Source: Anaerolineae bacterium (GTDB taxonomy: Bacteria; Chloroflexota; Anaerolineae; JACIWR01). Taken from it: a stretch of 64,000 bases of DNA. Both the position numbers and the translations under genes were made by a program. The notes below the pieces were generated by a model that worked only from the letters and a program-made list of their open reading frames with translations, had not been told where the DNA came from and made no database searches. Of the stretch, positions 1-64,000 are shown piece after piece (the first letter of the stretch is position 1; every line of letters starts with the position of its first letter). Location: contig JANLFX010000001.1 in the NCBI GenBank assembly GCA_024653325.1, forward strand, positions 10,228-74,227. Direction: 5' to 3'.

Positions 1-1596
1 TAGGGCGGCGATGTCACGAGGGGCGGTGTCGGCGGCCCAGGCCCGCTCGACGACGCGCAAACTCTTTTTGCCGACGGCATCCTCGGGCGATTGGAAGCGG
101 GTGGCCAGTTTGGGGTCGTCACCGATGAGGTCTTCGACAAAAGCCACGTAATCCCGAAAATGGCCTGTAGCCGGGGGTGTCAGGCGGATCACGAAGGCGT
201 TGAACTTGTGGCGCAGGGCCTCTGTTTCTTCCCGTGAGGGTAGTCCTGCCACCAGCTCTTCTTCGTCCTCAGCCAGGGCTGTACTCTCCACTTTCTTGCT
301 CGACAGCAGGTCAAATGCTTCCTGCCATTGCTCCAATCCGCCGATGACCAGTCCCCGGCGGGAGATGGCGTCCAGCCAGTCGGCGTCCCCGGGGCCAATG
401 CCCTGGGCTGACCAGTCGAAGTAGGGGCTGCGCCAGGCTTCCAGTACCTGACGGCGCGGCCAATCGGCGGCGGGCAGGGCCAGGAGGGAGAGCAGGGCAG
501 CCACGGCGGGGTTGGAATCGAGTTCCAGGCCACTGGTCAGGTGAAGCGGCACACCAAGCTCAGCCGCCACCTCTTCCAGAAAAGGTCGGTAGGGAGTGAG
601 GTCGCGGGCCAGCACGGCTACCTGGTGGGGCAACATGTGATCGCGCACCAGGCGGGCTTTGATCCAGCGCAGAGCGGCGCGGACCTCTTCGCTACGATTG
701 GTCGCCTCCAGGAAAGCTACAGCTCCGTCGGCCGGCATTTTCTGCGGGGAGGGTTCGAAGAGGGTAGATTGCAGGTGGTAAAGAACTGGTTGCTGGTTGC
801 TGATTGCTGGACATTGGGAACAGGGACTCAGATTAAGTTTGGCGGTCAGGGATTGGTAAGCACGGGCGAAACGGCGGTAGGCGATACGCGGACGGAATTC
901 ACCGGCCTCGAGTTCGCCAGTGAGGGTGACGATGGTCTCAGCGGCCCGGTTAGCCAGGAGTTTGAGCACGGCCAGTTGGGTGGGGTTGAACTCGTCAAAG
1001 CCGTCTACCACCAGCAGGCGTAGGTCACAGGCCAGATTGGTATTCTGTTCCAGAGCCAGCTCGGCCAGCCAACCCTGTCCTTCGGCATCGGCCCAGTCAG
1101 CGTTTATAAGCCAGCGCTGGTAGGCAGCGTAGATAGCGGCCAATTCCTCCAGCCGGGGGCCAATGCCTTGCACGGCGCGCGCGAAGTCCTCCGGCCACAC
1201 CTGCGCCCGCTTGAGTTCCTGGACTAACTGACGCAAGGCAACGATGAACCCCGGTTTGTCACGCAGGGAGGCATAGTGGATCAGGCGACCCCGGCGGTGG
1301 AGGTCGTTCGTGATAAACAACAGCAGGCGGTGTTGGACGGGGTCGGGCAGGCGAGGGGCAGGTTGGGCGGCGCGGGCCATGATTTCGGCATAGAAGGTGT
1401 AGAAAGTGCCGAACTGGACGGCCATCGCCCCGCCCATTTCAGCCAGACGGCGGCGGAAAGCGCTCACTTGTTGCTGGTTGGGCAGGATGACCCATACCGG
1501 GGCCAGGGGAGTTTCTGCCTTGATCTGGCGGATGCGGGTGATGCAATGTGCGGTTTTGCCGTGACCAGCCGGGGCCAGGAGCAACTGGCAAGCCAT
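1..1596 (-). CDS. AddB/RexB-like helicase-nuclease subunit, N-terminal about 532 aa; partial, continues beyond the window start
   Basis: Absent from the ORF track because there is no in-window stop. Hand translation of the minus strand from ATG at 1594-1596 (SD GAGGAG 5-6 nt upstream) runs without stops to position 1. The N-terminus MACQLLLAPAGHGKTAHC is a Walker A P-loop. Plus-strand ORFs 541-1023 and 1276-2160 are antisense shadows. Confidence 0.5.
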   Translation of the reverse strand, partial: MACQLLLAPAGHGKTAHCITRIRQIKAETPLAPVWVILPNQQQVSAFRRRLAEMGGAMAVQFGTFYTFYAEIMARAAQPAPRLPDPVQHRLLLFITNDLHRRGRLIHYASLRDKPGFIVALRQLVQELKRAQVWPEDFARAVQGIGPRLEELAAIYAAYQRWLINADWADAEGQGWLAELALEQNTNLACDLRLLVVDGFDEFNPTQLAVLKLLANRAAETIVTLTGELEAGEFRPRIAYRRFARAYQSLTAKLNLSPCSQCPAISNQQPVLYHLQSTLFEPSPQKMPADGAVAFLEATNRSEEVRAALRWIKARLVRDHMLPHQVAVLARDLTPYRPFLEEVAAELGVPLHLTSGLELDSNPAVAALLSLLALPAADWPRRQVLEAWRSPYFDWSAQGIGPGDADWLDAISRRGLVIGGLEQWQEAFDLLSSKKVESTALAEDEEELVAGLPSREETEALRHKFNAFVIRLTPPATGHFRDYVAFVEDLIGDDPKLATRFQSPEDAVGKKSLRVVERAWAADTAPRDIAAL

Positions 1597-1659
1597 GCTA
1601 TCTCCTCGGTATTTACCACTGAGCTCACAAAGAGCGATAGCGCCACATTCAAGCATGGA

Positions 1660-1720
1660 GTGCTTTTCAGCCACAGAATCACACGAAAAACTCTGCGGAA
1701 ATCTGTGTGTTTCTGTGGCG
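1660..1720. repeat. Palindromic intergenic repeat family 1, copy A (GCCACAGAAnCACACG ... CTGTGTGTTTCTGTGGC)
   Basis: About 60 bp with imperfect inverted arms. A second copy with the same arms and the shared GAAAATCTGTGTGTTTCTG block lies at 6727-6800. Confidence 0.6.
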
Positions 1721-1770
1721 AAATTGATTCGTCCACGATTCAAGTGGTGTTATCCGGAGAGCGCAACGCG

Positions 1771-4650
1771 TCAAGAAAACTGTTGGTCAATGGTTTTCTT
1801 CCCCAAATCTACCAACTCTTGCACGGCGGCGATCATCATCTCCCCGGTTTGCACCGACGGCGGCGGGGCCGTTTCTCCCTCGGCAGGCGGGGCAGTGGGC
1901 TCGCGGACGCGGGCCAGGCGGGCCGCCAACTCGTCGGGCAAATGACCACCTTCTACCAATTCGGCCTGCACCAGGCGTGGTGCGGGCAGTTCCGGACCTG
2001 GTTTATGCTCCTTGAGCACTGCCAGATAGGAGGACAGGGCCCATCCCAACGCTTCGCGGATGGGGCGCAACGTCTCTTCCGGGAAGCCGCCTCCCAACAC
2101 CACGCGGGCCAGTTGCAGGCGTCTGGTCGCCGTTTCCAGACCTTCCTGGGCCAGGTGTAGTCGCTTTTGACGCTTATCTTCTACGGGAGGGCGGGGTGGG
2201 GCGGCAGTCGGTGCACGGTAGAGCTCCTCGCTTTCGGGCGTGGGCCGTTCGATCAACCCACCGGTCAGGGCTACCAATGCGCGGTAACTTTCCTGTTCCA
2301 TCAGGTGTAAAGTAGGCGCGGGCGGTGCCGGAGCAAATAACTCGTTGAGCATCTGCTCTATTTGGGGCCTGAGGGCAGCGGGCTCTTTGTCCACCACGAC
2401 CAGGACGTTGTTATCGCTGGCCGCGCCGGGTAATGGCGGGGCCCGGCGCACTAACACAATGCGTTCGGGGAAGCGAGCCACCAGCATATCGGTGAAGGTG
2501 CGCAAGGTAGGTTTGGGCGGGGGCAATTCGATTGCCTCCGGGACACGTTTCACCTCCTTTTTCGTCGGTGTCAGGTCAATGACTGGCTTGACCTCCGCCG
2601 GCACTTCCATCATCTCGCTCAATTGTTTGAGCAGACCCTGACCGGTATCGTGGAAGCTGATCTCTGCCGGCGCTTCTTCTTCACCAAACACGCCAGCGAA
2701 TACGTTACGTTTGGCAGCCAGGGAATCAAGAATGCGCTCCTCAATGGTGTCCTGGGCGATGAGGTTGATCACATTGACCGCGTGTCGCTGTCCGTGGCGG
2801 TGGGCGCGGGCAATGCGCTGCTCGAGCACTGCCGGATTCCAGGGCAGGTCCAGGTTGACCACCAGGCTGGCCGCTTGCAGGTTGAGACCCACCCCACCAG
2901 CATCGGTGGAGAGGAACACGCGGCAATCGGGGTCGTCGAAGAAGCGGGCAATCAATTCACCGCGCTTGTGGCTGGGCACCTGACCGGTCAGCTTGACGTA
3001 ACCCAGACCCAGGCGTGAAAGTACAGGCTCCGTCAACTCCAACATGCGTGACCACTGGCTGAAGACAATGGCCTTGTGGCCGTTGTCGGCAACCTCGTCG
3101 GTCATGATGTCGCGGAATTCCAGGAGTTTGGGAGCCGTGCGTTCGCGGTCTTTGGGCGGCAGGTCGGGGTCGTGTAAAGCCAGGGCATTGCAGATCAGGC
3201 GCATTTTGATCAGCGATTTGAGCAGCAAATCGTGTTCTTTGGGGGTGAGAGGGCGTTTCTGGGCAATGACCAGCAGACGGGCGACGATAGACTGATATTC
3301 CGAGTAGGCGTTCCACTGTTCGCGGGTCATTTCTACGAAGAAATGGTTGTCAATGCGCTCCGGCAGGTCCTCCAGCACCTGATCGCGGGTGCGGCGCAGC
3401 ACGTAGGGGGCAATGCGGGCGCGCAATTCATCCAGGTTCTTATAGCCCAGCACACGATAGGTTTTGTTCGGGCGCAGTTCGAGCTGGAAGTAACGCTCGT
3501 TGAACAGCCACAGCGGACCCAGGACGCACTGGTCTATGAACTGGAAGACGCTGTATAACTCGTCCAGGCGGTTTTCCAGGGGCGTGCCGGTAAGGACGAA
3601 GGCGTAGCGACTGCGCAGGCGTTTGACCGAATCGGCGGTTTTCGTGCGCCAGTTCTTGATGCGCTGTGCCTCGTCGAGGATGATCACGTCCGGGTTCATC
3701 CGCTCGAAGACCGTCTCGTCGCGCCGCACCAGCTCGTAGTTGACGATGGTGAAGAAGGTGGGCTGGCCGTAGAGCTCTTGGCGCTGCTTGCTCGATCCCT
3801 CGATGACGGTGACCGGCAGGTCGGTGAAACGGCGGACCTCCCGCGCCCACTGGTGTTTCAGCGAGGCCGGGCAGATGATCAACGCGCTATCCACGTCGCC
3901 CAGTTCGTGTAGTAAGGCACAGGCGGCGATGGCCTGCACCGTCTTGCCCAGGCCCATGTCGTCGGCCAGCATGGCTCGCCGGCCAAAGGCCAGGTGTAGC
4001 GCGCCTTTCTCCTGATAAGGGTAAAGCCGGGCATCACGCAATACATTCAGAGAACGAGTACCCTGATTTATTTGGGCCAGAAACCACTCTTGTTGACGGC
4101 GGGTAGTCTCCAGATCGCGCAGCAGGTCCAGGTGTTGGCGCACTTCTTCGTCCACAATCACGATGGCCTGTTGTTCTGAAGGGAGAGCGGCGATGTTTTC
4201 CAGCAGACGGGGAAGCGTTTCCAGTGGGACACCGCGCAATACCCCGTCGGCGTCAAAGTATTGCTCCAGCAAGGAACGCAGGGCTTTGTCGTCTGGGAGG
4301 GGCAGGGTAACGCGCACCGTGATCTCCTCGCCGTAGTGCAAGTAGATAGAAGTGACCGGTGGCTTTTGGGCTTCCAGTTTCTCCCATTCGTCGCCTGCTG
4401 CTTCGTGTAGATAATAGAGCACTCCCTCGATGTGCTTACAAGTGCCCACTAGATTGGTGCGGTAATCAGGACAGGTACAGGAATTCAAGAGTTCGGTGAG
4501 GGAGCGGATTTGCACGCGATAGGTGCGGCCGGAGACTGAGGTCACCTCGAAAGTGCTGAATACAGGATGCGCGCCCAGATTGGAGATACGCACAATCTCT
4601 TCTTGTGCTCGCTGGCGGCGGCGCTTGATTTGTTCTTCGGCCATGGCCAT
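1771..4650 (-). CDS. SNF2/RAD54-family DNA helicase with N-terminal SWIM zinc finger
   Basis: 959-aa ORF. SWIM motif CTCPDY...TCKHIEGVLYY. Helicase motifs GLGKT, DEAQRIKN, LTGTPLENRLDELYS, and a C-terminal HELICc region (QRIARAHRHGQ). Confidence 0.85.
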   Translation of the reverse strand: MAMAEEQIKRRRQRAQEEIVRISNLGAHPVFSTFEVTSVSGRTYRVQIRSLTELLNSCTCPDYRTNLVGTCKHIEGVLYYLHEAAGDEWEKLEAQKPPVTSIYLHYGEEITVRVTLPLPDDKALRSLLEQYFDADGVLRGVPLETLPRLLENIAALPSEQQAIVIVDEEVRQHLDLLRDLETTRRQQEWFLAQINQGTRSLNVLRDARLYPYQEKGALHLAFGRRAMLADDMGLGKTVQAIAACALLHELGDVDSALIICPASLKHQWAREVRRFTDLPVTVIEGSSKQRQELYGQPTFFTIVNYELVRRDETVFERMNPDVIILDEAQRIKNWRTKTADSVKRLRSRYAFVLTGTPLENRLDELYSVFQFIDQCVLGPLWLFNERYFQLELRPNKTYRVLGYKNLDELRARIAPYVLRRTRDQVLEDLPERIDNHFFVEMTREQWNAYSEYQSIVARLLVIAQKRPLTPKEHDLLLKSLIKMRLICNALALHDPDLPPKDRERTAPKLLEFRDIMTDEVADNGHKAIVFSQWSRMLELTEPVLSRLGLGYVKLTGQVPSHKRGELIARFFDDPDCRVFLSTDAGGVGLNLQAASLVVNLDLPWNPAVLEQRIARAHRHGQRHAVNVINLIAQDTIEERILDSLAAKRNVFAGVFGEEEAPAEISFHDTGQGLLKQLSEMMEVPAEVKPVIDLTPTKKEVKRVPEAIELPPPKPTLRTFTDMLVARFPERIVLVRRAPPLPGAASDNNVLVVVDKEPAALRPQIEQMLNELFAPAPPAPTLHLMEQESYRALVALTGGLIERPTPESEELYRAPTAAPPRPPVEDKRQKRLHLAQEGLETATRRLQLARVVLGGGFPEETLRPIREALGWALSSYLAVLKEHKPGPELPAPRLVQAELVEGGHLPDELAARLARVREPTAPPAEGETAPPPSVQTGEMMIAAVQELVDLGKKTIDQQFS

Positions 4651-4797
4651 GATTGATCACCCCCTGATTTATAAAAAGGATACGATTATATTTGGGCTTC
4701 GAGGCTAAAACGGGTTACTTTCATTGTACTACAATTCTACGCGCATGGCAATCGGTGGTTGTAGCAAGCACTTACGGGGAACCACTGCAATCCTCAC

Positions 4798-4825
4798 TTG
4801 AATTTATGCAAAGTTATGCTATAAT
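4798..4825 (+). promoter_or_regulatory. Sigma70-like promoter upstream of the recombinase gene (TTGAAT, 16 nt spacer, TATAAT)
   Basis: -35 TTGAAT at 4798-4803 and -10 TATAAT at 4820-4825 in an AT-rich stretch. GGAGGA RBS at 4865-4870 before ATG 4878. Confidence 0.5.
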
Positions 4826-4877
4826 ATGACGATAGGAAAGTGTTTTATGGCGTGTTGGCCCCGGGGAGGATTGAGTC

Positions 4878-5768
4878 ATGAAAGATAAAGTTGAGGATTT
4901 TCTGGGTTTTATTACCCTGAAGAAAAAGTATTCTAATAATACCGTCGCAGCTTACCGAAACGATTTGAACCAGTTTGTCAGTTTTGCCCAGGAGCGCGGT
5001 GTTGACTGGCGTACTGCAGATCGGGACTTTATCGCCGATTATACCTCGTATTTGAAAGGCCGCAAGTATGCTTCTTCCACCGTAGCGCGCAAAATAGCCG
5101 CCATCAAATCGTTTTTCCATTTTCTCGTCAGCCAGGGGGAATTGAAGAACGATCCCACGGCCACGCTCGACTCGCCGCGGGTACACAAACGCCTGCCAAA
5201 AACCATTTCACGAAGCGATGTTGAACGTTTGTTAAACGAACCGGCTAAATCTGTGACGGCAAAGTCCCGCCGGGACAAAGCATTTCTGGAGTTACTCTAC
5301 GCCACTGGCATGCGGGTCACCGAATTGGTTTCTCTGAATTTAGATGACATCAACCTGGCCTCCGGTACTGTGCGCTGCATGAGCAAGAGTGGTAAAGAGC
5401 GCACTATCCCTATTAACAGCCGGGCAGTACAGGCGTTGGAAGAATACCTGCACCAGGGCCGTGCGCAACTTCTTAGGAATGTTGATGAAAGGGCCCTGTT
5501 TCTTAACCATCGGGGTCAACGTCTGACGCGCCAGGGGTTGTGGTTGATTATCAAGGGTTACGTCCGGGCTGTTGGTCTGGATCAGGGCATTACCCCCCAT
5601 ACTCTCCGCCACTCTTTCGCTACACATCTGCTAAACGAAGGGGCTGACCTCCACCACGTGCAGGAGCTTTTGGGACACGCTAACATTTCCACTACCCAGG
5701 TGTACACCCAGGTCTCCGGCGAATATCGTCGTGAGACCGAAGACGAGACTTTATCCCAGCGGGATTGA
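4878..5768 (+). CDS. Tyrosine site-specific recombinase, XerC/XerD family
   Basis: 296 aa. The C-terminus HTLRHSFATHLLNEGADLHHVQELLGHANISTTQVYTQV contains the catalytic R..H..R..Y tetrad region. An N-terminal core-binding domain is present. Confidence 0.85.
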   Translation: MKDKVEDFLGFITLKKKYSNNTVAAYRNDLNQFVSFAQERGVDWRTADRDFIADYTSYLKGRKYASSTVARKIAAIKSFFHFLVSQGELKNDPTATLDSPRVHKRLPKTISRSDVERLLNEPAKSVTAKSRRDKAFLELLYATGMRVTELVSLNLDDINLASGTVRCMSKSGKERTIPINSRAVQALEEYLHQGRAQLLRNVDERALFLNHRGQRLTRQGLWLIIKGYVRAVGLDQGITPHTLRHSFATHLLNEGADLHHVQELLGHANISTTQVYTQVSGEYRRETEDETLSQRD

Positions 5769-5790
5769 GGTCTCGTTTGCATCTGCCACT

Positions 5791-5827
5791 GAAGGTGACG
5801 GTCACCTGCGAGGTGACCGTCACCTTC
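5791..5827 (+). terminator. Strong GC hairpin after the recombinase gene (16-bp arms GAAGGTGACGGTCACC / GGTGACCGTCACCTTC)
   Basis: Perfect inverted repeat starting 23 nt after the stop. There is no clear U-tract, so it may be a processing or stability hairpin rather than a classic intrinsic terminator. Confidence 0.4.
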
Positions 5828-5865
5828 AAGGTTGAGCGAGCGTTTATCATCAGGAGGTGCGCCGA

Positions 5866-6705
5866 ATGGGATACGTTGAGAAATTGATGGGCCAGGGAGA
5901 GAAAGCCGTGTTCGTGGCCCGCCAGCACTGGACCGTGTTGGTGAGCCGCATTTTTAGTTCCGTTTTCACATTCCTGGTGTTTTTGGCAGTGGGATTAGCC
6001 AGTTTCGCGCCAGCAGTTAGCCCCATACTGGGTTTCATACTGCTGGCTGCCCTGATACTCCCTCTCTACGACATCGTGGTCGCTGTTCTCTCCGGCCTGC
6101 GGGGCCGGGAGCTGTTCGGGCGCATCTGGATGCCCATTCTGACCGCCCTGTTCATTCTGGCTTTGAGCATAGCTCTGTTTGTGCCTGGTGCTAATGTAAT
6201 AGCCGGCTGGATTATCCTGCTCATTTCCGTGATCCCCCTGGCCCAGACTATCAAGGTCTTCCTAGACTGGTATAATGAGCAATACATTATCACTAATCAC
6301 CGGGTGATGAGCGTGAGGGGAGTGATCAACAAGCATGTGAGCGATTCCGCCCTGGAGAAGGTAAACGACGTGGTGCTGGAACAGTCGGCTATCGGGCGGA
6401 TTCTGGGATATGGGAATGTGGAGATTATTACCGGCAGTGACATCGGTGCGAATCTGTTTTCGCGGATCACCAATCCGGTTCGTTTTAAGACTGTAATGTT
6501 GAATCAAAAGGATGAGTTGGTGCGGCCCAGAGCCGAACAGCCTGCCCCGGCGACCCAGGTAGCAGCCCCTGCAGTTGTTGAAGAGCAACCAGGCGCGCCG
6601 AATATTCCAGAGTTGATTCAGCAACTGGACGAGTTGAGACAAAAGGGCGTTCTGACCGAGGAAGAGTTTCAGGCTAAAAAGGCCGAGCTGCTAAGGAGGT
6701 TGTAG
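5866..6705 (+). CDS. Membrane protein with bacterial PH (bPH_2/YdbT-like) domain and C-terminal SHOCT domain
   Basis: The ORF track start at 5857 is GTG sitting on the SD. ATG 5866 lies 8 nt after AGGAGG. The protein has 4 predicted TM helices and the C-terminal motif ELIQQLDELRQKGVLTEEEFQAKKAELL, which is SHOCT-like. Confidence 0.7.
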   Translation: MGYVEKLMGQGEKAVFVARQHWTVLVSRIFSSVFTFLVFLAVGLASFAPAVSPILGFILLAALILPLYDIVVAVLSGLRGRELFGRIWMPILTALFILALSIALFVPGANVIAGWIILLISVIPLAQTIKVFLDWYNEQYIITNHRVMSVRGVINKHVSDSALEKVNDVVLEQSAIGRILGYGNVEIITGSDIGANLFSRITNPVRFKTVMLNQKDELVRPRAEQPAPATQVAAPAVVEEQPGAPNIPELIQQLDELRQKGVLTEEEFQAKKAELLRRL

Positions 6706-6735
6706 CTCCACATTTAATCGTGGAGGTGCTTTTTC
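6706..6735 (+). terminator. Rho-independent terminator (CTCCAC-atttaatc-GTGGAG followed by GTGCTTTTT)
   Basis: Hairpin immediately after the TAG stop at 6703-6705, followed by a T-run. Confidence 0.65.
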
Positions 6736-6800
6736 GGCCACAGAACCACACGGAACCGCACAGAAAATTAAACTTTCGGTGAAAATCTGTGTGTTTCTGG
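6727..6800. repeat. Palindromic intergenic repeat family 1, copy B
   Basis: Shares TTTTCgGCCACAGAAcCACACGgAA and GAAAATCTGTGTGTTTCTGggG with 1660-1720. Confidence 0.6.
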
Positions 6801-6841
6801 GGATGGTTCAGAATGGGTTGACACTTTAGTCGAGCAACATA

Positions 6842-6921
6842 CTGTCAACGAATGGTGGAACGAATAAACGAATGGTCAGCATCGCGGTCTATTCGTTTAT
6901 TCGTTGGATATTCGTTGACAG
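6842..6921. repeat. Palindromic CGAAT-iteron element family 2, copy 1 (CTGTCAACGAATGG...ATTCGTTGACAG)
   Basis: An 80-bp element with about 12-bp terminal inverted repeats and internal ACGAAT / ATTCGT iterons. A near-identical copy lies at 37662-37731 and a diverged relative at 10902-11010. Confidence 0.65.
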
Positions 6922-6980
6922 AGAAGTCGCCCAAGCCAAAAAACGAACGGAAAAATAGTGGGGGAGGTTGTGAGTAGTTG

Positions 6981-7832
6981 ATGAATGACTTTTTTACCCA
7001 GGAAGACTTTGCCGAGGCAGCGGATTTCATTCGCCACCATACACGATATACCCCTGATGTGGCCCTGATTTTGGGCTCCGGCCTGAGTTCTCTGGCCGAG
7101 GCTGTGACCAACCCAGACGTGATTCCATACGAGGAAATACCGCATTTTCCCATCCCCCATGTAGAGGGACACGCCGGCCGTCTGGTCATAGGGGAACTGG
7201 AGGGATGGAAAGTGGTGGTGATGCAGGGGCGGGCGCATTATTACGAGGGTTATTCCATGCAACACCTTACTTTACCGGTGAGGGTGATGCACATGTTGGG
7301 AGCGAAGACCCTCGTAGTGACTAACGCCGCCGGCGGGCTAAACCCACAGTTTCAGGTCGGCGATCTGATGCTGATCACTGATCACATCAATCTGATCGGC
7401 ATGGCCGGTCTAAACCCGCTGCGGGGGCCCAATGACCCGGCTCTGGGTCCTCGCTTCCCCGATATGTCCCAGGCCTATGACCCGGTCCTGCGCACTCTGG
7501 CCTTGCGGGTAGCTGAAAAGTTGGAACTGCCCCTGCGGGAAGGAGTGTATGTCTGTTTGGCCGGTCCAAGCTTTGAGACTCCGGCTGAAATCCGCTTTCT
7601 ACGTGTGATCGGTGCCGATGCGGTGGGCATGTCCACTGTGCCGGAGGTAATCGTCGCCCGCTATAGTGGGATGCGTGTACTGGGCATCTCTGGTATCAGC
7701 AACATGGCCATTACTGAACCGGTGGAAGGAAAACAGGCTACTCACGTGGAAGTTCTGGAAGCTGGTCGAGTACTCGTTCCCAGGTTGATCTCTCTGTTGA
7801 GGGGAGTGTTGCGAGAGTTAGATGCTGTCTGA
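6981..7832 (+). CDS. Purine nucleoside phosphorylase (PNP/MTAP family)
   Basis: Motifs ALILGSGL, HVEGHAGRLVIGEL, VVTNAAGGLN, GMSTVPEVIVAR. The ORF track start at 6978 is TTG; ATG is at 6981. Confidence 0.85.
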   Translation: MNDFFTQEDFAEAADFIRHHTRYTPDVALILGSGLSSLAEAVTNPDVIPYEEIPHFPIPHVEGHAGRLVIGELEGWKVVVMQGRAHYYEGYSMQHLTLPVRVMHMLGAKTLVVTNAAGGLNPQFQVGDLMLITDHINLIGMAGLNPLRGPNDPALGPRFPDMSQAYDPVLRTLALRVAEKLELPLREGVYVCLAGPSFETPAEIRFLRVIGADAVGMSTVPEVIVARYSGMRVLGISGISNMAITEPVEGKQATHVEVLEAGRVLVPRLISLLRGVLRELDAV

Positions 7833-7878
7833 CTGAACGCAGGGGCACGGCTTCTGAAAACTGGCTACATCACCGGTT

Positions 7879-8634
7879 TTGGCATCCCGGCAGAGAAAGC
7901 TTGTATATATGACGATTATCGTGAAACTGGTAGATAAATATTCGCTGTGGCTTTACACTATCTGCGCGTTCGGTATCCTGATGTATTTGCGGGCGGTGTT
8001 CGTAGCCCAGCGCGAGCGGGCCCAGGCTATGTTTTCCCTGGAACGGGAGGCGGCCGCCAGTCGTGGCTATCGGGCGGCAGTGATGATTGTCGTCTTGTTG
8101 GCCGTAGGTGGTATTATATACTACGTCTCTTCTGTGCTGGCTCCGCAAGTAGAAGCTGTCTCAGAGGTCACGCCTACGTCTACCACGTTCCTTCTGCCAA
8201 CGCCGACCCCTTCTCCGGGTACACCAACCGAGACCCCAATTCCAACGCCAACGGCGACCCGCCGGCCACCACCCGTTATCCCTACTGCCACCCCGGAGGT
8301 CACTCCTACGCCGGAAGTGATACCACCTAACTGCCCCAATCCGCAGGCCCGGCTGACTTATCCGGGGATGAACGCTGTGCTCAGCGGAGTCGTGCAGATA
8401 TTTGGCTCGGCAAATATCCCCAACTTTAACTACTACAAGTTTGAATTCCGGCAAGCCGGTTCCTCGGAATGGGCCTGGTTGCAAAGCTCCAATGTCCCGG
8501 TTCCAGAAGGATTGTTGGGGGTGTGGGATACTTCTGCATTACCTGCTGGTACTTACGGCTTCCGTCTGGTGGTGGTGGATAAGGCTGGGAATTATCCACC
8601 ACCGTGTGAGATCACGGTGACGATTGTGCATTAG
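7879..8634 (+). CDS. Hypothetical membrane protein with one TM helix, a Pro/Thr-rich linker and a C-terminal beta-rich domain
   Basis: 251-aa ORF with a TTG start at 7879 and an alternative ATG at 7909. The PT linker is TPTSTTFLLPTPTPSPGTPTETPIPTPTATRRPPP. No recognisable catalytic motif. Confidence 0.5.
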   Translation: MASRQRKLVYMTIIVKLVDKYSLWLYTICAFGILMYLRAVFVAQRERAQAMFSLEREAAASRGYRAAVMIVVLLAVGGIIYYVSSVLAPQVEAVSEVTPTSTTFLLPTPTPSPGTPTETPIPTPTATRRPPPVIPTATPEVTPTPEVIPPNCPNPQARLTYPGMNAVLSGVVQIFGSANIPNFNYYKFEFRQAGSSEWAWLQSSNVPVPEGLLGVWDTSALPAGTYGFRLVVVDKAGNYPPPCEITVTIVH

Positions 8635-8676
8635 CGAGCACTATCTTCCTGCAAACTGGAAGGCAACCGCGGGAGG

Positions 8677-9915
8677 ATGGATTATAAGCGAAGGCGAAGG
8701 CACATGCCCCATTGGGCCGTATCACAATCTCTACGGAAGACCGTTCAATCATGCGTGTTATTGGCGCTGGTCTTTGCTCTTGATGGATGCCAAAATGGCC
8801 CGGCGACAGAAATGACCACGCTGCCGACGACAACCCCGCGAGTAATAGCAACCCTCGTTTCCACTTCAACGCCGGTGGACACGGTTTTTCCGACACCATC
8901 ACCTTCACCGACGCCCACTCCCACTCTGACCCCGACACCGGTTCCGCCACCGGTGCTGATCGCCAGTCATCCCATCGCTGGCGACCTGGCAGTACCCCTC
9001 TCCGCCCCTCTGGTGCTGGTCTTCGATCAGCCCATGGACGCTTCTTCCGTGGAATCTACATTGGTCATTTCACCGACGGTGGAGGGGAGTTTCAATTGGC
9101 CGCAGCCGGAGCGCATGGTCTTTACCCCAACGGCATGGGCAGAGAACACAGCTTACACGGTCACCCTGGATGGGAGGGCGCGCTCGGCAGCAGGGCAGCC
9201 GCTGGACGCGCCGTGGAAAATTGCATTCGCTACCGGCGGTGCGGGGGTTCCCGTCCCTATCCTGATGTACCACGCCTTGTTGGAGCTGGGGGACGACGCG
9301 ACATCAGTGCAATTGGAGTGGACCACTTCACCGCAGAGTTTCGCTGCGCAGATGGACTACCTGGCCCGGGCCGGGTACACGACCATCGGCTTCGATGACC
9401 TGCTCGCTTACCTGGAGCGGGCCGAGCCGCTCCCGCCAAAGCCGGTGCTCATCACCTTCGACGACGGGCACTACACTTTCCGCACCGAGGCCTGGCCGGT
9501 GTTGAAAGCCCATGGTTTCCGGGTCACTCTCTTTGTCCTGGCGGATTACACGGCTTATCCGGGTTATTTGAGTTGGGAGCAAATCGCGGAACTGGCCGGG
9601 GAGGGAGTGGTTATCGGCTCGCACGGGCTGGACCACACCGCGCTGACCAAAGTGGATGCTGACGAGGTGCTCCGCCAAGTACAGGAGTCCAAAGCGCTGA
9701 TCGAGGAGCATGTAGGTCAGCCAGTAACTCTGCTCAGCTATCCTTATGGGGCCTATAACGATACGGTGATCGGTATCCTGGGCCAGGTCGGATACCAGGC
9801 GGCCTGCACCATTAACCCCAGCTTTTACCAGCACCGGGGTGACCTCTATCGCCTGAGTCGCATTCATTCCACTTACAATGATACCCTGGAAGACTTCGCC
9901 GCTCGCCTGCCATAA
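8677..9915 (+). CDS. Secreted polysaccharide deacetylase (NodB/CE4 domain) with PT-rich linker and Ig-like domain
   Basis: N-terminal signal-like segment VLLALVFALDGC, then a PT linker, then NodB motifs TFDDGHYTF, the HxxxH region and GSHGLDHTALT. Confidence 0.8.
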   Translation: MDYKRRRRHMPHWAVSQSLRKTVQSCVLLALVFALDGCQNGPATEMTTLPTTTPRVIATLVSTSTPVDTVFPTPSPSPTPTPTLTPTPVPPPVLIASHPIAGDLAVPLSAPLVLVFDQPMDASSVESTLVISPTVEGSFNWPQPERMVFTPTAWAENTAYTVTLDGRARSAAGQPLDAPWKIAFATGGAGVPVPILMYHALLELGDDATSVQLEWTTSPQSFAAQMDYLARAGYTTIGFDDLLAYLERAEPLPPKPVLITFDDGHYTFRTEAWPVLKAHGFRVTLFVLADYTAYPGYLSWEQIAELAGEGVVIGSHGLDHTALTKVDADEVLRQVQESKALIEEHVGQPVTLLSYPYGAYNDTVIGILGQVGYQAACTINPSFYQHRGDLYRLSRIHSTYNDTLEDFAARLP

Positions 9916-9956
9916 ACAGACCTCCCGCAGGTTCAAAACCTGCAGAAGCTGAGCTC

Positions 9957-10883
9957 TCATTTGCGAAAACGGGGATCTCGTTCCAAAAGCAAACTCAGAC
10001 CCTGGTCCAGGTCCACTTTGGGACGGAACCCCAGCAGTTGGCGGGCCAGCCCGATGTCGGCCACCAGGCGGGAGACGCCGCCGCTTTCTGTGGTATTGTA
10101 GAGAGGGGTAACCGACCGCCCGGTAGCGCGGGCTACTTTCTCCACTACTTGATTGATGCTCACCTCCTGCCCGGAGCCGATGTTGATGATCGCCCGATCC
10201 ACGTTCTTGGCCGTAGCTGCGGCAATGAGAGCCTCTACCACATCATCCACATACACGAAATCGCGGGTCTGCTGTCCGTCACCGAACACTACCAGTGACC
10301 CGCCACTGAGTGCCTGTTTCACAAACTGAGGTATGACCGGTGGGTGTGAGGGGGGAATAAGCTGCCCCGGCCCGTAAGCGTTGAAAATGCGCAGCACCAC
10401 CGTCTCAATGCCCCACAGGGCGCCAATGGTGCGCACGTAGTACTCGGCGGCGAGCTTGCTCACGGCGTAGGGTGAGCTGGGGTTGGGCGGCAGGTCCTCG
10501 CTCACCGGTTGCTGCTCCTGTTCCCCGTAAACCGCCCCCGATGAGGTGAGGACCACGCGACGAATGCCTGCGTCGCGCATAGCTTCCATCACGCTTACCG
10601 TGCCCCCCACGTTCACGTCGTTGTACTCGCGCGGGTAGAGCAGCGATTCTGGCACCAGTACCCGGGCTGCCAGATGATAAACGCAGGTCACGCCCTGCAA
10701 CAACGTCCACAGTTTGGGCACGTCGCGGACGTCCCCCCGCGTGAAAAGCACTTTTGGGGAAAGCCGGTCTGGGTTGCCCGCGCTCAGATCGTCCAGCACT
10801 CGTACTTGATGTCCCTCTGCCGTTAATCGGTTGGCCAATGCTGTGCCTAGAAACCCTGCTCCACCGGTGATCAGCACTTTCAT
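9957..10883 (-). CDS. NAD-dependent epimerase/dehydratase (UDP-sugar 4-epimerase-like SDR)
   Basis: N-terminal Rossmann motif MKVLITGGAGFLGTALANRL and a YxxxK region (YAVSKLAAE). Confidence 0.85.
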   Translation of the reverse strand: MKVLITGGAGFLGTALANRLTAEGHQVRVLDDLSAGNPDRLSPKVLFTRGDVRDVPKLWTLLQGVTCVYHLAARVLVPESLLYPREYNDVNVGGTVSVMEAMRDAGIRRVVLTSSGAVYGEQEQQPVSEDLPPNPSSPYAVSKLAAEYYVRTIGALWGIETVVLRIFNAYGPGQLIPPSHPPVIPQFVKQALSGGSLVVFGDGQQTRDFVYVDDVVEALIAAATAKNVDRAIINIGSGQEVSINQVVEKVARATGRSVTPLYNTTESGGVSRLVADIGLARQLLGFRPKVDLDQGLSLLLERDPRFRK

Positions 10884-10901
10884 TCCGCTTTGCCCCCTGT
10901 G

Positions 10902-11010
10902 GGATTAAATCACGAATCATAACACAAATGGACGAATGACGTGAATAGCTGAGATAAAATTTTGCCATTCGCTATCCCGTGGAATTCGTGATTGGGGATG
11001 ATTTTAATCC
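10902..11010. repeat. Diverged CGAAT-iteron palindromic element related to family 2
   Basis: GGATTAAATCACGAAT ... ATTCGTGATTGGGGATGATTTTAATCC inverted arms with ACGAAT / GAATGAC iterons. GCCATTCGCTATCCCG is also found at 24001-24025. Confidence 0.45.
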
Positions 11011-11090
11011 TGGATCTCCCTTGACAGATGCGAATTGGGTCAACGGCGGCAATTATTATACCACGGATGGCCGTTCAGGGCGAAACCTGG

Positions 11091-11861
11091 CTACCGAAGA
11101 CGATGCCTGGCCCATCGCCACGTCAGAAGCACTATCCCGGTCACCATCATGACCAGGGAAAGCCATTGCCCGGCCCGCCAGCCTCCCCAGTAGAGCGTGT
11201 CGTCGCCGCGCGTCAATTCCAAAACGCACCCCAATCCCCCTATCAGAGCCAGACTGGTCAGGAAATTGCACCCGGCGACAGGCCAGCGTCGGCGAGTGGC
11301 CCACACGAACATGCAAGTGACCAAACTGCCAACCACACCCAGGGGTTGAGTTGCGAATCGCAGATCGCGTACCCCGTAAATATCCGGCAGGTCCCACACC
11401 ACCCATGATTGACTCGTGGCGGGCGCGCCATAAGCACAACCGGCCATCCAGCACGCCAACCATCCCCAGACCATGCCCAAAAGCAACCCGGGGGTGAGGG
11501 CATCCGCCAGCAGCCAAAATGAGAGCCGCGTCTTCCGTCCAGGCCAGGCTACGTAAGCTATCAGCCCAATGAGCCCGCCCCCAAAACCTCCGTACCACGA
11601 AAGTCCGCCTTTCCAAAGCCTGGCCGCATCGAGCAAATGCTCGCTGAAGTATGTCCAGTTGGCCAGGACATAGCCCAGGCGCGCTCCTAAAATACCCGTA
11701 CAAAGCACGCAGAAAATCGCATTGAGAATCTGATGGGGATTAATCCACAGCCGCCTCCCCTCCATCCAGGTCAAAACCATTCCACAGATCAGGCCTAAAT
11801 CGAGGAGGACGGTATAGGTGTACAAGGTGAATCCCTCTCCCCGTAGGAGAATTGGGTGCAT
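11091..11861 (-). CDS. lgt: Prolipoprotein diacylglyceryl transferase
   Basis: 256-aa polytopic protein with the Lgt signature GGLSWYGGFGGGLIGLIAY and an N-terminal HPILL...FTLYTY block. Confidence 0.85.
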   Translation of the reverse strand: MHPILLRGEGFTLYTYTVLLDLGLICGMVLTWMEGRRLWINPHQILNAIFCVLCTGILGARLGYVLANWTYFSEHLLDAARLWKGGLSWYGGFGGGLIGLIAYVAWPGRKTRLSFWLLADALTPGLLLGMVWGWLACWMAGCAYGAPATSQSWVVWDLPDIYGVRDLRFATQPLGVVGSLVTCMFVWATRRRWPVAGCNFLTSLALIGGLGCVLELTRGDDTLYWGGWRAGQWLSLVMMVTGIVLLTWRWARHRLR

Positions 11862-12149
11862 GAGATCTCCCCTCCGCTGGATTTGACAATACTTGCCTTC
11901 TATGCGATAATCCAGAATAGAATCGCGCCCACCAGGCGCATCGGTGCTATCATAGATTCAGGAGGTGATGCCAATGGACCACTGTAGTAGTACTTCTGGC
12001 GCCGTAGCATCACCTCAGATTATCGAGTAGCTACGGCGCAAAGCAGGGAGAGGGCCTTTCCCTAATCAGGAGAGGCTCTCTTTTTATCCGGACCCTCGAT
12101 ATATCGGGATGCCTGATCTCTTGCGCGAGTAAACGTAACTGCCCGGCCT

Positions 12150-12187
12150 GTCATTCTGAGCGCCCGAAGGGCGCGCCGCAGAATGAC
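12150..12187. repeat. 38-bp near-perfect palindrome GTCATTCTGAGCGCCCGAAGGGCGCGCCGCAGAATGAC inside a 945-bp non-coding region
   Basis: Nested inverted repeats, GTCATTCTG/CAGAATGAC outer and GCGCCC/GGGCGC inner. No flanking T-run. Confidence 0.5.
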
Positions 12188-12717
12188 ATTCGCAGAAGCT
12201 ACGAGCACGCAGTTGGTCTCCAGCCTAAGCAGTCCAGTATACAAGTTACGAGTAAACTAAGTATAGCAGATGTCCAGCCGAGGGGCAAGAAAGGTAATCT
12301 CCGTGGGGTGTGATGATCCATGTTGGAAGGGTGGGCGTCCGGCGGGACAAGCAAGGCAGCAACAAACACCCGATAGGGAGACCGCCAGGAGGCCACTGGC
12401 AAAAAAGAGCCCCCGGCGCCTTAACTGCGGGAGGAAGTCTAGCGCCTGGGGGCTGGGGGGGGTGACTATCCGCGGGGGGTTCTATGGTTTACAATGAGTC
12501 AGGGTTGAGTTACATCATCCGCCTCAAGTCAATTATATATTAACATGCACCGGTTAGACTGTTGTAAGAATTTCCATCAAATTTCACTAAAAAATATGGG
12601 ACTTTAGTGATGTGCTCTGTTTGAGATGGTTCATCTTTTCAGGAAAAGCGGCGCGGGAAGGGAGATAAGAGGGGGGAACTCACGCATCAAAAGTGTTAAC
12701 CAATTGTGAACCATCCC

Positions 12718-12746
12718 TTGACACTCTTGACAAATGGGAATAGAAT
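12718..12746 (+). promoter_or_regulatory. Sigma70-like promoter for the AddA-like gene (TTGACA, 17 nt spacer, TAGAAT)
   Basis: -35 TTGACA at 12718-12723, with a second overlapping TTGACA at 12727-12732, and -10 TAGAAT at 12741-12746. Confidence 0.5.
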
Positions 12747-12806
12747 GATGATGGGGTTCTCAAGAGGTATCGTGAATGAAGGGGAGGTTCAGCTATCTGG
12801 GACGAA

Positions 12807-15800
12807 GTGGCTTTCAAAACAAATGGGTTGATCCTCGAGGAAGTGCAGCCCTCAATCCTTTCCCTTTTGCAATTCACAGGCCGCCAGGCCGAAGCCGTCA
12901 CTGCCCGTGATGTCAGTCTGAGTATCACTGCCGGCGCCGGCTCGGGCAAGACGCGCACCCTTGTTGGGCGTTACCTGGCTTTGCTTGCCAAAGGCCTCCC
13001 CCTGCGCTCACTGGTGGCTATCACTTTCACTGAAAAAGCCGCCCGTGAGATGCGTACCCGTATCCGGCGCTACGTTGAAGAGTTGTTGGCCGCGGGGCAG
13101 GACTCTGCCTTGTGGGAATCCGCCTTTGCCGAATTGGACGCGGCGCGCATCGGTACCATCCACAGCTTGTGCGCGGCCATTCTGCGCGCTCACCCGGCCG
13201 AAGCCGCCGTTGACCCCGGCTTCGAGGTGCTCGAAGAGGGGATGGCTGCCGTGTTGCGTACCCAGGCGCTGGACAACGCCCTGGTGTGGGCCACCTCTGA
13301 TCCCGACGCAGCCACTCTGTTTGCCCTGCTGAAAGAACATGAACTGCGTCACGTGCTGAACTCTCTGCTGAACCGCCGTCTAGACGCCATCCCTGCTTTC
13401 GCTATCCTGGGCAACGATCCGCTCGCTGTCTGGTCGGCACGCTTGGCCGTCTGGTTGGATGAGCGGCTGGCTGCCCCGAACTGGCGCGATGCCCTGCAAA
13501 CACTGGCCTCTCTGCAGGCCAGCACCCCGCATGATAAGCTGGAACTTGCCCGTCAGCAAGTCCTGGCCCACTGGGACGAGGTGCAGGCCGCACGGATGGC
13601 CAACGATTGGGAAGCGCTTTTCGCCAGCTTGATAGCGCTGCGCCATGCCACCTCTACTGGCGGAGCAAAAAGCAACTGGGATGCCGATGACCTGCTTGCC
13701 GCCCGGGAGGCGATGTCTGAGCTGCAAGCCCACTACGATGCCGAGATTGCACCCGTAGTGAGTAAAGATAGACCCGTCGCCTGGGCTCTTGACCGGCGGG
13801 CGGCCGGAAGTCTTCCTCACCTGCGTCGCCTCTTCGAGCGTACCCTGACCGAGTATGAACAGCTTAAAGAAGCGCGGCGCGCCCTCGACTTCGACGACCT
13901 GGAAGCCCGCGCCGTAGCTCTGCTGGAAAACAATGCCGAGGTACGCGCTCGCTGGCAATCCGAGATCCGCGCCGTGTTGGTGGACGAATTCCAGGACACC
14001 AACGAACGCCAACGGCGTATCATCTACGCCCTGACCGGTTTTCCTTCGAGTTCCCCCAGTTCCCCGAATTCCTCTGAACTCCCAGAGTCCTTCCGCTCTC
14101 CCTCTTCCCTATTCATTGTCGGCGACGCTAAACAAAGCATTTACCGCTTTCGCGGAGCCGATGTGACTGTGTTTCGCGCCGTGCAGGCCGACGTGGCCGC
14201 CTCCGGCGGATGTTGCATTGACCTGGATCTAACTTTCCGCGCCCACCGTCCGCTGGTAGAGGCGGTCAATGCCCTGCTACGCCCCATTTTGGGCGAGGAG
14301 GACGATCCCGCTCGACCCTATCGGATACCTTTTACTCCTCTGCAAGCCTACCGCCAACGGCCTCGCGACGGGGTGCGTGAGCCTTTCGTCGAATTTCATC
14401 TGGGCCTGGGTGAGAACGCTGAACAAGGCCGCCAGGCTGCCGCCGCTGCCCTGGCCCGCCGGTTGCATCAACTGCGAGCCGAGGGCTTCGATTGGGGTGA
14501 AATGGCCCTTCTTTTCCGCGCCTCGACCGCTTTTAGCGTGTACGAGGATGCCCTGGAACGGGCCGGCATTCCCTTTGTCACTGTCGCCGGGCGTGGCTTT
14601 TACAATCGTCCCGAGGTACGCGATGTGCTCAACGCTTTGGCGGCCATCGCCGATCCTGCCGATGATCTGGCTCTGGCCGGATTGTTGCGCTCACCAGCCT
14701 TTGCCCTCACCGACGCCGTTCTATATCTGTTACGGTGGGGGCAAGGAGAGATGGGGAGAGAGGGCGAAGGGGAGAAACTCCTGTCTTTCTGGGAGGCGTT
14801 GCAGGATGAGGGTAGGCTAAGCTGCCTCGAGGCGGACGACGCTGCGCGCGCCTGCCGTGCCCGGCAGGTTATTGCAGACCTGCATGAATTGGCTGGCCGG
14901 GCCCTGGTCGCCGAGGTGCTCAAGCGTTTCCTGGATGTCACAAACTATCGAGCCATCCTGCGCCTGATTGGGGGTGGGGAGCGTCTGGTGCGCAACGTGG
15001 ACAAACTGCTGGCCGACGCGCATCGCAGCCAATTGGTGAGCACTGGCGACTTTCTGGAGTATGTGCAGACCTTGCGCGATGTGGGGGCGCGTGAAGGGGA
15101 AGCCCCGGTCGAGGCGGGAGGGGCAGTGCAGTTAATGACCGTACACAAAGCCAAAGGCCTCGAATTTCCTCTGGTTGTCATCGCCGACGCCGCTCACGGT
15201 GGTGGAGGAAGCAGCGGACCCGTGATCGTTACCCGTGACCTGGGTGTGGTGCTCGATCTGGCAGAAGCGGTCCCTGGCAGCAAAAACAACGCTCATCCGG
15301 CTACCTATCGCCTGGCCGCCTGGCACGATGCGCTGATGAACGAAGCCGAGGAGCGTCGGCTGCTCTATGTGGCGGCCACCCGCGCTCGAGAGAAGCTTAT
15401 CTTCAGTGGGCACGCCAAAATCAGTTGGGCTCAGGCGGACCCGGGACGGCTGTCCCTGGGTGGATGGTTAGGCTGGCTGGGCCAGGTAACCGGCCTGGAC
15501 CAGGTGCGCCTCTCCGCTATGCCGACTACGGCACAGATACTGGACCTGTCCTGGGAAAGCATTCCGTTGACCTGCGTGCTCTACCCGCTGCCGGAGGACA
15601 CGGCTGCTATCAAAGGGATGGTGGTTGACCTGGAGACTGTTGCTATCCAGGCGGATCTGGTGCCCGGCGATTTGGTAGCCCCGCCGGTTACAGTCGAGGA
15701 ACTGGCAAGCGATGATAAAACGCAGGACCGCGAGAGTGACCCACCGCCTCGCGTATGGCGCATCGTCCCTCGCACTCAACGGCCCACCGGTCCGGCGTGG

Positions 15801-16274
15801 GTGGTAGGTACCCTGGTGCATGAGGCCCTGCGTCGCTGGCGTTTTCCTGATCTGCCTAACTTCGAACCATTCCTGTACCCTTACGCCCTGCAGGCCGGCC
15901 TGACCGACCCGGTCGAGATCGCTGGGGCCATCGGCGAGGCCCGCCGCCTGCTCACCCGCTTCCAGGCCCATCCGCTGTACGCCGAGATGTCCGCTGCCGA
16001 GCGTTACCACGAAGTGCCCTACTGCGCCAGCCTGGAAAATAATTGCCAGGCCGGCATCGTGGATGCGCTGTACCGAATTGATGGACAATGGACCCTGGTC
16101 GAGTTCAAGACCGACGAGATAAGGAATCCTGCTGTCCTTGATGAGCACATCCGCGAAAATGGATACGACCGGCAGGTGCAGGCTTACGTTACCGCCCTGA
16201 CCCCATTACTGGGGCAGCAGCCCCGCGTTCTGTTAGTGTTCCTGAACTGCGGTGGTCAGGTGCGTGTGGTGTAA
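12807..16274 (+). CDS. AddA/UvrD-like ATP-dependent helicase with C-terminal PD-(D/E)XK nuclease domain
   Basis: 1155 aa with a GTG start. Walker A TAGAGSGKTRTL, UvrD motifs VDEFQDTN, GDAKQSIYRFRGAD, TVHKAKGLEF, VAATRAREKL, and C-terminal nuclease motifs DALYRIDGQWTLVEFKTDE. Confidence 0.85.
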   Translation: MAFKTNGLILEEVQPSILSLLQFTGRQAEAVTARDVSLSITAGAGSGKTRTLVGRYLALLAKGLPLRSLVAITFTEKAAREMRTRIRRYVEELLAAGQDSALWESAFAELDAARIGTIHSLCAAILRAHPAEAAVDPGFEVLEEGMAAVLRTQALDNALVWATSDPDAATLFALLKEHELRHVLNSLLNRRLDAIPAFAILGNDPLAVWSARLAVWLDERLAAPNWRDALQTLASLQASTPHDKLELARQQVLAHWDEVQAARMANDWEALFASLIALRHATSTGGAKSNWDADDLLAAREAMSELQAHYDAEIAPVVSKDRPVAWALDRRAAGSLPHLRRLFERTLTEYEQLKEARRALDFDDLEARAVALLENNAEVRARWQSEIRAVLVDEFQDTNERQRRIIYALTGFPSSSPSSPNSSELPESFRSPSSLFIVGDAKQSIYRFRGADVTVFRAVQADVAASGGCCIDLDLTFRAHRPLVEAVNALLRPILGEEDDPARPYRIPFTPLQAYRQRPRDGVREPFVEFHLGLGENAEQGRQAAAAALARRLHQLRAEGFDWGEMALLFRASTAFSVYEDALERAGIPFVTVAGRGFYNRPEVRDVLNALAAIADPADDLALAGLLRSPAFALTDAVLYLLRWGQGEMGREGEGEKLLSFWEALQDEGRLSCLEADDAARACRARQVIADLHELAGRALVAEVLKRFLDVTNYRAILRLIGGGERLVRNVDKLLADAHRSQLVSTGDFLEYVQTLRDVGAREGEAPVEAGGAVQLMTVHKAKGLEFPLVVIADAAHGGGGSSGPVIVTRDLGVVLDLAEAVPGSKNNAHPATYRLAAWHDALMNEAEERRLLYVAATRAREKLIFSGHAKISWAQADPGRLSLGGWLGWLGQVTGLDQVRLSAMPTTAQILDLSWESIPLTCVLYPLPEDTAAIKGMVVDLETVAIQADLVPGDLVAPPVTVEELASDDKTQDRESDPPPRVWRIVPRTQRPTGPAWVVGTLVHEALRRWRFPDLPNFEPFLYPYALQAGLTDPVEIAGAIGEARRLLTRFQAHPLYAEMSAAERYHEVPYCASLENNCQAGIVDALYRIDGQWTLVEFKTDEIRNPAVLDEHIRENGYDRQVQAYVTALTPLLGQQPRVLLVFLNCGGQVRVV

Positions 16275-16328
16275 AATCAGCAAATCAGCAAATCAGCAAA
16301 TCAGCAAATCAGCAAATCAGCAAATCAG
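16274..16328. repeat. Tandem 8-mer repeat (CAAATCAG) x7 overlapping the addA stop codon
   Basis: Perfect direct repeats directly visible. Confidence 0.9.
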
Positions 16329-16355
16329 TTTAATCGGCTGACCCGGATCGGCGAA

Positions 16356-17660
16356 TCAGGGGACTATCTGATACACCAGCGGAGGGGACTGCACCGGCGT
16401 CTCACTCCAGGTATAAGCGGCTAACAGACGTTCCCGTGCTTCAGGGAGGAGGCGCTCATCGTTGGCGTGGATAGTCAGCAGGGGCTGTCCCTGCTCCACG
16501 AAATCGCCGACCTTAGCTGCCAGCACGACGCCGACCGCCAGATCAATCGTATCCCCTTTCTTCGTCCGCCCTGCCCCTAATAGCACTGCTGTCAAGCCCA
16601 CTTGCCTCGCATCGAGACCGGCAATATACCCGCTGCGCGGAGCAGGTACTGTCTCGATCAGGCGAGCGCGGGGCAGATCAGGTGGATCAGTGAGCACAGC
16701 CGGGTCGCCCCCCTGAGCCGTGACCCACTCCACAAATTTATCCCAAGCGCGGCCCGATTCCAGGGCTTCGGTCAGAATGCGTCGCGCCGTTGTTGTGTCC
16801 TCGGCCTTGCCGCCCAGGATGAGCATCTGCTCGGCCACGATCAGGCAATGCTCGACAAAATCCGCCGGTCCTCGCCCGCGCAGAGCTTCCATGGCCTCGG
16901 CCGTTTCCAGTGCATTGCCTACTGCCCGTCCCAGAGGCTGATTCATGTCCGAGATCACTGCCCTGACCTGGCGGCCCACTCCCTGTCCCACCTCCACCAT
17001 GATGCGGGCCAGCGCGATCGCGTCCTCAATGGTTTGCATGAACGCCCCTTTGCCCACTTTCACATCCAGCACAATGGCGTCCGCGCCGCTGGCGATTTTC
17101 TTGCTCATCACCGAACTGGCGATGAGCGGAAGCGAAGCCACAGTAGCTGTCACATCGCGCAGGGCGTACAGTTTGCCGTCTGCAGGGGCCAGGTCCGCTG
17201 TCTGCCCGGCGACCACTACCCCATGATCACGGAGCTGGGTCAGGAACTCCTCAATGCTCAACGGCACTTTGTATCCCCGGATAGATTCCAGCTTGTCCAA
17301 CGTACCACCGGAGAATCCCAACCCCCGTCCGGACATCTTGCCCACTGGTAGCCCGCAGGCGGCCACCAACGGGGCAACCATGATAGTAGTCTTGTCGCCC
17401 ACCCCCCCGGTAGAATGCTTGTCCACCACGAACGGAGCCGCCTCATGCAAGTCCAATATCTCACCAGAATGGACCATAGCCAGGGTCAAATCAATTGTTT
17501 CCCGGTGGCTCATTCCCCGCAGGTAAACGGCCATGGCCCACGCCGCCGCCTGATAGTCTGGTATGTCACCGCGAGTATAACCCCGGATGAAAAACTCGAT
17601 TTCTTCTTTGCTCAGTTCCCCACCATCGCGCTTCTTAGCAATAATGTCTACAGCTTTCAT
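16356..17660 (-). CDS. Pyrimidine-nucleoside (thymidine) phosphorylase
   Basis: 434 aa with motifs [11 protein letters not shown] and [17 protein letters not shown], and a C-terminal PYNP domain. Confidence 0.85.
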
Positions 17661-17692
17661 CTAAACTCCTTATCTCGAGTAATATCTGGCAA

Positions 17693-17901
17693 GTAGGACA
17701 AGCTTGAGCTTGTCCTACGGATCGCCGAAGGTCTCTCGACCGAGGCGAAGGGGGCTCGGTGAGGACACCTTCGCCCATCACGGGTGCGAGCTGTGGCTGT
17801 AAGTATCCCCATTGCCTCCCACCGACCTGTCGTCAGGCGCGACAAAAGTAGTAGGATTATACCACAACTGGTAAATGTAGGACAAATTGCCAATTTGTCC
17901 T
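17693..17901. promoter_or_regulatory. Two perfect palindromes sharing GTAGGACAA/TTGTCCTAC half-sites in the divergent pdp/rnz intergenic region
   Basis: 17693-17718 is GTAGGACAAGC-ttga-GCTTGTCCTAC and 17879-17901 is AGGACAAATTG-c-CAATTTGTCCT. The second overlaps the -35 of the rnz promoter. Confidence 0.5.
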
Positions 17902-17923
17902 GTACTAATTGCTGTGCTATAAT
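17895..17923 (+). promoter_or_regulatory. Sigma70-like promoter for rnz (TTGTCC, 17 nt spacer, TATAAT)
   Basis: -10 TATAAT at 17918-17923. AGGAG RBS 5 nt before ATG 17986. Confidence 0.5.
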
Positions 17924-17985
17924 GCTATCCATGTTAACAGTGTGAACGGGGAAGCGCACCATTTCTCGTTCTGTACAGGAGACCC

Positions 17986-18906
17986 ATGTTTGAAATCGTT
18001 TTCCTCGGCACCTCGGCCTCGGCGCCATCAATACATCGCGGCCTGCCAGCAGCGATGGTTCTCCATCGCGAGTATCGCTTCCTCATTGACTGTGGCGAGG
18101 GTACGCAGCGGCAGCTTCTCAAGAGTGGTCTCGGCTTCCGCCGTCTGGATAAAATCCTCATCACTCACGGTCATCTGGACCACATCCTCGGCCTGGGAGG
18201 GTTAATATCCACGTTCAGCCGGTGGGAAACGATTGATACTCTGGAGATATATGGCGGAAGCCAGGCGCTGGACCGCGTGGAAGACCTGATTTTCGGGGTG
18301 GTGCTACGCGGAGCTAATCCTCCGATGCGCATTGAGTTCTTCGATATAGAACCCGGTGTGCTGATGGAAGATGAGTTCTTTCAGTTGCGAGCCTTTCCGG
18401 TCACCCACCGGGGGCCAGATTGTTTCGGCTATACTTTTGAGGAAAAGGCGCGGCGCCCGTTCTTGGTGGACAAGGCCGAGGCTCTAGGCGTGCCCGCCGG
18501 GCCGGAGCGCAGACAACTGGTGCAGGGCCAGTCCATCACCCTGGCCAATGGCCGGGTAGTTCATCCCGACGACGTGCTGGGACCACCGGTGCCAGGGGCG
18601 AAGTTGGTGTACGTGGGAGACGCGGCTCGCACCAGCGATCTGGTTGATGAGGTGCGGGGCGCTGATGCCCTGGTGATCGAGGCCACTTATCTGGAAGTCG
18701 AGGCCGAACTGGCCCGCGAGTTCGGCCACATCACCGCGGCCCAGGCAGCTAAACTGGCCCGCCGGGCCGGGGTCAAGCGCTTATATTTGACCCATATCTC
18801 CCGCCGTTATTCGGAGAAAGAGGTACTGGCTGAAGCCACCCCCATTTTCCCCGACGTGATCATTCCCCGCGATCTGGATCAATTCCGTATCGTCAAAGAA
18901 AAGTAA
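17986..18906 (+). CDS. rnz: Ribonuclease Z (tRNA 3-prime processing, MBL fold)
   Basis: [15 protein letters not shown] start, with the HxHxDH motif [12 protein letters not shown]. Confidence 0.85.
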
Positions 18907-18913
18907 GGCAGGC

Positions 18914-20140
18914 TTAAGTCTGTCTTACGTAATGCAGCATTCCCCGTTGGGCGAGGGCGGCGATGACCTCTATTCCCCAGCGACCAAAGCGTTTTTCTAA
19001 TGTGGCCAGCGGGGTGCGTCCGTCGCAGGCTTCCAGCACCTGGAGCATCTCGGGCTGGATGGGCACCACGCGATTGCCCCGCAGAAGCACGGGGCCGAAA
19101 GGCTCCATGCGCAGCTCGAGGTAGGTTGGCACAGGGCACCAGTCGGGGGAAAGGCGGATAGGGGGAGGTGTTTCGTCGGCGGTGAGGGGGCCACGCATGA
19201 GCGGGTCGCGCGGCGTGCCGCGAAGTTCGGAGAGAACATGACAGCCGCCGTGACAGCGGCTGAAGGCGGCGCAATGGTGGCAGGCAGGAGGAATAAGCGC
19301 GCGCCAGGATTGCATCTGCGGACTGTGCCATGCTTCCAGAAGCGAACCGGTCAGCAGGTTGCCACATACGGTGGTAGAATGGGTGCAGGGACGCAGGTCG
19401 CCCCACGGGCCGATGGCACAATAGGCTACTCCGGCAAGGCATCCCGAGGAAGAGGATGGCGTGAAGCATTGGGGAATGCAGTTGCCGAATTTGACCCGGT
19501 AGCCGTCTGCACGCAGGCGTTCTATCTCGGCTACGGCGGCCCGCAGTTCATTGGGGGTGGGTTCCAGGGGTGATGGCCGATCACAAAGCAGGCGGGCAAA
19601 GGACACCTTTACTCCCCATTCTGCTGCCAGCCGGGCTACTCCCGCCAATTCATCGAGATTCTGACGGTGGATTACCGTGCTCAGGCAAACTCTCAAACCA
19701 GAATTGATGGCATAGCGCAAATTGGTCATTGTCTCTGCGAATGAACCGGGTACACCGGTGAAAGCCTCGTGGGCGGCTGGTGTAATCCCATGTAAAGAGA
19801 TGAGTGCTACGTGAAATTGGGGCATGGCGCGCAGGCGCTGTACCAGCCAGGCGGGGCGCTCCCACAGGCCGTTGGTGAAAAGGGAGAAGGGCTGGCCGAA
19901 TTCCTCCAGCAGGGCGAGGATGGTCTCAAACTCGGAGTGCAATGTGGGTTCGCCGCCGCTGAGTTTGACCAAATGCGCGGCGGAGCATACCTGCTCCAGG
20001 ATGCGTCGCCACTCGCTGGCCGGAAGCGGCGGCCTGTTGCGTTCGTCCCGGAAGGGGTTAAAGCAGCCGGGACAGCGGTTAGAGCAGGCGGGGGTCAATT
20101 CCAGAGTGATAAGGGCCGGGCGGGAGAGCCAGTGGATCAC
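18914..20140 (-). CDS. Radical SAM/SPASM-domain peptide-modifying enzyme with a C-terminal PqqD-like (RRE) domain
   Basis: CX3CX2C motif CSNRCPGC near the N-terminus with GGEPTL. A Cys-rich SPASM region (CIPQC...CLAGVAYCAIGPWGDLRPC). The C-terminal about 95 aa, PEMLQVLEACDGRTPLATLEKRFG...IAALAQRGML, resemble the PqqD peptide-binding fold. The start overlaps the GNAT stop (ATGA). Confidence 0.75.
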   Translation of the reverse strand: MIHWLSRPALITLELTPACSNRCPGCFNPFRDERNRPPLPASEWRRILEQVCSAAHLVKLSGGEPTLHSEFETILALLEEFGQPFSLFTNGLWERPAWLVQRLRAMPQFHVALISLHGITPAAHEAFTGVPGSFAETMTNLRYAINSGLRVCLSTVIHRQNLDELAGVARLAAEWGVKVSFARLLCDRPSPLEPTPNELRAAVAEIERLRADGYRVKFGNCIPQCFTPSSSSGCLAGVAYCAIGPWGDLRPCTHSTTVCGNLLTGSLLEAWHSPQMQSWRALIPPACHHCAAFSRCHGGCHVLSELRGTPRDPLMRGPLTADETPPPIRLSPDWCPVPTYLELRMEPFGPVLLRGNRVVPIQPEMLQVLEACDGRTPLATLEKRFGRWGIEVIAALAQRGMLHYVRQT

Positions 20141-20661
20141 AGGAAACGCTCCAGCAGCAATTCGTCAATGTAACGGCCATCCAGGTTGAACTGCCGATAA
20201 CGGCGTCCGGTGACCCTGAAGCCGCGCCCGATGAAGAGGTTCAGGGCGCGTTCATTGATGGCAAAGATGGCAGCCGTCAGCTTCTCCAGGTGGGCCTCCC
20301 TTGAACCCTGGATGGTCTGGCGCAGCAGATGAGTGCCGATGCCGATTTCGCGGTACGGTTTGAGGATGCCGATGCCCACTTCGGCGGTGTGGCGGGCGAA
20401 GGGGCTCACCGTATCGGCGAAAGCGCGACACCAGCCAACAATACGCCCCTCACATTCGGCTACGAGCAGCAGTTTCCATCCGCTCCGGGGGATCATTCCC
20501 AGGGCCTCTTGCCATTCGGGGCCTGGCAAGAAACGCTCGGTCATCATGTACCGCCGCTCGCGGCACACGGCATCCACAACGGCGATGACCAGAGGGGCGT
20601 CGCTTGGCGCTGCCGGACGTACCACGAGAGGGCGGCCATCGCTGGTGGTGAGGAGTTCCAT
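20137..20661 (-). CDS. GNAT-family N-acetyltransferase
   Basis: 174 aa. The acetyl-CoA binding region IVGWCRAF...GIGTHLL is typical of GNAT. Confidence 0.75.
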   Translation of the reverse strand: MELLTTSDGRPLVVRPAAPSDAPLVIAVVDAVCRERRYMMTERFLPGPEWQEALGMIPRSGWKLLLVAECEGRIVGWCRAFADTVSPFARHTAEVGIGILKPYREIGIGTHLLRQTIQGSREAHLEKLTAAIFAINERALNLFIGRGFRVTGRRYRQFNLDGRYIDELLLERFL

Positions 20662-20670
20662 CGGGGGTTA

Positions 20671-20856
20671 TCAATCGCAGGCCGGGCAGTCGTTCTCGCC
20701 CTCTATTTCTTCGACCACGGGCAGGCTGTCGTCTGTCAGTTGAACCAGTTCCACGGCCGGCCTGGCCTGGGTGGTAGTGGGTCGAAAAAAGGAGAGGGCT
20801 GAAAACACGTCTTGCATAATGGACTTTTCCATTCGCTCTGGAGGTTTTGCCGTCAT
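20671..20856 (-). CDS. Candidate 61-aa RiPP precursor peptide ending in ...EEIEGENDCPACD
   Basis: ATG at 20854-20856 is preceded by a perfect AAGGAG SD 7 nt upstream. The ORF track extension to 20904 starts at TTG. The peptide is MTAKPPERMEKSIMQDVFSALSFFRPTTTQARPAVELVQLTDDSLPVVEEIEGENDCPACD. It lies 9 nt upstream of the GNAT gene on the same strand. Confidence 0.45.
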   Translation of the reverse strand: MTAKPPERMEKSIMQDVFSALSFFRPTTTQARPAVELVQLTDDSLPVVEEIEGENDCPACD

Positions 20857-20984
20857 TTTCCCGCTCCTTGTATCGGTGGGATGTGGTGGTCGTAGTGTGT
20901 TCAAGCAGGCGCTCGTTCTCTGCCACTGGTGGTGCAGGGAGCTGAGCTACCCGCTGCCTTTTCTCACAACTGGATTGCGATTTT

Positions 20985-21013
20985 ATTGTAGCAGATAATA
21001 CAGGGTCTGTCAA
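20985..21013 (-). promoter_or_regulatory. Consensus sigma70 promoter (TTGACA, 17 nt spacer, TACAAT) driving the peptide/GNAT/rSAM operon
   Basis: On the minus strand, TTGACA is the reverse complement of 21008-21013 and TACAAT the reverse complement of 20985-20990. Confidence 0.6.
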
Positions 21014-21025
21014 TAGGATGTGCTT

Positions 21026-21069
21026 CCTAAAAACACAAATGCGACGCACTTGAGAAGTGCGTCGCATTT
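21026..21069 (-). terminator. Intrinsic terminator of the upstream NTPase gene (14-bp stem AAATGCGACGCACT/AGTGCGTCGCATTT followed by GTGTTTTT)
   Basis: Perfect hairpin 19 nt after the TAA at 21088-21090, with a U-tract on the minus strand. Confidence 0.75.
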
Positions 21070-21087
21070 GATTGCTGGGGGTGGTTC

Positions 21088-23964
21088 TTAACCCCTGGCA
21101 TCCTCAATAGCGTGCTGAATTTCGTGGTGCATTCGCGTGGGACCCAGGGCGTAGCCCGCCTCTTCCTCGCCGCAGACCTTCTCCAGTTCCACGAGTGTCT
21201 CGGCGGGCAGGCCGCTGAGTAGCCGGTAGATGTAACCAGCGGTTGGCCCGATAGCACCGGCATCGGGTGCGAAGTGGTCGAAGTAGGCGAAGGCCTGCGT
21301 CCAGTGTCGTACTGCTTGTGCCCATTGCTGGCGCTTGTGGGCGATGTATCCCCGTCGCAGGGCGAGTTTGCCCAACACGTTCCAAAAAACCGGTGCCGGT
21401 TTCTCGATCTCCACGAAGCCAATGTCTTTTTGCAGGCGATAACGGTCGTCAATGGCTGCCCATGCCTGATCCACCCATTGCTCAGCCAGTTCGAGTTCAC
21501 CCCGCTCGAAGTGTAAGTGGGCCAGGTCTTCCATGACATCGAGCCGGGCCCGAAGTTTTTGCGGGGGCAGTCTGGCGATGAGCGTTTCAAAAAGGGATAT
21601 GGCTTTCTTCTCATACGGTTCGATCTCGGCCTGTTCCCGGTCCTGCCGGCGGTAGATGACCGCCCAGTCACGATAGAGCCGCGCTTGTTCTTCCAGGGCA
21701 GTTAGTTCCATAGCTATTTCAGGCACGACTTCCTGGAAAATGTGGAGTGCTTCCTGGGCGCGTTTTTCGGCTTCTTTCAGGAACGCATCGGCCCGTTCGA
21801 CGCTGTAGCGGTAGTGACGCCGGCGCGCCTGCTTGCGCAGGGTGCGCACCAGGGTGATCAGGGTCAGGCCCATCGTGCGTGCATCGCCGATTTCGCTCAG
21901 CATGGCCAGCGCATCACGACAGGGTTGCTCGGCGCGGTCTGGCTGGTCATTGTCAGCGTTGATCGCGGCGAATACGTTCAGGCTGGAGGCGGTGCCCCAC
22001 CGCGAGCCCGTCTCCCGGAAATGGTCCAGGCTGCGGGTGATATACTCGTCGGCGCGGTGAAAATCGCCCAGTTGGGCGAATACGAAGGCCAGGTTTCTTT
22101 CGGTACTGGCCAGTTCGTTGAGATCTCCCAGCTCGGACTGGTAGCGGATTGCCTCCCGATACTCGTCTCTGGCGCTGTTGTAATTCTCCAGCGAACGATA
22201 GATGTAGCCCCGGTCGCGGTGGGCAATGCCCAACAGCCACGCCCGCCGTTTTTTGTCAACCGGGTTATCCGGCTCATAGGGCGACAGAATCTCAATCGCC
22301 TGGCCGAGCAAATCCAGGCCCTCGTCCCATTCAGAGAGATAGCCTCGCGCTTCGCCCCGGTTCAACAGCAGTGCGCCCGTGAACAGAGGATCGTCGGGCG
22401 AACGGTCGAATGGTGGCTTCGTGTACTCCCAGATGCGATCGCTTAGCTCCCGTGCTTTCTTGAATTGACCCTGAGCCAGGTACAGGCGAATCCAGCGGAT
22501 GGCCGCGTCGCGGGCGATGCGGCGTTCCCAATCTCGCCGCGCTTCCGGGCTTCGACCCCGCAGGAGTTCGCCGAAAAAGCGTAACATCTCGTCGCGCAGG
22601 CGCATGGCCCGTCCGTATTCATGGCTCAGGATGGCTTCGTCGGATAATTCCTGGTAGGTGTGGAAACCGTCCGCCGGGTTGAGCAGCAGCTTGTAGTAAA
22701 GCCATTCCGGCGAGCCTTTTTCGTGGTATTCGAGGGCCACATTGCACACCGCTTCTTTTTCCACGGGTGAGCGGCCGGGCAGGATGTGTTGGTCCACCAA
22801 ATCGTACATCTTATCGTGCAGGAAAAGCAGGTCGCTCTCTTCACGGGTTTTGATGAAAGGCAGGTCCTGGGCTATTGCCAGCAGGTGAGTGCATTCTTCC
22901 TGGCTCCAGGCCGGGTACTCCGGGCGTGAAGCCAGGATTTTGTGCAGCAGTTCGGCGTTAAGGCCCTTGCGCATCCAGCCCATAAAGGGGATGATGAGGT
23001 CCAGGCCGTCTTGCAGGCGGGTCATCTCTTCCACCAGCCGTTGCTGGATGTCCTGTGTAGCCACGGCCAGAACGTCCTGCGGCAAGCGGGCGTTTTTGAC
23101 GATCAAAGCGGAGAAGAAAGCGTTGTTCAGGGGATCGCCCCCGGTCTTTTCGTGGATCGCGCGGGCATCATCGCGGCTGATCCTGGCTTCCCTGATTTGT
23201 GGGTTCACCTGTGCCAGGTCCTGGAAATAATCCGCCGTCTCATCCGGTGAAAAATTGCCTAGCCGAATCATCACGTGCGGGGAATCGGGGGCCGCCTCTG
23301 CCAAGGGTTTAGCTTCGCCCAGCACGGGGACAAATGTTTCCTGTAATTCAGCCCAAACCTGGGGTTTCTCCTGTTCCCGTCCGGCCAGGATCACCACCGT
23401 GTTTCTGAGTTTCGGGAGCACAGTGCGCAGCCAACTTCTGACCTCGATGCCCTGTTCTGCTAGGCCGAGAATGCTCTGAACTTCGTCCGGCTCATATTGA
23501 ACCAGTTCCAGGGTGTCGAAACGGAGGATCACACGGGTGTTCCTGGTGAAATCATTAAAACCCTGGACAAACAATTCGGCCAATTGAGCGCGTTGATCTT
23601 CAATGCCAGACTCGAACCAGCCATCCTGGCGTCGCTTTTCGAATTTTTCGCGCTGCTCCAGATAGGAGGAGAAGCAGCTGCGGTCCAGCCGGGATATGAT
23701 GCGCTCTTCGAGCCGGCTGTTGGACTGCACGTCCGTAAAGTAAAAGTCGAACAGGGGTAGAATTTTGGTCCGCTCGGCATTGGGACACTGTTCACGCAAA
23801 TGAGGCACTTCTGCCAGGAGGCGCGTTTTGCCCACCCCTGCCGGGGCGGTCACGTACACCACGCGCAATTCCCCATCCGCTTCAATGGCTGCTCGTAGCA
23901 TCTCGCATTCGCGCCTGCGGCCAATCAGTTTGCTGGTGCGTAGTCGGCCCCACTCCAATGTCAT
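21088..23964 (-). CDS. STAND-class P-loop NTPase (AAA_16/NB-ARC-like) with a long C-terminal TPR array
   Basis: 958 aa. LIGRRRECEMLRAAIEADGELRVVYVTAPAGVGKTRLL carries the Walker A, and the Walker B-like motif is VILRFDTLE. More than 8 TPR-like repeats follow (AHRDRGYIYRSLENYNSARDEYREAIRY...). Confidence 0.75.
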   Translation of the reverse strand: MTLEWGRLRTSKLIGRRRECEMLRAAIEADGELRVVYVTAPAGVGKTRLLAEVPHLREQCPNAERTKILPLFDFYFTDVQSNSRLEERIISRLDRSCFSSYLEQREKFEKRRQDGWFESGIEDQRAQLAELFVQGFNDFTRNTRVILRFDTLELVQYEPDEVQSILGLAEQGIEVRSWLRTVLPKLRNTVVILAGREQEKPQVWAELQETFVPVLGEAKPLAEAAPDSPHVMIRLGNFSPDETADYFQDLAQVNPQIREARISRDDARAIHEKTGGDPLNNAFFSALIVKNARLPQDVLAVATQDIQQRLVEEMTRLQDGLDLIIPFMGWMRKGLNAELLHKILASRPEYPAWSQEECTHLLAIAQDLPFIKTREESDLLFLHDKMYDLVDQHILPGRSPVEKEAVCNVALEYHEKGSPEWLYYKLLLNPADGFHTYQELSDEAILSHEYGRAMRLRDEMLRFFGELLRGRSPEARRDWERRIARDAAIRWIRLYLAQGQFKKARELSDRIWEYTKPPFDRSPDDPLFTGALLLNRGEARGYLSEWDEGLDLLGQAIEILSPYEPDNPVDKKRRAWLLGIAHRDRGYIYRSLENYNSARDEYREAIRYQSELGDLNELASTERNLAFVFAQLGDFHRADEYITRSLDHFRETGSRWGTASSLNVFAAINADNDQPDRAEQPCRDALAMLSEIGDARTMGLTLITLVRTLRKQARRRHYRYSVERADAFLKEAEKRAQEALHIFQEVVPEIAMELTALEEQARLYRDWAVIYRRQDREQAEIEPYEKKAISLFETLIARLPPQKLRARLDVMEDLAHLHFERGELELAEQWVDQAWAAIDDRYRLQKDIGFVEIEKPAPVFWNVLGKLALRRGYIAHKRQQWAQAVRHWTQAFAYFDHFAPDAGAIGPTAGYIYRLLSGLPAETLVELEKVCGEEEAGYALGPTRMHHEIQHAIEDARG

Positions 23965-23980
23965 TGTTGTCCTCCCGGTT

Positions 23981-24022
23981 AGTCAGCGAGTCAGCGAGTC
24001 GCCCATTCGCTATTCGCTATCC
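23981..24022. repeat. Short tandem repeats (GTCAGCGA x2.5; ATTCGCT x2) between and overlapping NTPase gene ends
   Basis: Direct repeats visible. The second set overlaps the stop of the 24010-25407 gene. Confidence 0.8.
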
Positions 24023-25407
24023 CGCCATTCTTGTACTTTTTCCCAAACAGACTTAAACGTGTCCTTTCCCACCACCTGACTCAGCCGTTGTTCCTGTCTG
24101 GAAAGGCGAAGCTCCAGGTTCTCCGCTACGCTGCGCAAATCCCACTGCATCTGCGGTTGCTTTCGGACCTGTTCGATGAACTGGCTCACCTGGATCACGG
24201 TTTCCTCCCTTTTTTCTTCCCTTTCGGCCCTGGAAATCCTGGCCGTCTGGGACTCCCCGCTGTGGTATAGCCACTCGGTCAGCCAGGCGTCGAAGTTGGC
24301 CGGGTACTTCTCCATCCATTCCTTGTACATCTCGGCGGCCAGCGATTGCCATTTGCGGTAACGTCTTGGTTCGCGCACGCGTAGATTGGTGGTCAGGATC
24401 TGGCGCACAGTCTCTTCGACCTTATCAGTGCGATTGTCTGTATCCCAGCGCACCAGTTGTGCATTCTTGAGGTCCAACACGGCGTTGATATAAAAGCCCC
24501 TATCCTGGCTGGCTGCCGGCAATTGTTCTCCAGCGTTGGCCAGCCGCTGTGCAAAATCACCCAGGGTAACGGCGTCCAGGCGGCGCAGGATAGAGGCGAT
24601 GAAGAGGATTTGGAGCAGGTCCTCCCGTCGCTCAGGAGGGAACTCTGCGCCCAAGCGACCCTGAATAACATCCCGTAAGATGATTTCGGCCACTGCCTGC
24701 CTGCTTTCCAGGTTATCCAGGTCACCATATCTCTGGGCATCAATCAGCACACGTACGCCGTGAGGATAGCCGTAAGTCTCCCGATAGATGGATTCTGCCT
24801 GGGGTGTAGGCTCCTGCCCGATCAGAGTATCTAACAGTTCCTGGATATCGTCCGGTGTGAAGGGAGATAGTTCTTCAGTTTTGGCAGCCTCGCGTAGCCG
24901 GTACAACGTCCAATAAAACGGATCTCGCCCGGCCAGCACGCTGACTGCACGCCTTCTCTGATAGAAAGCCCAGATAATCTCCTCCTGTAACCAGGCCGCC
25001 AGATCACGGCCCTCCTCCGTGTTCACCGCCAGTCGTTCGGTGGCATCAATCAGGAATAAGATGGTGTGTGTATCGGGCAGTTCTCCCAGGCAGGAGACAA
25101 GAGCCTGGGCGGATGAGATTTCTTGTTCTGCCAGGCCCTGGTCTGCGAGTTGGCTGGAGAATTGTTGCAGGATGGCTTTTTGCCGGTCGTGGGGAGGCAG
25201 GGTAGTGCAATCGAGAAACAGCACCGGGATGTTCCGCTGTTGTTTATACCGATGCTGCAGATGTTGGAGCAACCAACTCTTACCCATTCCGGTCACGCCA
25301 TATAAATTGAGAAGGCCCTGCCTTTGTTCAATGGCCTTCTCTATCAGGCTGATATATTCCTGGCGGTCGGCGAATTCTTTTGGTGAGTAGGGGATTTGAT
25401 CCGGCAT
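24010..25407 (-). CDS. P-loop NTPase (AAA_16-like ATPase domain protein)
   Basis: 465 aa. Walker A LYGVTGMGKSWLL and Walker B ILFLIDATE. No recognisable output domain. Confidence 0.65.
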   Translation of the reverse strand: MPDQIPYSPKEFADRQEYISLIEKAIEQRQGLLNLYGVTGMGKSWLLQHLQHRYKQQRNIPVLFLDCTTLPPHDRQKAILQQFSSQLADQGLAEQEISSAQALVSCLGELPDTHTILFLIDATERLAVNTEEGRDLAAWLQEEIIWAFYQRRRAVSVLAGRDPFYWTLYRLREAAKTEELSPFTPDDIQELLDTLIGQEPTPQAESIYRETYGYPHGVRVLIDAQRYGDLDNLESRQAVAEIILRDVIQGRLGAEFPPERREDLLQILFIASILRRLDAVTLGDFAQRLANAGEQLPAASQDRGFYINAVLDLKNAQLVRWDTDNRTDKVEETVRQILTTNLRVREPRRYRKWQSLAAEMYKEWMEKYPANFDAWLTEWLYHSGESQTARISRAEREEKREETVIQVSQFIEQVRKQPQMQWDLRSVAENLELRLSRQEQRLSQVVGKDTFKSVWEKVQEWRDSE

Positions 25408-25536
25408 GACTGCCTCCTCAGGGTATACAACGCAAAAGAAGTCGAAGGTATTGAGAGAGCTAGGATTCGCGTGATTTTAACTATTTTTTTATGAAATGAC
25501 CATAAGATATGGCAAAATTTGGTGTAAGCTATCCTC

Positions 25537-25565
25537 ATTTTACAACATTGAACAGGAATAGTCAA
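25537..25565 (-). promoter_or_regulatory. Sigma70-like promoter (TTGACT, 17 nt spacer, TAAAAT) for the 24010-25407 / 21088-23964 gene pair
   Basis: Found on the minus strand in the 241-bp AT-rich gap between NTPase genes. Confidence 0.4.
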
Positions 25566-25632
25566 TACCCATAGCTATCGGGAGGGTGGCAATTACCTGG
25601 CAGAAAGCTGGCTAAGTCTGACAGAAATGCGA

Positions 25633-25649
25633 AAGGTGCGTCGCACCTT
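25633..25649 (-). terminator. Hairpin AAGGTGCGTCGCACCTT overlapping the stop codon of the 25649-27943 gene
   Basis: Perfect palindrome using the same GTGCGTCGCAC core as the hairpins at 21037-21069 and 37610-37638. Confidence 0.45.
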
Positions 25650-27943
25650 CAGGCTGGCGGGATGGTCTCTTCCGGCATACTGGCGATAACCGCTGCCAGA
25701 TCCCGCTCATTGATGAGTGGGGAATTATTTTCCGCAAAGAGCGCGGCCCGGTGTTGGAACAGCCGGTCGAAGAAACGCACGATCTGGCGTGGTGTTTGGG
25801 CCCAGTAGGCCAACAGTTCCTCGCTGATGGCCCGTCCTTCCAGTTGGGGGGTGAAAAGCACATCGCGCCCCTTCACGGTCAGGCTGGTCGCGGCCGGCAA
25901 GCGTTGGTCAATCAGTTCGAGCAGCGGGCCTGGCTGCCAACGGATCGTGATGGTGTTCACCCAGCCGCCTTCCCTAGCCGAGGTGTTGCGCAAAACGGCC
26001 TCCAGTTCCTCCGGCAGGAACAGCACCCAGCGCAGCCAGGGTTGTTGCATGAAAGTGGGGCATTCCAGGAGAAGGCGGGCGCGATTCGCGTACTCGCTAA
26101 CATCAGTAAAAGGTCCCTTAGCCAGATTATCTACCAGTACATATACCTGTTCATAGCCGTTGGTGTTGGCCAGTTCGCGCAACGCGTTTAATTTCTCCTG
26201 GTAGTCATCCCGCCAGGGGTAAGCGGGCATCTGACCCAGACATCGTTTGGCTGCCAGCCCCAGGGCGTGAATGTATGTATCCAGGGACCACTCTTTTTTC
26301 TGTGGCCATTCGGTCAAATTCAGAATCAGGGGACGGGGGATGCAATGGGCGAGTTCATCGGCCAGCATGAGCAGCAGGGTAGTGGCCCCTCCCCCGCGGG
26401 GCGCGTAAACGATAGTGGAGGTCTGGCTGGTTCTCAGTTCTTCCAGGACATGGAAAGGATCGGAGAAGGCTCCCTGGAGTGAACGTTTGTCCAGGAATTC
26501 GGCACTGAGGCAGGAGAAGGCTTTATAATCAAAAAACGTGCTGGCGAATTGACGCATCCACTCGATAACCTGATCCCCCGACGCGGTCTTCACTTGCAGC
26601 TCGGCGGCGGCAGGGAGTTCTTTCCGCACAAATATCAGGCGCAAGGCGGCCCGTTTTCTCACTCGCCACGAAGGGTCGTCTCTGGCCACTTTTTTCAATA
26701 GCTCCTGGTCGTCAAAGTCGGGCTTTTTGCTGCAGGCCCGGTAGATTTCCAACAACCTGTCTGCCGCCAGCCAGCGTGCAAATCGTCCGCCCCTTTTCCC
26801 TTCGGTGTCCAGGCAGTCTTTCAGGTCCAAAGCGCCCTCGGTCAATGATGTCCAGCCGTATTTTCTGGCCCGTGCTTCCCAATCGGTGATGCTATCAGTT
26901 TCTGCCCAGCAGAGGAGGAGACTCCGCAGCCCGCGTAGTTGTTGAGCATACCCGTACTTTTCGTAGCCTTTCGACGCTGCCTGCCAGTTCTTTTCTAGAT
27001 TTTCTCGCTCTTGTCGCCAGCGCGGCTCGTGGATGGCCTTCTCGAATTCTTTCTCCTGCTCTATCCTGGGGATGAATTCCAGAAATGTTTCCTGGGCGCA
27101 GGCCAGGCGATAGCTCGCTTCCAATGGTTTCTTCTGAGGGATGTACAGGCCGAGCACGTGCCCCTCGCGTTTGTATTTCTCATAGTCATCCTTGATTTGC
27201 CGGATAGCCTCGTGTTCCTTTTCGACGTTATTCTCTTCCACGGCTCGCAGCAGTGCTTGCTCTTTCCGCTGGTCTCTGATGTTCTGAGCCGCCTGGTTCC
27301 GTTTCCACAGCCAGCGCAGCCCGGTGCTAATTAAGGCCAATAAACCAACCAGATAAGTCCCCCAGGGAATCGAATTGTACGAACGGCGCAGGATACCGGC
27401 CCACCATGCCTCGCGGCGAATGGTGAACGAGAGTTCTTGTGGTGCACTGACCGGCGGTGGTGAAATCTTGACGGTGAAACTGAAGGGCGCAGGGGCGTCC
27501 AGGTCTATTTGCTGGAGGTAAAGGTCTGTCTCGAAAGGCGCGTTGTCAGTGGGAGAGATAACTATCTGTCCGCTGAGGGGCTCCCCTTTGACAGATACCA
27601 GGCGCACCCCGGGTTGGCAGGAGATGATTAACACCGTAACGGGGGCGGTGGTGACGTCTCTGGCCCTGACAATTATGCGTTTATCGGGGTTCACCCCGCC
27701 CTCGCGCCAGCCCAGGAAGCGGGGATAGGTCAGGTGAAGCGTTCCACCGTTGTCGAGGGCAACGTCTCTGTGTTCCACCGCCTGGTAGGGGACGACGGTC
27801 CGGTAGAATGCAAACAAAAGAATCCCGATCACAGCTACAACGAGGAAGGCAACTATCCAGGAAATGGACACCCAGATGTCTCGGGGTGCATTGTGTGGGG
27901 GAGCGGTCACGGAGTCCGTTCTGGTGGGTCTTTGTTCGTTCAT
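25649..27943 (-). CDS. Membrane-anchored protein with a degenerate P-loop NTPase-like domain
   Basis: 764 aa with two TM helices flanking an about 110-aa extracytoplasmic segment. The cytoplasmic part contains IVYAPRGGGATTLLLML, Walker A-like but lacking Lys, and VYVLVDNL. Confidence 0.55.
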   Translation of the reverse strand: MNEQRPTRTDSVTAPPHNAPRDIWVSISWIVAFLVVAVIGILLFAFYRTVVPYQAVEHRDVALDNGGTLHLTYPRFLGWREGGVNPDKRIIVRARDVTTAPVTVLIISCQPGVRLVSVKGEPLSGQIVISPTDNAPFETDLYLQQIDLDAPAPFSFTVKISPPPVSAPQELSFTIRREAWWAGILRRSYNSIPWGTYLVGLLALISTGLRWLWKRNQAAQNIRDQRKEQALLRAVEENNVEKEHEAIRQIKDDYEKYKREGHVLGLYIPQKKPLEASYRLACAQETFLEFIPRIEQEKEFEKAIHEPRWRQERENLEKNWQAASKGYEKYGYAQQLRGLRSLLLCWAETDSITDWEARARKYGWTSLTEGALDLKDCLDTEGKRGGRFARWLAADRLLEIYRACSKKPDFDDQELLKKVARDDPSWRVRKRAALRLIFVRKELPAAAELQVKTASGDQVIEWMRQFASTFFDYKAFSCLSAEFLDKRSLQGAFSDPFHVLEELRTSQTSTIVYAPRGGGATTLLLMLADELAHCIPRPLILNLTEWPQKKEWSLDTYIHALGLAAKRCLGQMPAYPWRDDYQEKLNALRELANTNGYEQVYVLVDNLAKGPFTDVSEYANRARLLLECPTFMQQPWLRWVLFLPEELEAVLRNTSAREGGWVNTITIRWQPGPLLELIDQRLPAATSLTVKGRDVLFTPQLEGRAISEELLAYWAQTPRQIVRFFDRLFQHRAALFAENNSPLINERDLAAVIASMPEETIPPA

Positions 27944-28002
27944 GCTTTGCTCCAGTGCTTGAATCCCCCCGCAGGTTCTGCATCTGTGGGGGTCATTGTT
28001 GA

Positions 28003-29577
28003 TCAGTCTGTGCTGGCGTTAGCTGTATGGAATAGGGCGTAACCGCCGCCGCGTTTGGTATGCAGAAACATTGGGCGTTTGGGATCGCGTTCGATCTTCT
28101 TGCGTAATCGGGAAACCAGGGAGTCAATGGCTTCATCTCCTACGTATTTTTCCTGGGGGTAGATGGCTTCGTAGATTTCCTGGCGGCTGCGAAAGACCCC
28201 TGGGGTCCGGTAGAGAAAGTGGAGGAAATCGAATTCCCGTTCGGTGAGGCCCTCGACCGTGCTTTCGCCGACGTAGATGCGGCGGTGTGCTTCATCTACG
28301 CGCAGGGGGGGAATCAGCCGCCCGAAACGTTTCTCGAATTCGTTTTCTATCTCAGGGAGCAGCCGATAGTTCAGCTTACTCCCCGGGTCTGGATTCTGCT
28401 GGCAGTGATGCTCCAGCAACAGGTGACCTAGCTTGAGCATGTTACGCGGTGAACCGTAGGCTCGCTCGACAAGCCACTGATCGAATTTGCCCCGACTCTC
28501 GGTGTCGGCAAGCTGGTCCATACTCTGGATCTTGCCTGCGCTGAACGCCATCAAGCGGGCCTGCAGCAGGTTTGTCAGGCCCTCGTCTGACCATTCGATG
28601 CACCAACTGGAGATCAGATCGGTGCGGAATAGATGTTGCTCTCGAAATGGTGAATACAGCACCTGGGGTAAGAAGAATTTGAAGGCCAATCCCGCCTGAG
28701 ATCCTGGGGCATCATTGGTATGCCGATGAAGCACGCGCAACTCGCGGGTGAGAGGACTCAGTACTTCGGTCAGAAAATCTGGGTTTTCGGCAGTCAGGTG
28801 GTGTTCGTCAATGCCATCGAGGAGCACGTACACGGCCCGCGCGCCGATGGCCTGGGCCAGTTCGGTCAGTTCATTGAGAAGTAAATGGGTAGGATCCGTG
28901 CTGGACGGGGATAGGGGGGCGGTATCCGCCAGGGTGAGCCATACTGCCATCTGGGTATCGGTTGGCACGTTCCCTGGTGGCAGAATCTCTCGCAGTTGCC
29001 TTTCCCGGATGGCCTGTTCGATGATTGTGATGTCCGCCTGAGTGTCTCGAGGTAACGCTCCCAGGGCGCGCAGGTGGCGCAATACCTGATAAGGGGAGAA
29101 CAGCGATGGATAGTAGTCCTGGACCAAGGCGCGCAGCAGGGCACGCTGCTCGATGGGCATCGCATAAAAGCGAACCGGTTCCTTGGTGATGGTGGTCCAG
29201 ATAGCGGCCAGGCCCGCACGTAAAATTTGCTCGAGGTGATGATGTAGTGAGACCGTTCCTGATAATTGGTCCAGCCAGCCGAAGTCAGTGTATGGCACGG
29301 CCAGAACCTCAGCAGACAGGTCATTGGGCAGGCATTCGCGCTGGATCATGAGTCGGCAGGCGGTTTTTCCTGCGCCACGGGCGGCGAAGACGAAGTTGGT
29401 GCGCGGATCTGCCGGGTCACCTACGATTTGATCAAAAAATGGAGGGCGAATGAAATAGGTTTTGAGTTCGGTTTCCCGCTCAGCCTCCACGGTCGCGAAG
29501 GGGTTTTGCCCGTTATGAAACCCTTGCTGGGCCAGCCATTTTTGCAGAGGACTTATAACTTTTGCTTGTCTGTCCAC
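28003..29577 (-). CDS. P-loop NTPase fused to a C-terminal OmpR/PhoB-type winged-helix DNA-binding domain
   Basis: 524 aa with a GTG start and AGGAGG SD. Walker A FAARGAGKTACRLM and Walker B VYVLLDGIDE. The C-terminal trans_reg_C-like segment is REFDFLHFLYRTPGVFRSRQEIYEAIY...GGGYALF. Confidence 0.65.
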   Translation of the reverse strand: MDRQAKVISPLQKWLAQQGFHNGQNPFATVEAERETELKTYFIRPPFFDQIVGDPADPRTNFVFAARGAGKTACRLMIQRECLPNDLSAEVLAVPYTDFGWLDQLSGTVSLHHHLEQILRAGLAAIWTTITKEPVRFYAMPIEQRALLRALVQDYYPSLFSPYQVLRHLRALGALPRDTQADITIIEQAIRERQLREILPPGNVPTDTQMAVWLTLADTAPLSPSSTDPTHLLLNELTELAQAIGARAVYVLLDGIDEHHLTAENPDFLTEVLSPLTRELRVLHRHTNDAPGSQAGLAFKFFLPQVLYSPFREQHLFRTDLISSWCIEWSDEGLTNLLQARLMAFSAGKIQSMDQLADTESRGKFDQWLVERAYGSPRNMLKLGHLLLEHHCQQNPDPGSKLNYRLLPEIENEFEKRFGRLIPPLRVDEAHRRIYVGESTVEGLTEREFDFLHFLYRTPGVFRSRQEIYEAIYPQEKYVGDEAIDSLVSRLRKKIERDPKRPMFLHTKRGGGYALFHTANASTD

Positions 29578-29661
29578 CGCTGTTGCCTCCTGGGTCTATC
29601 AATCCCCCTGCCTATTTGTATTCTACCATAGTTTACTCTTGGGGGCAATAGTGGTGGGCGA

Positions 29662-29686
29662 CTGGTTGCTGGTTACTGGTTGCTGG
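29662..29686. repeat. Tandem heptamer (CTGGTTG) x3.5 upstream of yhhQ
   Basis: The same heptamer array occurs in-frame inside the AddB-like CDS at about 781-805, where it encodes ISNQQPV. Confidence 0.8.
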
Positions 29687-29724
29687 AATTCTCCTTGACC
29701 AGCGTTTGGTTTTGGAGTAGAATA

Positions 29725-30441
29725 ATGACCATGAGTCAGGCAGAATCTTTTAGGTATCGTTATTTCGATCTGATCATGGCCCTGTTCGTTGCCGTGTTAT
29801 TGATCAGTAATATCGCTTCGGCGGCCAAGATTGTGAACCTGGGCTTGCCGGTACTTACTTTCGACGCTGGCACACTGCTTTTCCCGGTGAGCTACGTCTT
29901 TGGTGATGTGCTGGTCGAGGTGTACGGCTATCGCCATTCACGGCGAGTGATCTGGATGGGCTTTTTCTGCGCAGCCCTGCTCAGTCTGACGCTGGCCGTG
30001 GTACGCTGGTTGCCCGGTGACCCGCAGTGGATCAGCCAGGTGGGCACGGAGAAATTTGACGCAGTGCTGGGTACGCTGGCCAGCGGGCGGATTATCGTGG
30101 CCAGCCTGGTTGGTTATTTCATGGGAGAGTTTTCCAATGCGGTGATCATGGCCCGGATGAAGGTTCTCACGCAAGGCCGCTGGCTGTGGTTGCGTACTAT
30201 CAGCAGCACGCTGGTGGGCGAGGGGGTGGATACGCTGCTATTTGTGTGTATCGCTTTCCTCGGCGTATGGTCACCCGCGCTCCTGGTCAGCATTATCGTC
30301 TCCAACTACGTGTTCAAATGCGGTCTGGAAGCGGCGGTCACTCCGCTGACCTATCGGGTGGTTAATTTGCTGAAACGAGTTGAAGGGGTAGACGTGTACG
30401 ATGTGCACGTGGATTTCAATCCGTTCAGGTTGAGCGTGTGA
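29725..30441 (+). CDS. yhhQ: Queuosine-precursor transporter, YhhQ/COG1738 (DUF165) family
   Basis: ATG 29725 lies 7 nt after GGAG. Polytopic protein with the family motif FPVSYVFGDVLVEVYGY. Confidence 0.7.
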   Translation: MTMSQAESFRYRYFDLIMALFVAVLLISNIASAAKIVNLGLPVLTFDAGTLLFPVSYVFGDVLVEVYGYRHSRRVIWMGFFCAALLSLTLAVVRWLPGDPQWISQVGTEKFDAVLGTLASGRIIVASLVGYFMGEFSNAVIMARMKVLTQGRWLWLRTISSTLVGEGVDTLLFVCIAFLGVWSPALLVSIIVSNYVFKCGLEAAVTPLTYRVVNLLKRVEGVDVYDVHVDFNPFRLSV

Positions 30442-30450
30442 AGGATCAGC

Positions 30451-31416
30451 ATGTCTGAAGTGCAGGACCAGGATTATTTCCCAGAGGAAGCGGGTTGGCC
30501 AGAAGATCACCGTTCGGGCTTCGTAGCGGTTATCGGCAAACCTAACGTGGGCAAATCCACGCTGATGAACGCTTATTTGGGGCAGAAAGTGGCTATCGTC
30601 TCGGCCAAGCCCCAGACCACGCGGCGGCGCTTGTTGGGCATTCTGACTCGTCCCGAGGCCCAGATAATTTTCGTGGACACCCCAGGTATTCATCGGCCAC
30701 AACACAAATTGGGCGAGTTCATGGTCCAGACCGCGATCCAGGCTATCCCCGATGCGGATGAAATCCTCTTTGTGGTGGACGTTTCGACTCTGCCCGGTGA
30801 TGAGGATCGGCAGATAGCGGCCCTCATCGCTGAACACGAGCGCATTCCAGTTGTTTTGGCTTTGAACAAGATGGATCTATTGCCACCCGAGAAGGTGCAA
30901 TTGCACACCAATGCTTATTTTGATCTAGTTCGCTACGACGATTGGATGATGCTTTCCGCCACGCGGGGAGACAATCTGGACAAATTGATGGCCCGTATCA
31001 TTGCCCATCTGCCGCCTGGCCCGCGCTATTATCCGGAGGATCAGGTCACCGACCAGACTGTACGGGCCATTGCCGCTGAGCTTATCCGCGAACAGGTGCT
31101 ACGTTTTACTCACCAGGAAGTGCCTCACGCCGTGGCTGTCCTGGTGGATGAGTTCAAGGAACGATCCGCCAATCTGACCTATATTCATGCGACCGTGATA
31201 GTTGAGCGGGACTCACAAAAGGGCATCCTCTTGGGCGAAGGAGGGCGGATGATCAAGCGGATCAGCACGGCGGCACGCCAGGAGATCGAGCGGTTGGTAG
31301 GCACGCAGGTTTACCTGGAGCTATGGGTTAAGGTCTGGAAAAAGTGGCGCAAGGATGAGGCCGATTTACGGCGGCTGGGTTACGCCTTGCCCCAAGAGGA
31401 AAAATTCGGAAGATGA
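30451..31416 (+). CDS. era: GTPase Era
   Basis: G1 GKPNVGKST, G3 DTPGIH, G4 NKMD, and a C-terminal KH domain. Confidence 0.9.
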   Translation: MSEVQDQDYFPEEAGWPEDHRSGFVAVIGKPNVGKSTLMNAYLGQKVAIVSAKPQTTRRRLLGILTRPEAQIIFVDTPGIHRPQHKLGEFMVQTAIQAIPDADEILFVVDVSTLPGDEDRQIAALIAEHERIPVVLALNKMDLLPPEKVQLHTNAYFDLVRYDDWMMLSATRGDNLDKLMARIIAHLPPGPRYYPEDQVTDQTVRAIAAELIREQVLRFTHQEVPHAVAVLVDEFKERSANLTYIHATVIVERDSQKGILLGEGGRMIKRISTAARQEIERLVGTQVYLELWVKVWKKWRKDEADLRRLGYALPQEEKFGR

Positions 31417-31431
31417 GTCGCTGGATCATCA

Positions 31432-31460
31432 TTGACAAAGTGGTTGAAAGGGTGTATACT
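31432..31460 (+). promoter_or_regulatory. Consensus sigma70 promoter (TTGACA, 17 nt spacer, TATACT) for the fumarate hydratase operon
   Basis: -35 at 31432-31437 and -10 at 31455-31460, giving an about 160-nt leader before ATG 31628. Confidence 0.55.
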
Positions 31461-31498
31461 ACGCCCCGCTAACCGAAGCCTCAAAGGAGAGACGGTGC

Positions 31499-31585
31499 AT
31501 GGTGTTTGGTTCGCCCGAGACACTGGAGAGTCTAAGCGGGAACAACGGGTTGAGGGTAATGGGACATCTAAAGGCATGGTTTTAA
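31499..31585 (+). CDS. Candidate 28-aa leader peptide (MVFGSPETLESLSGNNGLRVMGHLKAWF) in the fumA leader
   Basis: Strong SD AAGGAGAG 7-8 nt before ATG 31499. The stop TAA at 31583-31585 lies in the loop of the downstream terminator hairpin. Confidence 0.35.
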   Translation: MVFGSPETLESLSGNNGLRVMGHLKAWF

Positions 31586-31610
31586 GCCTGTGTGGTGTCC
31601 CATTTTTCTT
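31558..31610 (+). terminator. Leader terminator/attenuator hairpin (AATGGGACA...TGTCCCATT followed by TTTTCTTT)
   Basis: About 10-bp stem with one mismatch and a U-tract, located between the promoter and the fumA start. Confidence 0.5.
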
Positions 31611-31627
31611 TCGATTGAGGAGGGGCC

Positions 31628-32476
31628 ATGGTGCGGGAGGTCAAGACAGAGATAATCACCAGCGAGGTTGCTCGACTGTGTGTCGAGGCTTGTTATTATT
31701 TGGGCGATGATGTGCTGGCAGCGCTGAAGAAGGCGCGGGCGAACGAGCCCTCACCGGTGGGCCAGGCCGTGCTCGATCAAATCCTGCAGAACGCGGAGAT
31801 CGCCAGTCGCGGAGAGCTGCCCCTGTGTCAGGACACGGGATTGACGGTGGTGTTCCTGGAGCTGGGCCAGGAGGTGCACATCGTCGGCGGCAGCCTTTAT
31901 GAGGCTATCCAGGAAGGAGTGCGCAAAGGGTACAGGGAAGGCTATCTGCGCAAATCGGTGGTGGAAAAACCCTTTTCAGCGCGGATCAACACCGGCGACA
32001 ACACTCCGGCTGTGATCCATACCGAGATTGTGCCCGGCGATCGTCTGAAAATTACCGTCGCTCCGAAGGGGGGCGGCAGCGAGAACATGAGCTATCTCAG
32101 GATGTTCTCCCCGGCGGCCGGGCGGCAAGGAATCATTGATTGGGTGGTCGAATGTGTGGATAAGTCCGGCGCTAATCCCTGTCCGCCGATCATCGTCGGT
32201 GTGGGCATCGGCGGAACGATTGAGCAGACGACATTGATCGCCAAAAAGGCTCTGCTACGTCCCGTGGGACAACCCCATCCCGACCCGGAAGTGGCGGAGA
32301 TGGAGGCGGAGATTTTGGAGCGGGTGAACAAGCTGGGCATCGGGCCGCAGGGCCTGGGTGGGCGCACGACGGCTCTGGCGGTGCATGTGGAGACGTTTCC
32401 CTGTCACATCGCCAGTATGCCCGCGGCGGTGAACATTCAATGCCACAGCGCCCGGCACAAAGAGGTGGTGATTTAG
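31628..32476 (+). CDS. Class I (Fe-S) fumarate hydratase, alpha subunit (FumA/TtdA N-terminal-type)
   Basis: Motifs CQDTGLTVVFLELGQ, KGGGSENMS and GVGIGGT. Confidence 0.8.
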   Translation: MVREVKTEIITSEVARLCVEACYYLGDDVLAALKKARANEPSPVGQAVLDQILQNAEIASRGELPLCQDTGLTVVFLELGQEVHIVGGSLYEAIQEGVRKGYREGYLRKSVVEKPFSARINTGDNTPAVIHTEIVPGDRLKITVAPKGGGSENMSYLRMFSPAAGRQGIIDWVVECVDKSGANPCPPIIVGVGIGGTIEQTTLIAKKALLRPVGQPHPDPEVAEMEAEILERVNKLGIGPQGLGGRTTALAVHVETFPCHIASMPAAVNIQCHSARHKEVVI

Positions 32477-32485
32477 GAGGAGACG

Positions 32486-33046
32486 ATGGCTGCGATTGAG
32501 ATTACGACTCCGTTGACCGACGAAGTAATCGAGCAACTCCATGCTGGCGACAATGTGTTGATCACAGGCACCATCTACGTCGGGCGCGACGCGGCGCATA
32601 AGCGTCTGGTGGCCGCGCTGGACGCCGGTGAGGAATTGCCCTTCGACCCACGAGGCCAGATCATCTACTACATGGGACCGTCACCGGCTCGTCCGGGGCG
32701 GCCTATCGGTTCTGCCGGACCGACGACCAGTTATCGTATGGACCCCTACGCACCGCGCCTGTTGGAAGTCGGTCTCAAGGGGATGATCGGCAAGGGGAAC
32801 CGCTCTCAGCCCGTGCGAGAGGCGATGCAGAAGTACAAGGCGGTGTATTTTGCGGCTATCGGCGGGGCTGCGGCGCTCATCGCCAATTCTATCAAGGAGG
32901 CCGAGGTCATCGCGTATCCGGACCTGGGGGCGGAGGCACTGCGTCGCCTGCGGGTAGAGGATTTCCCGGCGGTGGTGGTCAATGATATTTATGGCAACGA
33001 CGCTTACGAGATGGGGAAGGCGCAGTACAGAGAAGTGGATGGTTAG
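32486..33046 (+). CDS. Class I fumarate hydratase, beta subunit (FumB/TtdB C-terminal-type)
   Basis: 186 aa with NVLITGTIYVGRDAAHKRL and a swivel beta/beta/alpha domain. Separated from the alpha gene by 9 nt. Confidence 0.8.
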   Translation: MAAIEITTPLTDEVIEQLHAGDNVLITGTIYVGRDAAHKRLVAALDAGEELPFDPRGQIIYYMGPSPARPGRPIGSAGPTTSYRMDPYAPRLLEVGLKGMIGKGNRSQPVREAMQKYKAVYFAAIGGAAALIANSIKEAEVIAYPDLGAEALRRLRVEDFPAVVVNDIYGNDAYEMGKAQYREVDG

Positions 33047-33079
33047 GTGGTCGGATTGGGGGCTTAAGGAGAGAGGCGG

Positions 33080-33487
33080 ATGAGAGTTAAACTTTCGGCG
33101 ATGAGGGTGCGCAATGATCTGGTGCGCCGCATCGAGGAACTCAGCGGGCAGGACTTGCTGGCCTGTTATCAGTGCGGGAAGTGCTCGGCGGGATGCCCGG
33201 CAGCCTTCGCCATGGACCTGCTGCCCAGCCAGGTGATCCGCCTGGTGCAGTTGGGTCTGGTGGAAGAGGTGTTGAACGCGAAGACGCCCTGGTTTTGCGC
33301 GGCTTGCCAGACCTGTTACGCGCGTTGTCCCAAGGGGGTGGACCTCTCGCGCATCATGGAGGCCATCCGGGAGATAGCTTTGCAGGAGCGCGGCGATTAC
33401 CTGGTCATCGAGGAAATCCCCGCCGAGGAGCTGGCCGAGTTCCCGCAACTAGCCTTTATCGGCGGCTTCCGCAAGTACACGGCGTAG
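33080..33487 (+). CDS. hdrC: Heterodisulfide reductase subunit C-like (two 4Fe-4S binding motifs)
   Basis: CYQCGKCSAGCP and CAACQTCYARCP. Confidence 0.8.
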   Translation: MRVKLSAMRVRNDLVRRIEELSGQDLLACYQCGKCSAGCPAAFAMDLLPSQVIRLVQLGLVEEVLNAKTPWFCAACQTCYARCPKGVDLSRIMEAIREIALQERGDYLVIEEIPAEELAEFPQLAFIGGFRKYTA

Positions 33488-33590
33488 GGGTTTCAAGTTC
33501 AAGGTTTCAGGTTTCAAGTTCGCTACCAAACCTGACCTGTAACTTGAAACCTATAACTTGAAACCTGAAACTATAACTAACATGGGTGGA
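33488..33590. repeat. Palindromic repetitive element (GGTTTCAAGTT / AACTTGAAACC units) between hdrC and hdrB
   Basis: The left half GGTTTCAAGTTCAAGGTTTCAGGTTTCAAGTT mirrors the right half AACTTGAAACCTATAACTTGAAACCTGAAAC. Its k-mers (AACCTGAAAC, CAGGTT, CAAGTT) are shared with the in-frame insert at 36484-36614. Confidence 0.7.
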
Positions 33591-33598
33591 GCGTATCA

Positions 33599-34462
33599 AT
33601 GAGGATAGCTTATTTCCCAGGTTGTACACTGAATACCACGGCTAAGGGTTTCGATAACGCCCTGCGGGCTTCGTTTGCTGCTCTGGGGGCGGAGTTGGTG
33701 GAGCTGCCGGAGTGGAACTGCTGTGGGGCGACGTTTCCCTTGCTGGTGGATAACATGCTCGATCTGGTCGCGCCGACGCGGGTGTTGCTGGCCGCGCAAA
33801 GGCAGGGTGACCGGCTGGCCGTGGCCTGCACCATGTGCTACAACGTCATCCGCCGCACCAACAACCGCCTCCGGTCCGATGCCGACGCTCTGGAGAAACT
33901 CAACTACTTCATCGAAGCCGAATATCGCGGCGGGGTCGAGGTGCTGGACGTGTTGCAAATCCTGCGCGACGACGTGGGATTTGAAGCGGTCCAGGCGGCG
34001 GTGAAGAAGCCGCTGACCGGGCTCAAAGTGGCCGCCTACTACGGATGTATGGTTTTGCGCCCGCCAACCGAGGTGGCCTACGACGACCCCGAGAATCCCC
34101 ACGCTCTCGATGATCTGCTGCGGGCTTTGGGCGCGGAGCCGGTGGAGTGGCCGCACAAGGCCGAGTGTTGCGGCGCTTATCTGGCGGTGAAGTCGAAGGA
34201 GGCCACAGCGGAGATGAGTTACCGCATCCTCTCCTCGGCGCAACGGGCCGGGGCGCAGGCCGTGGTCACCAATTGCCCGCTGTGCCAGTTCAACCTGGAC
34301 AAGCAGCAGCTCGACATGGGGCGCCGGCACGGCGGGTATCAGCCCGTTCCGGTGTTGTATTTCTCTCAGTTGCTGGGCGTCGCCCTGGGCCTGGATACGG
34401 CGGATTTTGGCTGGGAGCGGCATTATGTGGATGTCCGTCCCCTGTTGGAGAGCCTGGGGTAG
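33599..34462 (+). CDS. hdrB: Heterodisulfide reductase subunit B-like (two CCG domains)
   Basis: EWNCCGATFPL and KAECCGAYLAV, with the conserved Cys spacing of CCG domains. Confidence 0.85.
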   Translation: MRIAYFPGCTLNTTAKGFDNALRASFAALGAELVELPEWNCCGATFPLLVDNMLDLVAPTRVLLAAQRQGDRLAVACTMCYNVIRRTNNRLRSDADALEKLNYFIEAEYRGGVEVLDVLQILRDDVGFEAVQAAVKKPLTGLKVAAYYGCMVLRPPTEVAYDDPENPHALDDLLRALGAEPVEWPHKAECCGAYLAVKSKEATAEMSYRILSSAQRAGAQAVVTNCPLCQFNLDKQQLDMGRRHGGYQPVPVLYFSQLLGVALGLDTADFGWERHYVDVRPLLESLG

Positions 34463-34469
34463 GTGAAAA

Positions 34470-35795
34470 ATGGCTATTGCTCCGATCCAACGGGTACTGA
34501 TCATCGGTGCGGGCATCGCCGGCATGCAGGCCGCGCTGGACATCGCCAACGCCGGCTACGAGGTGGTGCTGGTCGAGCGTGAGCCGTCCATCGGCGGGCG
34601 CATGGCCCAGCTTTCGGAGACCTTTCCCACCCTGGACTGCGCGCAGTGCATCCTGACCCCGCGCACGGTCGAGGTGGGGCATCACGAGCACATCCGCTTG
34701 CGGACATATTCCGAAGTGGAGGCCGTTGAGGGCCAGTTGGGCGACTTCCGGGTGCGCATCCGTCGCCGCGCGGCCTACGTGAACTGGGAGGTATGCACCG
34801 GCTGCGGGCTTTGCCAGGAAAAGTGCCCGAAGAAGGTCATCTCCGATTTCGAGCGAGGTATTGGCCCGCGCAAGGCTATTTACACCTTGTCGCCCCAGGC
34901 AGTGCCCAACAAGCCGGTGATTGACCGCCAGAGTTGCATCTACTTCGAGCGCGGCAAATGCCGGGCCTGCGAGAAGTTCTGTCCCACGGGAGCCATTGAT
35001 TTCGAGCAGGAGGACGCCATCATCGAGGAACGGGTGGGGGCCATCATCGTGGCCACCGGCTACGACCTGTATCCGCTGTCGTTGCTGGGTGAGTACGGCT
35101 ACGGTGAGGTGCCCGACGTGATTGATAGCCTGGCCTTCGAGCGACTGCTTTCGGCCTCCGGGCCGACAGCGGGCCAGGTACGGCGTCCCTCCGACGGCGC
35201 AGAGCCGAAAGAGGTGGTGTTTATCCAGTGCGCCGGCTCGCGGGATCCCGAACTGCACAAGCCCTACTGCTCGAAAATCTGTTGCATGTACACGGCCAAG
35301 CACGCCATGCTCTACAAGCACAAAGTGCACGACGGCCAGGCCTACGTCTTCTACATTGACATCCGTTCCGCGGGCAAGCGCTACGAGGAATTCGTGCAGC
35401 GGGCGATGGAGGAAGAGCGCGTGCTGTACGTGCGCGGCAAGGTGAGCCGCGTCTTCCGCGAGAACGGCAAGGTCATGGTCTGGGGTACGGATACCCTCAG
35501 CGGGCAAAATGTGGAGGTGGCCGCCGATCTGGTAGTCCTGGCCCCGGCCATGGTGCCGAAAGCGGGATCGGACGTGGTGGCGGAGTTGCTGGACCTGGCG
35601 ACTGACGAACACGGCTGGTTCACCGCAGCGGAGGCGAACCTCCAGCCGGTGGAAACAAAACGAGCGGGAGTGTTCCTGGCCGGGGCAGCGGTGGGGCCCA
35701 TGGACATCCCGGAGACGGTGGCCCAGGCCAGTGGCGCGGCGGCGCAGGTGCTCAGCCTGTTCGCGCAGTGGGCGGAAAGGAACGGGAATGCGTAA
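34470..35795 (+). CDS. hdrA: HdrA-like FAD oxidoreductase with inserted ferredoxin domain but no N-terminal or C-terminal cluster domains
   Basis: GAGIAGMQAALDIANAGYEVVLVE is the FAD site. The inserted 2x[4Fe-4S] ferredoxin is CTGCGLCQEKCP...CRACEKFCP. CAGSRD...YCSKICCMY also present. Confidence 0.8.
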   Translation: MAIAPIQRVLIIGAGIAGMQAALDIANAGYEVVLVEREPSIGGRMAQLSETFPTLDCAQCILTPRTVEVGHHEHIRLRTYSEVEAVEGQLGDFRVRIRRRAAYVNWEVCTGCGLCQEKCPKKVISDFERGIGPRKAIYTLSPQAVPNKPVIDRQSCIYFERGKCRACEKFCPTGAIDFEQEDAIIEERVGAIIVATGYDLYPLSLLGEYGYGEVPDVIDSLAFERLLSASGPTAGQVRRPSDGAEPKEVVFIQCAGSRDPELHKPYCSKICCMYTAKHAMLYKHKVHDGQAYVFYIDIRSAGKRYEEFVQRAMEEERVLYVRGKVSRVFRENGKVMVWGTDTLSGQNVEVAADLVVLAPAMVPKAGSDVVAELLDLATDEHGWFTAAEANLQPVETKRAGVFLAGAAVGPMDIPETVAQASGAAAQVLSLFAQWAERNGNA

Positions 35796-37593
35796 AATCG
35801 GCATTTTCGTCTGTCACTGCGGACTCAACATCGCCGGCACCATTGACGTGCAGCGGGTGGTGGAGGAAATCAAGAAGTACCCCGGCGTGGCCTTCGCCGC
35901 CGACTACAAGTACATGTGCTCGGACCCCGGCCAGGCGCTCATCCGGCAGGCCATTGCCGATTATGGGCTGGACGGCATCGTGGTCGCCGCCTGTTCACCG
36001 GCGATGCACGAGGTGACTTTCCGCAAAGCGGCTCGCGCGGCGGGGGTCAACCCCTATCTGACCGAGATCGCCAACATCCGCGAGCAGATAAGCTGGGTGC
36101 ATCAGACGCAGCCCGAAGAAGCGACACGCAAGGCTATCGAGACCATCGCGACCATCGTCGAGAAGGTGCGCTACGACGAAGCATTGGTGCCTTTCAGCCT
36201 GCCGGTGGTCAAGCGGGCGCTGGTCATCGGCGGAGGCATCGCTGGCATGACGACGGCGTTGCACATCGCCGACGCCGGTTATCCGGTGGTGCTGGTCGAG
36301 CGGGAGGCGCAGCTCGGTGGAAAGATGCGTCAGCTTTCGGGGCTGTACCTCAACTTCGACGCCGCGCCCGATCTGTTGGAAACCAAAATCGCGGCGGTGA
36401 TGCAGCATCCCAACATCCAGGTGCTTACCAATGCTGAAGTAGTAGAGCTTGGTGGATACGTTGGCAACTTCACCGTTAAGATCAGTTCCAGGTTCCAGGT
36501 TCCAGGTTACAAGTTACAAGTTCCAGGTTCTGAGATAGCCCAATCAGGAATAAACCCTCAACCTGAAACCCTGCAACCTGAAACCCTGCAACCTGAAACC
36601 CCGCAACCCGAAACTTTCACCTTCGACATCGGCGCTATCGTGGTCGCCACCGGCTTCGATCTGCTGCCCAAGTCCGAGCTGGGCGAATACGGCGGCGGTC
36701 GCCCACCGGACGTGATTGACGGCCTGCAGTTCGAGCGGATGCTGGCCGAGGGTGAGATTCGTCGTCCCTCCGACGGAGCGGTGCCGAAAGAGGTGGTGTG
36801 GGTACAGTGCGCCGGTTCCCGCGACCCCGAATTGCACATGCCCTACTGCTCGAAGATATGTTGCATGTACGTGGCCAAGCAGGCCATGGCCTACAAGCAG
36901 CGCGTCCCCGACGGCCAGGCCTACGTCTTCTACATTGACATCCGTTCCCAGGGCAAGGGCTACGAGGAATTCGTGCAGCGGGCGATGACTGAGTACGACG
37001 TGCTTTACCTGCGCGGCAAGGTGGCCCGCGTTTTCGAAGAGGATGGGCGGGTGGTGGTGTACGGTGTGGATACTCTCAGCGGCAAGGCGGTCGAGGTGCA
37101 GGCTGATTTGGTGGTGCTGGCCACGGCGGTGGTACCCAGCGCCGGGGCCCGCGACCTGGCCCAGCGATTGCGTGTCTCCACCGACGAGTACGGCTTCTTC
37201 TCCGAGGCGCACCCCAAGCTGCGCCCCGTGGAGAGCCTGACGGCGGGCATCTTCTTGGCCGGAGCGGCCCAGTTCCCCAAGGACATCCCGGAGACCGTGG
37301 CCCAGGCCAGCGGGGCGGCAGCCAAAGTGTTGGGCCTGTTCGCCCAGCGGGAGATGGTACAGGAGCCGACCATCGCTTTCGTAGACGAGGAGTTGTGCGC
37401 CGGCTGCGGACTGTGCGTGGCCGCCTGCCCCTACGAGGCGCGGGTAATGCATCCCTGGAAGCCCATCGCCGTGGTGCAGACGGCGTTGTGCCAGGGTTGC
37501 GGAGCGTGTGTGGTGGCCTGTCCCAACAAGGCCAGCTCGCTGCGCAATCTGTCTACGGAGCAGTTGCTAACCATGATGGAGCCGGTGTTGTGA
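35788..37593 (+). CDS. hdrA: Second HdrA-like subunit: N-terminal Cys-rich domain, FAD domain with a repeat-encoded linker in place of the inserted ferredoxin, and a C-terminal 2x[4Fe-4S] ferredoxin
   Basis: ATG 35788 has an AAAGGAACGGGA SD and overlaps the hdrA1 stop (ATGCGTAA). Motifs IFVCHCGLNIAG...VVAACSP, GGGIAGMTTAL, CAGSRD...YCSKICCMY and CAGCGLCVAACP...CQGCGACVVACP. Confidence 0.8.
   Translation: MRKIGIFVCHCGLNIAGTIDVQRVVEEIKKYPGVAFAADYKYMCSDPGQALIRQAIADYGLDGIVVAACSPAMHEVTFRKAARAAGVNPYLTEIANIREQISWVHQTQPEEATRKAIETIATIVEKVRYDEALVPFSLPVVKRALVIGGGIAGMTTALHIADAGYPVVLVEREAQLGGKMRQLSGLYLNFDAAPDLLETKIAAVMQHPNIQVLTNAEVVELGGYVGNFTVKISSRFQVPGYKLQVPGSEIAQSGINPQPETLQPETLQPETPQPETFTFDIGAIVVATGFDLLPKSELGEYGGGRPPDVIDGLQFERMLAEGEIRRPSDGAVPKEVVWVQCAGSRDPELHMPYCSKICCMYVAKQAMAYKQRVPDGQAYVFYIDIRSQGKGYEEFVQRAMTEYDVLYLRGKVARVFEEDGRVVVYGVDTLSGKAVEVQADLVVLATAVVPSAGARDLAQRLRVSTDEYGFFSEAHPKLRPVESLTAGIFLAGAAQFPKDIPETVAQASGAAAKVLGLFAQREMVQEPTIAFVDEELCAGCGLCVAACPYEARVMHPWKPIAVVQTALCQGCGACVVACPNKASSLRNLSTEQLLTMMEPVL
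36484..36614 (+). repeat. In-frame tandem-repeat insert inside hdrA2 ((AGGTTCC)x6 then (AACCTGAAACCCTGC)x3.5), encoding QVPGYKLQVPGSEIAQSGINPQPETLQPETLQPETPQPET
   Basis: The repeat arrays are in the nucleotide sequence. Unit lengths 7x6=42 and 15 keep the frame. The position matches where HdrA1 carries its ferredoxin insert. Confidence 0.8.
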
Positions 37594-37609
37594 GAGGAGG
37601 GTGGGTCAT

Positions 37610-37638
37610 GTGCGACGCACCTCTCAGGTGCGTCGCAC
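37610..37638 (+). terminator. GC hairpin GTGCGACGCACCT-ctca-GGTGCGTCGCAC after hdrA2
   Basis: 12-13 bp perfect stem 17 nt after the TGA. No U-tract. Confidence 0.45.
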
Positions 37639-37661
37639 GTGACAAATGTGAGTGAGACCTT

Positions 37662-37731
37662 TGTCAACGAATGGCGAAACGAATAAACGAATGTCGGACC
37701 ATGCGTTTATTCGTTGGCTATTCGTTGACAG
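37662..37731. repeat. Palindromic CGAAT-iteron element family 2, copy 2
   Basis: TGTCAACGAATGGCGAAACGAATAAACGAATG...TTTATTCGTTGGCTATTCGTTGACAG. More than 85% identical to 6842-6921. Confidence 0.65.
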
Positions 37732-37797
37732 AGCATGGCGAGCCGGGATGGCGGACAGGGCCGTCCGCCGCTACACCTCTCGCTTGAGGAGCGAAAC

Positions 37798-38331
37798 GTG
37801 ACCGAGACAGCAACCTCGTTCTCCGAAATCATCCAGGCCCGCAGCGGCGAACCGCTGCACACTTGCTACTTCTGTCAGAAGTGCACGGCGGGTTGCCCGG
37901 TGGCCTATGCTATGGACTACAAACCGGCCCAGGTGGTGCGCCTGATCCTGTTAGGACGCCGGGACACGCTTTTGCGCAGCAACGCCCCCTGGCTCTGCGT
38001 GGGTTGTGATACCTGTGGTGCGCGTTGCCCTAACGATATTTACCTGGCCCCTGTCATGGACGTGCTCAAGGAGATGGCGCTGGAGGCGGGCCTTGCCCCG
38101 GCAGAGAAGAAGGTCTACGCGCTGCATCAATCGTTCCTGGATTCCATCAAGCTGTGGGGACGCACGCATGAGCTTTCGATGCTGATGGAGTACAAACTGC
38201 GCGCCGTGGACCTCTTCACCGACCTGGACCTGGGCCTGCGGTTGATGCTAAAGGGGAAGATTTCCATGTTGCCGGAAAGGATTAAGGACCTGGAGCGAGT
38301 GCGAGCCTTGTACAGGAGGGTGGGACGGTGA
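37798..38331 (+). CDS. hdrC: HdrC-like 4Fe-4S protein, second copy
   Basis: GTG 37798 with a GAGGAG SD. The ORF track ATG at 37735 has no SD. Motifs CYFCQKCTAGCP and CVGCDTCGARCP. Confidence 0.75.
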   Translation: MTETATSFSEIIQARSGEPLHTCYFCQKCTAGCPVAYAMDYKPAQVVRLILLGRRDTLLRSNAPWLCVGCDTCGARCPNDIYLAPVMDVLKEMALEAGLAPAEKKVYALHQSFLDSIKLWGRTHELSMLMEYKLRAVDLFTDLDLGLRLMLKGKISMLPERIKDLERVRALYRRVGR

Positions 38332-39185
38332 GGTATTCCTATTATCCGGGTTGCACTTTAAGCTCGACCGGCGTAGAATATGGGCAGTCGGTGGCCGCGG
38401 TCTGTGAGGTGCTGGGCATTGAGCTGGTGGAGCTGGAGGACTGGAGCTGTTGTGGCTCCTCCTCGGCCCACGCCCTGGACCACGAACTGGCTCTCAGCCT
38501 GCCGGTGCGCAACATCGCCCTGGCCCAACCGGCTGGAATGGATACCCTCATGCCCTGCCCGGCCTGCTACCAGCGGACGTTGCGCGCCGACAGGCGTCTG
38601 CGCGAGGATGAGGCCTGGCGTCGGGAGATGGAAGCGCTGTTGGGCTTTGCCTACGACGGCCAGGGCCGCCCTCGCCATCTGCTGGACGTGCTGGGACACG
38701 ACCTGCCGGCGGAGGCTATCTCCTCCCGCGTGCGGCGTCCGCTGAAGGGGCTCAAGCCGGTCAGCTACTACGGCTGTATGCTCGTCCGCCCACCCAAACT
38801 CACCGGCTGGGACGACCCTGAACATCCCGTGCTCATGGATCGTCTGCTGAGCACTCTCGGCGCGGAACCGGTGGTCTGGTCCTATGGCGTGGACTGTTGC
38901 GGGGGTAGCTTGTCCTTGGACCGCAGCGATGTGGTCAAGACCCTGGTGGGCCGCCTGGCGACTGCCGCTGCGGAGGCGGGGGCCAATTGCATCGTCACCG
39001 TCTGTGGCATGTGCCACATCAACCTGGACACGCGCCAACAGGGCACGCAAATGCCCGTCTTTTATCTGACCGAGTTGATGGGCCTGGCCCTGGATTTGCC
39101 GGGACAGGAGCAATGGTTTAATAAGCATTTTATCAATCCGCTGCCGTTATTGGCATCGCTGGGGTTGGTGGGGCAGCGGCGTTAA
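38328..39185 (+). CDS. hdrB: HdrB-like CCG-domain protein, second copy
   Basis: GTG start overlapping the hdrC2 stop. Motifs DWSCCGSSSAHAL and GVDCCGGSLSL. Confidence 0.8.
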   Translation: MRYSYYPGCTLSSTGVEYGQSVAAVCEVLGIELVELEDWSCCGSSSAHALDHELALSLPVRNIALAQPAGMDTLMPCPACYQRTLRADRRLREDEAWRREMEALLGFAYDGQGRPRHLLDVLGHDLPAEAISSRVRRPLKGLKPVSYYGCMLVRPPKLTGWDDPEHPVLMDRLLSTLGAEPVVWSYGVDCCGGSLSLDRSDVVKTLVGRLATAAAEAGANCIVTVCGMCHINLDTRQQGTQMPVFYLTELMGLALDLPGQEQWFNKHFINPLPLLASLGLVGQRR

Positions 39186-39208
39186 TGTAGTGCATTCAGG
39201 AGTGAAAA

Positions 39209-39772
39209 ATGGAGAAAACGCTCAAGTCGTACCGTTCAGTAGCCACTTTGCCCGATGGAACTCAGGTGATCTTACGTCCCCTGCAACAAAGTGATGGGTC
39301 CCGCCTGCTGGACATGTTCAAAAGGGTCAGCGAAGGCGACCTGGATTACTTCCGCTCTGACGTGCGCAATCAGGAGGTGCTGGAGGAATGGGTGACCCAC
39401 CTGGACTACGACCGGGTCTTCCCCCTGGTCGCCGTGTGCGATGACCGCATCGTGGGGGACGCGACCTTGCACTTCGGCACCGGGCCGCACCACCACATCG
39501 CTGAGGTGCGCATCTTCCTCGTTGAGGAGTTTCGCCGGCGGGGGCTGGGTACTCTCATGCTGCAGACCCTGGTGCAACTGGCCAAGAGGATGGGCTTGTA
39601 TCAACTGGTGGCCGAGATCCCGATGGAGCAGAGTCATGTGATCAAGGCGTTCAAGGCCATTGGCTTCTCGTCCAAGTTCATCCGCGAAGACTACTTCATG
39701 ACCCCCGACGGCCTGACCCACGACGTGGTCGTGCTCACCCTGCGCCTGGTGGACCGCACGGGGGAGTTCTGA
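39209..39772 (+). CDS. GNAT-family acetyltransferase
   Basis: VRIFLVEEFRRRGLGTLMLQTLVQLAKRMG is an acetyl-CoA binding motif. Confidence 0.7.
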   Translation: MEKTLKSYRSVATLPDGTQVILRPLQQSDGSRLLDMFKRVSEGDLDYFRSDVRNQEVLEEWVTHLDYDRVFPLVAVCDDRIVGDATLHFGTGPHHHIAEVRIFLVEEFRRRGLGTLMLQTLVQLAKRMGLYQLVAEIPMEQSHVIKAFKAIGFSSKFIREDYFMTPDGLTHDVVVLTLRLVDRTGEF

Positions 39773-39803
39773 TCACCACGCCGGGCGAGGGGGGAGGGGC
39801 GGT

Positions 39804-40085
39804 TTGGGTTACCGCCGTCTATTGGGAGGGAGACCCGTGTCACAAGCCAATGTGAAATTGACGATTCCCTTCGAGTCGCTGGTTGAATCCATCACCAGGC
39901 TGGGCCTCAAGGAGAAACTCCGGCTTTGGCAATTGCTCACCGAGCAAATCGCCCAGCTAGAGGAAGAGCTATGGGAGCAGGACCCAATTGCTCAGGCCGA
40001 GATTCGGGAGGCACGCGAGGCCTACCAGGCTGGGGACTATGTGACCATTGATGAGTACCTTGCCCGTCAGCAGAGCAAAAGCTGA
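39804..40085 (+). CDS. Putative antitoxin of a RelE/ParE-type toxin-antitoxin pair
   Basis: Small acidic ORF with a TTG start at 39804 or GTG at 39837, each after a GGGAGG box. Its stop overlaps the toxin ATG (TGATG). Confidence 0.45.
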   Translation: MGYRRLLGGRPVSQANVKLTIPFESLVESITRLGLKEKLRLWQLLTEQIAQLEEELWEQDPIAQAEIREAREAYQAGDYVTIDEYLARQQSKS

Positions 40086-40347
40086 TGAATTACCAGGTCC
40101 TCGTCCCCAAGCCGGTGCAAAAACATTGGATGGTTTGCCCGAAAACGTACGCAGGCGGATTATTCAGCGAATCGTGGCATTGAAAGAGAACCCACGTCCA
40201 CCAGGGTCTGTCAAATTGAAGGGTTACGAGAACGAGTACCGAATCCGCGTGGGCGACTATCGGGTGAGATACGAAGTTTGGGACAACGAGGCCGTTGTAC
40301 TGTTGCTGCATTGCGGGCATCGGAAAGATGTGTACAGGCGGCGCTGA
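40085..40347 (+). pseudogene. RelE/ParE-family toxin gene with a 1-nt frameshift in an A5 tract
   Basis: ATG 40085 gives MNYQVLVPKPVQK, a typical RelE N-terminus. The remainder, TLDGLPENVRRRIIQRIVALKENPRPPGSVKLKGYENEYRIRVGDYRVRYEVWDNEAVVLLLHCGHRKDVY, is in the -1 frame. The frames meet in CAAAAAC at 40117-40123, and one extra A would restore an 87-aa protein. Confidence 0.55.
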
Positions 40348-40381
40348 CGGACAGTAGACCACGAAAGTAAGAGGTGTAAAC

Positions 40382-43300
40382 TTGGGTTCCGAGAGCGACA
40401 GCGTTGTCAGATCGGATTCAGTGGTAGGTGCCGTATTGGTCGTCGGCGGCGGCATCGGGGGCATGCAGGCCGCGTTGGACCTGGCTGGCGCCGGCTTCAA
40501 GGTCTATCTGCTGGAGGAGAAGCCAGCCATCGGCGGCATCATGGCCCAGTTGGACAAGACTTTCCCCACCAACGACTGCGCCATGTGCATCATGTCCCCC
40601 AAGCTGGTGGAATGTGGCCGCCACCTGAATATCGAGATCATCACTGGTGCCGAGTTGCAGGAACTGCGTGGCCAGCCGGGCAATTTCACCGCCGTGGTGC
40701 ATCAGCGGGCCAGGTTTGTGGACCTGGACAAGTGCACCGGCTGCGGCGATTGCGCCCAGGCCTGCCCGGTGAAATTGCCGGACCTGTTTAACGCTGGCCT
40801 GGCGGAGCGTAAGGCCATCTACAAGCTCTACCCGCAGGCCACGCCTAACGCCTACGCCATCGAGAAACGGGGCACCTCCCCCTGCCGCCATGCCTGCCCT
40901 ATCCACCAGCGGGCCCAGGGCTACATCGCCCTCATCCGCGAACAGCGATACGCGGAGGCCTATCGCGTCATCAAAGAGGATAACCCCTTCCCCGCCATCT
41001 GTGGCCGCATCTGTAACCACCGCTGCGAGGATGAGTGCTCCCGCAACAAAGTGGACGAGCCAATTTCCATTATGGCCCTCAAGCGCTTCGTCGTTGACCG
41101 GGTGCAGGATATGGAGCGCGAGCCCATCACTCCCCCGCAGCGCATCCACGAGGAGCGCATCGCCATTGTCGGTTCCGGTCCGGCGGGGCTGACCGCCGCC
41201 CACGATCTGGTGAAAATGGGTTACGGGGTCACCGTCTTCGAGGCGCTGCCCGTGGCGGGGGGGATGATGCGCGTCGGCGTGCCCGAGTACCGCCTGCCCG
41301 CCAAGTTGATCCAACGCGAGATTGACGACATCCTGGCCCTGGGAGTGGAGCTCAAACTCAACACCCGCGTGGACGATGTGGACGCGCTGCTCAAGGACGG
41401 CTACGCCGCCGTGTTCCTGGCGGTGGGCGCGCACCAGGGCCGCAAGCTGCGCATTCCAGGGGCCGATTTGCCCGGCGTGCTGCTCAACACCGATTTTCTG
41501 CGCCAGGTGCGCCTGGGCGAGCGACCGGCGTTGGGCGAGCGGGTGTTGGTGCTGGGTGGCGGTAACGTGGCCGTGGACGTGGCCCGCACGGCGGTGCGCC
41601 TGGGGGCCAAAGAGGTGTACATGAGCTGCCTGGAAGGCCGCGAGAGTATGCCCGCCCATCCCTGGGAGATCGCCGAGGCCGAGGAAGAAGGGGTGCGCAT
41701 CTTTCCCGGGCGTACCTTCAAAGAAATCGTGGCCCGCGACGGTCGGGTGGCGGGGGTGCGCTGCTGGGAGGTGGACTTTCGCGGTTTCACCGCCGATGGC
41801 CGCCTGGACATGGACGAGTTCCCGGAGACAGAGCACATCATCGAGGCCGACACCGTCATCTTCGCCATCGGCCAAATGCCGGACCTGAGACTGCTGGGCG
41901 AGGACGGTCAGATCAGGATGACGCGACAGCGTACCATCGAAGTTGACCCGGAGACGCTGGTCACGGGCAAGCCGGGGGTCTTCGCCGGCGGGGACGTGGT
42001 GACAGGCACGGCTTTTGTGGTGGAAGCTATCGCCGCCGGACACAAGGCGGCCCGTTCCATTGACCGCTTCCTGCGGGGTGAGGAACTGGGCGCGCGCGAG
42101 CCGGTCCTGCAGCCCAAAGTCGAGCTGAGCGCGGAGGAGATTCGGGAGCGGCTGGAGCAGGGGGACATCGTGCCCCGGCCCCGGGCGCGAGCGCGCAATC
42201 TGCCCGTGGAAGAGCGCGTTAACAACTTCTGTGAGGTGAGCCTGGGTCTGAGCGAAGAGGAAGCTCTGGCGGAGGCGCAGCGCTGTCTCTCCTGCGGGAT
42301 TTGCTCCGAATGTCTGGAGTGTGTTTACGCCTGTAAAGCTGGGGCCGTGAACCACGAGATGACGGACCAGGTCCGCGAGTTGAACGTGGGGGCCGTGATC
42401 CTCACCCCCGGCGTGGAGCTCTTCGACGCCCGTCTCAAGGGCGAGTACGGTTACGGCTATTATCCCAACGTGGTGACCAGTATCGAGTTCGAGCGCATCC
42501 TCTCCGCCTCGGGGCCTTTCGGCGGGCACGTGCAGCGTCCTTCGGACGGCAAAGAGCCAAAGCGCATCGCCTGGTTGCAATGCATTGGCTCCCGCGACGC
42601 GGCCTGTGGGCAGGATTACTGCTCCGCCGTGTGTTGTATGTACGCCATCAAAGAGACCATCATCGCCAAAGAGCACCTGCCTGGCGTGGAGACGACGGTC
42701 TTCTTCCTGGACATCCGCGCCTTCGGCAAGGACTTCGACAAGTACTATGAGACAGCCAGGACCCGGCATGGGGTGCGTTTTATCCGCAGCTTTGTCTCCT
42801 CGGTGAAGCAGGTGCCGGGCACGAAGAACCTGCGCATCACCTACGTGGGCGAGGACGGGGAACTGCGCGAGGAGGAGTTCGACCTGGTGGTGCTCTCCGT
42901 CGGGCTGCGGCCCACGGCATCGGCGCAGGAGATGGCTCGTCGGCTGGGGTTGCAGCTCAATCGCTTCGGCTTCTGCGAGAGCGAGGCTTTCGCCCCCACG
43001 GAGACGACGCGGCCCGGCGTGTTCGTCGCCGGGGCCTTCGGCGAACCGAAGGACATCCCGGAGACGGTGGTAGAGGCTTCCTGCGCGGCAGCCCATGCCT
43101 CGCGTTTGCTGGCCCCTGCGCGCGGCACGTTGACGCGGGTCAAAGAGTACCCGCCAGAGCGGGATGTCTCCGATGAGGAGCCGCGTGTGGGCGTTTTCAT
43201 CTGTCATTGTGGCATCAACATCGGCGCCGTGGTGGACGTGCCCCAGGTGGTGGAGTACGCTAAGACGCTGCCCGGGGTGGCCTATGCCGAGCACAATCTC

Positions 43301-44869
43301 TACACCTGCTCTCAGGACACGCAGCAGCGCATCAAGGAGCGCATCGAGGAGTACGGGCTGAACCGCGTGGTGGTGGCTTCCTGCACGCCGCGCACTCACG
43401 AGCCCCTGTTCCAGGATACGCTCCGCGAGGCCGGGCTGAACCCTTACTTCTTCGAGATGACCAATCTGCGCGAGCAGGATTCGTGGGTGCACCGTGCTTT
43501 TCCGGAACTGGCCACGCTCAAGGCCAAGGAGCTGGTGCAGATGGCGGTGGCCAAAGCGCGATGGCTGCGGCCCTTACCCCGCCTGCGTTTCGACCTGGTG
43601 CACAGTGCCCTGGTCATCGGCGGGGGGCTTTCCGGGATGACGGCGGCGCTGTCCATCGCCGACCAGGGCTATCCGGTGCATCTGGTGGAACGGGAGCCGG
43701 AGCTGGGCGGTCATCTGCGGCATATCCACTACGGCCTCGGCGAAGAGGACCCTCAGCGTCTGTTGCGCGAGACCATCGCGCGCGTGGAAAGCCATCCGCG
43801 CATCCATGTTTACAAGAACAGCGAGATAACGGACATCTCCGGCTACGTGGGCAAGTTCCAGACCACGCTGGCTTCCATGGACGGCCAGCAGACCACGGTG
43901 GAGCATGGGGTGGTAGTGGTGGCCACGGGGGCCAAAGCGGTGGAGCCGACCTCGTATTTGTACGGCCAGGACGAGCGGGTGCTGACCCAAGTGGAGCTAG
44001 AGGAGCGATTGGCCCAGAAAGACGGGTCGCTGGCTCAGGCGGACACGGTGGTCATGATCCAGTGCGTGGAGTCCCGGGACGAGCAACGCCCCTATTGCAG
44101 CCGCATCTGCTGTTCGCAAGCCATCAAGAACGCGCTGCGCCTCAAGGAGTTGAACCCGCGGGCCCGCGTCTACGTCCTTTACCGCGACATTCGCGCCTAC
44201 GGCTTCCGTGAGCTATACTACCAGCAGGCTCGCCAGGCGGGAGTGGTCTTCCTCCCATATGACGCGGAGGACAAGCCCCGTGTGGAAGTGGCGGATGGGC
44301 GGCTACGGGTAGAAGCGACCATGGTGGGCATGGTGGGCATGGCGGGTGAGGTGCTGACGTTGGAGCCCGATTACCTGGTCCTCAGCACCGGCATTGAACC
44401 GGGCGACAACAGCGCGCTGGCCCAGTTGTTGAAGGTGCCTCTCAACGAGGACGGTTTCTTCCTGGAGGCGCATGTCAAGCTGCGGCCTCTGGATTTCGCC
44501 GTGGACGGGGTGTATTTGTGTGGCCTGGCCCATTCCCCGAAGTCGGTTGAGGAGTCCATGGCCCAGGCCCACGGGGCAGCCATTCGGGCAGTGACCATGC
44601 TCTCCCGCGAGTACATCGAGACCCCGGGCACGGTGGCCACCGTCAATGAGCGGCTGTGCAGCGGCTGCGGGTTGTGCGTCGCCGCCTGTCCCTACGACGC
44701 GCGCCGGATAGATGAGGAGCGGCACATCGCTGAGGTCATCACCGTGCTCTGCCAGGGATGCGGGGCCTGCGTGGTGGCCTGTCCCAACGGAGCCAGTCAG
44801 CACCTCGGTTTCGAAATGCGGCAGGAATTGGCTAAAATAGATGCGGCGCTGAGTTATGCGGAGGCGTGA
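40382..44869 (+). CDS. Giant fusion oxidoreductase: an HdrA-like FAD domain split by a GltD/NfnB-like NAD(P)H-flavin module, followed by a second complete HdrA-like unit
   Basis: 1495 aa with a TTG start after AGAGGTG. HdrA FAD motif VVGGGIGGMQAALDLAGAGF. Ferredoxin CTGCGDCAQACP. GltD-type CRHACPIH...GRICNHRCEDECSR and IAIVGSGPAGLTAAHDL. Also CLSCGICSECLECVYAC and CIGSRD...YCSAVCCMY. The second unit has VFICHCGINIGAVVDV, LVIGGGLSGMTAALSIADQGY and a C-terminal CSGCGLCVAACP...CQGCGACVVACP. Confidence 0.75.
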   Translation: MGSESDSVVRSDSVVGAVLVVGGGIGGMQAALDLAGAGFKVYLLEEKPAIGGIMAQLDKTFPTNDCAMCIMSPKLVECGRHLNIEIITGAELQELRGQPGNFTAVVHQRARFVDLDKCTGCGDCAQACPVKLPDLFNAGLAERKAIYKLYPQATPNAYAIEKRGTSPCRHACPIHQRAQGYIALIREQRYAEAYRVIKEDNPFPAICGRICNHRCEDECSRNKVDEPISIMALKRFVVDRVQDMEREPITPPQRIHEERIAIVGSGPAGLTAAHDLVKMGYGVTVFEALPVAGGMMRVGVPEYRLPAKLIQREIDDILALGVELKLNTRVDDVDALLKDGYAAVFLAVGAHQGRKLRIPGADLPGVLLNTDFLRQVRLGERPALGERVLVLGGGNVAVDVARTAVRLGAKEVYMSCLEGRESMPAHPWEIAEAEEEGVRIFPGRTFKEIVARDGRVAGVRCWEVDFRGFTADGRLDMDEFPETEHIIEADTVIFAIGQMPDLRLLGEDGQIRMTRQRTIEVDPETLVTGKPGVFAGGDVVTGTAFVVEAIAAGHKAARSIDRFLRGEELGAREPVLQPKVELSAEEIRERLEQGDIVPRPRARARNLPVEERVNNFCEVSLGLSEEEALAEAQRCLSCGICSECLECVYACKAGAVNHEMTDQVRELNVGAVILTPGVELFDARLKGEYGYGYYPNVVTSIEFERILSASGPFGGHVQRPSDGKEPKRIAWLQCIGSRDAACGQDYCSAVCCMYAIKETIIAKEHLPGVETTVFFLDIRAFGKDFDKYYETARTRHGVRFIRSFVSSVKQVPGTKNLRITYVGEDGELREEEFDLVVLSVGLRPTASAQEMARRLGLQLNRFGFCESEAFAPTETTRPGVFVAGAFGEPKDIPETVVEASCAAAHASRLLAPARGTLTRVKEYPPERDVSDEEPRVGVFICHCGINIGAVVDVPQVVEYAKTLPGVAYAEHNLYTCSQDTQQRIKERIEEYGLNRVVVASCTPRTHEPLFQDTLREAGLNPYFFEMTNLREQDSWVHRAFPELATLKAKELVQMAVAKARWLRPLPRLRFDLVHSALVIGGGLSGMTAALSIADQGYPVHLVEREPELGGHLRHIHYGLGEEDPQRLLRETIARVESHPRIHVYKNSEITDISGYVGKFQTTLASMDGQQTTVEHGVVVVATGAKAVEPTSYLYGQDERVLTQVELEERLAQKDGSLAQADTVVMIQCVESRDEQRPYCSRICCSQAIKNALRLKELNPRARVYVLYRDIRAYGFRELYYQQARQAGVVFLPYDAEDKPRVEVADGRLRVEATMVGMVGMAGEVLTLEPDYLVLSTGIEPGDNSALAQLLKVPLNEDGFFLEAHVKLRPLDFAVDGVYLCGLAHSPKSVEESMAQAHGAAIRAVTMLSREYIETPGTVATVNERLCSGCGLCVAACPYDARRIDEERHIAEVITVLCQGCGACVVACPNGASQHLGFEMRQELAKIDAALSYAEA

Positions 44870-44913
44870 AACGTGAGAACGTGAAACGCGAAACGTGAAG
44901 CGTAAAACGTAAG
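44864..44913. repeat. Degenerate tandem repeat (GTGAAACG-like unit, about 6 copies) overlapping the stop of the giant hdrA gene
   Basis: GTGAAACGTGAGAACGTGAAACGCGAAACGTGAAGCGTAAAACGTAAG. Confidence 0.75.
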
Positions 44914-44921
44914 GGGGCACA

Positions 44922-46478
44922 ATGTCCGGAAAATACATCATCGCCCACGATGTGGGCACGGGTGGCAGTAAGGCCGTGTTGATTGACACGGAAGCGAACG
45001 TGTTGGGCAGCATCTTTGAGCCCTATCCGGTGTATTATCCTCGCTCGGATTGGGCGGAACAGGACCCGGAAGACTGGTGGCGGGCAGTGACGGGCAGTAC
45101 CCGGCAACTGCTGGAGAAATACGATGTCCGGCCAGAGGATGTGCTGTGTACCACTTTCACCACGCAAATGCTGGGCATCTTACCCATGGACGAAGCGGGC
45201 CAGTGTTTGCAGCGAGCGATCATCTGGCTGGATGCGCGCGGCGGACGACAGGCCAGGCGGGCAATGCGTCGCCTGTTGCATCCCGGTATTTTCGCCGCTG
45301 TGGCCGGGGCGCGGCTCTCCGGCAAGGACTGGATCCCCAAGATATGGTGGCTGCGGGAGAACATGCCGGGGCTTTATGCGCAGACGGCCAAAATTCTCGA
45401 CGTGAACGGCTATCTGTTGTATCGGGCCACGGACGAGATGGTGATTGACTGGACTGAAGCTTCCGTGACCGGGATGTTTGACCTGGGTAAAAAGACCTGG
45501 GACCCGCTGATTATCTCATTGTTCGGTCTGCCGCTGGAGAAAATGCCGGAGCTGAAAAGCCCTGTGGAAACTGTGGGCGCCGGATTGACGGCCGAGGCCG
45601 CGCACGAGTTCGGGTTACTGGCCGGTACACCGGTGATCGCCGGAGCAGGGGATGCACTGACTGCGGCAGTGGGTTCGGCGGCAGTGGAGGAAGGGGATCA
45701 ACACGTATACCTGGGCACTTCCAGTTGGATAGGGGTGATTATCGGCAAGAAAGTTACCGGTAAAAGCGGCATCGCCACCATCCAGGCTGCCGATCCGACT
45801 AAGAATTTCCTGTATGCCGAGAACGAAACGGCTGGCGCGTGTCTCAAGTGGATTGCTGACGAGTTTTACCGCGCCGAGCAGGCGGACCCGACAATAGAAA
45901 ACGTGTACGCGCTGATGGATGCCGATGTGCAACGCATTGAACCTGGTTCCAACTATCTTATCTTCACCCCGTGGATGTACGGCGAACGGGCACCGATTGA
46001 CGACATCTACGTCCGCTCTACTTTCTTTAACTTGAGCGCGGACCACAAACGTGAGCATCTGCTGCGGGCAGTGTATGAAGGAGTAGCCTACAACTTGCGC
46101 TGGGCCTTTGACCTGCTTAGCCAGAAGTTTCACCACTGGCAGGATACCGTGCGCATCGTCGGCGGTGGGGCGCGGGGCGATCCCTGGCTGCAAATCATCG
46201 CCGACGTGACGAAAAAGCACGTGGAACGGGTGGCCAATCCGCAGGAGGCCGGGGCTGTGGGCGCGGCGATGGTTGCCGCCATCGGATTGGGCATCTATCC
46301 CGATTTCTCTTCGCTCAAGAAAGTGGTGAAGGTCACTGATGTCTTTGAACCGCAGGAGTGCAATGAGGATATATACGATCGCCTTTACCAGGGATACAGG
46401 CAGGTGTACAAGGCTCTGCGCAAGTTGTACCGCAGGATTAACGAAGAGAGGTTCCGTGGGACGGAAGTGAGTGGGTAG
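44922..46478 (+). CDS. FGGY-family carbohydrate kinase
   Basis: 518 aa with the N-terminal IIAHDVGTGGSKAVLID and a C-terminal FGGY_C region (GGGARGDPWLQIIADV). Confidence 0.8.
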   Translation: MSGKYIIAHDVGTGGSKAVLIDTEANVLGSIFEPYPVYYPRSDWAEQDPEDWWRAVTGSTRQLLEKYDVRPEDVLCTTFTTQMLGILPMDEAGQCLQRAIIWLDARGGRQARRAMRRLLHPGIFAAVAGARLSGKDWIPKIWWLRENMPGLYAQTAKILDVNGYLLYRATDEMVIDWTEASVTGMFDLGKKTWDPLIISLFGLPLEKMPELKSPVETVGAGLTAEAAHEFGLLAGTPVIAGAGDALTAAVGSAAVEEGDQHVYLGTSSWIGVIIGKKVTGKSGIATIQAADPTKNFLYAENETAGACLKWIADEFYRAEQADPTIENVYALMDADVQRIEPGSNYLIFTPWMYGERAPIDDIYVRSTFFNLSADHKREHLLRAVYEGVAYNLRWAFDLLSQKFHHWQDTVRIVGGGARGDPWLQIIADVTKKHVERVANPQEAGAVGAAMVAAIGLGIYPDFSSLKKVVKVTDVFEPQECNEDIYDRLYQGYRQVYKALRKLYRRINEERFRGTEVSG

Positions 46479-46529
46479 GGAACACGTCCCGTACATAGAG
46501 AGTGAAAAGGATTTAAGGAGAGTGTGACT

Positions 46530-47834
46530 ATGCTTACAGGTGTTGACGTTAAGTCGCTGCCGTTGGCGCTGCCCGATGGTGTGGATTACGACGAATACAT
46601 CATCGGCACGTATTTGGTGTCCTATCCGAAGAAGATTTCCGTGCCCAAAATGGCCCCGGCCCTGGCCATCGAGCAGAGCACGGGGACCTGGGTACCCGTT
46701 CCAGGGGAGACGCCGGAAGTGCGCCGTAAGCATGTGGCCAGGGTCATCGGGGTGTACGAAGTGCCCGATTACGAGTATGGGCTACCGCCGGAGGTGGAGG
46801 AGCGCACTTACGTCATCCAGATCGCTTTCCCGGTGGTCAACATCGGCGCGCAGATACCGATGCTGCTGACTACCGTCATCGGCAATATCTCCATGGCCGG
46901 CAAGCTCAAGCTGGTAGACGTGCGCTTTCCCAAGAAGTACGTGGACGGCTTCAAAGGGCCGAAGTTCGGCATCCCTGGCGTGCGTCAAATACTGGGCGTC
47001 CCCAAGCGACCGTTGTTGAATAACATGATCAAGCCTTGCACCGGGTACACGCCGGAGGTTGGCGTGGAACTGTTCCGGGCGGCGGCGCTGGGTGGCTGCG
47101 ACATTATCAAAGATGACGAACTGCTGGCCGATGCCTCGTTCAACCGCGTGCTGGCCCGGGTCAAGTTGTACATGGAGGCCGAACGCCAGGTTTACGAGGA
47201 AACCGGCGAACACACTTTGTACACGGTCAACGTTTCCGATGAGATTCCCCAGGTGTTCGAGAACGCCAGGCGGGCGGTGGAGCTGGGTTGCAACGCGATC
47301 ATGGTCAACTTCCTGGCCGTGGGCCTCCCCGTACTACGGGCCCTGGCCGAGGACCCGGCCATCAACGTGCCCATTCTCGCGCATATGGATGTGGCCGGCG
47401 CGTTTTATGAATCGCCGTGGCACGGGATCAGCTCGCACATCGTGCTGGGCAAGCTGCCGCGTCTGGCCGGAGCCGACATCGTGGTTTTCCCCGCACCATA
47501 CGGCAAGGCTCCCGTGCTGCCGGAGAAGTTCGTGAACGTGGCCAAGAATCTGAGCTTCCCATTGTATAACCTGAAACCGGCTTTTCCCATGCCCAGTGGA
47601 GGTATTACCCCGGCCATGGTGCCGCAGGTGATCAAAGACTTGGGGACTGAGATCGTGATTGGGTCAGGTGGAGGCATCCACGCTCACCCGCACGGGCCCA
47701 TCGCCGGAGCCAAAGCCTTCCGCCAGGCTATTGATGCTACCATGCAAGGGCGTCCGCTGGAGGATGCGGCGGCCGAATTTGAGGAGCTGCGCGTGGCGTT
47801 GGAAACCTGGCAGGAACCGTTTATTTCATTCTGA
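46530..47834 (+). CDS. RuBisCO-like protein (form IV RuBisCO large-subunit homolog)
   Basis: ATG 46530 lies 9 nt after AAGGAG. The track GTG at 46524 is too close to the SD. Large-subunit fold motifs PCTGYTPEVGVELFRAAALGGCDIIKDDE. Lacks a canonical carboxylase context. Confidence 0.7.
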   Translation: MLTGVDVKSLPLALPDGVDYDEYIIGTYLVSYPKKISVPKMAPALAIEQSTGTWVPVPGETPEVRRKHVARVIGVYEVPDYEYGLPPEVEERTYVIQIAFPVVNIGAQIPMLLTTVIGNISMAGKLKLVDVRFPKKYVDGFKGPKFGIPGVRQILGVPKRPLLNNMIKPCTGYTPEVGVELFRAAALGGCDIIKDDELLADASFNRVLARVKLYMEAERQVYEETGEHTLYTVNVSDEIPQVFENARRAVELGCNAIMVNFLAVGLPVLRALAEDPAINVPILAHMDVAGAFYESPWHGISSHIVLGKLPRLAGADIVVFPAPYGKAPVLPEKFVNVAKNLSFPLYNLKPAFPMPSGGITPAMVPQVIKDLGTEIVIGSGGGIHAHPHGPIAGAKAFRQAIDATMQGRPLEDAAAEFEELRVALETWQEPFISF

Positions 47835-47854
47835 AGCTGAAAGGAGGACGCGAG

Positions 47855-48508
47855 ATGTTAGTCTATGATCGAATGAGCCGCCATCCTATCACTGTAAATC
47901 CTGATGTGCCTATTGACGAAGCCCTGCACATTATGCGCGAGAACAAAGTGCGCCGTCTGCCGGTGGTGGATAAGCAGGGCAAACTGGTGGGTATCGTCTC
48001 GGAAAAGGATCTGCTGTATGCGTCACCCTCACCGGCCACCTCGCTCAGCATCCATGAGATCCACTACCTGGTCTCCAAGATCAAGGTCGCCGACGTGATG
48101 ACCAAAGAGGTGATCACCGTTGGGGAAAATGCCCCCCTGGAGGAAGCGGCACGGATCATGGCCGATCACAAGATCGGTGGCTTGCCGGTCATGCGCGACG
48201 GAACGCTCGTCGGTATCATCACCGAGACAGACCTGTTCAAAATCTTCCTCGAGCTGCTGGGGGCGCGGGAAGAGGGAGTGCGGCTGACGATGTTGATACC
48301 TGAACGGCCCGGCACACTGGCAACCATCACCCGTAATATTGCCGAAATGGGTGGCAATATTGTTTCACTGGGCACGTTCCTGGGTGAGGATCCTACCAAC
48401 CGTCTGATCACCGTCAAGGTGGCGGGCGTGCCCCAGGAAGAACTGGTGCGCAACATGACAGCGCTGGGCATGGAAATCGTAGACGCGAGGATGTGCCAGC
48501 GCTGTTAG
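47855..48508 (+). CDS. CBS-pair plus ACT domain protein
   Basis: Two CBS motifs, HPITVNPDVPIDEALHIMRENKVRRLPVV and VMTKEVITVGENAPLEEAARIMADHKIGGLPVM, and a C-terminal ACT-like segment. Confidence 0.75.
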   Translation: MLVYDRMSRHPITVNPDVPIDEALHIMRENKVRRLPVVDKQGKLVGIVSEKDLLYASPSPATSLSIHEIHYLVSKIKVADVMTKEVITVGENAPLEEAARIMADHKIGGLPVMRDGTLVGIITETDLFKIFLELLGAREEGVRLTMLIPERPGTLATITRNIAEMGGNIVSLGTFLGEDPTNRLITVKVAGVPQEELVRNMTALGMEIVDARMCQRC

Positions 48509-48665
48509 CGGCGCCTTATCTCACACCGACGTAACTGCTCACCGCCGAGGCGCAGAGAGCGCAGAGGAAAAAAAGATTTGCAGGATTATTCCTGTGCTAC
48601 GCCTCTCTGCATGCCGCGGTGGGAACTTGGCTTGGGTGTTGTAGCATATGGACGAGGAGTGATTC

Positions 48666-49088
48666 ATGTCCGAATTTGAGCCGCGCATAGTTGCCTTTCT
48701 GTGCAACTGGTGTACCTACACCGGCGCAGATCTGGCCGGCACCTCACGCATTCAATACCCGCCCAACGTGCGCATCATCCGTCTGATGTGTTCCGGGGGA
48801 TTAGACCCCATCTACGTGACCAAAGCCCTGCTGGAAGGGGCCGACGGCGTGCTTATCGGGGGTTGCCATCCGGGAGATTGCCACTATCAAAGCGGTAACT
48901 ACAAGGCCAGGCGGCGGGTGGCTATTCTCAAAAGCATCCTGGAGCAATTGGGCTTCGATCCCGACCGGGTGTGGCTGCGATGGATCAGTGCCAGCGAGGG
49001 CCAATACTTCGCCGAGACGGTGACGGAGATGGTCGCTGCCCTGAAGGAAAAGGGGCCCAATCCTATGCGCAATCTATGGGGTATGTGA
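48666..49088 (+). CDS. mvhD: MvhD/FlxD-like iron-sulfur protein (methyl-viologen-reducing hydrogenase delta-subunit family)
   Basis: VAFLCNWCTYTGADLAG...IRLMCSGGLDP...GADGVLIGGCHPGDCHY. Confidence 0.75.
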   Translation: MSEFEPRIVAFLCNWCTYTGADLAGTSRIQYPPNVRIIRLMCSGGLDPIYVTKALLEGADGVLIGGCHPGDCHYQSGNYKARRRVAILKSILEQLGFDPDRVWLRWISASEGQYFAETVTEMVAALKEKGPNPMRNLWGM

Positions 49089-49107
49089 GAATCACCGAGG
49101 TAGAAAT

Positions 49108-50238
49108 ATGCCGCTAAACGCTGTGCTTGAGGTCGAAGATAACATACTGGCCACCCTGGACACTTTCCTGCGAGGTCTTTTGGAGCACGGGGTAGTGGAG
49201 TACTTGCTAGTGCCCCAGGCAACATTGGCCGGTGATAATGTGGTACAAACGCTGGTGCACGATATGTCGCGCTTGCAGGCGGTGAATCCGGTGGCTCCGG
49301 TCTTGCCCGTCAATTCCGCCAAGCTGGTCTCTAAGTTGACGGTCAAGGGCGCGCCACGCCCGGTAGGGGTTGTGTTGCGCACCTGCGAACTCCGTGCTTT
49401 GGTGGAACTGGTCAAGTTGCAGCAGGCCAGCCTGGAGAACGTGACGGTCATCGTCGTGGACTGCCTGGGCACATACGAGGTGGCCGATTATGCTGCTTTG
49501 GTAGCGGCAGGCTGCGATCCCACGGCGGAGTTGTTGGCTCAGGTGAGGGATGGTGACCTGCATCCTCATGGAGGCTACAGCTTCCGTGCGGCCTGTCAGA
49601 TGTGCGAGTATCCTGTGCCCGATGTGGCGGATGTGCATGGGCCGGATATTCACCTGGGCTTGTTGGGCATGGATGGGCGGGTGTTGGTGACGGTGCGCGA
49701 TGACCTAGCGGAGCCTTTGGGATTGACACCGACCGCGATACCGGAGGGACGCAAGACCGTGGTCGAGGAGTTGATCCGCCGGCGGGCAGCCGAGCGCGAC
49801 CGGCGTTTCGCCGAGTTCCGCTCCCGGGTGAACGATGTAGAGGGTCTGTTGGCCCAATTTTCCACCTGCATTCGCTGTCACAACTGCATGGTAGCCTGTC
49901 CCATTTGCTACTGCAAGGAGTGTATTGCGCGCACAACTACTTTCGATCACGAGCCACGCCAATATTTTGAGTGGGCGGAACGGAAGGGCGTTGTGCGGAT
50001 GCCGGTGGATACCCTTATGTTCCACCTCACCCGCCTGAACCACATGGCGACCTCGTGCGTGGGCTGTGGCATGTGCACCAGCGCCTGCCCGAATGACATT
50101 CCGGTGAGCACGATTTTCCGTGCTGTCGGCGAGAAAGTGCAGGCTATTTTCGACTATGTTCCGGGGCGCAGTCTGGAAGAAGAGCTGCCCCTGGCGACGT
50201 TCCGCGAGGATGAGTTGACGGAGCTTGGAGAAAAATAG
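49108..50238 (+). CDS. FrhB/FdhB-family Fe-S flavoprotein-like subunit (F420-hydrogenase beta-like) with a C-terminal 2x[4Fe-4S] ferredoxin
   Basis: CIRCHNCMVACPICYCKEC and CVGCGMCTSACPNDIP. The N-terminal part has the FrhB_FdhB_N-like pattern. Confidence 0.6.
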   Translation: MPLNAVLEVEDNILATLDTFLRGLLEHGVVEYLLVPQATLAGDNVVQTLVHDMSRLQAVNPVAPVLPVNSAKLVSKLTVKGAPRPVGVVLRTCELRALVELVKLQQASLENVTVIVVDCLGTYEVADYAALVAAGCDPTAELLAQVRDGDLHPHGGYSFRAACQMCEYPVPDVADVHGPDIHLGLLGMDGRVLVTVRDDLAEPLGLTPTAIPEGRKTVVEELIRRRAAERDRRFAEFRSRVNDVEGLLAQFSTCIRCHNCMVACPICYCKECIARTTTFDHEPRQYFEWAERKGVVRMPVDTLMFHLTRLNHMATSCVGCGMCTSACPNDIPVSTIFRAVGEKVQAIFDYVPGRSLEEELPLATFREDELTELGEK

Positions 50239-50251
50239 TGGGGAGGTTATC

Positions 50252-50932
50252 ATGTCCGAGGAACTGATTCCGATTTACATCATGGGTAAACAATACATGG
50301 TGCCGCCTACATTGACGATTATGAAAGCTATGGAGTATGCCGGCTATCAGCTAATTCGAGGTGTGGGCTGCCGGGGCGGGTTCTGCGGAGCCTGCGCTAC
50401 AGTATATCGTCTGCCCGGCGATTATCGTTTGCAAATTGGCCTGGCCTGCCAGACCGTGGTCCAACCGGGCATGTACCTGGCGCAGATTCCCTTTTTCCCG
50501 GCGCAACGGGCGGCCTATCGTTTGCATGAACTGCAACCCACTTTCCAGACGTTATTCACCCTTTATCCGGAACTGATGCGTTGTCTTAGCTGCGGTACCT
50601 GCACCAAAGCATGTCCGCAGGACATTGATGTCAAGCAATACATGGCCGATGCCATGCGCGGCGACATCCACGCCGTGGCCGATCGCTCTTTCGATTGCAT
50701 CATGTGCGGGTTGTGCGCTGCTCGCTGCCCGGCTGAGGAAGCACAGTACAACATCGCTATTCTCTGCCGCCGCTTGTACGGCAAATATCTGGCTCCTAAA
50801 GCGAAGCACCTACTCGAACGGGTAAAAGAGGTTGAAGAAGGGAAGTGGGATGCAGCAGTGGAGGAATTGAAGGGCCTGAGCGAGGAAGAACTGCGCAAGC
50901 GGTACAATGCGCGAGATATAGAGCCGGAATGA
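50252..50932 (+). CDS. Succinate dehydrogenase/fumarate reductase iron-sulfur subunit
   Basis: ATG 50252 follows GGGGAGG. The N-terminal 2Fe-2S region is GVGCRGGFCGACA. C-terminal clusters are CLSCGTCTKACP and CIMCGLCAARCP. Confidence 0.8.
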   Translation: MSEELIPIYIMGKQYMVPPTLTIMKAMEYAGYQLIRGVGCRGGFCGACATVYRLPGDYRLQIGLACQTVVQPGMYLAQIPFFPAQRAAYRLHELQPTFQTLFTLYPELMRCLSCGTCTKACPQDIDVKQYMADAMRGDIHAVADRSFDCIMCGLCAARCPAEEAQYNIAILCRRLYGKYLAPKAKHLLERVKEVEEGKWDAAVEELKGLSEEELRKRYNARDIEPE

Positions 50933-50948
50933 GATAGGAGACGGGGAC

Positions 50949-52559
50949 ATGAGTTACACAGCGGAGATGCGGGAATCCATAAAAAGAGTAGAGGCTACCC
51001 GGCCTGCACGTCTTTCGGAAACGTGGCCGATGATGAGCCCCGCCGAGAAAAAGGAAATCCTGGAAAAATTCCATCCCGACTACATCCGCGAGGGGATGCG
51101 CGAGATCCGCGTCGGGGTGAGCAAGGGCCAGCGTATGCCGCTGGAATTGGCTGAGGTGATGGAAGGGCACAGCCATTTGCGCTCCGATAGCCTGGATTTG
51201 GAGCAGATTGACTACGACACCGACGTGCTGGTCATCGGCGGGGGCGGGGCGGGGGCCTCGGCGGCCATATTGGCCCGCGAGAACGGGGCGAAAGTCGTTT
51301 TGACCACCAAGTTGCGCTTTGGTGACGCCAATACCATGATGGCTCAGGGGGGCATCCAGGCCGCGGATAAGCCCAACGACTCGCCAGCCATCCATTATCT
51401 GGACGTGATGGGCGGCGGGCATTTCGCCAATGTGCCGGAATTGGTGGAGGCGTTAGTCAAAGACGCACCGCTGGTGATCAAATGGCTGGAAGATCTGGGT
51501 TGCATGTTCGACAAGGAGCCCGACGGCACGCTGGTCACCATCCACGGCGGTGGCACTTCTCGAAAACGGATGCACTCCGCCCGCGATTATTCCGGGGCAG
51601 AGATCATGCGCACCCTGCGCGACGAGGTGCGTAGCTATCCCGAGGACATCGTTGTCCTGGAGTTCTCTCCGGCCATCGAGCTCATCCTGGACGATAAGGG
51701 CCAGTGTGCTGGCGCGGTGCTCAAGAATCTGGAGACTGGTGAGCATTTGATAGTCCGGGCCAAATGCACGATTGTAGCCACCGGCGGCAGTGGACGGCTT
51801 CACTATCAGGGTTATCCCACCACCAACCACTACGGGGCGACCGGTGATGGCGTTGTGCTGTGCTACCGGGTGGGGGCGAGGCTAGCCTTTTTGGACACGA
51901 TGCAGTATCATCCTACTGGCGCAGCCTATCCGGAGCAAATCTTGGGCCTTTTGGTGACGGAGAAAGTGCGTGGGTTGGGCGCGCAGGTGTGCAATGTGGA
52001 GGGCAAACAGTTTGTCAATCCTCGGGAGACACGCGACGTAGAGGCCTCCGCTTTCATTCGGGAGTGTGTGGAGCGAGGCAAAGGCGTGCGCACGCCATCA
52101 GGGATGCAGGGGGTGTGGCTGGATTCGCCGATGATTGACATCATACATGGGCCGGGCACTATTGAGGCTGAGCTGCCGGCCATGGTTCGCCAATTTGGCC
52201 GCTTTGGTATTGACATAACTAAAGAGCCTATGTTGGTTTATCCTACTCTGCACTACCAAAATGGCGGTATCGCCTTGGATGTGCATGGTCGGACCAATGT
52301 TCCCAATTTATTCGTCGCCGGGGAAATCTCTGGCGGGGTGCACGGCCGCAATCGTTTGATGGGTAACTCTTTGCTGGAGATCACGGTATTCGGACGACGG
52401 GCAGGGCGGGCGGCTGCTTTGCAAGCCAAAGAGGTCAGTTTGGGTAAGCTCACCCTGGCCCACCTGGACAAATGGGAGCGCGAGCTGAAAGAAGCGGGGG
52501 TGGAACCCAAAATCGTCTCCCCCATTCTCTTGCCGGACTATACCCGCAAGGTGCGTTGA
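50949..52559 (+). CDS. Succinate dehydrogenase/fumarate reductase flavoprotein subunit
   Basis: FAD motif VLVIGGGGAGASAAILARENGAKV, plus MAQGGIQAA, VAGEISGGVHGRNRLMGNSLLE and an HPT-loop region. Confidence 0.85.
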   Translation: MSYTAEMRESIKRVEATRPARLSETWPMMSPAEKKEILEKFHPDYIREGMREIRVGVSKGQRMPLELAEVMEGHSHLRSDSLDLEQIDYDTDVLVIGGGGAGASAAILARENGAKVVLTTKLRFGDANTMMAQGGIQAADKPNDSPAIHYLDVMGGGHFANVPELVEALVKDAPLVIKWLEDLGCMFDKEPDGTLVTIHGGGTSRKRMHSARDYSGAEIMRTLRDEVRSYPEDIVVLEFSPAIELILDDKGQCAGAVLKNLETGEHLIVRAKCTIVATGGSGRLHYQGYPTTNHYGATGDGVVLCYRVGARLAFLDTMQYHPTGAAYPEQILGLLVTEKVRGLGAQVCNVEGKQFVNPRETRDVEASAFIRECVERGKGVRTPSGMQGVWLDSPMIDIIHGPGTIEAELPAMVRQFGRFGIDITKEPMLVYPTLHYQNGGIALDVHGRTNVPNLFVAGEISGGVHGRNRLMGNSLLEITVFGRRAGRAAALQAKEVSLGKLTLAHLDKWERELKEAGVEPKIVSPILLPDYTRKVR

Positions 52560-52586
52560 ATGCAACTGGATCTCGTTTAATGTAAC

Positions 52587-52602
52587 GCGGCATTCATGCC
52601 GC
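52587..52602. terminator. Bidirectional hairpin GCGGCATTCATGCCGC between convergent frdA and flavodoxin genes
   Basis: Perfect 16-bp palindrome that overlaps the flavodoxin stop codon. Confidence 0.45.
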
Positions 52603-53124
52603 TATAGTTCCTTCTTCAGCCTTCAGCGTATCAGCAATGGCCGCGGCCCAAGAGTTGATGGCTTCCCAGTCACGGAAGTCGCCGACCGGTGCTTTGATGC
52701 CCTTGACGAGCAGCTTCTCGGTTAGGCTGAGTTTCTTTGTATCCAACATGCCGTGGAATAAGGCGACGTCACGGGGGCGGATGCGGTCGGCGACGGGCTG
52801 TTGCGCCTCGGGGAAGCGCCAGCCTTTCACCAATTGTACCGCATCCCCCTCGCCCGTAGGTCCGCTGGAAAAGAGCCATACCAGCCGCTCGGCCAGTTTC
52901 TTCTCGTTAGCCTCCAGAAATTTTGCCGCCTCCTTACGCCATTGGCCTACGTAGACCGCGCTACCCAGCACCACCGCCTTGTACGGGCTCAGGTCGCCGA
53001 CACGATCCACCGGCAGCACGTCGGCATGGAAACCCGCCTCACGAAGCACCTGACCGATCTTTTCGGCAATCTCCGCCGTCGCACCATACTTGGTGGCGTA
53101 GGCCACCAGAACCTGAACGTCCAT
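52594..53124 (-). CDS. Flavodoxin
   Basis: ATG 53122-53124 is preceded by AAGGAGGAG with a 6-nt spacer. The track start at 53145 lies upstream of that SD. N-terminal FMN-binding motif VLVAYATKYGATAEIAEKI. Confidence 0.8.
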   Translation of the reverse strand: MDVQVLVAYATKYGATAEIAEKIGQVLREAGFHADVLPVDRVGDLSPYKAVVLGSAVYVGQWRKEAAKFLEANEKKLAERLVWLFSSGPTGEGDAVQLVKGWRFPEAQQPVADRIRPRDVALFHGMLDTKKLSLTEKLLVKGIKAPVGDFRDWEAINSWAAAIADTLKAEEGTIAA

Positions 53125-53260
53125 TTGATTCTCCTCCTTATGCATCTACAAAAGTCTTCGCTTTCTCACCCTTTATGCGCCTGTTTTATCCTCTCGTCAA
53201 TGCAGGGGGCGCATTTCACATGCTCCACGTCATACTCGGCGAGCAACTGCCCGAACCTGG

Positions 53261-54613
53261 TCAGGGTGTCCTCTTGGTAGCGGCGTCGGTGATCTCCAAC
53301 GCTTGGTCAATAATGGTCAGGCCTTCTTTGAGCTGCGCCTCGGTGATGCACAACGGCGGCACGACGAAAATCCAGTTCCAGCGGACGAAGGTGTAAAGCC
53401 CATTGTCGCGCAGGAATTTGGACACCTCGGCCATGGCCCCCATCTCTGAGGGCCTGGCGTTCCAGGGAGCCATCGGCTCCTTGGTCTCTTTGTCCTTGAC
53501 CACCTCGATCACCGAGAACAGACCAATGTAGCGCACGTCGCCCACCGAAGGATGCCTGGCCTTCATGGCCTCCAGTTCTTCGCCTAACACCCGGCCCATG
53601 GCTCTGGCATTCTCAATCAGCCCGTCCTCTTTGTAGACATTGATGGTGGCTATAGCGGTGGCGCAGGCCAGAGCGTGACCGCTATAGGTCAGTCCCAGGG
53701 GCAACATCCGCTCCTCGAAATAATCGGCGATGTCCTGGGAGACGACTACCGCTCCCAGTGGCACGTAGGCCGAGGTCAGGCCCTTGGCCATGGTCATGAT
53801 GTCAGGCACGACCCCCCAATGGTCAATGCCGAACCACTCCCCGGTACGCCCGAAGCCGCTCATCACCTCGTCGTCCACCAACAGGATGCCGTACTTGTCG
53901 GCGATCTCGCGCATACGTGGCCAGTACTCGTCGGGATAAATCATGATGCCGCTGGAACCGGTGACGCCCTCCAAAAAGATGGCGGCCACGTTCTCCGGCC
54001 CTTCGAACTGGATGACCTGCTCCACGTGGTCAATGCACTCCCGGTGACAGGTCTCCAGCGTCCAGCCAAAGGGGCAGCGGTAACAATAAGGGTCCATCAC
54101 GTGGATAACGCCGGGGATGGCCGGTTCCACCGGCAGCCGGCGCGGATCGCCCGACAGGGCAATCGCCCCATAGGTCGCCCCATGATAAGACCGATAGCGG
54201 GCGATGATCTTGTGGCGTCCGGTGTACAGGCGAGCCAGCTTGATGGCGTTGTCATTCGCCTCGGCCCCACCCAGCACGAAGAAGCTCTTCTTCAGGTTGC
54301 CCGGCGTGATCTCGGCCAGTAACCGCCCCAGTTCGCCCTTCACATCGGTAGCCATACCCGGATAAACATAGCACAACCTGTCAGCCTGGTCTTTGATGGC
54401 CTGCACGATTCTGGGATGCTGATGTCCGGCGTTGACGTTCATGAGCTGAGAAGCGAAATCAATGTAGCGTTTGCCGTCCACGTCCCAGAAATAAACCCCC
54501 TTGGCCCGCTCTACGGGGATGGGGTTGACCGCTGCCTGCACCGACCAGGAAAAAAAGACATACTCCCGGTTCAGAGCGACGATCTCTGCGGCACTCAGTT
54601 TAGTGGAATGCAT
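53261..54613 (-). CDS. Class III pyridoxal-phosphate aminotransferase (omega-aminotransferase family)
   Basis: 450 aa with motifs GHQHPRIVQAIKDQ and DEVMSGFGRTGEWFG, and the PLP-lysine region MTMAKGLTSAYVPLGAV. Confidence 0.8.
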   Translation of the reverse strand: MHSTKLSAAEIVALNREYVFFSWSVQAAVNPIPVERAKGVYFWDVDGKRYIDFASQLMNVNAGHQHPRIVQAIKDQADRLCYVYPGMATDVKGELGRLLAEITPGNLKKSFFVLGGAEANDNAIKLARLYTGRHKIIARYRSYHGATYGAIALSGDPRRLPVEPAIPGVIHVMDPYCYRCPFGWTLETCHRECIDHVEQVIQFEGPENVAAIFLEGVTGSSGIMIYPDEYWPRMREIADKYGILLVDDEVMSGFGRTGEWFGIDHWGVVPDIMTMAKGLTSAYVPLGAVVVSQDIADYFEERMLPLGLTYSGHALACATAIATINVYKEDGLIENARAMGRVLGEELEAMKARHPSVGDVRYIGLFSVIEVVKDKETKEPMAPWNARPSEMGAMAEVSKFLRDNGLYTFVRWNWIFVVPPLCITEAQLKEGLTIIDQALEITDAATKRTP

Positions 54614-54782
54614 GGGTATACCTCCTCAACTCTTTGATTGGGCGTCTCACGCAAAGGCGCAAAGAACGCTAAGGGTGGGAAAATGGCTTGTCGGCTGGGA
54701 CCATCGCGGTTTTTCTGCGTTTTCTTGGCGAACGTTCGGCTGAGCGCTCACGTCGAAGCCTTGGCGGCTTGGCGTGTGCCTC

Positions 54783-55679
54783 TCAAGGGCCTGGCGCTTG
54801 AGAAACGCCGGGCACTTCAGGGGAATTCAGCCAGAGGAAACCGGCCAGGGTATCCGCGCCGGAGGTGGCCCCGTGGACCAGTACGCCCTGCACGGCGACG
54901 ACAAGCTCGTTCTCTGTCCCTGCCGCCAGCGCGGAAAGCAGGCGATGCCAGGCCGCGCTGCATTCGCCCCTGGCAGCGGCCCGTAAAAAGGCGGCGGAGA
55001 GGGTCGTGGTGCGCGGAGCAGCCACCTCTGCTATAACCCGACAGATAACGGGAGGATCGGGATGGGCCAGCCAGGCCCAGAGCATCACGCCCACCAGGAA
55101 GTCGTCGCCAGCAGGGGTCAGGCCACCCCCTAGACCCGCCAATTGAGCCGCTCCTGCTTGCAACGCGGTCAGATCCTCCTGCCACCCGGCCCGCAGTGAC
55201 CCGGCGGCTTCGCGTATCTTGGCGTAGGACGAGATGGCAGCGTTCGACTGAGCGCTCACGCCGAAGTCTTGTCCTACAGCAGGGGCGTGGCGCAGAGCAA
55301 TGGTTCGCAGCCGGGGCAGGCGACTCTCAATGATAGCCCGCTGCGCCCGCAGCGTACTCCAGGCAGGGGAAGGCTCCCACACCTCAGCCCCTGCCAGGAT
55401 AACATCCAGCAGGGGCGACTGGTCGGTCACCCCTACTCGCAGGTGACCGCTATCCGTCCACACGGCCATGCCTGGGTCCAGTGCGGCAAAGCTGCCCGGC
55501 TCCGCTTCCACGACCACGCTTAGCGGCCCGTCACCGATTTGCGGGGTCACCAGGGCTACCACGTCGCCAGCGGGAGTCACCAGGTTGCAGGCGTGATCGA
55601 AAACAGCCAGCACGCGAGCAGTAAACGCTTGTTCCAGTAACCGTGCCCGCAGCAGACGGCTGATCGAAATAGCGTGCAT
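54783..55679 (-). CDS. Hypothetical protein (about 298 aa)
   Basis: ATG at 55677-55679 (MHAISISRL) is preferred over the track start at 55835, which would overlap the upstream gene. Gly/Ala-rich with GLTPAGDDFLVG and HGATSGADTLAGF segments. No confident family assignment. Confidence 0.5.
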   Translation of the reverse strand: MHAISISRLLRARLLEQAFTARVLAVFDHACNLVTPAGDVVALVTPQIGDGPLSVVVEAEPGSFAALDPGMAVWTDSGHLRVGVTDQSPLLDVILAGAEVWEPSPAWSTLRAQRAIIESRLPRLRTIALRHAPAVGQDFGVSAQSNAAISSYAKIREAAGSLRAGWQEDLTALQAGAAQLAGLGGGLTPAGDDFLVGVMLWAWLAHPDPPVICRVIAEVAAPRTTTLSAAFLRAAARGECSAAWHRLLSALAAGTENELVVAVQGVLVHGATSGADTLAGFLWLNSPEVPGVSQAPGP

Positions 55680-55720
55680 TGTCAACAGACCCTTGCACTT
55701 CGGCAACGGAACCAGGCCGT

Positions 55721-58700
55721 TCACCGCGGGATGCTGATTACCTGACCGGGTAAGATGAGCTTTGGATCCTCTATCTGGGGATTGGCCGCGGTCAGGTCCT
55801 CCAGGCTGACCCCAGCACACCGGCCGATGCACCACAGATTATCGCCGGGGGCAACAACGTAGGTCTCACCCACACATGCGCCGGCCGGAGAGGCACAGGC
55901 GTCGGCGGCCACCGTCGCACTGACCACAGCACTCGTCGTCGTCTCATCTCCCGCCAGGCGCACGGCGAACTGGTGACTGCCTGATTCCGGCACTAGGGCG
56001 AAATGCCACCGGCTGTCTGCACCAACCTGAGCTACGCCGATCACGTTTCCGTAGTCCAGAATCTCAACCTTAGCTCCTGGTTCTCCGCTGCCGGTCAACG
56101 TCACGCCGCCACTGGGCAACCGGGTTCCTTCAGATGGGAAATCCAGCGTCGGCGCGGTCACCGCGCGGACAACGGTCAATACGACCGGTTCGGAAGCCGC
56201 CACGACCTCGCCATTGGCGTTCAAGGCCTGGATGAGGATCACATGCTCACCTGGTTCGTCCAGCCGGGCAGTGAAAGTCCAACTGCCCTCGCTATCCACT
56301 TGAGCAAAGCCCACAATCTCATAGTCAATCATAATGCGAACAACGGAAGTCGGCTCACCGCTGCCAGCCAGTGTCACTTTCCCGCTGGGCACCTCTGCAC
56401 CGGCGACTGGTTGATTGAGAATAGGAGCCGTGATCTCAACTTCGGCTTCTTCCTGCTTAGGACGCCCTGGCCACAACGGCGCGAATTTCATCACCCGGTG
56501 ACCGGCCGTGTCGGTGACGTAGATGTTATCATCGGCGTCAATGGCGATGCCGGTGGGCAGGCCAAAGGAGCGGTCATCGAAGCCGTATTCCCCAAAGGTT
56601 GCCAGAATGTCGCCCTCCGCGGTGAAAACGAGCACCCGGTAGCCCTCCGGATCGGTGACGTACACCCGGCCCTGGCTATCCACAGCCAGGTAGGGTTTGT
56701 TGTTGAACCCCTGTCCGATCCAGCCGTGAATACCCCATTGGTTCAGAAAACGAAAGTTCTTGTCGAAAACTTCCACGCGCTGGTTCCAGGTATCAGCCAC
56801 GTAGAGGCGGCCTGCGCTATCCAGGGCCACTCCCACCGGCTCATCCATCTGTCCCTCCAGCGCACCAAACCCGCCGAATTGAGAGATGAACTGCCCATCA
56901 GCATCGAATACTTGAATGCGTTTGTTACCTGTGTCGGTCACATACACCTGGCCCAGCGAGTCCACGACAATGCCTCGTGGTCCCCAGAACTGGCTTTCCA
57001 GACCAGAGGCCAGGGTCGTCTGCCCAAACCTGCCCCACATCACCAGGAAATTGCCCTCGGCATCGAACTTCTGAACGCGGTGGTTCCAGGTATCGGCCAC
57101 GTAGACACTGCCGTCCGGCCCTACCGCCACCCCCCACGGCTGTTCGAACTGGCCGGCCTCATTGCCGTGCTCGCCCCACCGCTTGATAAAGGTGCCATCA
57201 GCAGAGAATTTCTGGACGCAGTGATTGGCAGAGTCCACCACGTATACCGCGCCATCGGGCGCGACGGCAATACCCCGGGGCTCACTGAACTGGCCAGGCC
57301 CACTCCCTTCCGCACCCCATACGGTCACCGCTTTCGCCTCGACCTTCTTGCCGGCATAGGGATCTTCTGGAAGTTGCGCGGCGGTGGTCGGCCCCACCCC
57401 GAAGTCCCACAATTGATTGGCCACGTCCTTGCGCACGTAGAAAGCGAAATCGTGGGCTGGCGACCAGTCGGCCAGCGATTGCTTATACTTGCGGTAGAAC
57501 AAGATGTCCCACCACTCCTGGCGCAGTTCCGGCTTCCGCAGGTGGTCGAGGATCACCCGTGGGGTCAGGGAAAAGTAATCCTGTATCGGCCACCAGATGA
57601 GATGCCCTTCGAAACGGTAGTAATTGTCCTTCAGGAAAGGCTCGGCTTTGCTCCACTCCTCGCGCCCAACGATAACCACCGGCGCATCCAATGCTTCTCT
57701 GGTTGGATTAGTGCCGAAGAAGACGCGATTGGGATAATCGCGCAGATACCACTCAAAGGGCCAGGTGGCATCCGAGGAATAAGCGATTTTGATTGAGTGA
57801 TCATCGCCCACCGTGCGCCGCGAGATCTCGGCGATCTCGTTCATCACCCGCTTGACATCCGGCCCGCCATGAGCGTAGACCAGCAATTCCTTGGCCGTGT
57901 CGTAGTTGATGAAGCTGGCCATATAGCTGAAACGCACGGTAAACAGCGAAAGCAGGACGAAGGCGGTGGCAAAGGTCACTTTCAGGGTATCCCTCCCGCC
58001 CATCCGTCGAGCATAATTCACGGCGATCAGCAATAAACCGATACCCACGGCCAGAGCCGCCAGCCATTGGGTTGTATCCCGCAGGTCCCAGATGGACATC
58101 CCACGGAAAGGTACTACAGTCAATAGGGTGATGACCGCGAACAGCACCAACACCAAGAGCAGCGAAAGCACCACGCCCCCGCGACGTACAATGTCCCGCC
58201 AGTCGGCCCGCTCCAACACATCGCCGATGAACCGCGCGGCCAGGATGATAAAGGGCTGCGCCAGATGCACGACCAGCCAGGGCATTTTCTCCCCGGCCCA
58301 AGAGTAGATCACCACCGCCGTAATCGTCCAGTAGACGGCAAAAGCCACGAAATAAGAAGACCCATTGCCCCCTGGCTCTTCAGCGTCTTCACTCGTCCGC
58401 GCCGCCCTTTTCACCCGTCCGGTAATCAGATAGTAGACCATGGCTCCCAGGCCGAAAAACAGGGGGGTGAATTCGTACATGGGCAGCAGCAGGCCATAGT
58501 AGAACCAGGGCTGCCCACCGCGTTTCACGTCCTGCTGGGCCAGCCAGTAACGCACGGCGTACACCGTGCCCGTATACAGTCCGCCCGGATTGGTCAGGAA
58601 GGTGGTGTACAGCAGGGTGAAGATGATAGACCCCAGGATGATGCAGGACACCAATGGCCACATCCGTACGGCGCGCAGCGCGGATAGCAATGGCCTGTGG

Positions 58701-59536
58701 TTGCCAGGTATGAGGGGCACAGACACCAGCGCCGCCAGGGAAACCCCTGCCATCAGAGCCAGCAGTGGAGCTACTTTCCTGGCCAAAGTCGGGCTGGCCG
58801 TTATGACGGCAGGCGAGGCCGGGGTACGCCCCAGCACCCAGGCCAGACCAACCAGCAGCAGGGTGAGCGCTGCCAGAACCAGATATAGCAGAGGGGCCCT
58901 TCGTTCACCCAGGAGCTCCCGCACAACAACCAGGGCTATGAAGGTGACAGCGATAAAGCCGAAAATAAAGGATGTTTCTTTGGTGCACAGGGAAAGCACA
59001 GTGGCTACTGTGCCCAGGTACAGCCAGCGGTTGTGCCGATCATCCATAAAGCGGAACAAGGCGATGACCATCAGCATGGCCCACACGGCCATGTAGATGT
59101 CATTGCGGATGTAGCGTGCGTAGTAGAGGATGGACGGCGAGATAAGAAGCATCACCGAGGCCACCAATGCTCCCAGACGCCCCAGTTCCTTGCGCAGAAG
59201 CAGGGGCAGCAGTACTAGCATCACCCCGAAGATGGCCGGCACGATGCGCGCCGTGTAATCGTTCACCCCGAACAGGAAGTAGATCAGGGCATTGGCATGG
59301 AACAGGAATGGCCCGTGCATCATCGGATTGTGGATGTAGCCCTCGCCCGCATAAAGCTTATACGAGTACAGAGCGTGCAGACTTTCATCGTGGCTGATGG
59401 TCCGCGCCCCCAGGTTCCAGAAACAGGCGACGATGGCCACCAGCACAATGATTGCGTAGGCTACGGTTTCCCAATTGAAGTTAAACCAGGAAGTCAATGG
59501 GGTATCGAGTAAATTTTTGTCAGTTGATTTCATCAT
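55721..59536 (-). CDS. Large envelope protein: N-terminal GT-C-fold (PMT/ArnT-like) polytopic domain, NHL-repeat beta-propeller, Ig-like domains and a C-terminal LysM
   Basis: ATG ATG at 59531-59536 after GAGAGTGAG. About 15 TM helices with a DE-containing first loop (ISHDESLH). NHL repeats (YVADTWNHRVQKFD and others). C-terminal LysM YVVAPGDNLWCIGRCAGVSLEDLTAANPQI. Confidence 0.7.
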   Translation of the reverse strand: MMKSTDKNLLDTPLTSWFNFNWETVAYAIIVLVAIVACFWNLGARTISHDESLHALYSYKLYAGEGYIHNPMMHGPFLFHANALIYFLFGVNDYTARIVPAIFGVMLVLLPLLLRKELGRLGALVASVMLLISPSILYYARYIRNDIYMAVWAMLMVIALFRFMDDRHNRWLYLGTVATVLSLCTKETSFIFGFIAVTFIALVVVRELLGERRAPLLYLVLAALTLLLVGLAWVLGRTPASPAVITASPTLARKVAPLLALMAGVSLAALVSVPLIPGNHRPLLSALRAVRMWPLVSCIILGSIIFTLLYTTFLTNPGGLYTGTVYAVRYWLAQQDVKRGGQPWFYYGLLLPMYEFTPLFFGLGAMVYYLITGRVKRAARTSEDAEEPGGNGSSYFVAFAVYWTITAVVIYSWAGEKMPWLVVHLAQPFIILAARFIGDVLERADWRDIVRRGGVVLSLLLVLVLFAVITLLTVVPFRGMSIWDLRDTTQWLAALAVGIGLLLIAVNYARRMGGRDTLKVTFATAFVLLSLFTVRFSYMASFINYDTAKELLVYAHGGPDVKRVMNEIAEISRRTVGDDHSIKIAYSSDATWPFEWYLRDYPNRVFFGTNPTREALDAPVVIVGREEWSKAEPFLKDNYYRFEGHLIWWPIQDYFSLTPRVILDHLRKPELRQEWWDILFYRKYKQSLADWSPAHDFAFYVRKDVANQLWDFGVGPTTAAQLPEDPYAGKKVEAKAVTVWGAEGSGPGQFSEPRGIAVAPDGAVYVVDSANHCVQKFSADGTFIKRWGEHGNEAGQFEQPWGVAVGPDGSVYVADTWNHRVQKFDAEGNFLVMWGRFGQTTLASGLESQFWGPRGIVVDSLGQVYVTDTGNKRIQVFDADGQFISQFGGFGALEGQMDEPVGVALDSAGRLYVADTWNQRVEVFDKNFRFLNQWGIHGWIGQGFNNKPYLAVDSQGRVYVTDPEGYRVLVFTAEGDILATFGEYGFDDRSFGLPTGIAIDADDNIYVTDTAGHRVMKFAPLWPGRPKQEEAEVEITAPILNQPVAGAEVPSGKVTLAGSGEPTSVVRIMIDYEIVGFAQVDSEGSWTFTARLDEPGEHVILIQALNANGEVVAASEPVVLTVVRAVTAPTLDFPSEGTRLPSGGVTLTGSGEPGAKVEILDYGNVIGVAQVGADSRWHFALVPESGSHQFAVRLAGDETTTSAVVSATVAADACASPAGACVGETYVVAPGDNLWCIGRCAGVSLEDLTAANPQIEDPKLILPGQVISIPR

Positions 59537-59552
59537 GGGATGCTCACTCTCA

Positions 59553-59584
59553 GCAAATCGGCAAATCGGCAAATCGGCAAATCG
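59553..59584. repeat. Tandem 8-mer (GCAAATCG) x4 between the two GT-C genes
   Basis: Perfect direct repeats. The unit is related to the CAAATCAG array at 16274-16328. Confidence 0.85.
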
Positions 59585-59619
59585 CAAGTGGGCAAACACG
59601 CATCTGTCAACTAACCAGG

Positions 59620-61422
59620 TTATGGGAACTCGGCCCATTTCACACTGCCAGCCTCGGTCTCCTCTGGTCTGGCGATAACCCATAATACCACCCGCCGTGC
59701 TTCAGGCGGGCTGGTGGCGTAGCGGAACATGACCCAACGCAGTTTCGCGCTGGCGGGCACGTTCCCCAGCCGCCAGGTCTCCTGGATGATAAAATCCTGT
59801 CCGGAGTACTTCTCGCCAACCACTGGTTCGCTCTCGGCCAGGGAAAGGACAACAGGGCTGACTACCGAAGGGTCGAGATGGTCAACTACACGGGCGGCAG
59901 GCCAGTCGCGCAGATACCACAACAACACCGGGCCCACCGCCTGGTCCGCCGTGATTTCCACCCCACGCGGGTCGCCGGTCTCGAAAAGCGAGGCCCGTTC
60001 CAGCGTGTCCAGCAGATCGCGCAGGCCGGTAGTGCTGGGTGTGCCGACCAGCGGCTCATGAGGGTCCTCGCTGCGCGGGAACGTTACATGCAATCCCGCT
60101 GATACGCTCACCAGGGCAAGGATTACCAGTAAAGCTAGTCCACTGGCGCGCAGGGTTGGTACAGGGCCAAACCAAAAGAGGTAGAGCCCGGTCAGAACCG
60201 CCAGTAGAACCAGGGACAACAGGCCCAGCACGAGGAAATCATATTCCCGGCCGATGGCATAGGCCGCCCACTGCAAGTAGGAGTAAACGGCTACTCCACT
60301 GGCGATGGCCAGGTACAATCCCTCTCGGTCCCAGGTGAACTCCTGGCAGGCGTTTTCCACCAGATGGCCAACAGCTACCGCCGCCAGCAGGGTCAATGGC
60401 AGCACGATCAAAAGCACGTCGCTTGCCGCACGCCCGCCAGCCAGCAGGTAGATCACCAAAGCGAGAACTGCCCACCAGGTCAAAAAGGCGAGAACCACAT
60501 CGGAGCGGCGGGCAAGGAAGAAATAGAACATACCCCCCAGGCCAAACACCAGGGCCAGCGGTTCGTAGAGGGCCAGGAGTTGCAGGTGGAAGTACCAGGG
60601 CCGGTCGCCTGCTGTCACAAAAGCCCGCAGCCACGAAGACAGGAGGTCAACCGCCTGGCCCAGCCCTGGAAAATGCAGCAGGAAGGAAGTGGATAGCAGA
60701 ACAAAACCTGCCACGAACACCACCGCCGCAGTCCTGGCTGTGGCATCCCGGCGCAGAGCCTGCCATGCATCCCGAGCCTGTGTCTTCCAGATGGTGGGAC
60801 CCCACAAGGTGATCAATGCCAGAAAACTGCCCGTCGCCAGCAAAACGGTGTATCCCCCCGGCCCGGCGGTCAGCGCCACGGCCAGGCCAGCCATCGCCAG
60901 GTAAAGGTGAGCGGGACGCCGTTCCTCCAGGTAGTTGCACAGGCCCACCATCCCGGCCAGCGCACCGGCGGCCACCGCGATCCCGCCGTCCACGAAACGG
61001 GAGAAGAAGAGAGCCGTCGGTGAGAGAGCCAGCACAACCCCGGTGATCAGCGTTCCCATGCGGCCAAGCTGTCGGCGCAGGCCCAGGGGCAAAATCACCA
61101 GCGCCAACCCGCAGAGAGCCGGCCCTAACCGGGTAGCGACCTCACTCCCGCCGAACAGGGCGAAAGCAATCACATTGAGGGTGAACAGGAGCGGGCTGGA
61201 CACAGTGCCCGTTGTGCCTTCCCCCTGCACAAAGCGCCAGGCGGCCAATGCCTGCACCGCCTCATTCTCCTGCATCAAACGCCAGCCCAGGTTGTAGGCT
61301 CGCAATACCAGGGCGACGACGAGGATCATCGCCCACAATGACACTTCCACGGTAAGCCACGAGAAGCGTTTCTCCGCTCGGCTTGCTGTTGATAATATGG
61401 ATACCGTTTCAGTCTGGATCAT
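59620..61422 (-). CDS. GT-C-fold (PMT/ArnT-like) polytopic membrane glycosyltransferase-like protein
   Basis: ATG 61420-61422 follows GGAGAG. The track GTG is at 61440. Multi-TM N-terminal half homologous to the N-terminus of the 55721-59536 protein, with a soluble C-terminal domain. Confidence 0.65.
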   Translation of the reverse strand: MIQTETVSILSTASRAEKRFSWLTVEVSLWAMILVVALVLRAYNLGWRLMQENEAVQALAAWRFVQGEGTTGTVSSPLLFTLNVIAFALFGGSEVATRLGPALCGLALVILPLGLRRQLGRMGTLITGVVLALSPTALFFSRFVDGGIAVAAGALAGMVGLCNYLEERRPAHLYLAMAGLAVALTAGPGGYTVLLATGSFLALITLWGPTIWKTQARDAWQALRRDATARTAAVVFVAGFVLLSTSFLLHFPGLGQAVDLLSSWLRAFVTAGDRPWYFHLQLLALYEPLALVFGLGGMFYFFLARRSDVVLAFLTWWAVLALVIYLLAGGRAASDVLLIVLPLTLLAAVAVGHLVENACQEFTWDREGLYLAIASGVAVYSYLQWAAYAIGREYDFLVLGLLSLVLLAVLTGLYLFWFGPVPTLRASGLALLVILALVSVSAGLHVTFPRSEDPHEPLVGTPSTTGLRDLLDTLERASLFETGDPRGVEITADQAVGPVLLWYLRDWPAARVVDHLDPSVVSPVVLSLAESEPVVGEKYSGQDFIIQETWRLGNVPASAKLRWVMFRYATSPPEARRVVLWVIARPEETEAGSVKWAEFP

Positions 61423-61467
61423 TGGCCAATCTCTCCACACAAGGCTTAGCTCGGACTCAAGCCCGGG

Positions 61468-63891
61468 TTACGGTGTATGCCGCCGGTAAATGGTCACCGC
61501 GCCCTGCTGAAATGCGACCTCCAGCAACGTGTCGAACTTCTCCAAAGACGCCGCGCTGTACTTTCCCCGTTCCAGCGGGCCGACGTAAACGTAGGTCACA
61601 TCGTATTTCTTCAGTAGTTCCAATGTACGTTGGAAATCCTGGCTGCTGTATATTTCGTCCACCTCCCGCTCACGCTGTCCCGCTTCCTCGCCGCTGCCCC
61701 GCCACTGGTATTCGTGCCCACTCCAGCCCAAAACGGCTGGCAGGCCGGTACGGCTGGAAATACGGGCGAAGGAAGTGAACGAACCGCCCACGGCTTCCAC
61801 GATGACGGGATTGCCCGCACCATGAGCGTTCAACCACTGGATGGCGGCATACTCGTCCGGTTCATAACGCCTGACATAGTCCAGACCGTCCAGGGTGGGC
61901 TGGACTTTGAAACCACCCGCTTTGCTGGGGCCGGCCGTTACCGTGTAGACCAGGCTGGCTGCCAGCAGCAGAGACCCGCCCAGCACAAAGACGTACCTGC
62001 CCCACCCGCGACGCCCTTCCAGCACATACCACGCGCCATAGGCACTGGACAGGCCCAACAGCACCCAGGCCTGATAATAGAACTTGAAGATGGTGTTCAT
62101 CCGCGTGCCAAAGGTATCGCGCAAATACACGAATTCCACCACGAAGGTCAGCAGCAGGCCAGTGCCGATCATGATCAAAACAAAGAGAACAGCAGGCGAG
62201 GGTCGCCGGTCGCCCGGTCTCTGGTTCAGGATGCGCAGCACGAGGAAAATGACCAGGGCAATCATGCCGGAGAGGAAGAGGAAGAGCCAGGGATCGGCCA
62301 GGCGAAGGGAGACCGCCTTGTTCAGCAGGCTGCCCAAAGTCTGTTCACCGAGGGCCATGCGCACCGGCTCGCTATTCAGCACACCCTGCACATATTGCCG
62401 TCCCCTTTCCGTGAGCACCAGCGGCGCAATCGAGACGAGCAATAAAGTCGGAAAAGCTGCCGCTACACCCATCCACAAAGATAATCCAACCTTCCAGCCT
62501 TCCAACCTTCCAGCTTTCCGCAACTCCCTCGCTAGCGCAAGCAGAAAACCAGCTACCACAAAGACAAACATCCCGAACATCAACAGATACTGGTGCAGGC
62601 GGGTCACGTTGAACAGGTTGGGCAACACACCCCCCGCCTGCGAGCGGAAAGTCACCCAGAAGGGCACGTACAGCAGCAGACCCAATCCGAAAAGCAGAAT
62701 CATGCAGTATACGACCTCACGAATCCAATCCGCTGATAACCTGCCCCAATGCTGATAACGGTTCACCGCATAGGCCAGCACGACCACAAACAGATAGATG
62801 GGAAAATCCCAGGTATTGAGAAAACCCAACCCGCCCAGGCAAACCGCATACAAAAGATACTCCGCCCAGCCCAGGGGGTGCTGGCGGCGCAACAGGTTAA
62901 ACGCCAGAGCCAGACTGAGCAGCACGAAGGGCAGAGCCAGGACGTGGGGATGCATATCCCCTAAGATAAAGCTGAAGAAGGGGAACTCGTCAATCACCTC
63001 CTGGCTGATGCCTGTCAGCGTCTTATCGTGGATCACGCGCGAGGCCCGCCACCACCACCAGCCGCCGCCCAGGTCGAACCAGCGCCCCGTGACCTGGCCT
63101 CTGGACACCAACTCCTTGACGTCAAGCCAGTTCCAAAAGGCCGCGGAGCCCAGTCCTTTGGAGTAGAGCGCCTCAAACAGACCCTCCAGGTTGCCGATCA
63201 GGACGACGAACACCGCCCCCAGCACCCCGTAACCGACAGCCTGCCCCTGCCTCGCCCGCCCGGTAGCGGCCACCAGATCGCTGACCACGCCGTATGAACC
63301 GGTAGCGGTCAGGGCAAAGAGCAGAGCGATACCCAGGTTGAAAGCGTAGCTGGAAGGCACGCCAGAGAGCCTGGTCAACATGGCCATGATGATGTAGCCG
63401 AAGTGATAATAGCTGATGGCGTAGCCGGACATCCACGGGTCATAGGGCGGGAAGCGCTCACTGCGCAGGATGGCGTTCAGGAAGGCGAACTCCATTGGCT
63501 TCTCGGTGGCGGCAATCTCCGGGGTATAAGCCCGGTACAGCGCCCAGCCGCCGAAGGCCACGGCGAACACCGCCTCGACGGCCAGCACCACTCGCCAGTT
63601 GGCCCGCAACCAGTCCCGCATCCCGACCTCATCGTCGGTGCCGCGCCATCGGTAGTACGCCACCGCCAGTCCGGCAACGATCAGCGCGGCGAACACGATC
63701 CCGCCCCAGGTATTGCCCAGGAAACCGCCGCTCGAAAGCAGCCAGAACACGTAACCGACCAGCAGCAACCCCAGCGCCTTGATGAAGGCATAACCCCGGT
63801 CGGGCAGATGACGCAGCAGGCGAAAGGCCAGCGGCCAGACCAGCCAGCCCAGTATCCCGACAATCAACCACCAGATGACCACGTAGATCAA
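61468..63891 (-). CDS. Large polytopic membrane protein (DUF2298/YYY-like)
   Basis: TTG 63889-63891 is preceded by GGAGGT 6 nt upstream. The track GTG at 63963 lies inside a repeat. More than 12 TM helices. Confidence 0.6.
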   Translation of the reverse strand: MIYVVIWWLIVGILGWLVWPLAFRLLRHLPDRGYAFIKALGLLLVGYVFWLLSSGGFLGNTWGGIVFAALIVAGLAVAYYRWRGTDDEVGMRDWLRANWRVVLAVEAVFAVAFGGWALYRAYTPEIAATEKPMEFAFLNAILRSERFPPYDPWMSGYAISYYHFGYIIMAMLTRLSGVPSSYAFNLGIALLFALTATGSYGVVSDLVAATGRARQGQAVGYGVLGAVFVVLIGNLEGLFEALYSKGLGSAAFWNWLDVKELVSRGQVTGRWFDLGGGWWWWRASRVIHDKTLTGISQEVIDEFPFFSFILGDMHPHVLALPFVLLSLALAFNLLRRQHPLGWAEYLLYAVCLGGLGFLNTWDFPIYLFVVVLAYAVNRYQHWGRLSADWIREVVYCMILLFGLGLLLYVPFWVTFRSQAGGVLPNLFNVTRLHQYLLMFGMFVFVVAGFLLALARELRKAGRLEGWKVGLSLWMGVAAAFPTLLLVSIAPLVLTERGRQYVQGVLNSEPVRMALGEQTLGSLLNKAVSLRLADPWLFLFLSGMIALVIFLVLRILNQRPGDRRPSPAVLFVLIMIGTGLLLTFVVEFVYLRDTFGTRMNTIFKFYYQAWVLLGLSSAYGAWYVLEGRRGWGRYVFVLGGSLLLAASLVYTVTAGPSKAGGFKVQPTLDGLDYVRRYEPDEYAAIQWLNAHGAGNPVIVEAVGGSFTSFARISSRTGLPAVLGWSGHEYQWRGSGEEAGQREREVDEIYSSQDFQRTLELLKKYDVTYVYVGPLERGKYSAASLEKFDTLLEVAFQQGAVTIYRRHTP

Positions 63892-63909
63892 CCTGTTACC
63901 TCCACTGGA

Positions 63910-63985
63910 ACGTGGTGCGTGATACGTATTGCGTGCTGCGTAGTGCGTCTCCTCACGCACCACGCAATACGTTTCACTTCACCGA
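63910..63985. repeat. GTGCGT-rich tandem/inverted repeat block (ACGTATTGCGTG ... CACGCAATACGT)
   Basis: Direct GTGCGT(G/A) repeats and a 12-bp inverted repeat at the window end. Confidence 0.6.
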
Positions 63986-64000
63986 GCTCGCGACGGCGAC

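Follow-up and report, generated by a model that had tools for sequence, protein, structure and literature searches.

A conserved Anaerolineae operon encoding complementary HdrA paralogs, an HdrL-type giant protein and a putative fumarate reductase module

The hdr gene region between positions 31628 and 44869 of the window, a 64,000 nucleotide stretch of contig JANLFX010000001.1 of an Anaerolineae bacterium, covers the 5'-proximal two-thirds of an operon that is conserved in Anaerolineae. Judged from the encoded proteins, this operon is predicted to specify a soluble, multi-flavin iron-sulfur complex of the Hdr type, related to the heterodisulfide reductase of methanogens, that is linked to NAD(P)H and ferredoxin and is bifurcating or confurcating, with fumarate as the likely electron sink, a reading to which we assign a probability of roughly 0.5. 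With a fumarate-reductase-like module in the operon, the complex may tie both NAD(P)H and ferredoxin to fumarate. The domain observations of the initial annotation were upheld, and its interpretation was corrected with regard to a split HdrA, the giant protein and the size of the island. The architecture, which it had treated as unusual, recurs in hundreds of genomes, and its elements have already been published: each of the unusual parts is known from other anaerobes.

Gene content and extent of the operon

The following features were identified.

31432..31460, + strand: promoter-like site 5' of fumA (TTGACA-17-TATACT), consensus match only
31628..32476, + strand: FumA, class I (Fe-S) fumarate hydratase alpha (Pfam Fumerase, E 9e-119)
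32486..33046, + strand: FumB, class I fumarate hydratase beta (Pfam Fumerase_C, E 5e-60)
33080..33487, + strand: HdrC1, dicluster ferredoxin-like, 135 aa (Pfam Fer4_8/9/17)
33599..34462, + strand: HdrB1, two CCG domains, 287 aa (Pfam CCG, two stretches)
34470..35795, + strand: HdrA1, 441 aa, FAD (TrxR-like) domain and inserted ferredoxin (8rvu_a alignment)
35788..37593, + strand: HdrA2, 601 aa, N-terminal Cys domain, FAD domain and C-terminal ferredoxin (8rvu_a alignment)
37735..38331, + strand: HdrC2, 198 aa (Pfam dicluster families)
38328..39185, + strand: HdrB2, two CCG domains, 285 aa (Pfam CCG)
39209..39772, + strand: GNAT acetyltransferase (Pfam Acetyltransf_1)
40382..44869, + strand: HdrL-type giant protein, 1495 aa (Pfam, alignment to solved chains)
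44922..48508, + strand: three-gene insertion, FGGY kinase, RuBisCO-like protein and CBS-ACT protein (Pfam, NCBIfam)
48666..49088, + strand: MvhD, [2Fe-2S] adaptor, FlpD family (Pfam FlpD, 182 bits, cut-off 22)
49108..50238, + strand: FdhB/FrhB-like Fe-S protein, 376 aa (phmmer)
50225..50932, + strand: FrdB/SdhB-like Fe-S subunit, 235 aa (Pfam dicluster families)
50949..52559, + strand: FrdA/TfrA-like flavoprotein, 536 aa (Pfam FAD_binding_2, E 3e-71)

All genes named in the initial annotation lie on the + strand at the coordinates first given. The two-subunit class I fumarase was confirmed, both subunits passing their NCBIfam equivalog cut-offs (FumA, NF004885, 416.5 bits, cut-off 276; FumB, NF005310, 288.3 bits, cut-off 238). 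The promoter-like site upstream matches 11 of 12 consensus positions and is the best such site within 31000-50900, and 33 nt separate the fumB stop codon from hdrC1. The gene order that follows is hdrC1-B1-A1-A2-C2-B2, and not two hdrCBA sets as had been proposed. Moreover, the functional unit does not end at 44869 and continues to about 52559: the mvhD, FdhB-like, FrdB-like and FrdA/TfrA-like genes had been missed behind the three-gene insertion, which separates the giant gene from mvhD. This insertion is lineage-specific and lies outside the conserved unit; among the fetched loci, an FGGY gene 3' of the giant gene was found elsewhere only in a 97%-identical MAG (L002). MvhD shares 74% identity with its counterpart in locus L001, where mvhD comes after the giant gene.

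The conserved order was evident from the related loci. mvhD is present in 70 of the 79 giant-gene loci, mostly directly 3' of the giant gene, and is followed by an FdhB-like gene in 49 of the 79. hdrC2-hdrB2 lies directly 5' of the giant gene in many loci, with the GNAT gene in between in four (L001, L004, L010, L014), and the full order hdrC1B1A1A2C2B2-giant-mvhD-FdhB-like-FrdB-like-FrdA-like was detected in nine Anaerolineae loci. Loci from Aerophobetes (L040) and Bacillota (L048) combine the downstream frd-type synteny with fumAB, like this window. fumA is also found 5' of hdrC1 in L003, L042, L040 and L048. fumAB adjoins the operon in only 5 of the 79 loci, which counts against our reading.

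The FrdAB-like module and the terminal electron acceptor

phmmer aligned the FdhB-like protein with FdhB chains from Fdh-Hdr supercomplexes (9t1s_M, E 8e-26; 7bkb_E, E 5e-22; 8rvu_E, E 1e-16). The FrdB-like protein carries a [2Fe-2S]-type CX4CX2C...C motif and two CXXCXXCXXXCP motifs, whose cysteines are invariant in 28 sequences, and no CCG domain was detected in it by Pfam and motif scans. For the FrdA-like flavoprotein the best NCBIfam match was TfrA (350 bits, under the equivalog cut-off of 718), and PDB matches were SdhA, NadB and FrdA. Its dicarboxylate-site residues H321, R341, R371, H435 and R469 show little or no variation among 20 sequences. It has no histidine for covalent FAD; the residue there is Asn128, invariant in the 20 sequences, and Asn also aligns at this position in NadB, a member with non-covalent FAD. 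The protein is nearly as similar to L-aspartate oxidase, which counts against our reading, and fumarate is a putative substrate. The flavoprotein is likely the organic-acid site of the system, a role which the initial annotation had offered to the CCG-domain proteins and for which nothing in these proteins gave support.

The two HdrB proteins themselves are present as described, and in each of them both CX(n)CCX(n)CXXC motifs are complete; in HdrB1 both CX31CCX34CXXC-type motifs are intact. HdrB1 reached 188 bits against HdrB TIGR03288 (cut-off 345) and matched SdhE equally well. Dicluster motifs were found by Pfam in HdrC1 and HdrC2, and the best NCBIfam match of both was HdrC, under the cut-off (HdrC1, TIGR03290, 72 bits, cut-off 160).

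These intact sites bear on an alternative in which the operon encodes an HdrL/HdrABC-type NAD(P)H:disulfide oxidoreductase, bifurcating or not, that reduces a small-molecule or protein disulfide, the fumarase and FrdAB-like proteins being only pathway neighbours. All ten CCG cysteines are kept in both HdrB proteins, and they are left unexplained if fumarate is the high-potential acceptor. HdrL-mvhD-FeS-hdrABC arrangements without frd genes, as in Desulfosarcina, Desulfotomaculum, Thermodesulfobacteriota and S. fumaroxidans, point the same way, as does L001, in which hdr genes, giant gene and mvhD are found with no frd genes near the operon. The FrdA-like gene is absent from about half of the giant-gene loci, including all sulfate-reducer-type ones, so the fumarate link does not extend to the whole HdrL family. 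For sulfate reducers, DsrC has been proposed as such a disulfide acceptor. However, in 20 of the 48 loci whose downstream sequence spans 8 kb or more, from three phyla, the FrdB-like and FrdA-like genes come after mvhD and the FdhB-like gene in the same orientation, with overlaps or short gaps, no alternative redox partner is evident for the FrdB-like protein, and neither DsrC, TusA nor lipoate-binding carrier genes were identified among the operon genes scanned. We regard reduction of a disulfide as a possible but rather unlikely function of the complex.

The giant protein is an HdrA pair with an inserted NAD(P)H module

To locate its domains, the giant protein was mapped against 5odc_A and related solved chains. 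Residues 16-163 and 641-858 align with HdrA 144-291 and 293-511, residues 165-648 with GltD/NfnB-like modules, and residues 932-1085 and 1355-1485 with HdrA 2-155 and 513-645. The protein combines in one chain an HdrA1-type unit, into which a GltD/NfnB-like NAD(P)H module is inserted, and an HdrA2-type unit. The initial annotation had thus correctly recognised an interrupted HdrA unit and an HdrA2-type unit C-terminal to the NfnB-like module, whereas the insertion site is not in the FAD domain, where it had been placed, and lies between the two cluster motifs of the inserted-ferredoxin domain. The presence of a GltD/NfnB-type module with dinucleotide motifs for FAD and NAD(P)H was confirmed by Pfam (Fer4_20, 165-244; Pyr_redox_2, 259-553) and the solved-chain matches.

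Relatives of the giant protein are encoded in more than 560 stretches from many phyla in a one-genome-per-species collection, and the fusion recurs in hundreds of genomes. In 80 full-length proteins from many phyla all cluster cysteines are invariant or almost invariant, as are three GxGxxG motifs, and in these 80 sequences C66 and C69 occur only in the N-unit, the one without the N-domain. Published descriptions, and not direct alignment, place the giant protein in the HdrL kind, which is known but uncharacterised.

The module had been taken to predict an NAD(P)H-linked bifurcating enzyme, in the belief that NfnB-like modules are bifurcating sites. The NAD(P)H link is plausible; the module as bifurcating site was not supported. 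It could still be argued that the NfnB-like FAD of the giant protein itself bifurcates NADPH electrons to the HdrA chain and to ferredoxin: the homologous FAD in NfnAB bifurcates (PMC5861303), the motifs for FAD, NADPH and the two [4Fe-4S] clusters are conserved, and two bifurcation sites were raised as a possibility for ANME proteins (PMC9012536). Such a reaction requires a second exit via the [2Fe-2S] cluster and FAD of NfnA, and Pfam and NCBIfam scans of the operon genes found no NfnA partner gene; the sole visible exit is a two-cluster chain, as in GltD and StnC. In addition, the segment scored 315-379 bits against StnC-type and Bfu-NfnA-type chains versus 249-279 bits against NfnB, and the best solved matches of residues 165-648 (8oh5_C, 9n5u_A, 9bov_A) include a C-terminal extension that NfnB lacks. 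The FAD of StnC, homologous to the NfnB-like FAD, has lost bifurcation and is reported as non-bifurcating (PMC10482914). Bifurcation at this FAD appears improbable to us.

HdrA1 and HdrA2 are complementary paralogs

HdrA1 residues 7-427 align with residues 152-568 of solved HdrA 8rvu_a (E 5e-127). Because only this part is covered, HdrA1 lacks the N-terminal domain and the C-terminal ferredoxin, and consists of the FAD domain and the inserted ferredoxin as first described. HdrA2 residues 3-235 and 272-600 align with 8rvu_a 13-245 and 320-652 (E 6e-159); it has the domains that HdrA1 misses, and only the inserted ferredoxin (about 246-319 of 8rvu_a) is missing, with a repeat-rich, repeat-expanded linker in its place. 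The complementary losses reach the Cys197-equivalent ligand: HdrA1 keeps the pair (C57, C60) in a DC[AS]QC motif invariant in 14 of 14 orthologs, whereas HdrA2 has lost these positions (NFDAAPD), with a cysteine there in 0 of 13 orthologs.

The reported 8-nt overlap of hdrA1 and hdrA2 (ATGCGTAA) is real, and together with the complementary domain sets it had suggested one split HdrA. As an overlap of this kind suggests translational coupling, gene fission into two halves that rebuild one ordinary protomer would be conceivable. The alignments to 8rvu_a contradict it. Each protein has a complete FAD domain of the TrxR-like type (~330 aa), which makes two per pair and not one. Each of these domains includes a GxGxxG and a CxGSRD...YCSxxCC cluster motif, the latter conserved in orthologs of both proteins. 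The proteins are 69% identical over 245 aa and form sister clades in a rough tree, a full-length HdrA occupies the same operon slot in other phyla (L048, L040; 61% identity to HdrA1, 53% to HdrA2), and the Cys197 pattern makes sense only across the two FAD domains of a dimer. Fission is therefore very unlikely, and sister paralogs with two FAD domains point to duplication followed by complementary loss. That the truncated genes are functionless, decaying remnants, as the domain losses and the repeat expansion in the HdrA2 linker might suggest, is scarcely credible and was rejected, given intact reading frames, the occurrence of this architecture in 13-14 genomes (56-74% identity) in which the cofactor ligands do not vary, and the same pattern fixed in the fused giant protein across phyla. 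By analogy to ANME archaea, which have the same pattern, HdrA1 and HdrA2 probably associate as an asymmetric heterodimer.

Proposed electron flow

Drawing on the methanogen structures, an obligate HdrA1-HdrA2 heterodimer would hold one complete bifurcation circuit, not two. The HdrA2 side, with the N-terminal cluster domain and C-terminal ferredoxin, would by methanogen Hdr be the docking and input side for MvhD, and the HdrA1 side, with the Cys197-equivalent ligand and inserted ferredoxin, the ferredoxin exit. Electrons would pass from the C-terminal ferredoxin of HdrA2 to FAD, and from there in one branch via the N-domain cluster, completed by the HdrA1 cysteine, and the inserted ferredoxin of HdrA1 to ferredoxin, and in the other to HdrC/HdrB; FAD motifs and the cluster leading to HdrC/HdrB are retained in both paralogs. 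The giant protein contains the same asymmetric pair within one chain. Its GltD/StnC-like NAD(P)H:FAD:2x[4Fe-4S] module sits in the ferredoxin-exit domain, so that NAD(P)(H) would communicate with the HdrA flavin via that branch, and bifurcation, if any, would occur at an HdrA-type FAD and not at the NfnB-like one.

MvhD and the FdhB-like, FrdB-like and FrdA/TfrA-like proteins would dock on the HdrA2-type C-terminal ferredoxin, like FdhAB-MvhD in formate-dependent Hdr. Because the potential of fumarate/succinate lies far above those of NAD(P)H and ferredoxin, the FrdAB-like module can only be an electron sink. The net reaction would most likely be NAD(P)H-dependent reduction of fumarate, formed from malate by the adjacent fumarase, to succinate, an exergonic reaction that would power the reduction of ferredoxin. 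Either the HdrBC non-cubane clusters or some dithiol/disulfide would serve as relay, as for Mvh-Hdr and TfrAB in Methanothermobacter. Two points weigh against this scheme: four HdrA-type FADs face only two HdrBC pairs, and, as the MvhD side is input and not output in the canonical wiring, one branch would have to be re-purposed for the proposed flow.

Comparison with known systems

With methanogen MvhADG-HdrABC and FdhAB-MvhD-HdrABC (5odc, 8rvu, 7bkb, 9t1s) the operon shares the HdrA domain types, all cofactor motifs, the HdrB CCG motifs, HdrC, MvhD and the MvhD-adjacent FdhB-like subunit. It differs in having no hydrogenase or FdhA, in an HdrA made of two complementary paralogs plus a fused pair, in NAD(P)H and FrdAB-like modules instead of H2 or formate modules, and in HdrB and HdrC scores under the CoB-CoM equivalog cut-offs. 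CoM and CoB are not expected in this bacterial host. The sHdr system of sulfur oxidising bacteria (hdrC1B1A-hyp-hdrC2B2) is superficially alike in its C1-B1-A...C2-B2 order with two different HdrBC pairs. An sHdr reading was rejected: sHdrA (6tjr) aligns only with HdrA1 191-430 (E 2e-44, archaeal HdrA ~1e-127), and no lipoate-binding, DsrE or TusA genes were seen in the operon.

The StnC/Bfu-type NfnA domains are the nearest solved likeness of giant residues 165-648, but occur fused with NuoG/FdhF-like modules and supply a bifurcating HydBC-type core, whereas the module here is embedded in HdrA. TfrAB of Methanothermobacter resembles the module in that TfrA is the flavoprotein's best NCBIfam match, with a score under the cut-off; in TfrB, however, the FrdB-like part is fused with CCG domains, which are here found in separate HdrB proteins. 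For the tfrAB-flxABCD-hdrABC clusters of tubeworm symbionts and Thioflavicoccus, synteny has led to the proposal that an NADH-linked Hdr complex is connected to a soluble fumarate reductase (PMC6315080); in these clusters NAD(P)H entry is by FlxABCD and not by an HdrL-type fusion. The fused double HdrA of Moorella thermoacetica MetFV-HdrABC-MvhD likewise consists of two units with complementary Cys197 and N-domain loss, but has no NfnB insertion, has methylene-THF reductase as partner and takes NADH by another route. Relatives of ~1010 aa that equal the giant protein minus the NfnB insertion were found in three loci (L057, L052, L064).

HdrL has been described for Desulfobacterium autotrophicum, and an HdrABC/FeS/MvhD/HdrL cluster is expressed in Syntrophobacter fumaroxidans (PMC2702500, PMC5947623). 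Compared by published descriptions, HdrL shares with the giant protein the large HdrA/glutamate-synthase-type fusion, NAD(P)H-binding site(s) and co-located mvhD, and the S. fumaroxidans cluster also has a co-located FdhB/hydrogenase-beta-like FeS protein and hdrABC. A full-length relative from Desulfosarcina (L079) is 50% identical and followed by mvhD. In contrast, some of the HdrL proteins are selenoproteins and have been discussed in connection with DsrC and sulfite reduction, and a fumarate-reductase module has not been reported there. In ANME archaea, tandem (HdrA5/6, 12/13), fused (HdrA3/4) and NfnB-inserted (HdrA9-11) paralogs are known (Chadwick et al. 2022, PMC9012536). The tandem and fused forms show complementary loss of the N-terminal domain and Cys197, from which a heterodimer was inferred, and HdrA9-11 of ANME-1 carry an NfnB insertion of ~500 aa in the inserted-ferredoxin domain (PMC9012536). 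Both features are shared by the proteins described here, but the N-domain is on the N-terminal unit in HdrA3/4, the reverse of the giant protein, and in this bacterial operon fusion and NfnB insertion are combined in one chain, with an FrdAB-like module instead of FdhAB.

Gene organization of the operon

All genes between 31628 and 52559 lie on the + strand and are separated by mostly short gaps. In order of position they are:

31628-32476, +, fumA (class I fumarate hydratase; NCBIfam equivalog)
32486-33046, +, fumB (class I fumarate hydratase; NCBIfam equivalog)
33080-33487, +, hdrC1
33599-34462, +, hdrB1
34470-35795, +, hdrA1
35788-37593, +, hdrA2
37735-38331, +, hdrC2
38328-39185, +, hdrB2
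39209-39772, +, GNAT acetyltransferase
40382-44869, +, giant gene (1495 aa)
44922-46478, +, FGGY kinase
46524-47834, +, RuBisCO-like protein
47855-48508, +, CBS-ACT protein
48666-49088, +, mvhD
49108-50238, +, FdhB-like Fe-S protein (376 aa)
50225-50932, +, FrdB-like Fe-S protein (235 aa)
50949-52559, +, FrdA/TfrA-like flavoprotein (536 aa)

A strong promoter-like site, regarded as a candidate, is located at 31432-31460. No convincing terminators were found in the operon region, where terminator-like sites were fewer than in shuffled controls, so that no operon break can be placed. Rfam searches at gathering thresholds and a tRNA scan, both covering the whole window, detected no RNA elements. 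The initial annotation had closed the island at 44869, which cuts the unit, since operon genes run on to 52559; the rest of the operon is hidden by the block of FGGY kinase, RuBisCO-like and CBS-ACT genes between the giant gene and mvhD.

This insertion (44922-48508, ~3.6 kb) splits an otherwise conserved operon. Among the fetched loci related to the giant gene (designated by L numbers), an FGGY sugar kinase gene directly 3' of the giant gene was seen elsewhere only in L002, an Anaerolineae MAG that is the closest genome (97% identical) and whose contig stops before the RuBisCO-like and CBS-ACT genes. The top match of the RuBisCO-like protein was the MtnW-type enolase model PRK09549 (397 bits, just below the cut-off of 409). 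The 610-bp gap that separates the giant gene from the GNAT gene (39773-40381) gave no Rfam match; it is occupied by a second GNAT gene in some relatives (L001, L004, L014), and its small ORFs are conserved only in the near-identical MAG. Convergent with the operon end, a Flavodoxin_5-family gene is encoded on the minus strand (52594-53145), the product of which could be a low-potential acceptor; as a conserved partner it was rejected, having no counterpart in the 79 loci. A 1320-aa ORF further on (55721-59683, minus strand), judged by eye to have a hydrophobic, membrane-protein-looking N-terminal half and an NHL-like repeat-rich C-terminal half, is unrelated to the operon.

The first two genes were assigned to the two subunits of a class I fumarase as proposed before, with 416.5 and 288.3 bits against NCBIfam equivalog cut-offs of 276 and 238, respectively, while their scores with tartrate dehydratase models stayed well under the cut-offs. 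HdrB1 and HdrB2 were also borne out as CCG-domain proteins, each with two complete CCG motifs, and two CxxCxxCxxxCP motifs are present in the HdrC proteins. With the CoB-CoM HdrB equivalog (cut-off 345) HdrB1 scored 188 and HdrB2 143, SdhE matching equally well, and HdrC1 (72) and HdrC2 (62) remained below the HdrC equivalog cut-off of 160.

HdrA1 and HdrA2 are complementary

HdrA1 comprises the FAD domain and the inserted ferredoxin and nothing else (residues 7-427 align with 152-568 of 8rvu_a, from a solved methanogen Hdr complex; E 5e-127), whereas HdrA2 lacks only the inserted ferredoxin (residues 3-235 and 272-600 align with 13-245 and 320-652 of the same chain; E 6e-159), in place of which it has a linker of about 36 aa. 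These domain contents, as well as the 8-nt overlap of the two genes (ATGCGTAA), agree with the initial annotation. Its proposal that both together represent one split HdrA has to be abandoned, as neither protein is missing any part of the FAD domain, and GxGxxG and CxGSRD...YCSxxCC motifs occur in both. The thioredoxin-reductase-like FAD domain with GxGxxG is shared by HdrA1, HdrA2 and both halves of the giant protein (the HdrA1-type N-unit and the HdrA2-type C-unit) and is invariant or nearly so in orthologs; the same four units carry the [4Fe-4S] motif CxGSRD...YCSxxCC, the cluster leading to HdrC, which is conserved in 14 HdrA1, 13 HdrA2 and 80 giant-type sequences.

The HdrA2 linker contains in-frame tandem repeats. 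A 15-bp unit occurs in 4.3 copies at 36552-36614 and encodes PETLQ repeats, and positions 36485-36530 show a periodicity of 7 bp. HdrA2 is 601 aa long compared with 566-585 aa in its orthologs, and the repeats account for this difference of ~16-35 aa.

In solved HdrA structures, the N-terminal-domain cluster of each protomer draws a ligand, Cys197, from the partner protomer (summarised in PMC9012536). HdrA1 has no N-terminal domain and has kept the Cys197-equivalent motif (TLDC57AQC60), whereas HdrA2 has the N-terminal domain and reads NFDAAPD at the equivalent positions, a pattern without exception among the Anaerolineae orthologs compared (14 of HdrA1, 13 of HdrA2). HdrA features are split in the same complementary way between the N-unit and the C-unit of the giant protein, and no single unit combines the full four-domain set with Cys197, as the symmetric homodimer type does. 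An N-terminal domain without Cys197 next to a converse copy, by which asymmetric HdrA was recognised in PMC9012536, is thus present in HdrA1/HdrA2 and also within the giant protein. Judging from these sequences, we infer that HdrA1 and HdrA2 form an obligate asymmetric heterodimer; Chadwick et al. (PMC9012536) described the same complementary loss in tandem ANME HdrA genes and likewise inferred a heterodimer.

HdrA1 and HdrA2 are 69% identical over 245 aa, and their clades group together in a rough neighbour-joining tree of the C-terminal part of the FAD domain. A full-length HdrA of 653-656 aa occupies the same operon slot in L048 (Bacillota) and L040 (Aerophobetes) and falls into the same tree group; that of L048 is a four-domain protein with the Cys197 motif, sharing 61% identity with HdrA1 and 53% with HdrA2. 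The simplest history would be that a full-length HdrA was duplicated in tandem and that the two copies then lost complementary parts. Other readings fared less well. The order C1-B1-A...C2-B2 brings to mind the sHdr system of sulfur oxidisers, which has a short sHdrA devoid of ferredoxin domains, but the sHdrA match was partial and weak relative to archaeal HdrA, to which HdrA1 and HdrA2 are far closer than to sHdrA 6tjr, and no sHdr accessory genes (lipoate-binding, DsrE, TusA) were identified among the operon genes scanned. Gene fission and pseudogene formation were both rejected in view of the alignments and the conservation.

The giant protein is a fused HdrA pair with an NAD(P)H module

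Alignment of the giant protein with the methanogen HdrA 5odc_A matched residues 16-163 to 144-291, 641-858 to 293-511, 932-1085 to 2-155 and 1355-1485 to 513-645, and residues 165-648 matched GltD/NfnB-type modules. A GltD-type NAD(P)H-binding region inside an HdrA was therefore found as predicted (Pfam Fer4_20 at 165-244, Pyr_redox_2 at 259-553). Its position was corrected: the insertion does not interrupt the FAD domain, the fold proper of which is continuous, and instead splits the inserted-ferredoxin domain between its first (CTGCGDCAQACP) and second (CSECLECVYAC) cluster motifs. The N-unit has no N-terminal domain and carries C66, C69 and the inserted ferredoxin. The unit following the NAD(P)H module is of the HdrA2 type, again as predicted, with N-terminal domain and C-terminal ferredoxin, without inserted ferredoxin and without Cys at the C66/C69-equivalent positions. 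Across 80 full-length giant-type sequences from many phyla, every cluster cysteine and dinucleotide motif is fully or almost fully conserved. Taken together, we assign this structural reading of the operon a probability of about 0.85.

The fusion architecture is common in other genomes, as seen both in a protein search and in a scan of one genome per species. The protein search listed at least 120 homologs of near-full length, which are 60-92% identical, almost all close to 1500 aa long, and bear only generic names; an exact-sequence look-up of the giant protein returned no record. In the scan, 566 stretches encode relatives, from which 78 loci were kept (Chloroflexota, Bacillota, Thermodesulfobacteriota, Desulfosarcina, WOR-3, Planctomycetota, Acidobacteriota and others), the Desulfosarcina relative (L079) being 50% identical. 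Several genomes have two or three giant-type copies per locus. Proteins of ~1010 aa adjoin giant-type genes in L057, L052, L064, L047, L059 and L049; according to the tree, those of the first three are fused double HdrA proteins without the NfnB-like insertion, and those of the last three were judged by size and BLAST match alone.

HdrL was described as an HdrA/glutamate-synthase fusion co-located with mvhD (PMC2702500, PMC5947623). The HdrL traits (Strittmatter 2009), a large HdrA-type protein with a GltD-type NAD(P)H region and co-located mvhD, were all found here, and by these traits the giant protein is of the HdrL kind. Orthology to the named HdrL proteins of D. autotrophicum and S. fumaroxidans is probable at best, the 50%-identical Desulfosarcina relative (L079) being what speaks for it.

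The NAD(P)H module resembles StnC and Bfu-NfnA

The NAD(P)H module aligns with residues 44-462 of the NfnB chain 4ylf_B, and in 80 sequences its two [4Fe-4S] motifs and the Rossmann motifs for FAD and NADPH are conserved. The initial annotation had taken this NfnB-like module for a bifurcating site. However, the scores with NfnB (4ylf_B 279 bits, 5jca_L 249) were lower than those with StnC-type and Bfu-NfnA-type chains (9bov_A 379 bits, 9n5u_A 340, 8oh5_C 315), which also have a C-terminal extension in common with the module. The homologous flavin of StnC has been reported to have lost bifurcation (PMC10482914), and bifurcation by NfnB needs an NfnA exit (PMC5861303); an NfnA-like partner ([2Fe-2S] and FAD, high-potential exit) was not found among the operon genes scanned. 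The module is therefore probably not the bifurcating site, and its likeness to StnC/Bfu-NfnA together with the lack of NfnA leads us to read it as a putative NAD(P)(H) port, which would be wired to the HdrA flavin via the ferredoxin-domain clusters.

A conserved set of mvhD, FdhB-like, FrdB-like and FrdA-like genes follows the giant gene

Synteny was counted by comparing the window proteins with the ORFs of 79 fetched loci. mvhD was present in 70 of these, mostly directly 3' of the giant gene, from which the window copy (48666-49088) is displaced by the 3.6-kb insertion. An FdhB-like gene is located 3' of mvhD in 49 of the 79, and FrdB-like and FrdA-like genes come next in 20 of the 48 loci for which 8 kb or more of downstream sequence is available. 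Nine Anaerolineae loci (L004, L005, L006, L010, L011, L013, L014, L026, L030) display the complete order hdrC1B1A1A2C2B2-(GNAT)-giant-mvhD-FdhB-like-FrdB-like-FrdA-like, and the operon is widespread in this class. The gene set recurs, with fumAB upstream, in L040 and L048, which belong to other phyla; fumAB is also found upstream in this window, in L003 and in L042.

In L042 (5852-9949) and L003, the closest fumAB-containing relatives, hdrC2-hdrB2-GNAT has given way to an ORF of 1365 aa, which on visual inspection resembles a membrane sensor histidine kinase with GAF-like repeats; their operon is left with one HdrBC pair only. Many Anaerolineales loci (L025, L027-L029, L035, L012, L016, L022) have a second, divergent HdrA1-like/HdrA2-like pair (47-51% and 42-45% identity) downstream of mvhD; its two members stand on either side of a 377-aa HdrC/FdhB-like protein, with the FdhB-like gene before them and the FrdB-like/FrdA-like genes after them. 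L032, L034 and L046 have, instead of the HdrA1-like member of this pair, a ~920-aa protein that matches the giant protein.

The FdhB-like protein, for which Pfam gives only ferredoxin families and NCBIfam nothing, matched chains 9t1s_M, 7bkb_E and 8rvu_E of solved methanogen complexes in phmmer (E 8e-26 to 1e-16); the FdhB subunits of the solved Fdh-Hdr supercomplexes connect to HdrA via MvhD. The FrdB-like protein lacks a CCG domain; its [2Fe-2S] motif, which is of the SdhB type, and its two 4Fe-4S motifs do not vary across 28 sequences. The flavoprotein has the FAD_binding_2 fold and its top family match was TfrA (350 bits, cut-off 718); matches to NadB models (L-aspartate oxidase; 216-269 bits) were also under their cut-offs, as were those to FrdA and SdhA, so that it is not discriminated from L-aspartate oxidase and fumarate as its substrate is inferred from context only. 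Alignments with SdhA and NadB show the dicarboxylate-site residues H321, R371, H435 and R469, and R341 as well, to be conserved in 20 flavoprotein sequences, and Asn128 occurs in 20/20 orthologs where SdhA carries the covalent-FAD histidine.

Discussion

To our knowledge, flavin-based electron-bifurcating enzymes fall into only four families, HdrA-type complexes being one of them, and outside methanogens few substrates of HdrA-type complexes have been identified. Anaerolineae are abundant fermenters of digesters, sediments and groundwater. The asymmetric HdrA pair, the fused pair, the NfnB-type insertion and the combination of HdrL, MvhD and FdhB-like protein have each been published already, and nothing established is overturned by our results. 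What is added is a probable bacterial case of a symmetry-broken HdrA heterodimer, encoded by two separate genes and also, in the same operon, as a fused chain; previous descriptions came from ANME genomes and a fused Moorella HdrA. The literature searched, thin in subscription papers and HdrA-diversity reviews, contained no account of this Chloroflexota operon, nor one in which an HdrL/MvhD/FdhB-like set is combined with fumarase and a soluble FrdAB-like module. A phrase search of the literature for a bifurcating or Hdr-linked fumarate reductase gave no match, and no title or abstract retrieved for fumarate reductase, HdrA and Chloroflexi/Anaerolineae described the operon.

A possible circuit can be drawn from the methanogen structures as summarised in PMC9012536. 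The HdrA1/HdrA2 heterodimer would contain one full circuit only, starting from the C-terminal ferredoxin of HdrA2 to FAD. One branch would lead from FAD via the N-terminal-domain cluster, completed by the HdrA1 cysteine, and the inserted ferredoxin of HdrA1 to ferredoxin, the other to HdrC/HdrB via the FAD-domain cluster. The corresponding ferredoxin-exit branch of the giant protein would terminate in the NAD(P)H module, and the C-terminal ferredoxin should dock MvhD, followed by the FdhB-like, FrdB-like and FrdA-like proteins.

The midpoint potential of fumarate/succinate (~+30 mV) lies far above those of NAD(P)H (~-320 mV) and ferredoxin (-420 mV or lower), so that the Frd-like end can only be a sink. 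In the model that we favour, NAD(P)H-driven fumarate reduction would pay for ferredoxin reduction, with the HdrBC clusters or some dithiol as possible relay. Fumarate-linked bifurcation by the operon complex nevertheless remains a tentative and rather doubtful proposal. Its weak points are that the MvhD side is normally an input, that frd genes are missing from roughly half of the giant-gene loci, that the model does not account for the role of the intact CCG sites of HdrB, and that fumarate is only the presumed substrate of the flavoprotein. The full version, a soluble, quinone-independent HdrA-type bifurcating NAD(P)H:fumarate/ferredoxin oxidoreductase with fumarate made in place by the fumarase, we consider less likely than not.

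The conserved link to the FrdAB-like module and fumarase provides a concrete, testable acceptor for an HdrL-type enzyme, a large uncharacterised family. If true, it would mean membrane-free, energy-conserving fumarate respiration or fermentation in Anaerolineae, some Bacillota and Aerophobetes, would add an organic-acid acceptor, built on an obligately asymmetric heterodimer, to the HdrA class, and would explain succinate formation and NAD(P)H/ferredoxin balance without a quinone-linked fumarate reductase. If the fumarate link is false, the region is still a well-annotated HdrL/HdrABC member.

In Methanothermobacter, Mvh-Hdr and thiol:fumarate reductase together give H2-dependent fumarate reduction with ferredoxin reduction, a cooperation that the proposed model mirrors. 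A comparable synteny-based proposal was made for tfrAB and flxABCD-hdrABC of tubeworm symbionts (PMC6315080). As to architecture, the giant protein shares the NfnB-like insertion with ANME-1 HdrA9-11 and the fused pair with the fused HdrA of ANME and Moorella (PMC9012536).

Follow-up and report, generated by a model that had tools for sequence, protein, structure and literature searches.

A conserved FGGY-family kinase and RuBisCO-like protein gene pair in anaerobic Chloroflexota

Which reaction is served by a RuBisCO-like protein (RLP) whose gene directly follows that of a sugar kinase? The question is raised by a locus in the window, i.e., the whole 64,000-nucleotide stretch of Anaerolineae DNA that was analyzed, where such a pair lies among Hdr-like and fumarate-related genes. 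Few RLP functions are known, namely enolase, 1,3-isomerase, decarboxylase/transcarboxylase and oxygenase (PMC10176493). Automatic pipelines routinely call members of the present clade MtnW or "ribulose 1,5-bisphosphate carboxylase", and labels of this kind can make Chloroflexota, Dehalococcoidia and further subsurface groups appear, wrongly, to salvage methionine or to fix CO2. For the pair, the earlier note had suggested an uncharacterized small-sugar or sugar-acid pathway.

Gene models and residues of the RLP and the kinase

The features of the locus are collected in Table 1. Considering the domain E-values of the kinase and the RLP and the two neighboring full-length ORFs, a chance match was excluded by a wide margin. 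The RLP belongs to the RuBisCO large-subunit superfamily, with an alpha/beta domain at the N-terminus and a catalytic TIM-barrel domain at the C-terminus. Its ORF encodes 436 aa from a GTG at 46524, or 434 aa from an ATG at 46530. Because an AAGGAG ribosome-binding site is located 9 nt ahead of this ATG, and the public gene model (434 aa) also begins there, 46530 is probably the true start. The protein is identical to NCBI MCR4405339.1 / MDH7472725.1 (Anaerolineae MAG). No terminator-like site between the genes was found in a promoter/terminator scan, whose counts were not above those of shuffled sequence and which is uninformative on operon limits beyond this missing intergenic terminator.

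Table 1. Features of the window considered in this study.
Feature	Position	Strand	Remarks
Class I fumarate hydratase	31628-33046
HdrB/C-like proteins	33599-39185
HdrA-like fusion	40382-44869		1495 aa
FGGY-family carbohydrate kinase	44922-46478	+	518 aa, intact; Pfam FGGY_N 4.4e-50, FGGY_C 1.3e-29
RLP, predicted form IV	46524-47834	+	Pfam RuBisCO_large 3.9e-44, RuBisCO_large_N 4.9e-10
CBS-CBS-ACT small-molecule-binding protein	47855-48508	+	217 aa; Pfam CBS x2 3.1e-40, TTHA0829-like ACT 9.1e-08
MvhD, two Fe-S proteins, TfrA/FrdA-like flavoprotein	48666-52559
Class-III aminotransferase-family enzyme	53261-54613	-
Pyrimidine-nucleoside phosphorylase	16356-17660	opposite to RLP	Glycos_transf_3; 29 kb from the RLP gene

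The large-subunit signature GGCDIIKDDE, to which the earlier note had drawn attention, was located at RLP residues 190-199. When mapped onto spinach RbcL, 15 canonical active-site residues were found to be kept (E60, T65, W66, N123, K175, K201, D203, E204, H294, K334, S379, G380, G381, G403 and G404). The carbamylatable Lys and metal triad (K201, D203, E204) correspond to K196, D198 and E199 of the RLP and are invariant in the clade. Compared with the verified spinach sequence, the RLP carries the substitutions K177C, T173M, R295M, H298A, H327V and L335A, the distal-phosphate site R295/H298/H327 being replaced by M/A/V. The same pattern of kept and replaced residues was seen in every sampled clade member. 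K177 and H327 help catalysis in RuBisCO. With the distal-phosphate site and K177 lost, the RLP cannot bind RuBP in canonical fashion.

The RLP scored under the cut-offs of both MtnW models (NF007095, 397.2 vs 409 bits; TIGR03332, 350.8 vs 513.6), of the form III model (255.7 vs 497.45) and of the OiaX model (187.8 vs 700). It is predicted to be a form IV protein, distinct both from bona fide RuBisCO and from the MtnW enolase, and its biochemically uncharacterized clade appears beside the YkrW/MtnW group in a neighbor-joining tree without support values. The reading of the locus in the earlier note, an FGGY kinase immediately upstream of a form IV RLP, is borne out by the Pfam matches and by K177C, R295M, H298A and H327V; the catalytic residues that it had singled out (K175, K201, D203 and E204) are all present. 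An AlphaFold model of the RLP, built on a shallow alignment (mean pLDDT 68.7; below 50 at residues 322-357 around loop 6 and in segment 288-306) and used for fold assignment only, without pocket analysis, showed the RLP/RuBisCO fold at TM ~0.7, with MtnW structures as the best matches.

For the kinase, the best NCBIfam match was XylB (TIGR01312, 323.5 bits), under the cut-off of 380.25, followed by GntK (266), LsrK (192) and GlpK (186). A second xylulokinase model, NF011601, gave 199.2 vs a cut-off of 912. The phosphate-1 motif DVGT (residue 10), GDALT in the catalytic Asp region (243) and GGGA (414) are intact, and the nearest solved structures, 3ifr and 2itm, were matched at E of only ~1e-51. 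From these profile scores, the kinase is best taken as a xylulokinase-like member of the FGGY family that falls outside the XylB equivalog.

Conservation of the pair and its recurrent partners

The comparison set consisted of 80 related loci with RLPs of 70-95% identity, from Anaerolineae, Thermoflexia and Dehalococcoidia (three Chloroflexota classes), Cryosericum and Tissierellales. Where enough flank was available, the kinase was found directly upstream of the RLP and on the same strand in 72/76 loci; the gap between them had a median of 51 nt and was at most 150 nt in 57 of the 72. Metagenomes contain many members of this RLP clade, whose sequences are very strongly conserved, and no published description of an FGGY kinase-RLP pairing was found in a literature search. 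The pair marks a widespread, biochemically uncharacterized metabolic step in anaerobic Chloroflexota. Because the pairing is so strongly conserved, an uncharacterized pathway with a phosphorylated substrate made by the kinase can soundly be inferred, and the 72/76 count upholds this part of the earlier note.

In the 80 loci, a third partner was recognized: an amine/carbonyl enzyme of one of three kinds that exclude one another. As counted by tblastn, c5, a class-III PLP enzyme, occurred in 17 loci; c4, a GSA-aminomutase-like enzyme of the class-III aminotransferase family, in 11; and c2, a saccharopine-dehydrogenase-like NAD(P) enzyme (Sacchrp_dh family), in 29. They were never found together, and exactly one was present in 57/80 loci. 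Transporters (two MFS clusters and DUF401) were found in 16 loci. The neighbor clusters c3 and c6 were discarded as antisense shadow ORFs in GC-rich loci. The third partner and the transporters speak for a substrate that is aminated or linked to an amino acid, and less for a simple sugar acid as considered in the earlier note. Neither the recurrent third partner nor the transporters had appeared in that note. The amine/carbonyl step could open a catabolic route or close a salvage/biosynthesis route.

The window pair itself has no adjacent third partner. The only class-III enzyme of the window, which shows 31% identity to c5 and falls into a different NCBIfam subfamily, was considered as a candidate for the missing partner.

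The CBS/ACT gene follows the RLP stop after a 20-nt gap and has a GGAGG ribosome-binding site; it is probably co-transcribed with the pair. Besides the window, only locus L002 has it; L001 and the other 78 loci lack it. The CBS/ACT neighbor reported in the earlier note is thus real but lineage-specific, and lies outside the conserved module.

More distant RLPs with the same residue signature also neighbor FGGY kinases, polyol dehydrogenases, sugar isomerases and aminotransferases. The neighborhoods comprised GntR, Fe-ADH, RLP, Zn-ADH, FGGY and a sugar ABC transporter (P0123); RLP, FGGY, class II aldolase and a c5-like aminotransferase (P0126); RLP, a sugar isomerase TIM barrel and FGGY (P0134); RLP, aminotransferase, FGGY and HAD (P0145); and a c5-like aminotransferase adjoining the RLP (P0121). 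The FGGY partners of the distant RLPs share only 29-34% identity with the window kinase, and they may therefore have been independently recruited for other substrates.

A proposed kinase-RLP pathway and competing readings

We propose that the pair is a conserved module, in which the product of the kinase is passed to the RLP, and that it belongs to a pathway by which a small, sugar-like and amino-linked compound of about C4-C6 is taken up and degraded, or salvaged (probability roughly 0.6). The steps are deduced from enzyme families, and the substrate is given at candidate level. In the relatives, an MFS or other transporter would bring the compound in, and c5, c4 or c2, which are not encoded beside the window pair, would interconvert amine and carbonyl. 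The kinase would then use ATP to place a phosphate on a terminal hydroxymethyl group of the keto-sugar (or keto-acid sugar) so formed, which yields a monophosphate. The conserved proximal site of the RLP would hold this single phosphate (T55 and W56 of the partner subunit; G360, G382 and G383), with Mg2+ bound via carbamylated K196, D198 and E199. Because the distal-phosphate site is apolar (M288, A291, V321, A329, C172 and M168), the substrate is expected not to be a bisphosphate and to have a short or non-polar tail. A RuBisCO-like enediolate may be formed by C3-type deprotonation by the carbamate with K170 and H287, and not by MtnW-style C1 deprotonation by Lys98.

The fate of the enediolate may be read from the E50/N121/K328 trio of the RLP, which true RuBisCO and the OiaX-like decarboxylase relatives share and which MtnW has lost. 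Since the trio is retained, a carboxyl- or CO2-handling fate is favored, either decarboxylation of a phosphorylated beta-keto acid or transcarboxylation; simple keto-isomerization would be nearly as likely. In 94 RLP representatives, K334 goes together with E60 and with N123, in a raw correlation that ignores kinship, and the OiaX-like representative P0212 (524 bits to OiaX, below the family cut-off) keeps E60, N123 and K334; it is on these two observations that the preference for carboxyl chemistry is based. The reaction would end in a ketose-phosphate or triose-phosphate of central metabolism, and the CBS/ACT protein may, in this lineage alone, add a local control that depends on metabolites. 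AI-2/P-DPD, 1-deoxyxylulose, erythrulose, 2-oxo-tetronate, 5-deoxyribulose and Amadori compounds were set aside as specific substrates, because the data do not discriminate among them.

An MtnW-type reading was weighed against this proposal. In this scheme, the RLP would be a 2,3-diketo-5-methylthiopentyl-1-phosphate enolase of a variant methionine-salvage or 5-deoxyribose salvage route, the FGGY kinase would replace MtnK on methylthioribulose or 5-deoxyribulose, and the aminotransferase would form the final amino acid; taken as a whole, it is considered unlikely. MtnW is indeed the nearest characterized family, with the NF007095 score close to its cut-off, a match of 317 bits to G. kaustophilus MtnW (E 2.2e-93; 39% identity in structural alignment) and the top structural matches. 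Moreover, JGI labels clade members as MtnW enolase, the apolar distal pocket of the RLP resembles that of MtnW, and the aminotransferase, FGGY kinase and HAD phosphatase around P0145 recall MtnE, MtnK and MtnX. However, Lys98 of MtnW (in FGK; G. kaustophilus numbering), which is reportedly the catalytic general base of the enolase (Imker et al., 2007), aligns with Asn121 of the RLP (in IGN) and is Asn throughout the sampled clade members, and MtnW has G, K and S where the RLP has E60, N123 and K334. The RLP also stays under both MtnW equivalog cut-offs. Neither the window nor the recurrent neighbor clusters of the 80 loci yielded an MtnA, MtnB, MtnK, MtnX or MtnD homologue, and an Rfam scan of the window and four loci detected no riboswitch, the SAM riboswitch included. 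The hosts are mostly strict anaerobes, in which the O2-dependent MtnD step cannot run. As the earlier note had stated, cbb and methionine-salvage genes are missing: none of the approximately 40 scanned window ORFs was a cbb, phosphoribulokinase, AMP phosphorylase or mtn gene.

The RLP could instead be a genuine carboxylase of a ketose monophosphate, not RuBP, with the FGGY kinase in the role of phosphoribulokinase. This is held to be improbable, as is the related possibility that the clade comprises carboxylases or reversible (de)carboxylases whose substrate, a monophosphorylated ketose or keto acid, is supplied by the kinase. The residues for activation, enolization and CO2 addition (KCX201, D203, E204, K175, H294, N123, and K334 with its partner E60) are kept and invariant in the clade, the changes are limited to the distal-phosphate ligands, K177 and T173, and sequence identity across classes is 70-95%. 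The kinase is immediately upstream, like phosphoribulokinase in many cbb operons. On the other hand, K177 and H327 are lost, and the transporter, regulator and aminotransferase neighbors look catabolic. To our knowledge, there is no monophosphate carboxylase in the RuBisCO superfamily. Because OiaX-like decarboxylase relatives keep the same trio, the E/N/K residues are no proof of carboxylation. If the carboxylase reading were true, a PRK/RuBisCO-like two-step CO2-handling module without RuBP would be widespread in anaerobic Chloroflexota, and the residues of the clade, with E60, N123 and K334 kept and the loss confined to the second phosphate site, would make it an intermediate between true RuBisCO and the RLPs.

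A functional tie of the pair to the Hdr/MvhD/flavoprotein redox genes around it, for instance by supplying or removing the phosphorylated substrate of the TfrA/GlpA-like flavoprotein, appears very unlikely. Hdr-like and FrdA-like genes do lie on both flanks without terminators, the MvhD/Fe-S/Fe-S/FrdA-like block downstream of the RLP is also present in L001 and L002, and one distant relative, P0127, resides in a GlpA/GlpB/GlpC-like dehydrogenase cluster. However, outside the window, the Hdr/fumarate setting is limited to the two nearest relatives among the 80 loci, and in L002 it is the c5 PLP enzyme, not HdrA, that is encoded upstream of the kinase. Insertions of small toxin-antitoxin modules in this region of both genomes suggest that the spot is prone to rearrangement. 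The Hdr/fumarate island described in the earlier note is thus real in the window, but the embedding of the pair in it is probably incidental.

A bona fide form III RuBisCO with intact residues and a nearby phosphoribulokinase or AMP phosphorylase, which the earlier note had named as the outcome that would overturn it, would work in the AMP/nucleoside pentose-bisphosphate pathway; this reading has next to no probability, and the residues seen in the alignment already refute it: despite the signature, the many catalytic residues and a nucleoside phosphorylase in the window, the RLP carries K177C, R295M, H298A, H327V and T173M and scores far under the form III cut-off, the phosphorylase is of the pyrimidine-nucleoside type (568.7 bits vs its cut-off of 559; 267.7 vs the AMP phosphorylase cut-off of 535), distant and on the other strand, and no ribose-1,5-bisphosphate isomerase or phosphoribulokinase was found in the scanned window ORFs.

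Comparison with known systems

The fixed partnership of kinase, RLP and amine/carbonyl enzyme is a concrete three-enzyme system that could be reconstituted in vitro. Since the carboxylation-related trio is kept and the second phosphate site is lost, the clade is also a test case for carboxylase vs RLP chemistry in RuBisCO evolution.

By sequence and fold, the nearest characterized relative is MtnW/YkrW (G. kaustophilus 2OEK, B. subtilis 2ZVI). The Mg2+/carbamate triad K201, D203 and E204 as well as K175 and H294 are shared; the MtnW substrate is a monophosphate, and in both, small or apolar residues take the place of the distal phosphate site. Unlike MtnW, the RLP has Asn in place of Lys98 and, as in RuBisCO, E and K in place of G60 and S334, and its locus has an FGGY kinase instead of MtnK and no mtn genes.

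The kinase shares with XylB (E. coli 2ITM) and other FGGY kinases the two-domain architecture and the conserved ATP/catalytic motifs, and XylB is its top model. It differs in falling under the equivalog cut-off, in matching 2itm only at E 1.1e-51, and in constituting a separate group of orthologues that occurs together with this RLP clade.

The pairing of phosphoribulokinase with form I-III RuBisCO is similar in the kinase gene immediately upstream and in the 15 active-site residues, including N123, K334 and E60, whereas FGGY kinases are unrelated to PRK and cbb genes are absent here.

The apiose, erythronate and threonate pathways, which the earlier note had offered as examples, use DUF1537 kinases, and their RLP belongs to another clade. 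In D-apionate catabolism, the kinase OiaK is followed by the RLP OiaX, a 3-oxo-isoapionate-4-phosphate decarboxylase (Carter et al., 2018, as cited in PMC10176493). Common to both systems are a dedicated kinase, a monophosphorylated keto compound and an RLP acting via an enediolate, and the OiaX-like representative keeps E60, N123 and K334 as the RLP does. OiaX-like proteins also keep R295 and H327, which the RLP does not, the present kinase is of the FGGY and not the DUF1537 type, and amine/carbonyl enzymes accompany the present module.

Finally, the RLP of Rhodospirillum rubrum is a 5-methylthioribulose-1-phosphate 1,3-isomerase of the MTA-isoprenoid shunt (Imker, 2008; Erb, 2012; as cited in PMC10176493). 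Its MtnP, MtnA and cupin partners were not seen in the present RLP neighborhoods. 3QFW, presumably a DeepYkr-type structure, was matched only at E 3.5e-33, in a comparison from which the DeepYkr clade reference sequence was absent; the PDB matches of representative P0154 likewise included no DeepYkr reference. The R. rubrum enzyme carries out an enediolate-based keto migration on a ketose monophosphate with an apolar far end, which would parallel the reaction of the present RLP, and its product is a xylulose-5-phosphate analogue, the compound class expected of a XylB-like kinase.

The kinase-RLP gene pair

The interval singled out in the earlier note (44922-47834) runs exactly from the start of the kinase ORF to the stop of the RLP ORF, and the FGGY kinase does lie directly upstream of the RLP, both ORFs giving full domain matches. 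The kinase has DVGT, GDALT and GGGA as its ATP-binding and catalytic motifs. Its top curated family was xylulokinase XylB (323.5 bits, below the cut-off of 380.25), followed by gluconokinase, AI-2 kinase and glycerol kinase, and the nearest solved structures reached only E ~1e-51. In the RLP, GGCDIIKDDE occupies residues 190-199. A ribosome-binding site (AAGGAG) was located 9 nt 5′ of the ATG at 46530, where the identical public protein (NCBI MCR4405339.1 / MDH7472725.1, Anaerolineae MAG, 434 aa) also begins. The intergenic gaps were 52 nt (hdrA-like/kinase), 45 nt (kinase/RLP; 39 to the ATG) and 20 nt (RLP/CBS-ACT), and scanning of these gaps revealed no terminator-like site. The kinase and RLP genes are intact, adjacent and probably co-transcribed.

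Features of the window (coordinates are window positions)
Feature	Position	Strand	Remarks
Purine-nucleoside phosphorylase	6978-7832	+	371 bits
Pyrimidine-nucleoside phosphorylase	16356-17660	-	568.7 bits
ParE-toxin gene	40048-40347	+	overlapping 93-aa ORF ahead (likely antitoxin); pair spans 39804-40347
Giant HdrA-like fusion protein	40382-44869	+	1495 aa
Tandem repeat	44865-44910		7-nt unit, consensus CGTGAAA, 6.4 copies, 82% matches
FGGY carbohydrate kinase	44922-46478	+	complete, 518 aa; Pfam FGGY_N 4.4e-50, FGGY_C 1.3e-29
RuBisCO large-subunit homologue (RLP)	46524-47834	+	436 aa from GTG; both RuBisCO large-subunit domains (Pfam)
CBS-CBS-ACT protein	47855-48508		Pfam
Flavodoxin_5 protein and AllH-like (oxamate carbamoyltransferase subunit) protein	52594-53145; 54783-55835	-	adjoin the class-III enzyme
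Class-III aminotransferase family protein	53261-54613	-	572.6 vs NF004718 cut-off 472
Membrane protein, 1320 aa	55721-59683	-	PMT-type glycosyltransferase domain, NHL repeats, bacterial Ig domain; upstream of DUF2298 protein
DUF2298 membrane protein	61468-63963	-	

The kinase-RLP pairing is genuine and ancient. With one genome scanned per species, 154 loci with an RLP relative were obtained, and the best 80 (70-95% identical) were used; these belonged to Anaerolineae, Thermoflexia, Dehalococcoidia, Candidatus Cryosericum and one Tissierellales MAG. In 76 of them the upstream sequence extended for 300 nt or more, and 72 of these carried a kinase orthologue upstream on the same strand; a single locus with ample flank lacked it. 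The orthologues were mostly 47-85% identical (~40% in L062 and L065), with a median kinase-RLP gap of 51 nt.

Departures from this layout were seen. In five Thermoflexales and Anaerolineae MAGs (L003, L005, L006, L008, L009), a 300-490-aa ORF with repeated Ala/Glu/Arg coiled-coil-like units (e.g. AEAQARTEA) and a distinct C-terminal domain widens the gap to 1-1.5 kb. On contig DAOTVU010000021.1 (L079 and L080), the segment of kinase, RLP and the neighbour protein c2 occurs twice, inverted (c2 at 2221-3441, plus, and 8344-9564, minus), and the minus strand also carries a partial RLP. The palindromic arrangement may have arisen as an error of assembly.

Active site and family of the RLP

The RLP was aligned with two MtnW enzymes, clade members and, as residue reference, spinach RbcL (sequence identical to PDB 8RUC/1IR1). 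The retained residues, with the 436-aa numbering in brackets, were E60 (E50), T65 (T55), W66 (W56), N123 (N121), K175 (K170), K201 (K196), D203 (D198), E204 (E199), H294 (H287), K334 (K328), S379 (S358), G380 (G359), G381 (G360), G403 (G382) and G404 (G383), so that the four active-site positions named in the earlier note (K175, K201, D203, E204) are all present. The substitutions were T173M, K177C, R295M, H298A, H327V and L335A. The same pattern was observed in 25/25 sampled relatives, with one Gly at the L335 position as the sole exception. In RuBisCO, R295, H298 and H327 bind the distal phosphate of RuBP; with these and K177 lost, the protein cannot be a canonical RuBisCO. Judged from the alignment, the site is competent for Mg2+/carbamate enolisation, with the second phosphate site and the MtnW-type base absent.

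The nearest characterised family was MtnW (397.2 bits against the NCBIfam cut-off of 409; E 2.2e-93 with the G. kaustophilus enzyme), and MtnW structures were the top matches of a medium-quality structure model (mean pLDDT 68.7). These matches would fit an MtnW-type enolase of a variant salvage pathway. However, Lys98, which Imker and colleagues reportedly identified in 2007 as the catalytic base of this enolase, is replaced by Asn in the RLP (counted in the alignment with the G. kaustophilus enzyme), as in RuBisCO, and G60 and S334 of MtnW are replaced by E and K. Such an enolase is thus unlikely, and the name 'MtnW' given by JGI to clade members is probably wrong.

A wide search of 1.84 billion cluster representatives yielded 2163 RLP relatives. 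The nearest (P0121 to ~P0151, 41-58% identity) mostly had E60, N123, K175 and K334, with C or K at position 177, and a neighbour-joining tree, built without support values, placed them beside MtnW-type sequences (G60, K123, S334). The representative nearest to OiaX, the RLP that acts as decarboxylase in apionate catabolism, was P0212 (524 bits, below the 700 cut-off), which has E60, N123 and K334. Among 94 non-canonical representatives, K334 co-occurred with E60 (Fisher p = 5e-5) and N123 (5e-6), phylogeny being uncorrected. This trio is common to true carboxylases and the OiaX-like relative and lost in the enolase, a pattern that suggests, but does not prove, that this RLP handles a carboxyl group or CO2. 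The trio would also be shared by a true monophosphate carboxylase, in which case the FGGY kinase would be a PRK analogue; the residue losses that rule out canonical RuBisCO stand on the other side, and we regard this reading as improbable.

Neighbouring genes and amine/carbonyl partners

Recurrent neighbours were counted by tblastn with cluster representatives across the 80 loci. Three were mutually exclusive, exactly one being found in 57/80 loci, and many remaining loci are incomplete: c5, a class-III PLP enzyme directly upstream of the kinase (17 Anaerolineae/Thermoflexia loci); c4, a glutamate-1-semialdehyde-aminomutase-like class-III enzyme (11 loci, Cryosericum and Tissierellales among them); and c2, a saccharopine-dehydrogenase-like protein directly downstream of the RLP (29 Dehalococcoidia loci). 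The closest solved structures were class-III amino-acid racemases/epimerases and GABA aminotransferases for c5 and, weakly, saccharopine and carboxyspermidine dehydrogenases for c2. The feature common to the three families is amine-carbonyl interconversion. MFS or DUF401 transporters adjoin in 16/80 loci. None of c5, c4 and c2 was found in the window; its own class-III enzyme, only 31% identical to c5 and of a different subfamily, is encoded on the opposite strand 5.4 kb downstream of the RLP.

The CBS/ACT regulator, which the earlier note had counted with the pair, was restricted to the window and L002, one of its two closest relatives. The Hdr/fumarate embedding is present in the window but is not a conserved link, the block of MvhD, two Fe-S proteins and FrdA-like protein being limited to the window, L001 and L002. 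In L002, c5 and not hdrA lies upstream of the kinase. The embedding is therefore local and probably incidental, and a functional tie of the pair to the Hdr/flavoprotein island, close as the genes lie in the window, is very unlikely. The HdrA-like fusion has three FAD/NAD-binding regions (around residues 18-66, 254-553 and 1076-1185) and a Fer4_20 (DPD domain II) segment, and its C-terminus carries a 4Fe-4S dicluster domain. The tandem repeat fills the 52-nt gap behind its gene; as c5 sits there in L002, it may be a deletion/rearrangement scar or a regulatory site. The ParE pair lies between a GNAT acetyltransferase gene and the hdrA-like gene, and a nucleotidyltransferase/HEPN-like pair lies between kinase and RLP in L002 (3028-3958), indicating that toxin-antitoxin modules seem to land here repeatedly. 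The two nucleoside phosphorylases belong to nucleoside salvage, and neither is of the AMP or MTA type. AT skew climbs sharply over the window end, with the two membrane-protein genes.

Among the distant representatives, P0123 shows GntR, Fe-ADH, RLP, Zn-ADH, FGGY and a sugar ABC transporter; P0126 an amino-acid-type ABC transporter, RLP, FGGY, a class II aldolase most similar to those for ribulose-1-P and fuculose-P, and a c5-like enzyme; P0134 RLP, an AP_endonuc_2 sugar isomerase and FGGY; and P0145 a 2-hydroxyacid dehydrogenase, RLP, a class I/II aminotransferase, FGGY and HAD. TrmB and a c5-like enzyme accompany the RLP in P0121 (archaeal-looking contig), a sugar isomerase and Zn-ADH do so in P0136, and a GlpABC-like dehydrogenase cluster encloses it in P0127. 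Their kinases share no more than 29-34% identity with that of the window. The kinase-to-RLP logic recurs in these relatives, probably with different substrates.

Proposed reaction and known systems

We propose, with a probability of about 0.6 and from sequence and gene context, that the kinase would add a single phosphate to a small keto-sugar or keto-acid sugar. The RLP would then bind this product through the proximal phosphate site and form an enediolate, which would resolve by (de)carboxylation or keto-isomerisation to a central sugar phosphate. In the relatives, a transporter and the amine/carbonyl enzyme would act ahead of the pair, to break down an aminated compound or a hydroxy-amino acid; alternatively, they would act after it, in a salvage route that yields an amino compound as end product. 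The core idea of the earlier note is thereby kept, without its CBS/ACT and Hdr links and with the amine-handling partner that it had overlooked. Form III RuBisCO, which the note had named as the identity that would count against it, has next to no chance: the form III model scored 255.7 (cut-off 497), and K177, R295, H298 and H327 are lost.

Known RLP reactions comprise enolase, 1,3-isomerase, decarboxylase/transcarboxylase and oxygenase (PMC10176493), and recent large RuBisCO surveys handled RLPs as a collapsed outgroup (PMC13454268). Full-text literature searches turned up no account of an RLP linked to an FGGY kinase. The OiaK-OiaX step has the same order of kinase to RLP, whereas the present RLP lies outside the OiaX family, as it does outside that of MtnW.

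Follow-up and report, generated by a model that had tools for sequence, protein, structure and literature searches.

Gene content of the locus

The window, which is the whole 64,000-nucleotide stretch that was analysed from an Anaerolineae metagenome-assembled genome (MAG), carries one Hdr/fumarase supercluster at 31.6-52.6 kb, broken by an inserted kinase/RuBisCO-like pair (Table 1). Its last four genes are plus-strand ORFs with intergenic gaps of 19, 13 and 16 nt, and their products are the consecutive NCBI entries MCR4405341-44. The original prediction gave a tight spacing (13-20 nt), which was confirmed, and it placed the class I fumarase, the 1495-aa HdrA fusion and both hdrC/hdrB sets at the right distances. 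The inserted pair (2.9 kb) and a CBS-ACT gene separate this four-gene unit from the HdrL gene.

Table 1. Features of the supercluster, with positions in the window.
Feature	Position	Strand	Evidence
Class I fumarate hydratase, two subunits (alpha 31628-32476, beta 32486-33046)	31628..33046	+	Pfam Fumerase, Fumerase_C
hdrC1 (33080-33487), hdrB1 (33599-34462)	33080..34462	+	Pfam Fer4_8, CCG x2; two CCG motifs
Two complementary HdrA paralogues, 441 aa and 620 aa	34470..37593	+	NCBIfam HdrA2, 498 and 594 bits
hdrC2 (37735-38331), hdrB2 (38328-39185)	37735..39185	+	Pfam Fer4_8/17, two CCG domains
GNAT acetyltransferase, between hdrB2 and HdrL	39209..39772	+	Pfam Acetyltransf_1
HdrL-type fusion, 1495 aa	40382..44869	+	NCBIfam HdrA2, 964 bits; Pfam
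CBS-CBS-ACT protein	47855..48508	+	Pfam CBS E 3e-40 + ACT domain
MvhD/FlxD-type [2Fe-2S] adaptor, 140 aa (gene 1)	48666..49088	+	PF02662
FdhB/ElpB-like Fe-S protein, 376 aa (gene 2)	49108..50238	+	PDB phmmer, family profile, Foldseek
FrdB-like Fe-S subunit, 226 aa (gene 3)	50252..50932	+	Fer2, Fer4_9, hhalign to E. coli FrdB
FrdA/TfrA-like flavoprotein, 536 aa (gene 4)	50949..52559	+	PF00890, TfrA model, residue alignment

The fumarase matched the NCBIfam fumarate hydratase equivalog with 416 bits (cut-off 276); the tartrate dehydratase alpha model gave 185 bits, under its cut-off of 365. Cysteine and GxGxxG maps gave the 441-aa HdrA an FAD core with an inserted ferredoxin domain, and the 620-aa HdrA, whose true start is likely the ATG at 35788, has an N-terminal Cys domain, the FAD core and a C-terminal 2x[4Fe-4S] domain. 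All 10 CCG-type cysteines are kept in both HdrB proteins. For hdrC2 and hdrB2 the NCBIfam HdrC/HdrB and SdhE-like matches all fell under their cut-offs. The HdrL-type fusion, a type named in PMC2702500, is laid out as an HdrA core, an inserted GltD/NfnB-like NAD(P)-binding module, a second HdrA core and a C-terminal 2x[4Fe-4S] domain; residues 158-668 matched PRK12771 ('NAD(P)-binding protein') with 561 bits, above the cut-off of 516.

The four-gene unit

Gene 1 encodes MvhD, as predicted, with PF02662 (MvhD/FlpD) found by Pfam at residues 8-128 (E 4e-54), NCBIfam scores of 140 bits for VhuD and 181 bits for the HdrA2 C-terminal domain, and cysteines at positions 13, 16, 42, 67 and 72. For gene 2, predicted to be FrhB/FdhB-like, Pfam returned Fer4 matches only and no match to the FrhB_FdhB N and C models, and so gives no FrhB-like call of its own. 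The protein does resemble FdhB/ElpB structures nearly end to end: phmmer against the PDB gave 7bkb_E (5e-22), the family profile gave 9t1s_M (2.5e-38) and 7bkb_E (4e-35) over nearly the full length, and Foldseek of the AF2 model (pLDDT 75) gave 7bkb_E and 8rvu_E as top matches, with Frh, Fsr and Fdh also among the matches. All 15 cluster cysteines are kept and invariant. The product is an Fe-S protein, possibly with FAD, that resembles the Hdr-associated F420-type FdhB/ElpB, the relatives FdhB, ElpB and FrhB being F420-reacting, FAD-containing subunits (PMC12350162); since the Pfam FrhB_FdhB models miss it, its flavin/F420 site may be degenerate.

For gene 3, an identical protein in the databases (P0121) supports the ATG start that yields 226 aa, and an alternative TTG at 50225 is possible. 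The protein has Fer2 and Fer4_9 domains (Pfam), the [2Fe-2S] motif CRGGFCGACA at residues 40-49 (ligands C40, C45, C48 and C66) and two CxxCxxCxxxCP motifs for two 4-Cys [4Fe-4S] clusters, with the cysteines invariant among 48 homologues. By hhalign it runs collinear to FrdB of E. coli (95%, E 3e-8), and the predicted FrdB-type subunit was confirmed by this layout and its motifs; yet it scored under every NCBIfam SdhB cut-off and is not a canonical SdhB or TfrB member. Its AF2 model was of moderate quality (pLDDT 74), and Foldseek gave no SdhB.

In gene 4, PF00890 covers residues 92-475 (E 2.5e-71, Pfam), preceded by an N-terminal extension of about 90 aa; the Succ_DH_flav_C domain was absent in Pfam, the C-terminal helical domain being missing. 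TfrA was the best NCBIfam match (350 bits, cut-off 718), and the protein fell under every curated family cut-off. Residues H321, T337, E338, R341, R362, H435 and R469 align with FrdA H232, T244, E245, R248, R287, H355 and R390, and none of these seven catalytic residues varies among 83 relatives, save E338 (82/83). The position of FrdA His44, the covalent FAD ligand, is Asn in 83/83 relatives (Asn128 in the window protein), which points to FAD that is bound non-covalently, as in one-way fumarate reductases. The flavoprotein forms a separate clade apart from TfrA, SdhA/FrdA and NadB, and the NadB-specific Glu121 position is Gly or His in the family. The protein is not NadB-like. The SdhA/FrdA assignment of the original prediction stands as to the catalytic residues but not as to membership, the protein being neither a canonical SdhA nor a canonical TfrA.

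The absence of a membrane anchor, also predicted, was borne out. No Sdh/Frd anchor family was found anywhere in the window, no anchor-typical transmembrane-like segments were found in any protein from fumA to the flavoprotein, and no anchor lay directly downstream of the flavoprotein in 67/68 related loci. The HdrB-type CCG proteins of the cluster are homologues of the type-E 'anchor' SdhE.

Distribution and gene linkage

The number of species-level genomes that encode a relative is at least 583; most are Anaerolineae MAGs, and all relatives found come from MAGs. The Fe-S gene lies at most 2.5 kb upstream of the flavoprotein gene in 74/76 loci and is adjacent (<200 nt) in 56; in P0382 the two proteins are naturally fused. 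The order mvhD-fdhB-like-FeS-flavoprotein recurs in 31/56 loci. Neighbour counts were made on the 46 loci whose upstream flank is 7 kb or longer; same-strand HdrA-type genes were found in 45 of them, a far stronger association than the original prediction could know; an fdhB-like gene was near the Frd pair in 38 and hdrB in 18. An FdhB-like gene was also present in 32 of the 33 mvhD-bearing loci. Twelve type-1 loci have hdrCB and hdrAA' and lack both mvhD and the fdhB-like gene, so the Frd pair can occur without the MvhD/FdhB arm.

The fumarase heads the cluster in L001, L003, L005, L017-19, L021, L060, L079 and L083, and the HdrA pair is kept ahead of the Fe-S and flavoprotein genes in L003, L005, L017-19 and L021. 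Several loci are contiguous as fumAB-hdrC-hdrB-hdrA-hdrA-FeS-flavoprotein, and L060 has the order fumAB-malic enzyme-FeS-flavoprotein-hdrB-hdrC. The HdrL gene is directly upstream of mvhD, with or without the CBS gene between, in many loci. The CBS-ACT gene is a recurrent accessory just 5' of mvhD or the Fe-S gene, with the same position in L001, L005, L006, L009, L013, L016, L017, L021 and L023.

Proposed function

The unit probably encodes a soluble, anchor-less fumarate reductase fed by a bifurcating Hdr-type machine. Such an HdrA-coupled enzyme was the original prediction, and it is supported in silico by the catalytic residues, the FrdB-like layout, the missing anchor, the HdrA linkage and the MvhD/FdhB arm. 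The Fe-S protein and the flavoprotein, with non-covalent FAD, would reduce fumarate that the class I fumarase of the same cluster forms from malate, with electrons from the cytoplasmic Hdr-type machine and not from quinol. In the solved methanogen Fdh-Hdr and Elp-Hdr complexes, MvhD and an FdhB homologue form the arm that feeds HdrA, and the window encodes both. MvhD, with its [2Fe-2S] cluster, and the poly-cluster protein that resembles FdhB/ElpB would likewise form an arm to the HdrA flavin, with the Frd-like pair in place of FdhA/ElpA; in the known structures electrons enter HdrA through this arm, whereas its use as an output to fumarate is assumed here. Electrons would be supplied by the HdrA paralogues and the HdrL fusion with its GltD/NfnB-like NAD(P)H module, and the most likely reaction would be 2 NAD(P)H + fumarate + oxidised ferredoxin -> 2 NAD(P)+ + succinate + reduced ferredoxin by flavin-based electron bifurcation. 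Fumarate (+33 mV), as the high-potential acceptor, would pull the reduction of ferredoxin (about -500 mV; PMC2702500) by NAD(P)H (-320 mV; potentials of fumarate and NAD(P)H from PMC5861303).

A split thiol:fumarate reductase is unlikely, though several features suit it. The Frd-like pair would dock on HdrB/HdrC, which together would make up a split TfrB, and the CCG clusters of HdrB would draw electrons from a thiol (a DsrC/TusE-like protein, a lipoate-protein or a small thiol) by oxidising it; HdrA/MvhD might regenerate the thiol separately, or HdrC-HdrB might take the high-potential electron from HdrA and pass it on to FrdB. Archaeal TfrB, as Heim and colleagues reportedly described in 1998, is an FrdB-like part plus CCG domains, and the NCBIfam TfrB model has the same fusion. 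TfrA is the top-scoring curated family for the flavoprotein, hdrC-hdrB adjoin the Fe-S/flavoprotein pair in L024, L026, L027 and L060, a symbiont cluster has the order frdB-frdA-hdrC-hdrB, and the type-1 loci retain hdrCB without the MvhD/FdhB arm. The intact CCG cysteines of both window HdrB copies imply a disulfide-type substrate, which is superfluous in the bifurcation scheme. However, hdrB is near far fewer loci than HdrA-type or fdhB-like genes (18 vs 45 and 38 of 46), mvhD and the fdhB-like gene are the genes next to the Frd pair, both in the window and in the 31 loci of the same order, the cluster has no recognisable gene for a thiol carrier, and CoM/CoB are absent from bacteria.

The recurrence of the tight four-gene unit would also suit a stand-alone four-subunit oxidoreductase that does not bifurcate, in which the FdhB-like flavin oxidises F420H2, another hydride or a ferredoxin donor and the electrons reach FrdB/FrdA by way of the clusters of the same subunit, with MvhD as an extra cluster or an optional Hdr link. 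Fumarate reduction by any such donor is strongly exergonic and needs no coupling, and the FdhB/ElpB/FrhB relatives, including the Foldseek matches Frh, Fsr and Fdh, react with F420. This is quite improbable, however, given that almost every locus has HdrA-type genes along with the unit and that the flavin/F420 site may be degenerate. Sulfate reducers that carry hdrL-mvhD-fdhB loci are not known to have F420. MvhD, moreover, is known solely as an HdrA connector (PMC12350162, PMC2702500).

That the flavoprotein acts on L-aspartate or an unsaturated acid such as mesaconate, or is a succinate dehydrogenase, with only an indirect fumarase linkage, is highly improbable. Its separate clade under every curated cut-off, the catalytic residues shared by NadB and FrdA, and the Bacillota locus L075, where the pair's neighbours are UbiX/UbiD and CoA-transferases and both Hdr and fumarase are lacking, would allow it, but the complete dicarboxylate-binding and proton-transfer set is kept in the 83 relatives, the Glu121 position is Gly/His, neither nadA nor nadC is nearby, and fumarase is co-clustered (with malic enzyme too in L060). 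From what is established about flavinylation of complex II, non-covalent FAD speaks against succinate oxidation.

A membrane-associated type-E succinate:quinone oxidoreductase/QFR with an HdrB-like CCG protein as SdhE-type amphipathic anchor is the least probable reading, almost negligible: the SdhE 'membrane anchor' model scores much like the HdrB model (CoB_CoM_SS_B; 188 vs 188 bits for HdrB1, 149 vs 143 for HdrB2) and a second [4Fe-4S] replaces [3Fe-4S] in type-E SdhB too, but these scores are far under the cut-offs of 500 and 345, every CCG protein comes together with HdrC and HdrA, the covalent His and C-terminal domain kept by type-E SdhA are missing, an SdhF gene is absent, and most loci lack hdrB.

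The favoured reading, a bifurcating Hdr-fed fumarate reductase, is no new category, since a similar tfrAB/Hdr-Flx proposal was already made for tubeworm symbionts (PMC6315080, PMC11636981). In this uncultured Anaerolineae bacterium, a membrane-free fumarate reductase is genetically tied to Hdr-type electron-splitting proteins and a fumarase, and, if the reading is true, it would be a widespread candidate for fumarate reduction that saves energy with no respiratory chain. Relatives of gene 2 are named 'formate dehydrogenase subunit beta' by JGI, and the GNAT gene recurs at the same position in L009, L035, L061 and L076.

Four-gene set and protein identities

Four genes, all on the forward strand and separated by 19, 13, and 16 nt, were found where the original prediction had placed a tightly spaced set; their coordinates are collected in the table below. 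In an Anaerolineae MAG, a 95-kb contig carries all four proteins as successive entries (MCR4405341-44), named 'hydrogenase iron-sulfur subunit', '4Fe-4S dicluster domain-containing protein' (twice), and 'FAD-binding protein'. The ATG start of gene 3 was favored because of an identical 226-aa database protein (P0121). A scan for promoters and terminators returned sites no more frequent than in shuffled sequence and gave no operon boundaries.

Coordinates of the features discussed (window positions unless a related locus is named)
Feature	Position	Strand	Length or remark
Gene 1, mvhD	48666-49088	+	140 aa
Gene 2, fdhB-like	49108-50238	+	376 aa
Gene 3, Fe-S subunit	50252-50932	+	226 aa from ATG; upstream TTG at 50225 also possible
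Gene 4, flavoprotein	50949-52559	+	536 aa
fumA/fumB, class I fumarase alpha/beta	31628-33046
HdrA441/HdrA620, two HdrA paralogues	34470-37593
HdrL, HdrA fusion	40382-44869		1495 aa
FGGY sugar kinase and form-IV RuBisCO-like protein	44922-47834
CBS-CBS-ACT protein	47855-48508
Flavodoxin_5/HemG-like flavodoxin	52594-53145	-	convergent on the end of gene 4
SNF2-family helicase, XerC/D-type tyrosine recombinase, and radical-SAM/SPASM protein	1771-5768 and 18914-20140
ORF directly 3' of the flavoprotein gene in one related locus	L037:11639-11920		93 aa
Fe-S/flavoprotein pair and neighbors in a Bacillota MAG	L075:6954-16811

Gene 1 encodes an MvhD/FlpD protein (PF02662, E 4e-54, 182 bits against a cut-off of 22) with all five cysteines kept. 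Gene 2, predicted to be FrhB/FdhB-like, gave ferredoxin-type matches only in Pfam and was placed with FdhB/ElpB by profile and fold. Searching PDB sequences with phmmer returned 7bkb_E (5e-22), the F420-type FdhB of the Methanospirillum Fdh-Hdr-Fmd complex (PDB 7BKB), and two related chains; a profile built from 48 homologues improved the E-values to 4e-35 and 2.5e-38, with near-complete coverage and alignment of all 15 invariant cysteines of the four-cluster set; and the AF2 model (pLDDT 75, pTM 0.75) had 7bkb_E and 8rvu_E (Elp-Hdr complex) as its first Foldseek matches, with FrhB, Fsr, and HCAR folds lower in the list.

For the SdhB/FrdB-type assignment of gene 3 the results were mixed: in hhalign the family is collinear with E. 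coli FrdB over all three cluster sites (95%, E 3e-8), and on the SdhB models the protein scored far under threshold (dhsB 21 bits, cut-off 88). The ligands C40-x4-C45-x2-C48...C66 and two CxxCxxCxxxCP motifs are invariant in 48 homologues, and since the third site has four cysteines, it should hold [4Fe-4S] and not [3Fe-4S]. The hhalign comparison was used in place of Foldseek, which for a moderate model (pLDDT 74) returned only [2Fe-2S] domains of NuoG/HydA-type proteins. No CCG domain was found in the 226-aa protein by Pfam. A representative search yielded a natural fusion (P0382, 727 aa) of the Fe-S subunit (residues 1-220; 38% identity, E 2e-49) and the flavoprotein (50% identity), which is direct evidence that the two act as partners.

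Flavoprotein active site and clade

Gene 4 matched PF00890 at residues 92-475, and no C-terminal Succ_DH_flav_C domain was found by Pfam. The best-scoring curated model was TfrA (NF004900; 350 bits, cut-off 718), although the match spans profile positions 6-412 of 546 only; Sdh1-type (285 bits) and NadB (TIGR00551; 269 bits, cut-off 452.75) followed. The protein was aligned with E. coli FrdA, SdhA, and NadB and with 83 relatives. Window residues H321, T337, E338, R341, R362, H435, and R469 correspond to the catalytic and dicarboxylate-binding residues H232, T244, E245, R248, R287, H355, and R390 of FrdA, all invariant in the 83 relatives except at the E245 position (82/83). The position of FrdA His44, which carries the covalent 8-alpha-FAD, is Asn in 83/83 relatives (Asn128 in the window). 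The FAD fold is preceded by an extension of about 90 residues that includes a conserved FHPD motif, and the stretch after the R390 equivalent is just 67 residues long, compared with 189-211 in E. coli SdhA/FrdA (154-211 over the references).

Among 1.84 billion representatives searched, there were few full-length relatives at the 50% level, and all of those examined had the N-terminal extension, Asn at the His44 position, the short C-terminus, and a sub-threshold TfrA score. In a rough neighbor-joining tree, a check of the kind called for by the original prediction, the window-type flavoproteins formed their own clade apart from true TfrA (P0451, 765 bits), Sdh1-type SdhA, E. coli SdhA/FrdA, and NadB. 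Identity with L-aspartate oxidase (NadB), one part of a refuting condition named with that prediction, was rejected: the score is under the cut-off, the NadB-specific Glu121 is not conserved (Gly/His at that position), and the clade is separate from E. coli NadB. Beside the window-type clade stands a sister group of 'short' proteins (P0407, P0423, P0424; about 400-410 aa) without the N-terminal extension or the C-terminal domain, with Asn or Lys at the covalent-FAD position and all catalytic residues kept.

Membrane anchor

The predicted lack of an SdhC/D or FrdC/D anchor held in the window and directly 3' of the flavoprotein gene in nearly all related loci scanned. A hydrophobicity scan of all ORFs found no anchor-like segments in the proteins from fumA to the flavoprotein, and no Sdh/Frd anchor families were found in the window, where Pfam, run on every multi-TM ORF, gave only Vut_1, PMT, DUF2298, LGT, and similar families. 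No same-strand TM-rich gene lies right downstream of the flavoprotein gene in 67/68 related loci. The sole case among the 68 is an ORF with three hydrophobic segments in L037, which could be spurious or could encode a small membrane protein.

Hdr, fumarase, and related loci

HdrA with FAD core and Fe-S domains, HdrB with two CCG domains, and HdrC are all encoded in the neighborhood. Both CCG motifs, with all ten cysteines, are intact in HdrB1 and HdrB2, as are two 4-Cys motifs in HdrC1 and HdrC2; the hdrB genes are separate, 9.5-15 kb upstream. HdrA441 has an FAD core with an inserted ferredoxin domain, and HdrA620 has an N-terminal Cys domain, an FAD core, and a C-terminal di-cluster domain; from its sequence, HdrL looks like a fusion of HdrA441-type and HdrA620-type paralogues. 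HdrL also has a GltD/NfnB-like NAD(P)-binding module at residues 158-668 (PRK12771, 561 bits against a cut-off of 516), which sits in the 'inserted ferredoxin domain' region, where low-potential electrons leave methanogen HdrA. All Hdr-type scores are under the methanogen equivalog cut-offs, so the proteins are homologues and not orthologues of the methanogen proteins. Fumarase alpha and beta pass the NCBIfam equivalog cut-offs; tartrate dehydratase was rejected because its curated cut-off was failed.

The strongest evidence in the analysis is comparative genomics. A relative is encoded by at least 583 species-representative genomes. The best 80 (64-95% identity) come, with few exceptions, from MAGs of Anaerolineae, Anaerolineales, or Thermoflexales; the others are a few Bacillota, one Dehalococcoidales, and one 'Desulfovibrio' MAG. 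The window's proteins were mapped onto the related loci. The Fe-S gene lies no more than 2.5 kb upstream of the flavoprotein gene in 74/76 loci. Where the upstream flank reaches at least 7 kb, HdrA-type genes were found on the same strand in 45/46 loci; the same 46 loci have fdhB-like (38), mvhD (33), hdrC (38), and hdrB (18) genes. The exact order mvhD-fdhB-like-FeS-flavoprotein occurs in 31/56 loci and fdhB-like-FeS-fdhB-like2-flavoprotein in 9/56. The divergent second fdhB-like gene (25-34% identity), between the Fe-S and flavoprotein genes, was seen in L049, L057, L058, L061, L066, L069, L070, L074, L076-L078, and L080.

Three layouts recur. The first is fumA-fumB-hdrC-hdrB-hdrA(441)-hdrA(620)-[CBS]-FeS-flavoprotein (e.g., L003 and L005), with a variant in L001 in which CBS-CBS-mvhD-fdhB-like is inserted; the second is hdrA620-hdrC2-hdrB2-[GNAT]-HdrL-[CBS]-mvhD-fdhB-like-FeS-flavoprotein; and the third is HdrL-hdrA-hdrC-hdrA-mvhD-fdhB-like-FeS-flavoprotein, followed by more HdrL/mvhD copies. 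The window has the first and second joined end to end (31.6-52.6 kb), with the kinase/RuBisCO-like pair inserted after HdrL and before the CBS gene. L060, from outside Chloroflexota, has fumA-fumB-malic enzyme-FeS-flavoprotein-hdrB-hdrC, a gene set that by homology would make up the whole reductive branch from pyruvate to succinate. In the L075 locus, the Fe-S/flavoprotein pair occurs without Hdr or fumarase. It adjoins a divergent sigma-54 PrpR-type regulator, and after it come UbiX, a UbiD-like decarboxylase, and two family-III CoA-transferases; in this setting the pair may have another physiological role.

Comparison with known systems

The thiol:fumarate reductase TfrAB of Methanothermobacter, reportedly described by Heim et al. 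in 1998, is alike in being soluble and anchor-less, in missing the covalent-FAD His (Gly in the true TfrA P0451), in an Fe-S part with [2Fe-2S] and two 4-Cys clusters, and in its association with HdrB-type CCG chemistry. It differs in that the window flavoprotein reaches less than half of the TfrA cut-off, has no C-terminal domain but an N-terminal extension, and falls in another clade; in that the Fe-S subunit lacks the fused CCG domains of TfrB, HdrB being a separate gene absent from most loci; and in that no CoM/CoB is involved here. In QmoABC-AprAB of sulfate reducers, two HdrA-like paralogues and an MvhD-like domain probably pass electrons to a soluble reductase; AprAB consists of a 2x[4Fe-4S] protein and a fumarate-reductase-superfamily flavoprotein, AprA reduces APS, and Qmo has the membrane subunit QmoC. 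The likeness lies in an HdrA-like pair and an MvhD-like part with an Fe-S/flavoprotein reductase, whereas AprA is not among the top NCBIfam matches of the window flavoprotein and Qmo has no FdhB-like subunit. Classical FrdABCD/complex II shares the catalytic residues and the A/B subunit logic; the window pair, in contrast, has no anchor, covalent FAD, or C-terminal domain, and its third cluster site is 4-Cys.

FdhAB-MvhD-HdrABC and ElpABC-HdrABC of methanogens (PDB 7BKB, 8RVU; PMC12350162) have MvhD and the FdhB/ElpB homologue side by side, the same 15 cysteines in the latter, and linkage to HdrA genes. Here, however, the host is bacterial, the FdhB partner is the Frd-like pair and not FdhA/ElpA, and the role of the arm would be to pass electrons to an acceptor at +33 mV, not to donate low-potential ones. 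In Desulfobacterium autotrophicum HRM2, 'HdrL', a heterodisulfide-reductase/glutamate-synthase fusion, is always followed by mvhD, with fdhB next in four loci (PMC2702500); the same fusion, mvhD, and fdhB succession is found here, but there fdhB precedes a formate dehydrogenase catalytic subunit and here the Frd-like pair.

An anchor-less frdB-frdA pair, called 'tfrAB', lies beside hdrC-hdrB-korDABC-hdrA-flxDCBA in Thioflavicoccus mobilis and tubeworm symbionts. For these a putative bifurcating complex was proposed that would supply fumarate reductase together with ferredoxin or OGOR, with co-expression in support (PMC6315080, PMC11636981; reviewed in PMC13147460). The logic of the gene order is common to the two clusters, with an anchor-less frdB-frdA linked to hdrC-hdrB, hdrA, an MvhD-like flxD, and an NADH module. 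That module is FlxABC in the symbionts and the HdrL fusion here, FlxABC being absent; the FdhB-like subunit is present only here; and the symbionts use an autotrophic rTCA with OGOR, whereas the window belongs to fumarase-bearing, fermentative Anaerolineae. From Hydrogenobacter thermophilus, a soluble, irreversible fumarate reductase of five subunits (FrdABCDE) that uses NADH has been purified (Miura et al. 2008, cited in PMC13147460). It was compared by description, using the Aquifex subunit list: as described there, it is bacterial and multi-subunit, with FrdA/FrdB-like and extra flavoprotein and Fe-S subunits, but its genes are scattered and that account reports no MvhD, FdhB-like, HdrBC, or bifurcation. 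In Culexarchaeia, SdhA beside HdrA2B2C2 has been noted.

Proposed mechanism and alternatives

The observed homology, active-site residues, missing anchor, and gene linkage are the ground on which we infer a complex, its wiring, its electron donor, and bifurcation. The predicted soluble, Hdr-linked fumarate reductase is supported as far as sequence analysis reaches. In genomic order, the Frd-like pair stands where FdhA stands. NAD(P)H would enter via HdrL, the Hdr flavin would split the electron pair, and the high-potential electron would pass to fumarate and the low-potential electron to ferredoxin. Such a split would be thermodynamically sensible because the potentials are +33 mV for fumarate/succinate, -320 mV for NAD(P)H (PMC5861303), and about -500 mV for ferredoxin (PMC2702500). 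It is possible, while on balance we lean against it, that the cluster encodes an uncharacterized class of flavin-based bifurcating enzyme, in which a truncated, non-covalent-FAD fumarate reductase clade docks on a cytoplasmic HdrA/HdrL complex via the FdhB-like/MvhD arm as the high-potential branch, so that NAD(P)H oxidation by fumarate drives ferredoxin reduction. On that reading, the malate-to-succinate branch would be the main quinone-free energy-conserving step in fermentative Anaerolineae and some Bacillota and Desulfobacterota.

The strongest competing reading is Tfr-like wiring via HdrC/HdrB. It is favored by TfrB being an FrdB-CCG fusion and by hdrCB standing directly beside the Frd pair in the symbiont cluster and in some of the loci, but most loci are without hdrB. 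Less likely are a stand-alone four-subunit enzyme dependent on F420H2 or ferredoxin, a flavoprotein acting on another substrate, and a type-E membrane enzyme; against the first stands the near-constant HdrA linkage, against the second the invariant dicarboxylate-binding set, and against the third that hdrB is missing from most loci.

Literature searches found no description of the cluster in the Chloroflexi/Anaerolineae literature, no paper on an FdhB-like/MvhD arm on an Frd pair or on the truncated Asn-type flavoprotein clade, and no characterized enzyme under 'bifurcating fumarate reductase'. The idea is not new in kind, as a similar bifurcating tfrAB/Hdr-Flx system was already proposed for symbionts; the Anaerolineae cluster is widespread and testable, and would allow that hypothesis on the reverse TCA cycle in vent symbionts to be approached by experiment. 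Fumarate reduction by NADH yields as much energy as crotonyl-CoA reduction, the founding case of flavin-based electron bifurcation, and to our knowledge fumarate-coupled energy conservation is known only via membrane quinone chains. If a soluble Hdr-linked fumarate reductase co-reduces ferredoxin, a new acceptor would join the short list of bifurcating reactions. Anaerolineae are among the most abundant bacteria of anaerobic digesters and sediments and typically need hydrogen-consuming partners; bifurcation would explain both energy gain and low-potential electrons for H2 formation in these cytochrome- and quinone-poor bacteria. The family is annotated just as 'FAD-binding protein' and '4Fe-4S dicluster protein' at present and is therefore missed by metabolic reconstructions.

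Other genes in the window

The kinase (XylB 323 bits, cut-off 380) and RuBisCO-like protein (MtnW-type 397, cut-off 409) also occur in L004 (95% identical). Since HdrL directly precedes [CBS]-mvhD in most related loci, the two genes appear to be an insertion specific to this lineage. A CBS-CBS(-ACT) gene directly 5' of mvhD or the Fe-S gene recurs in L001, L005, L006, L009, L013, L016, L017, L021, and L023, and its product may belong to the complex as a regulatory subunit that senses nucleotides. The convergent flavodoxin is probably unrelated to the cluster since it is missing from that position in L001 and L003, the two other loci with gene tables examined, though a flavodoxin could serve as a low-potential acceptor. 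The helicase, recombinase, and radical-SAM/SPASM genes are unrelated to the finding.
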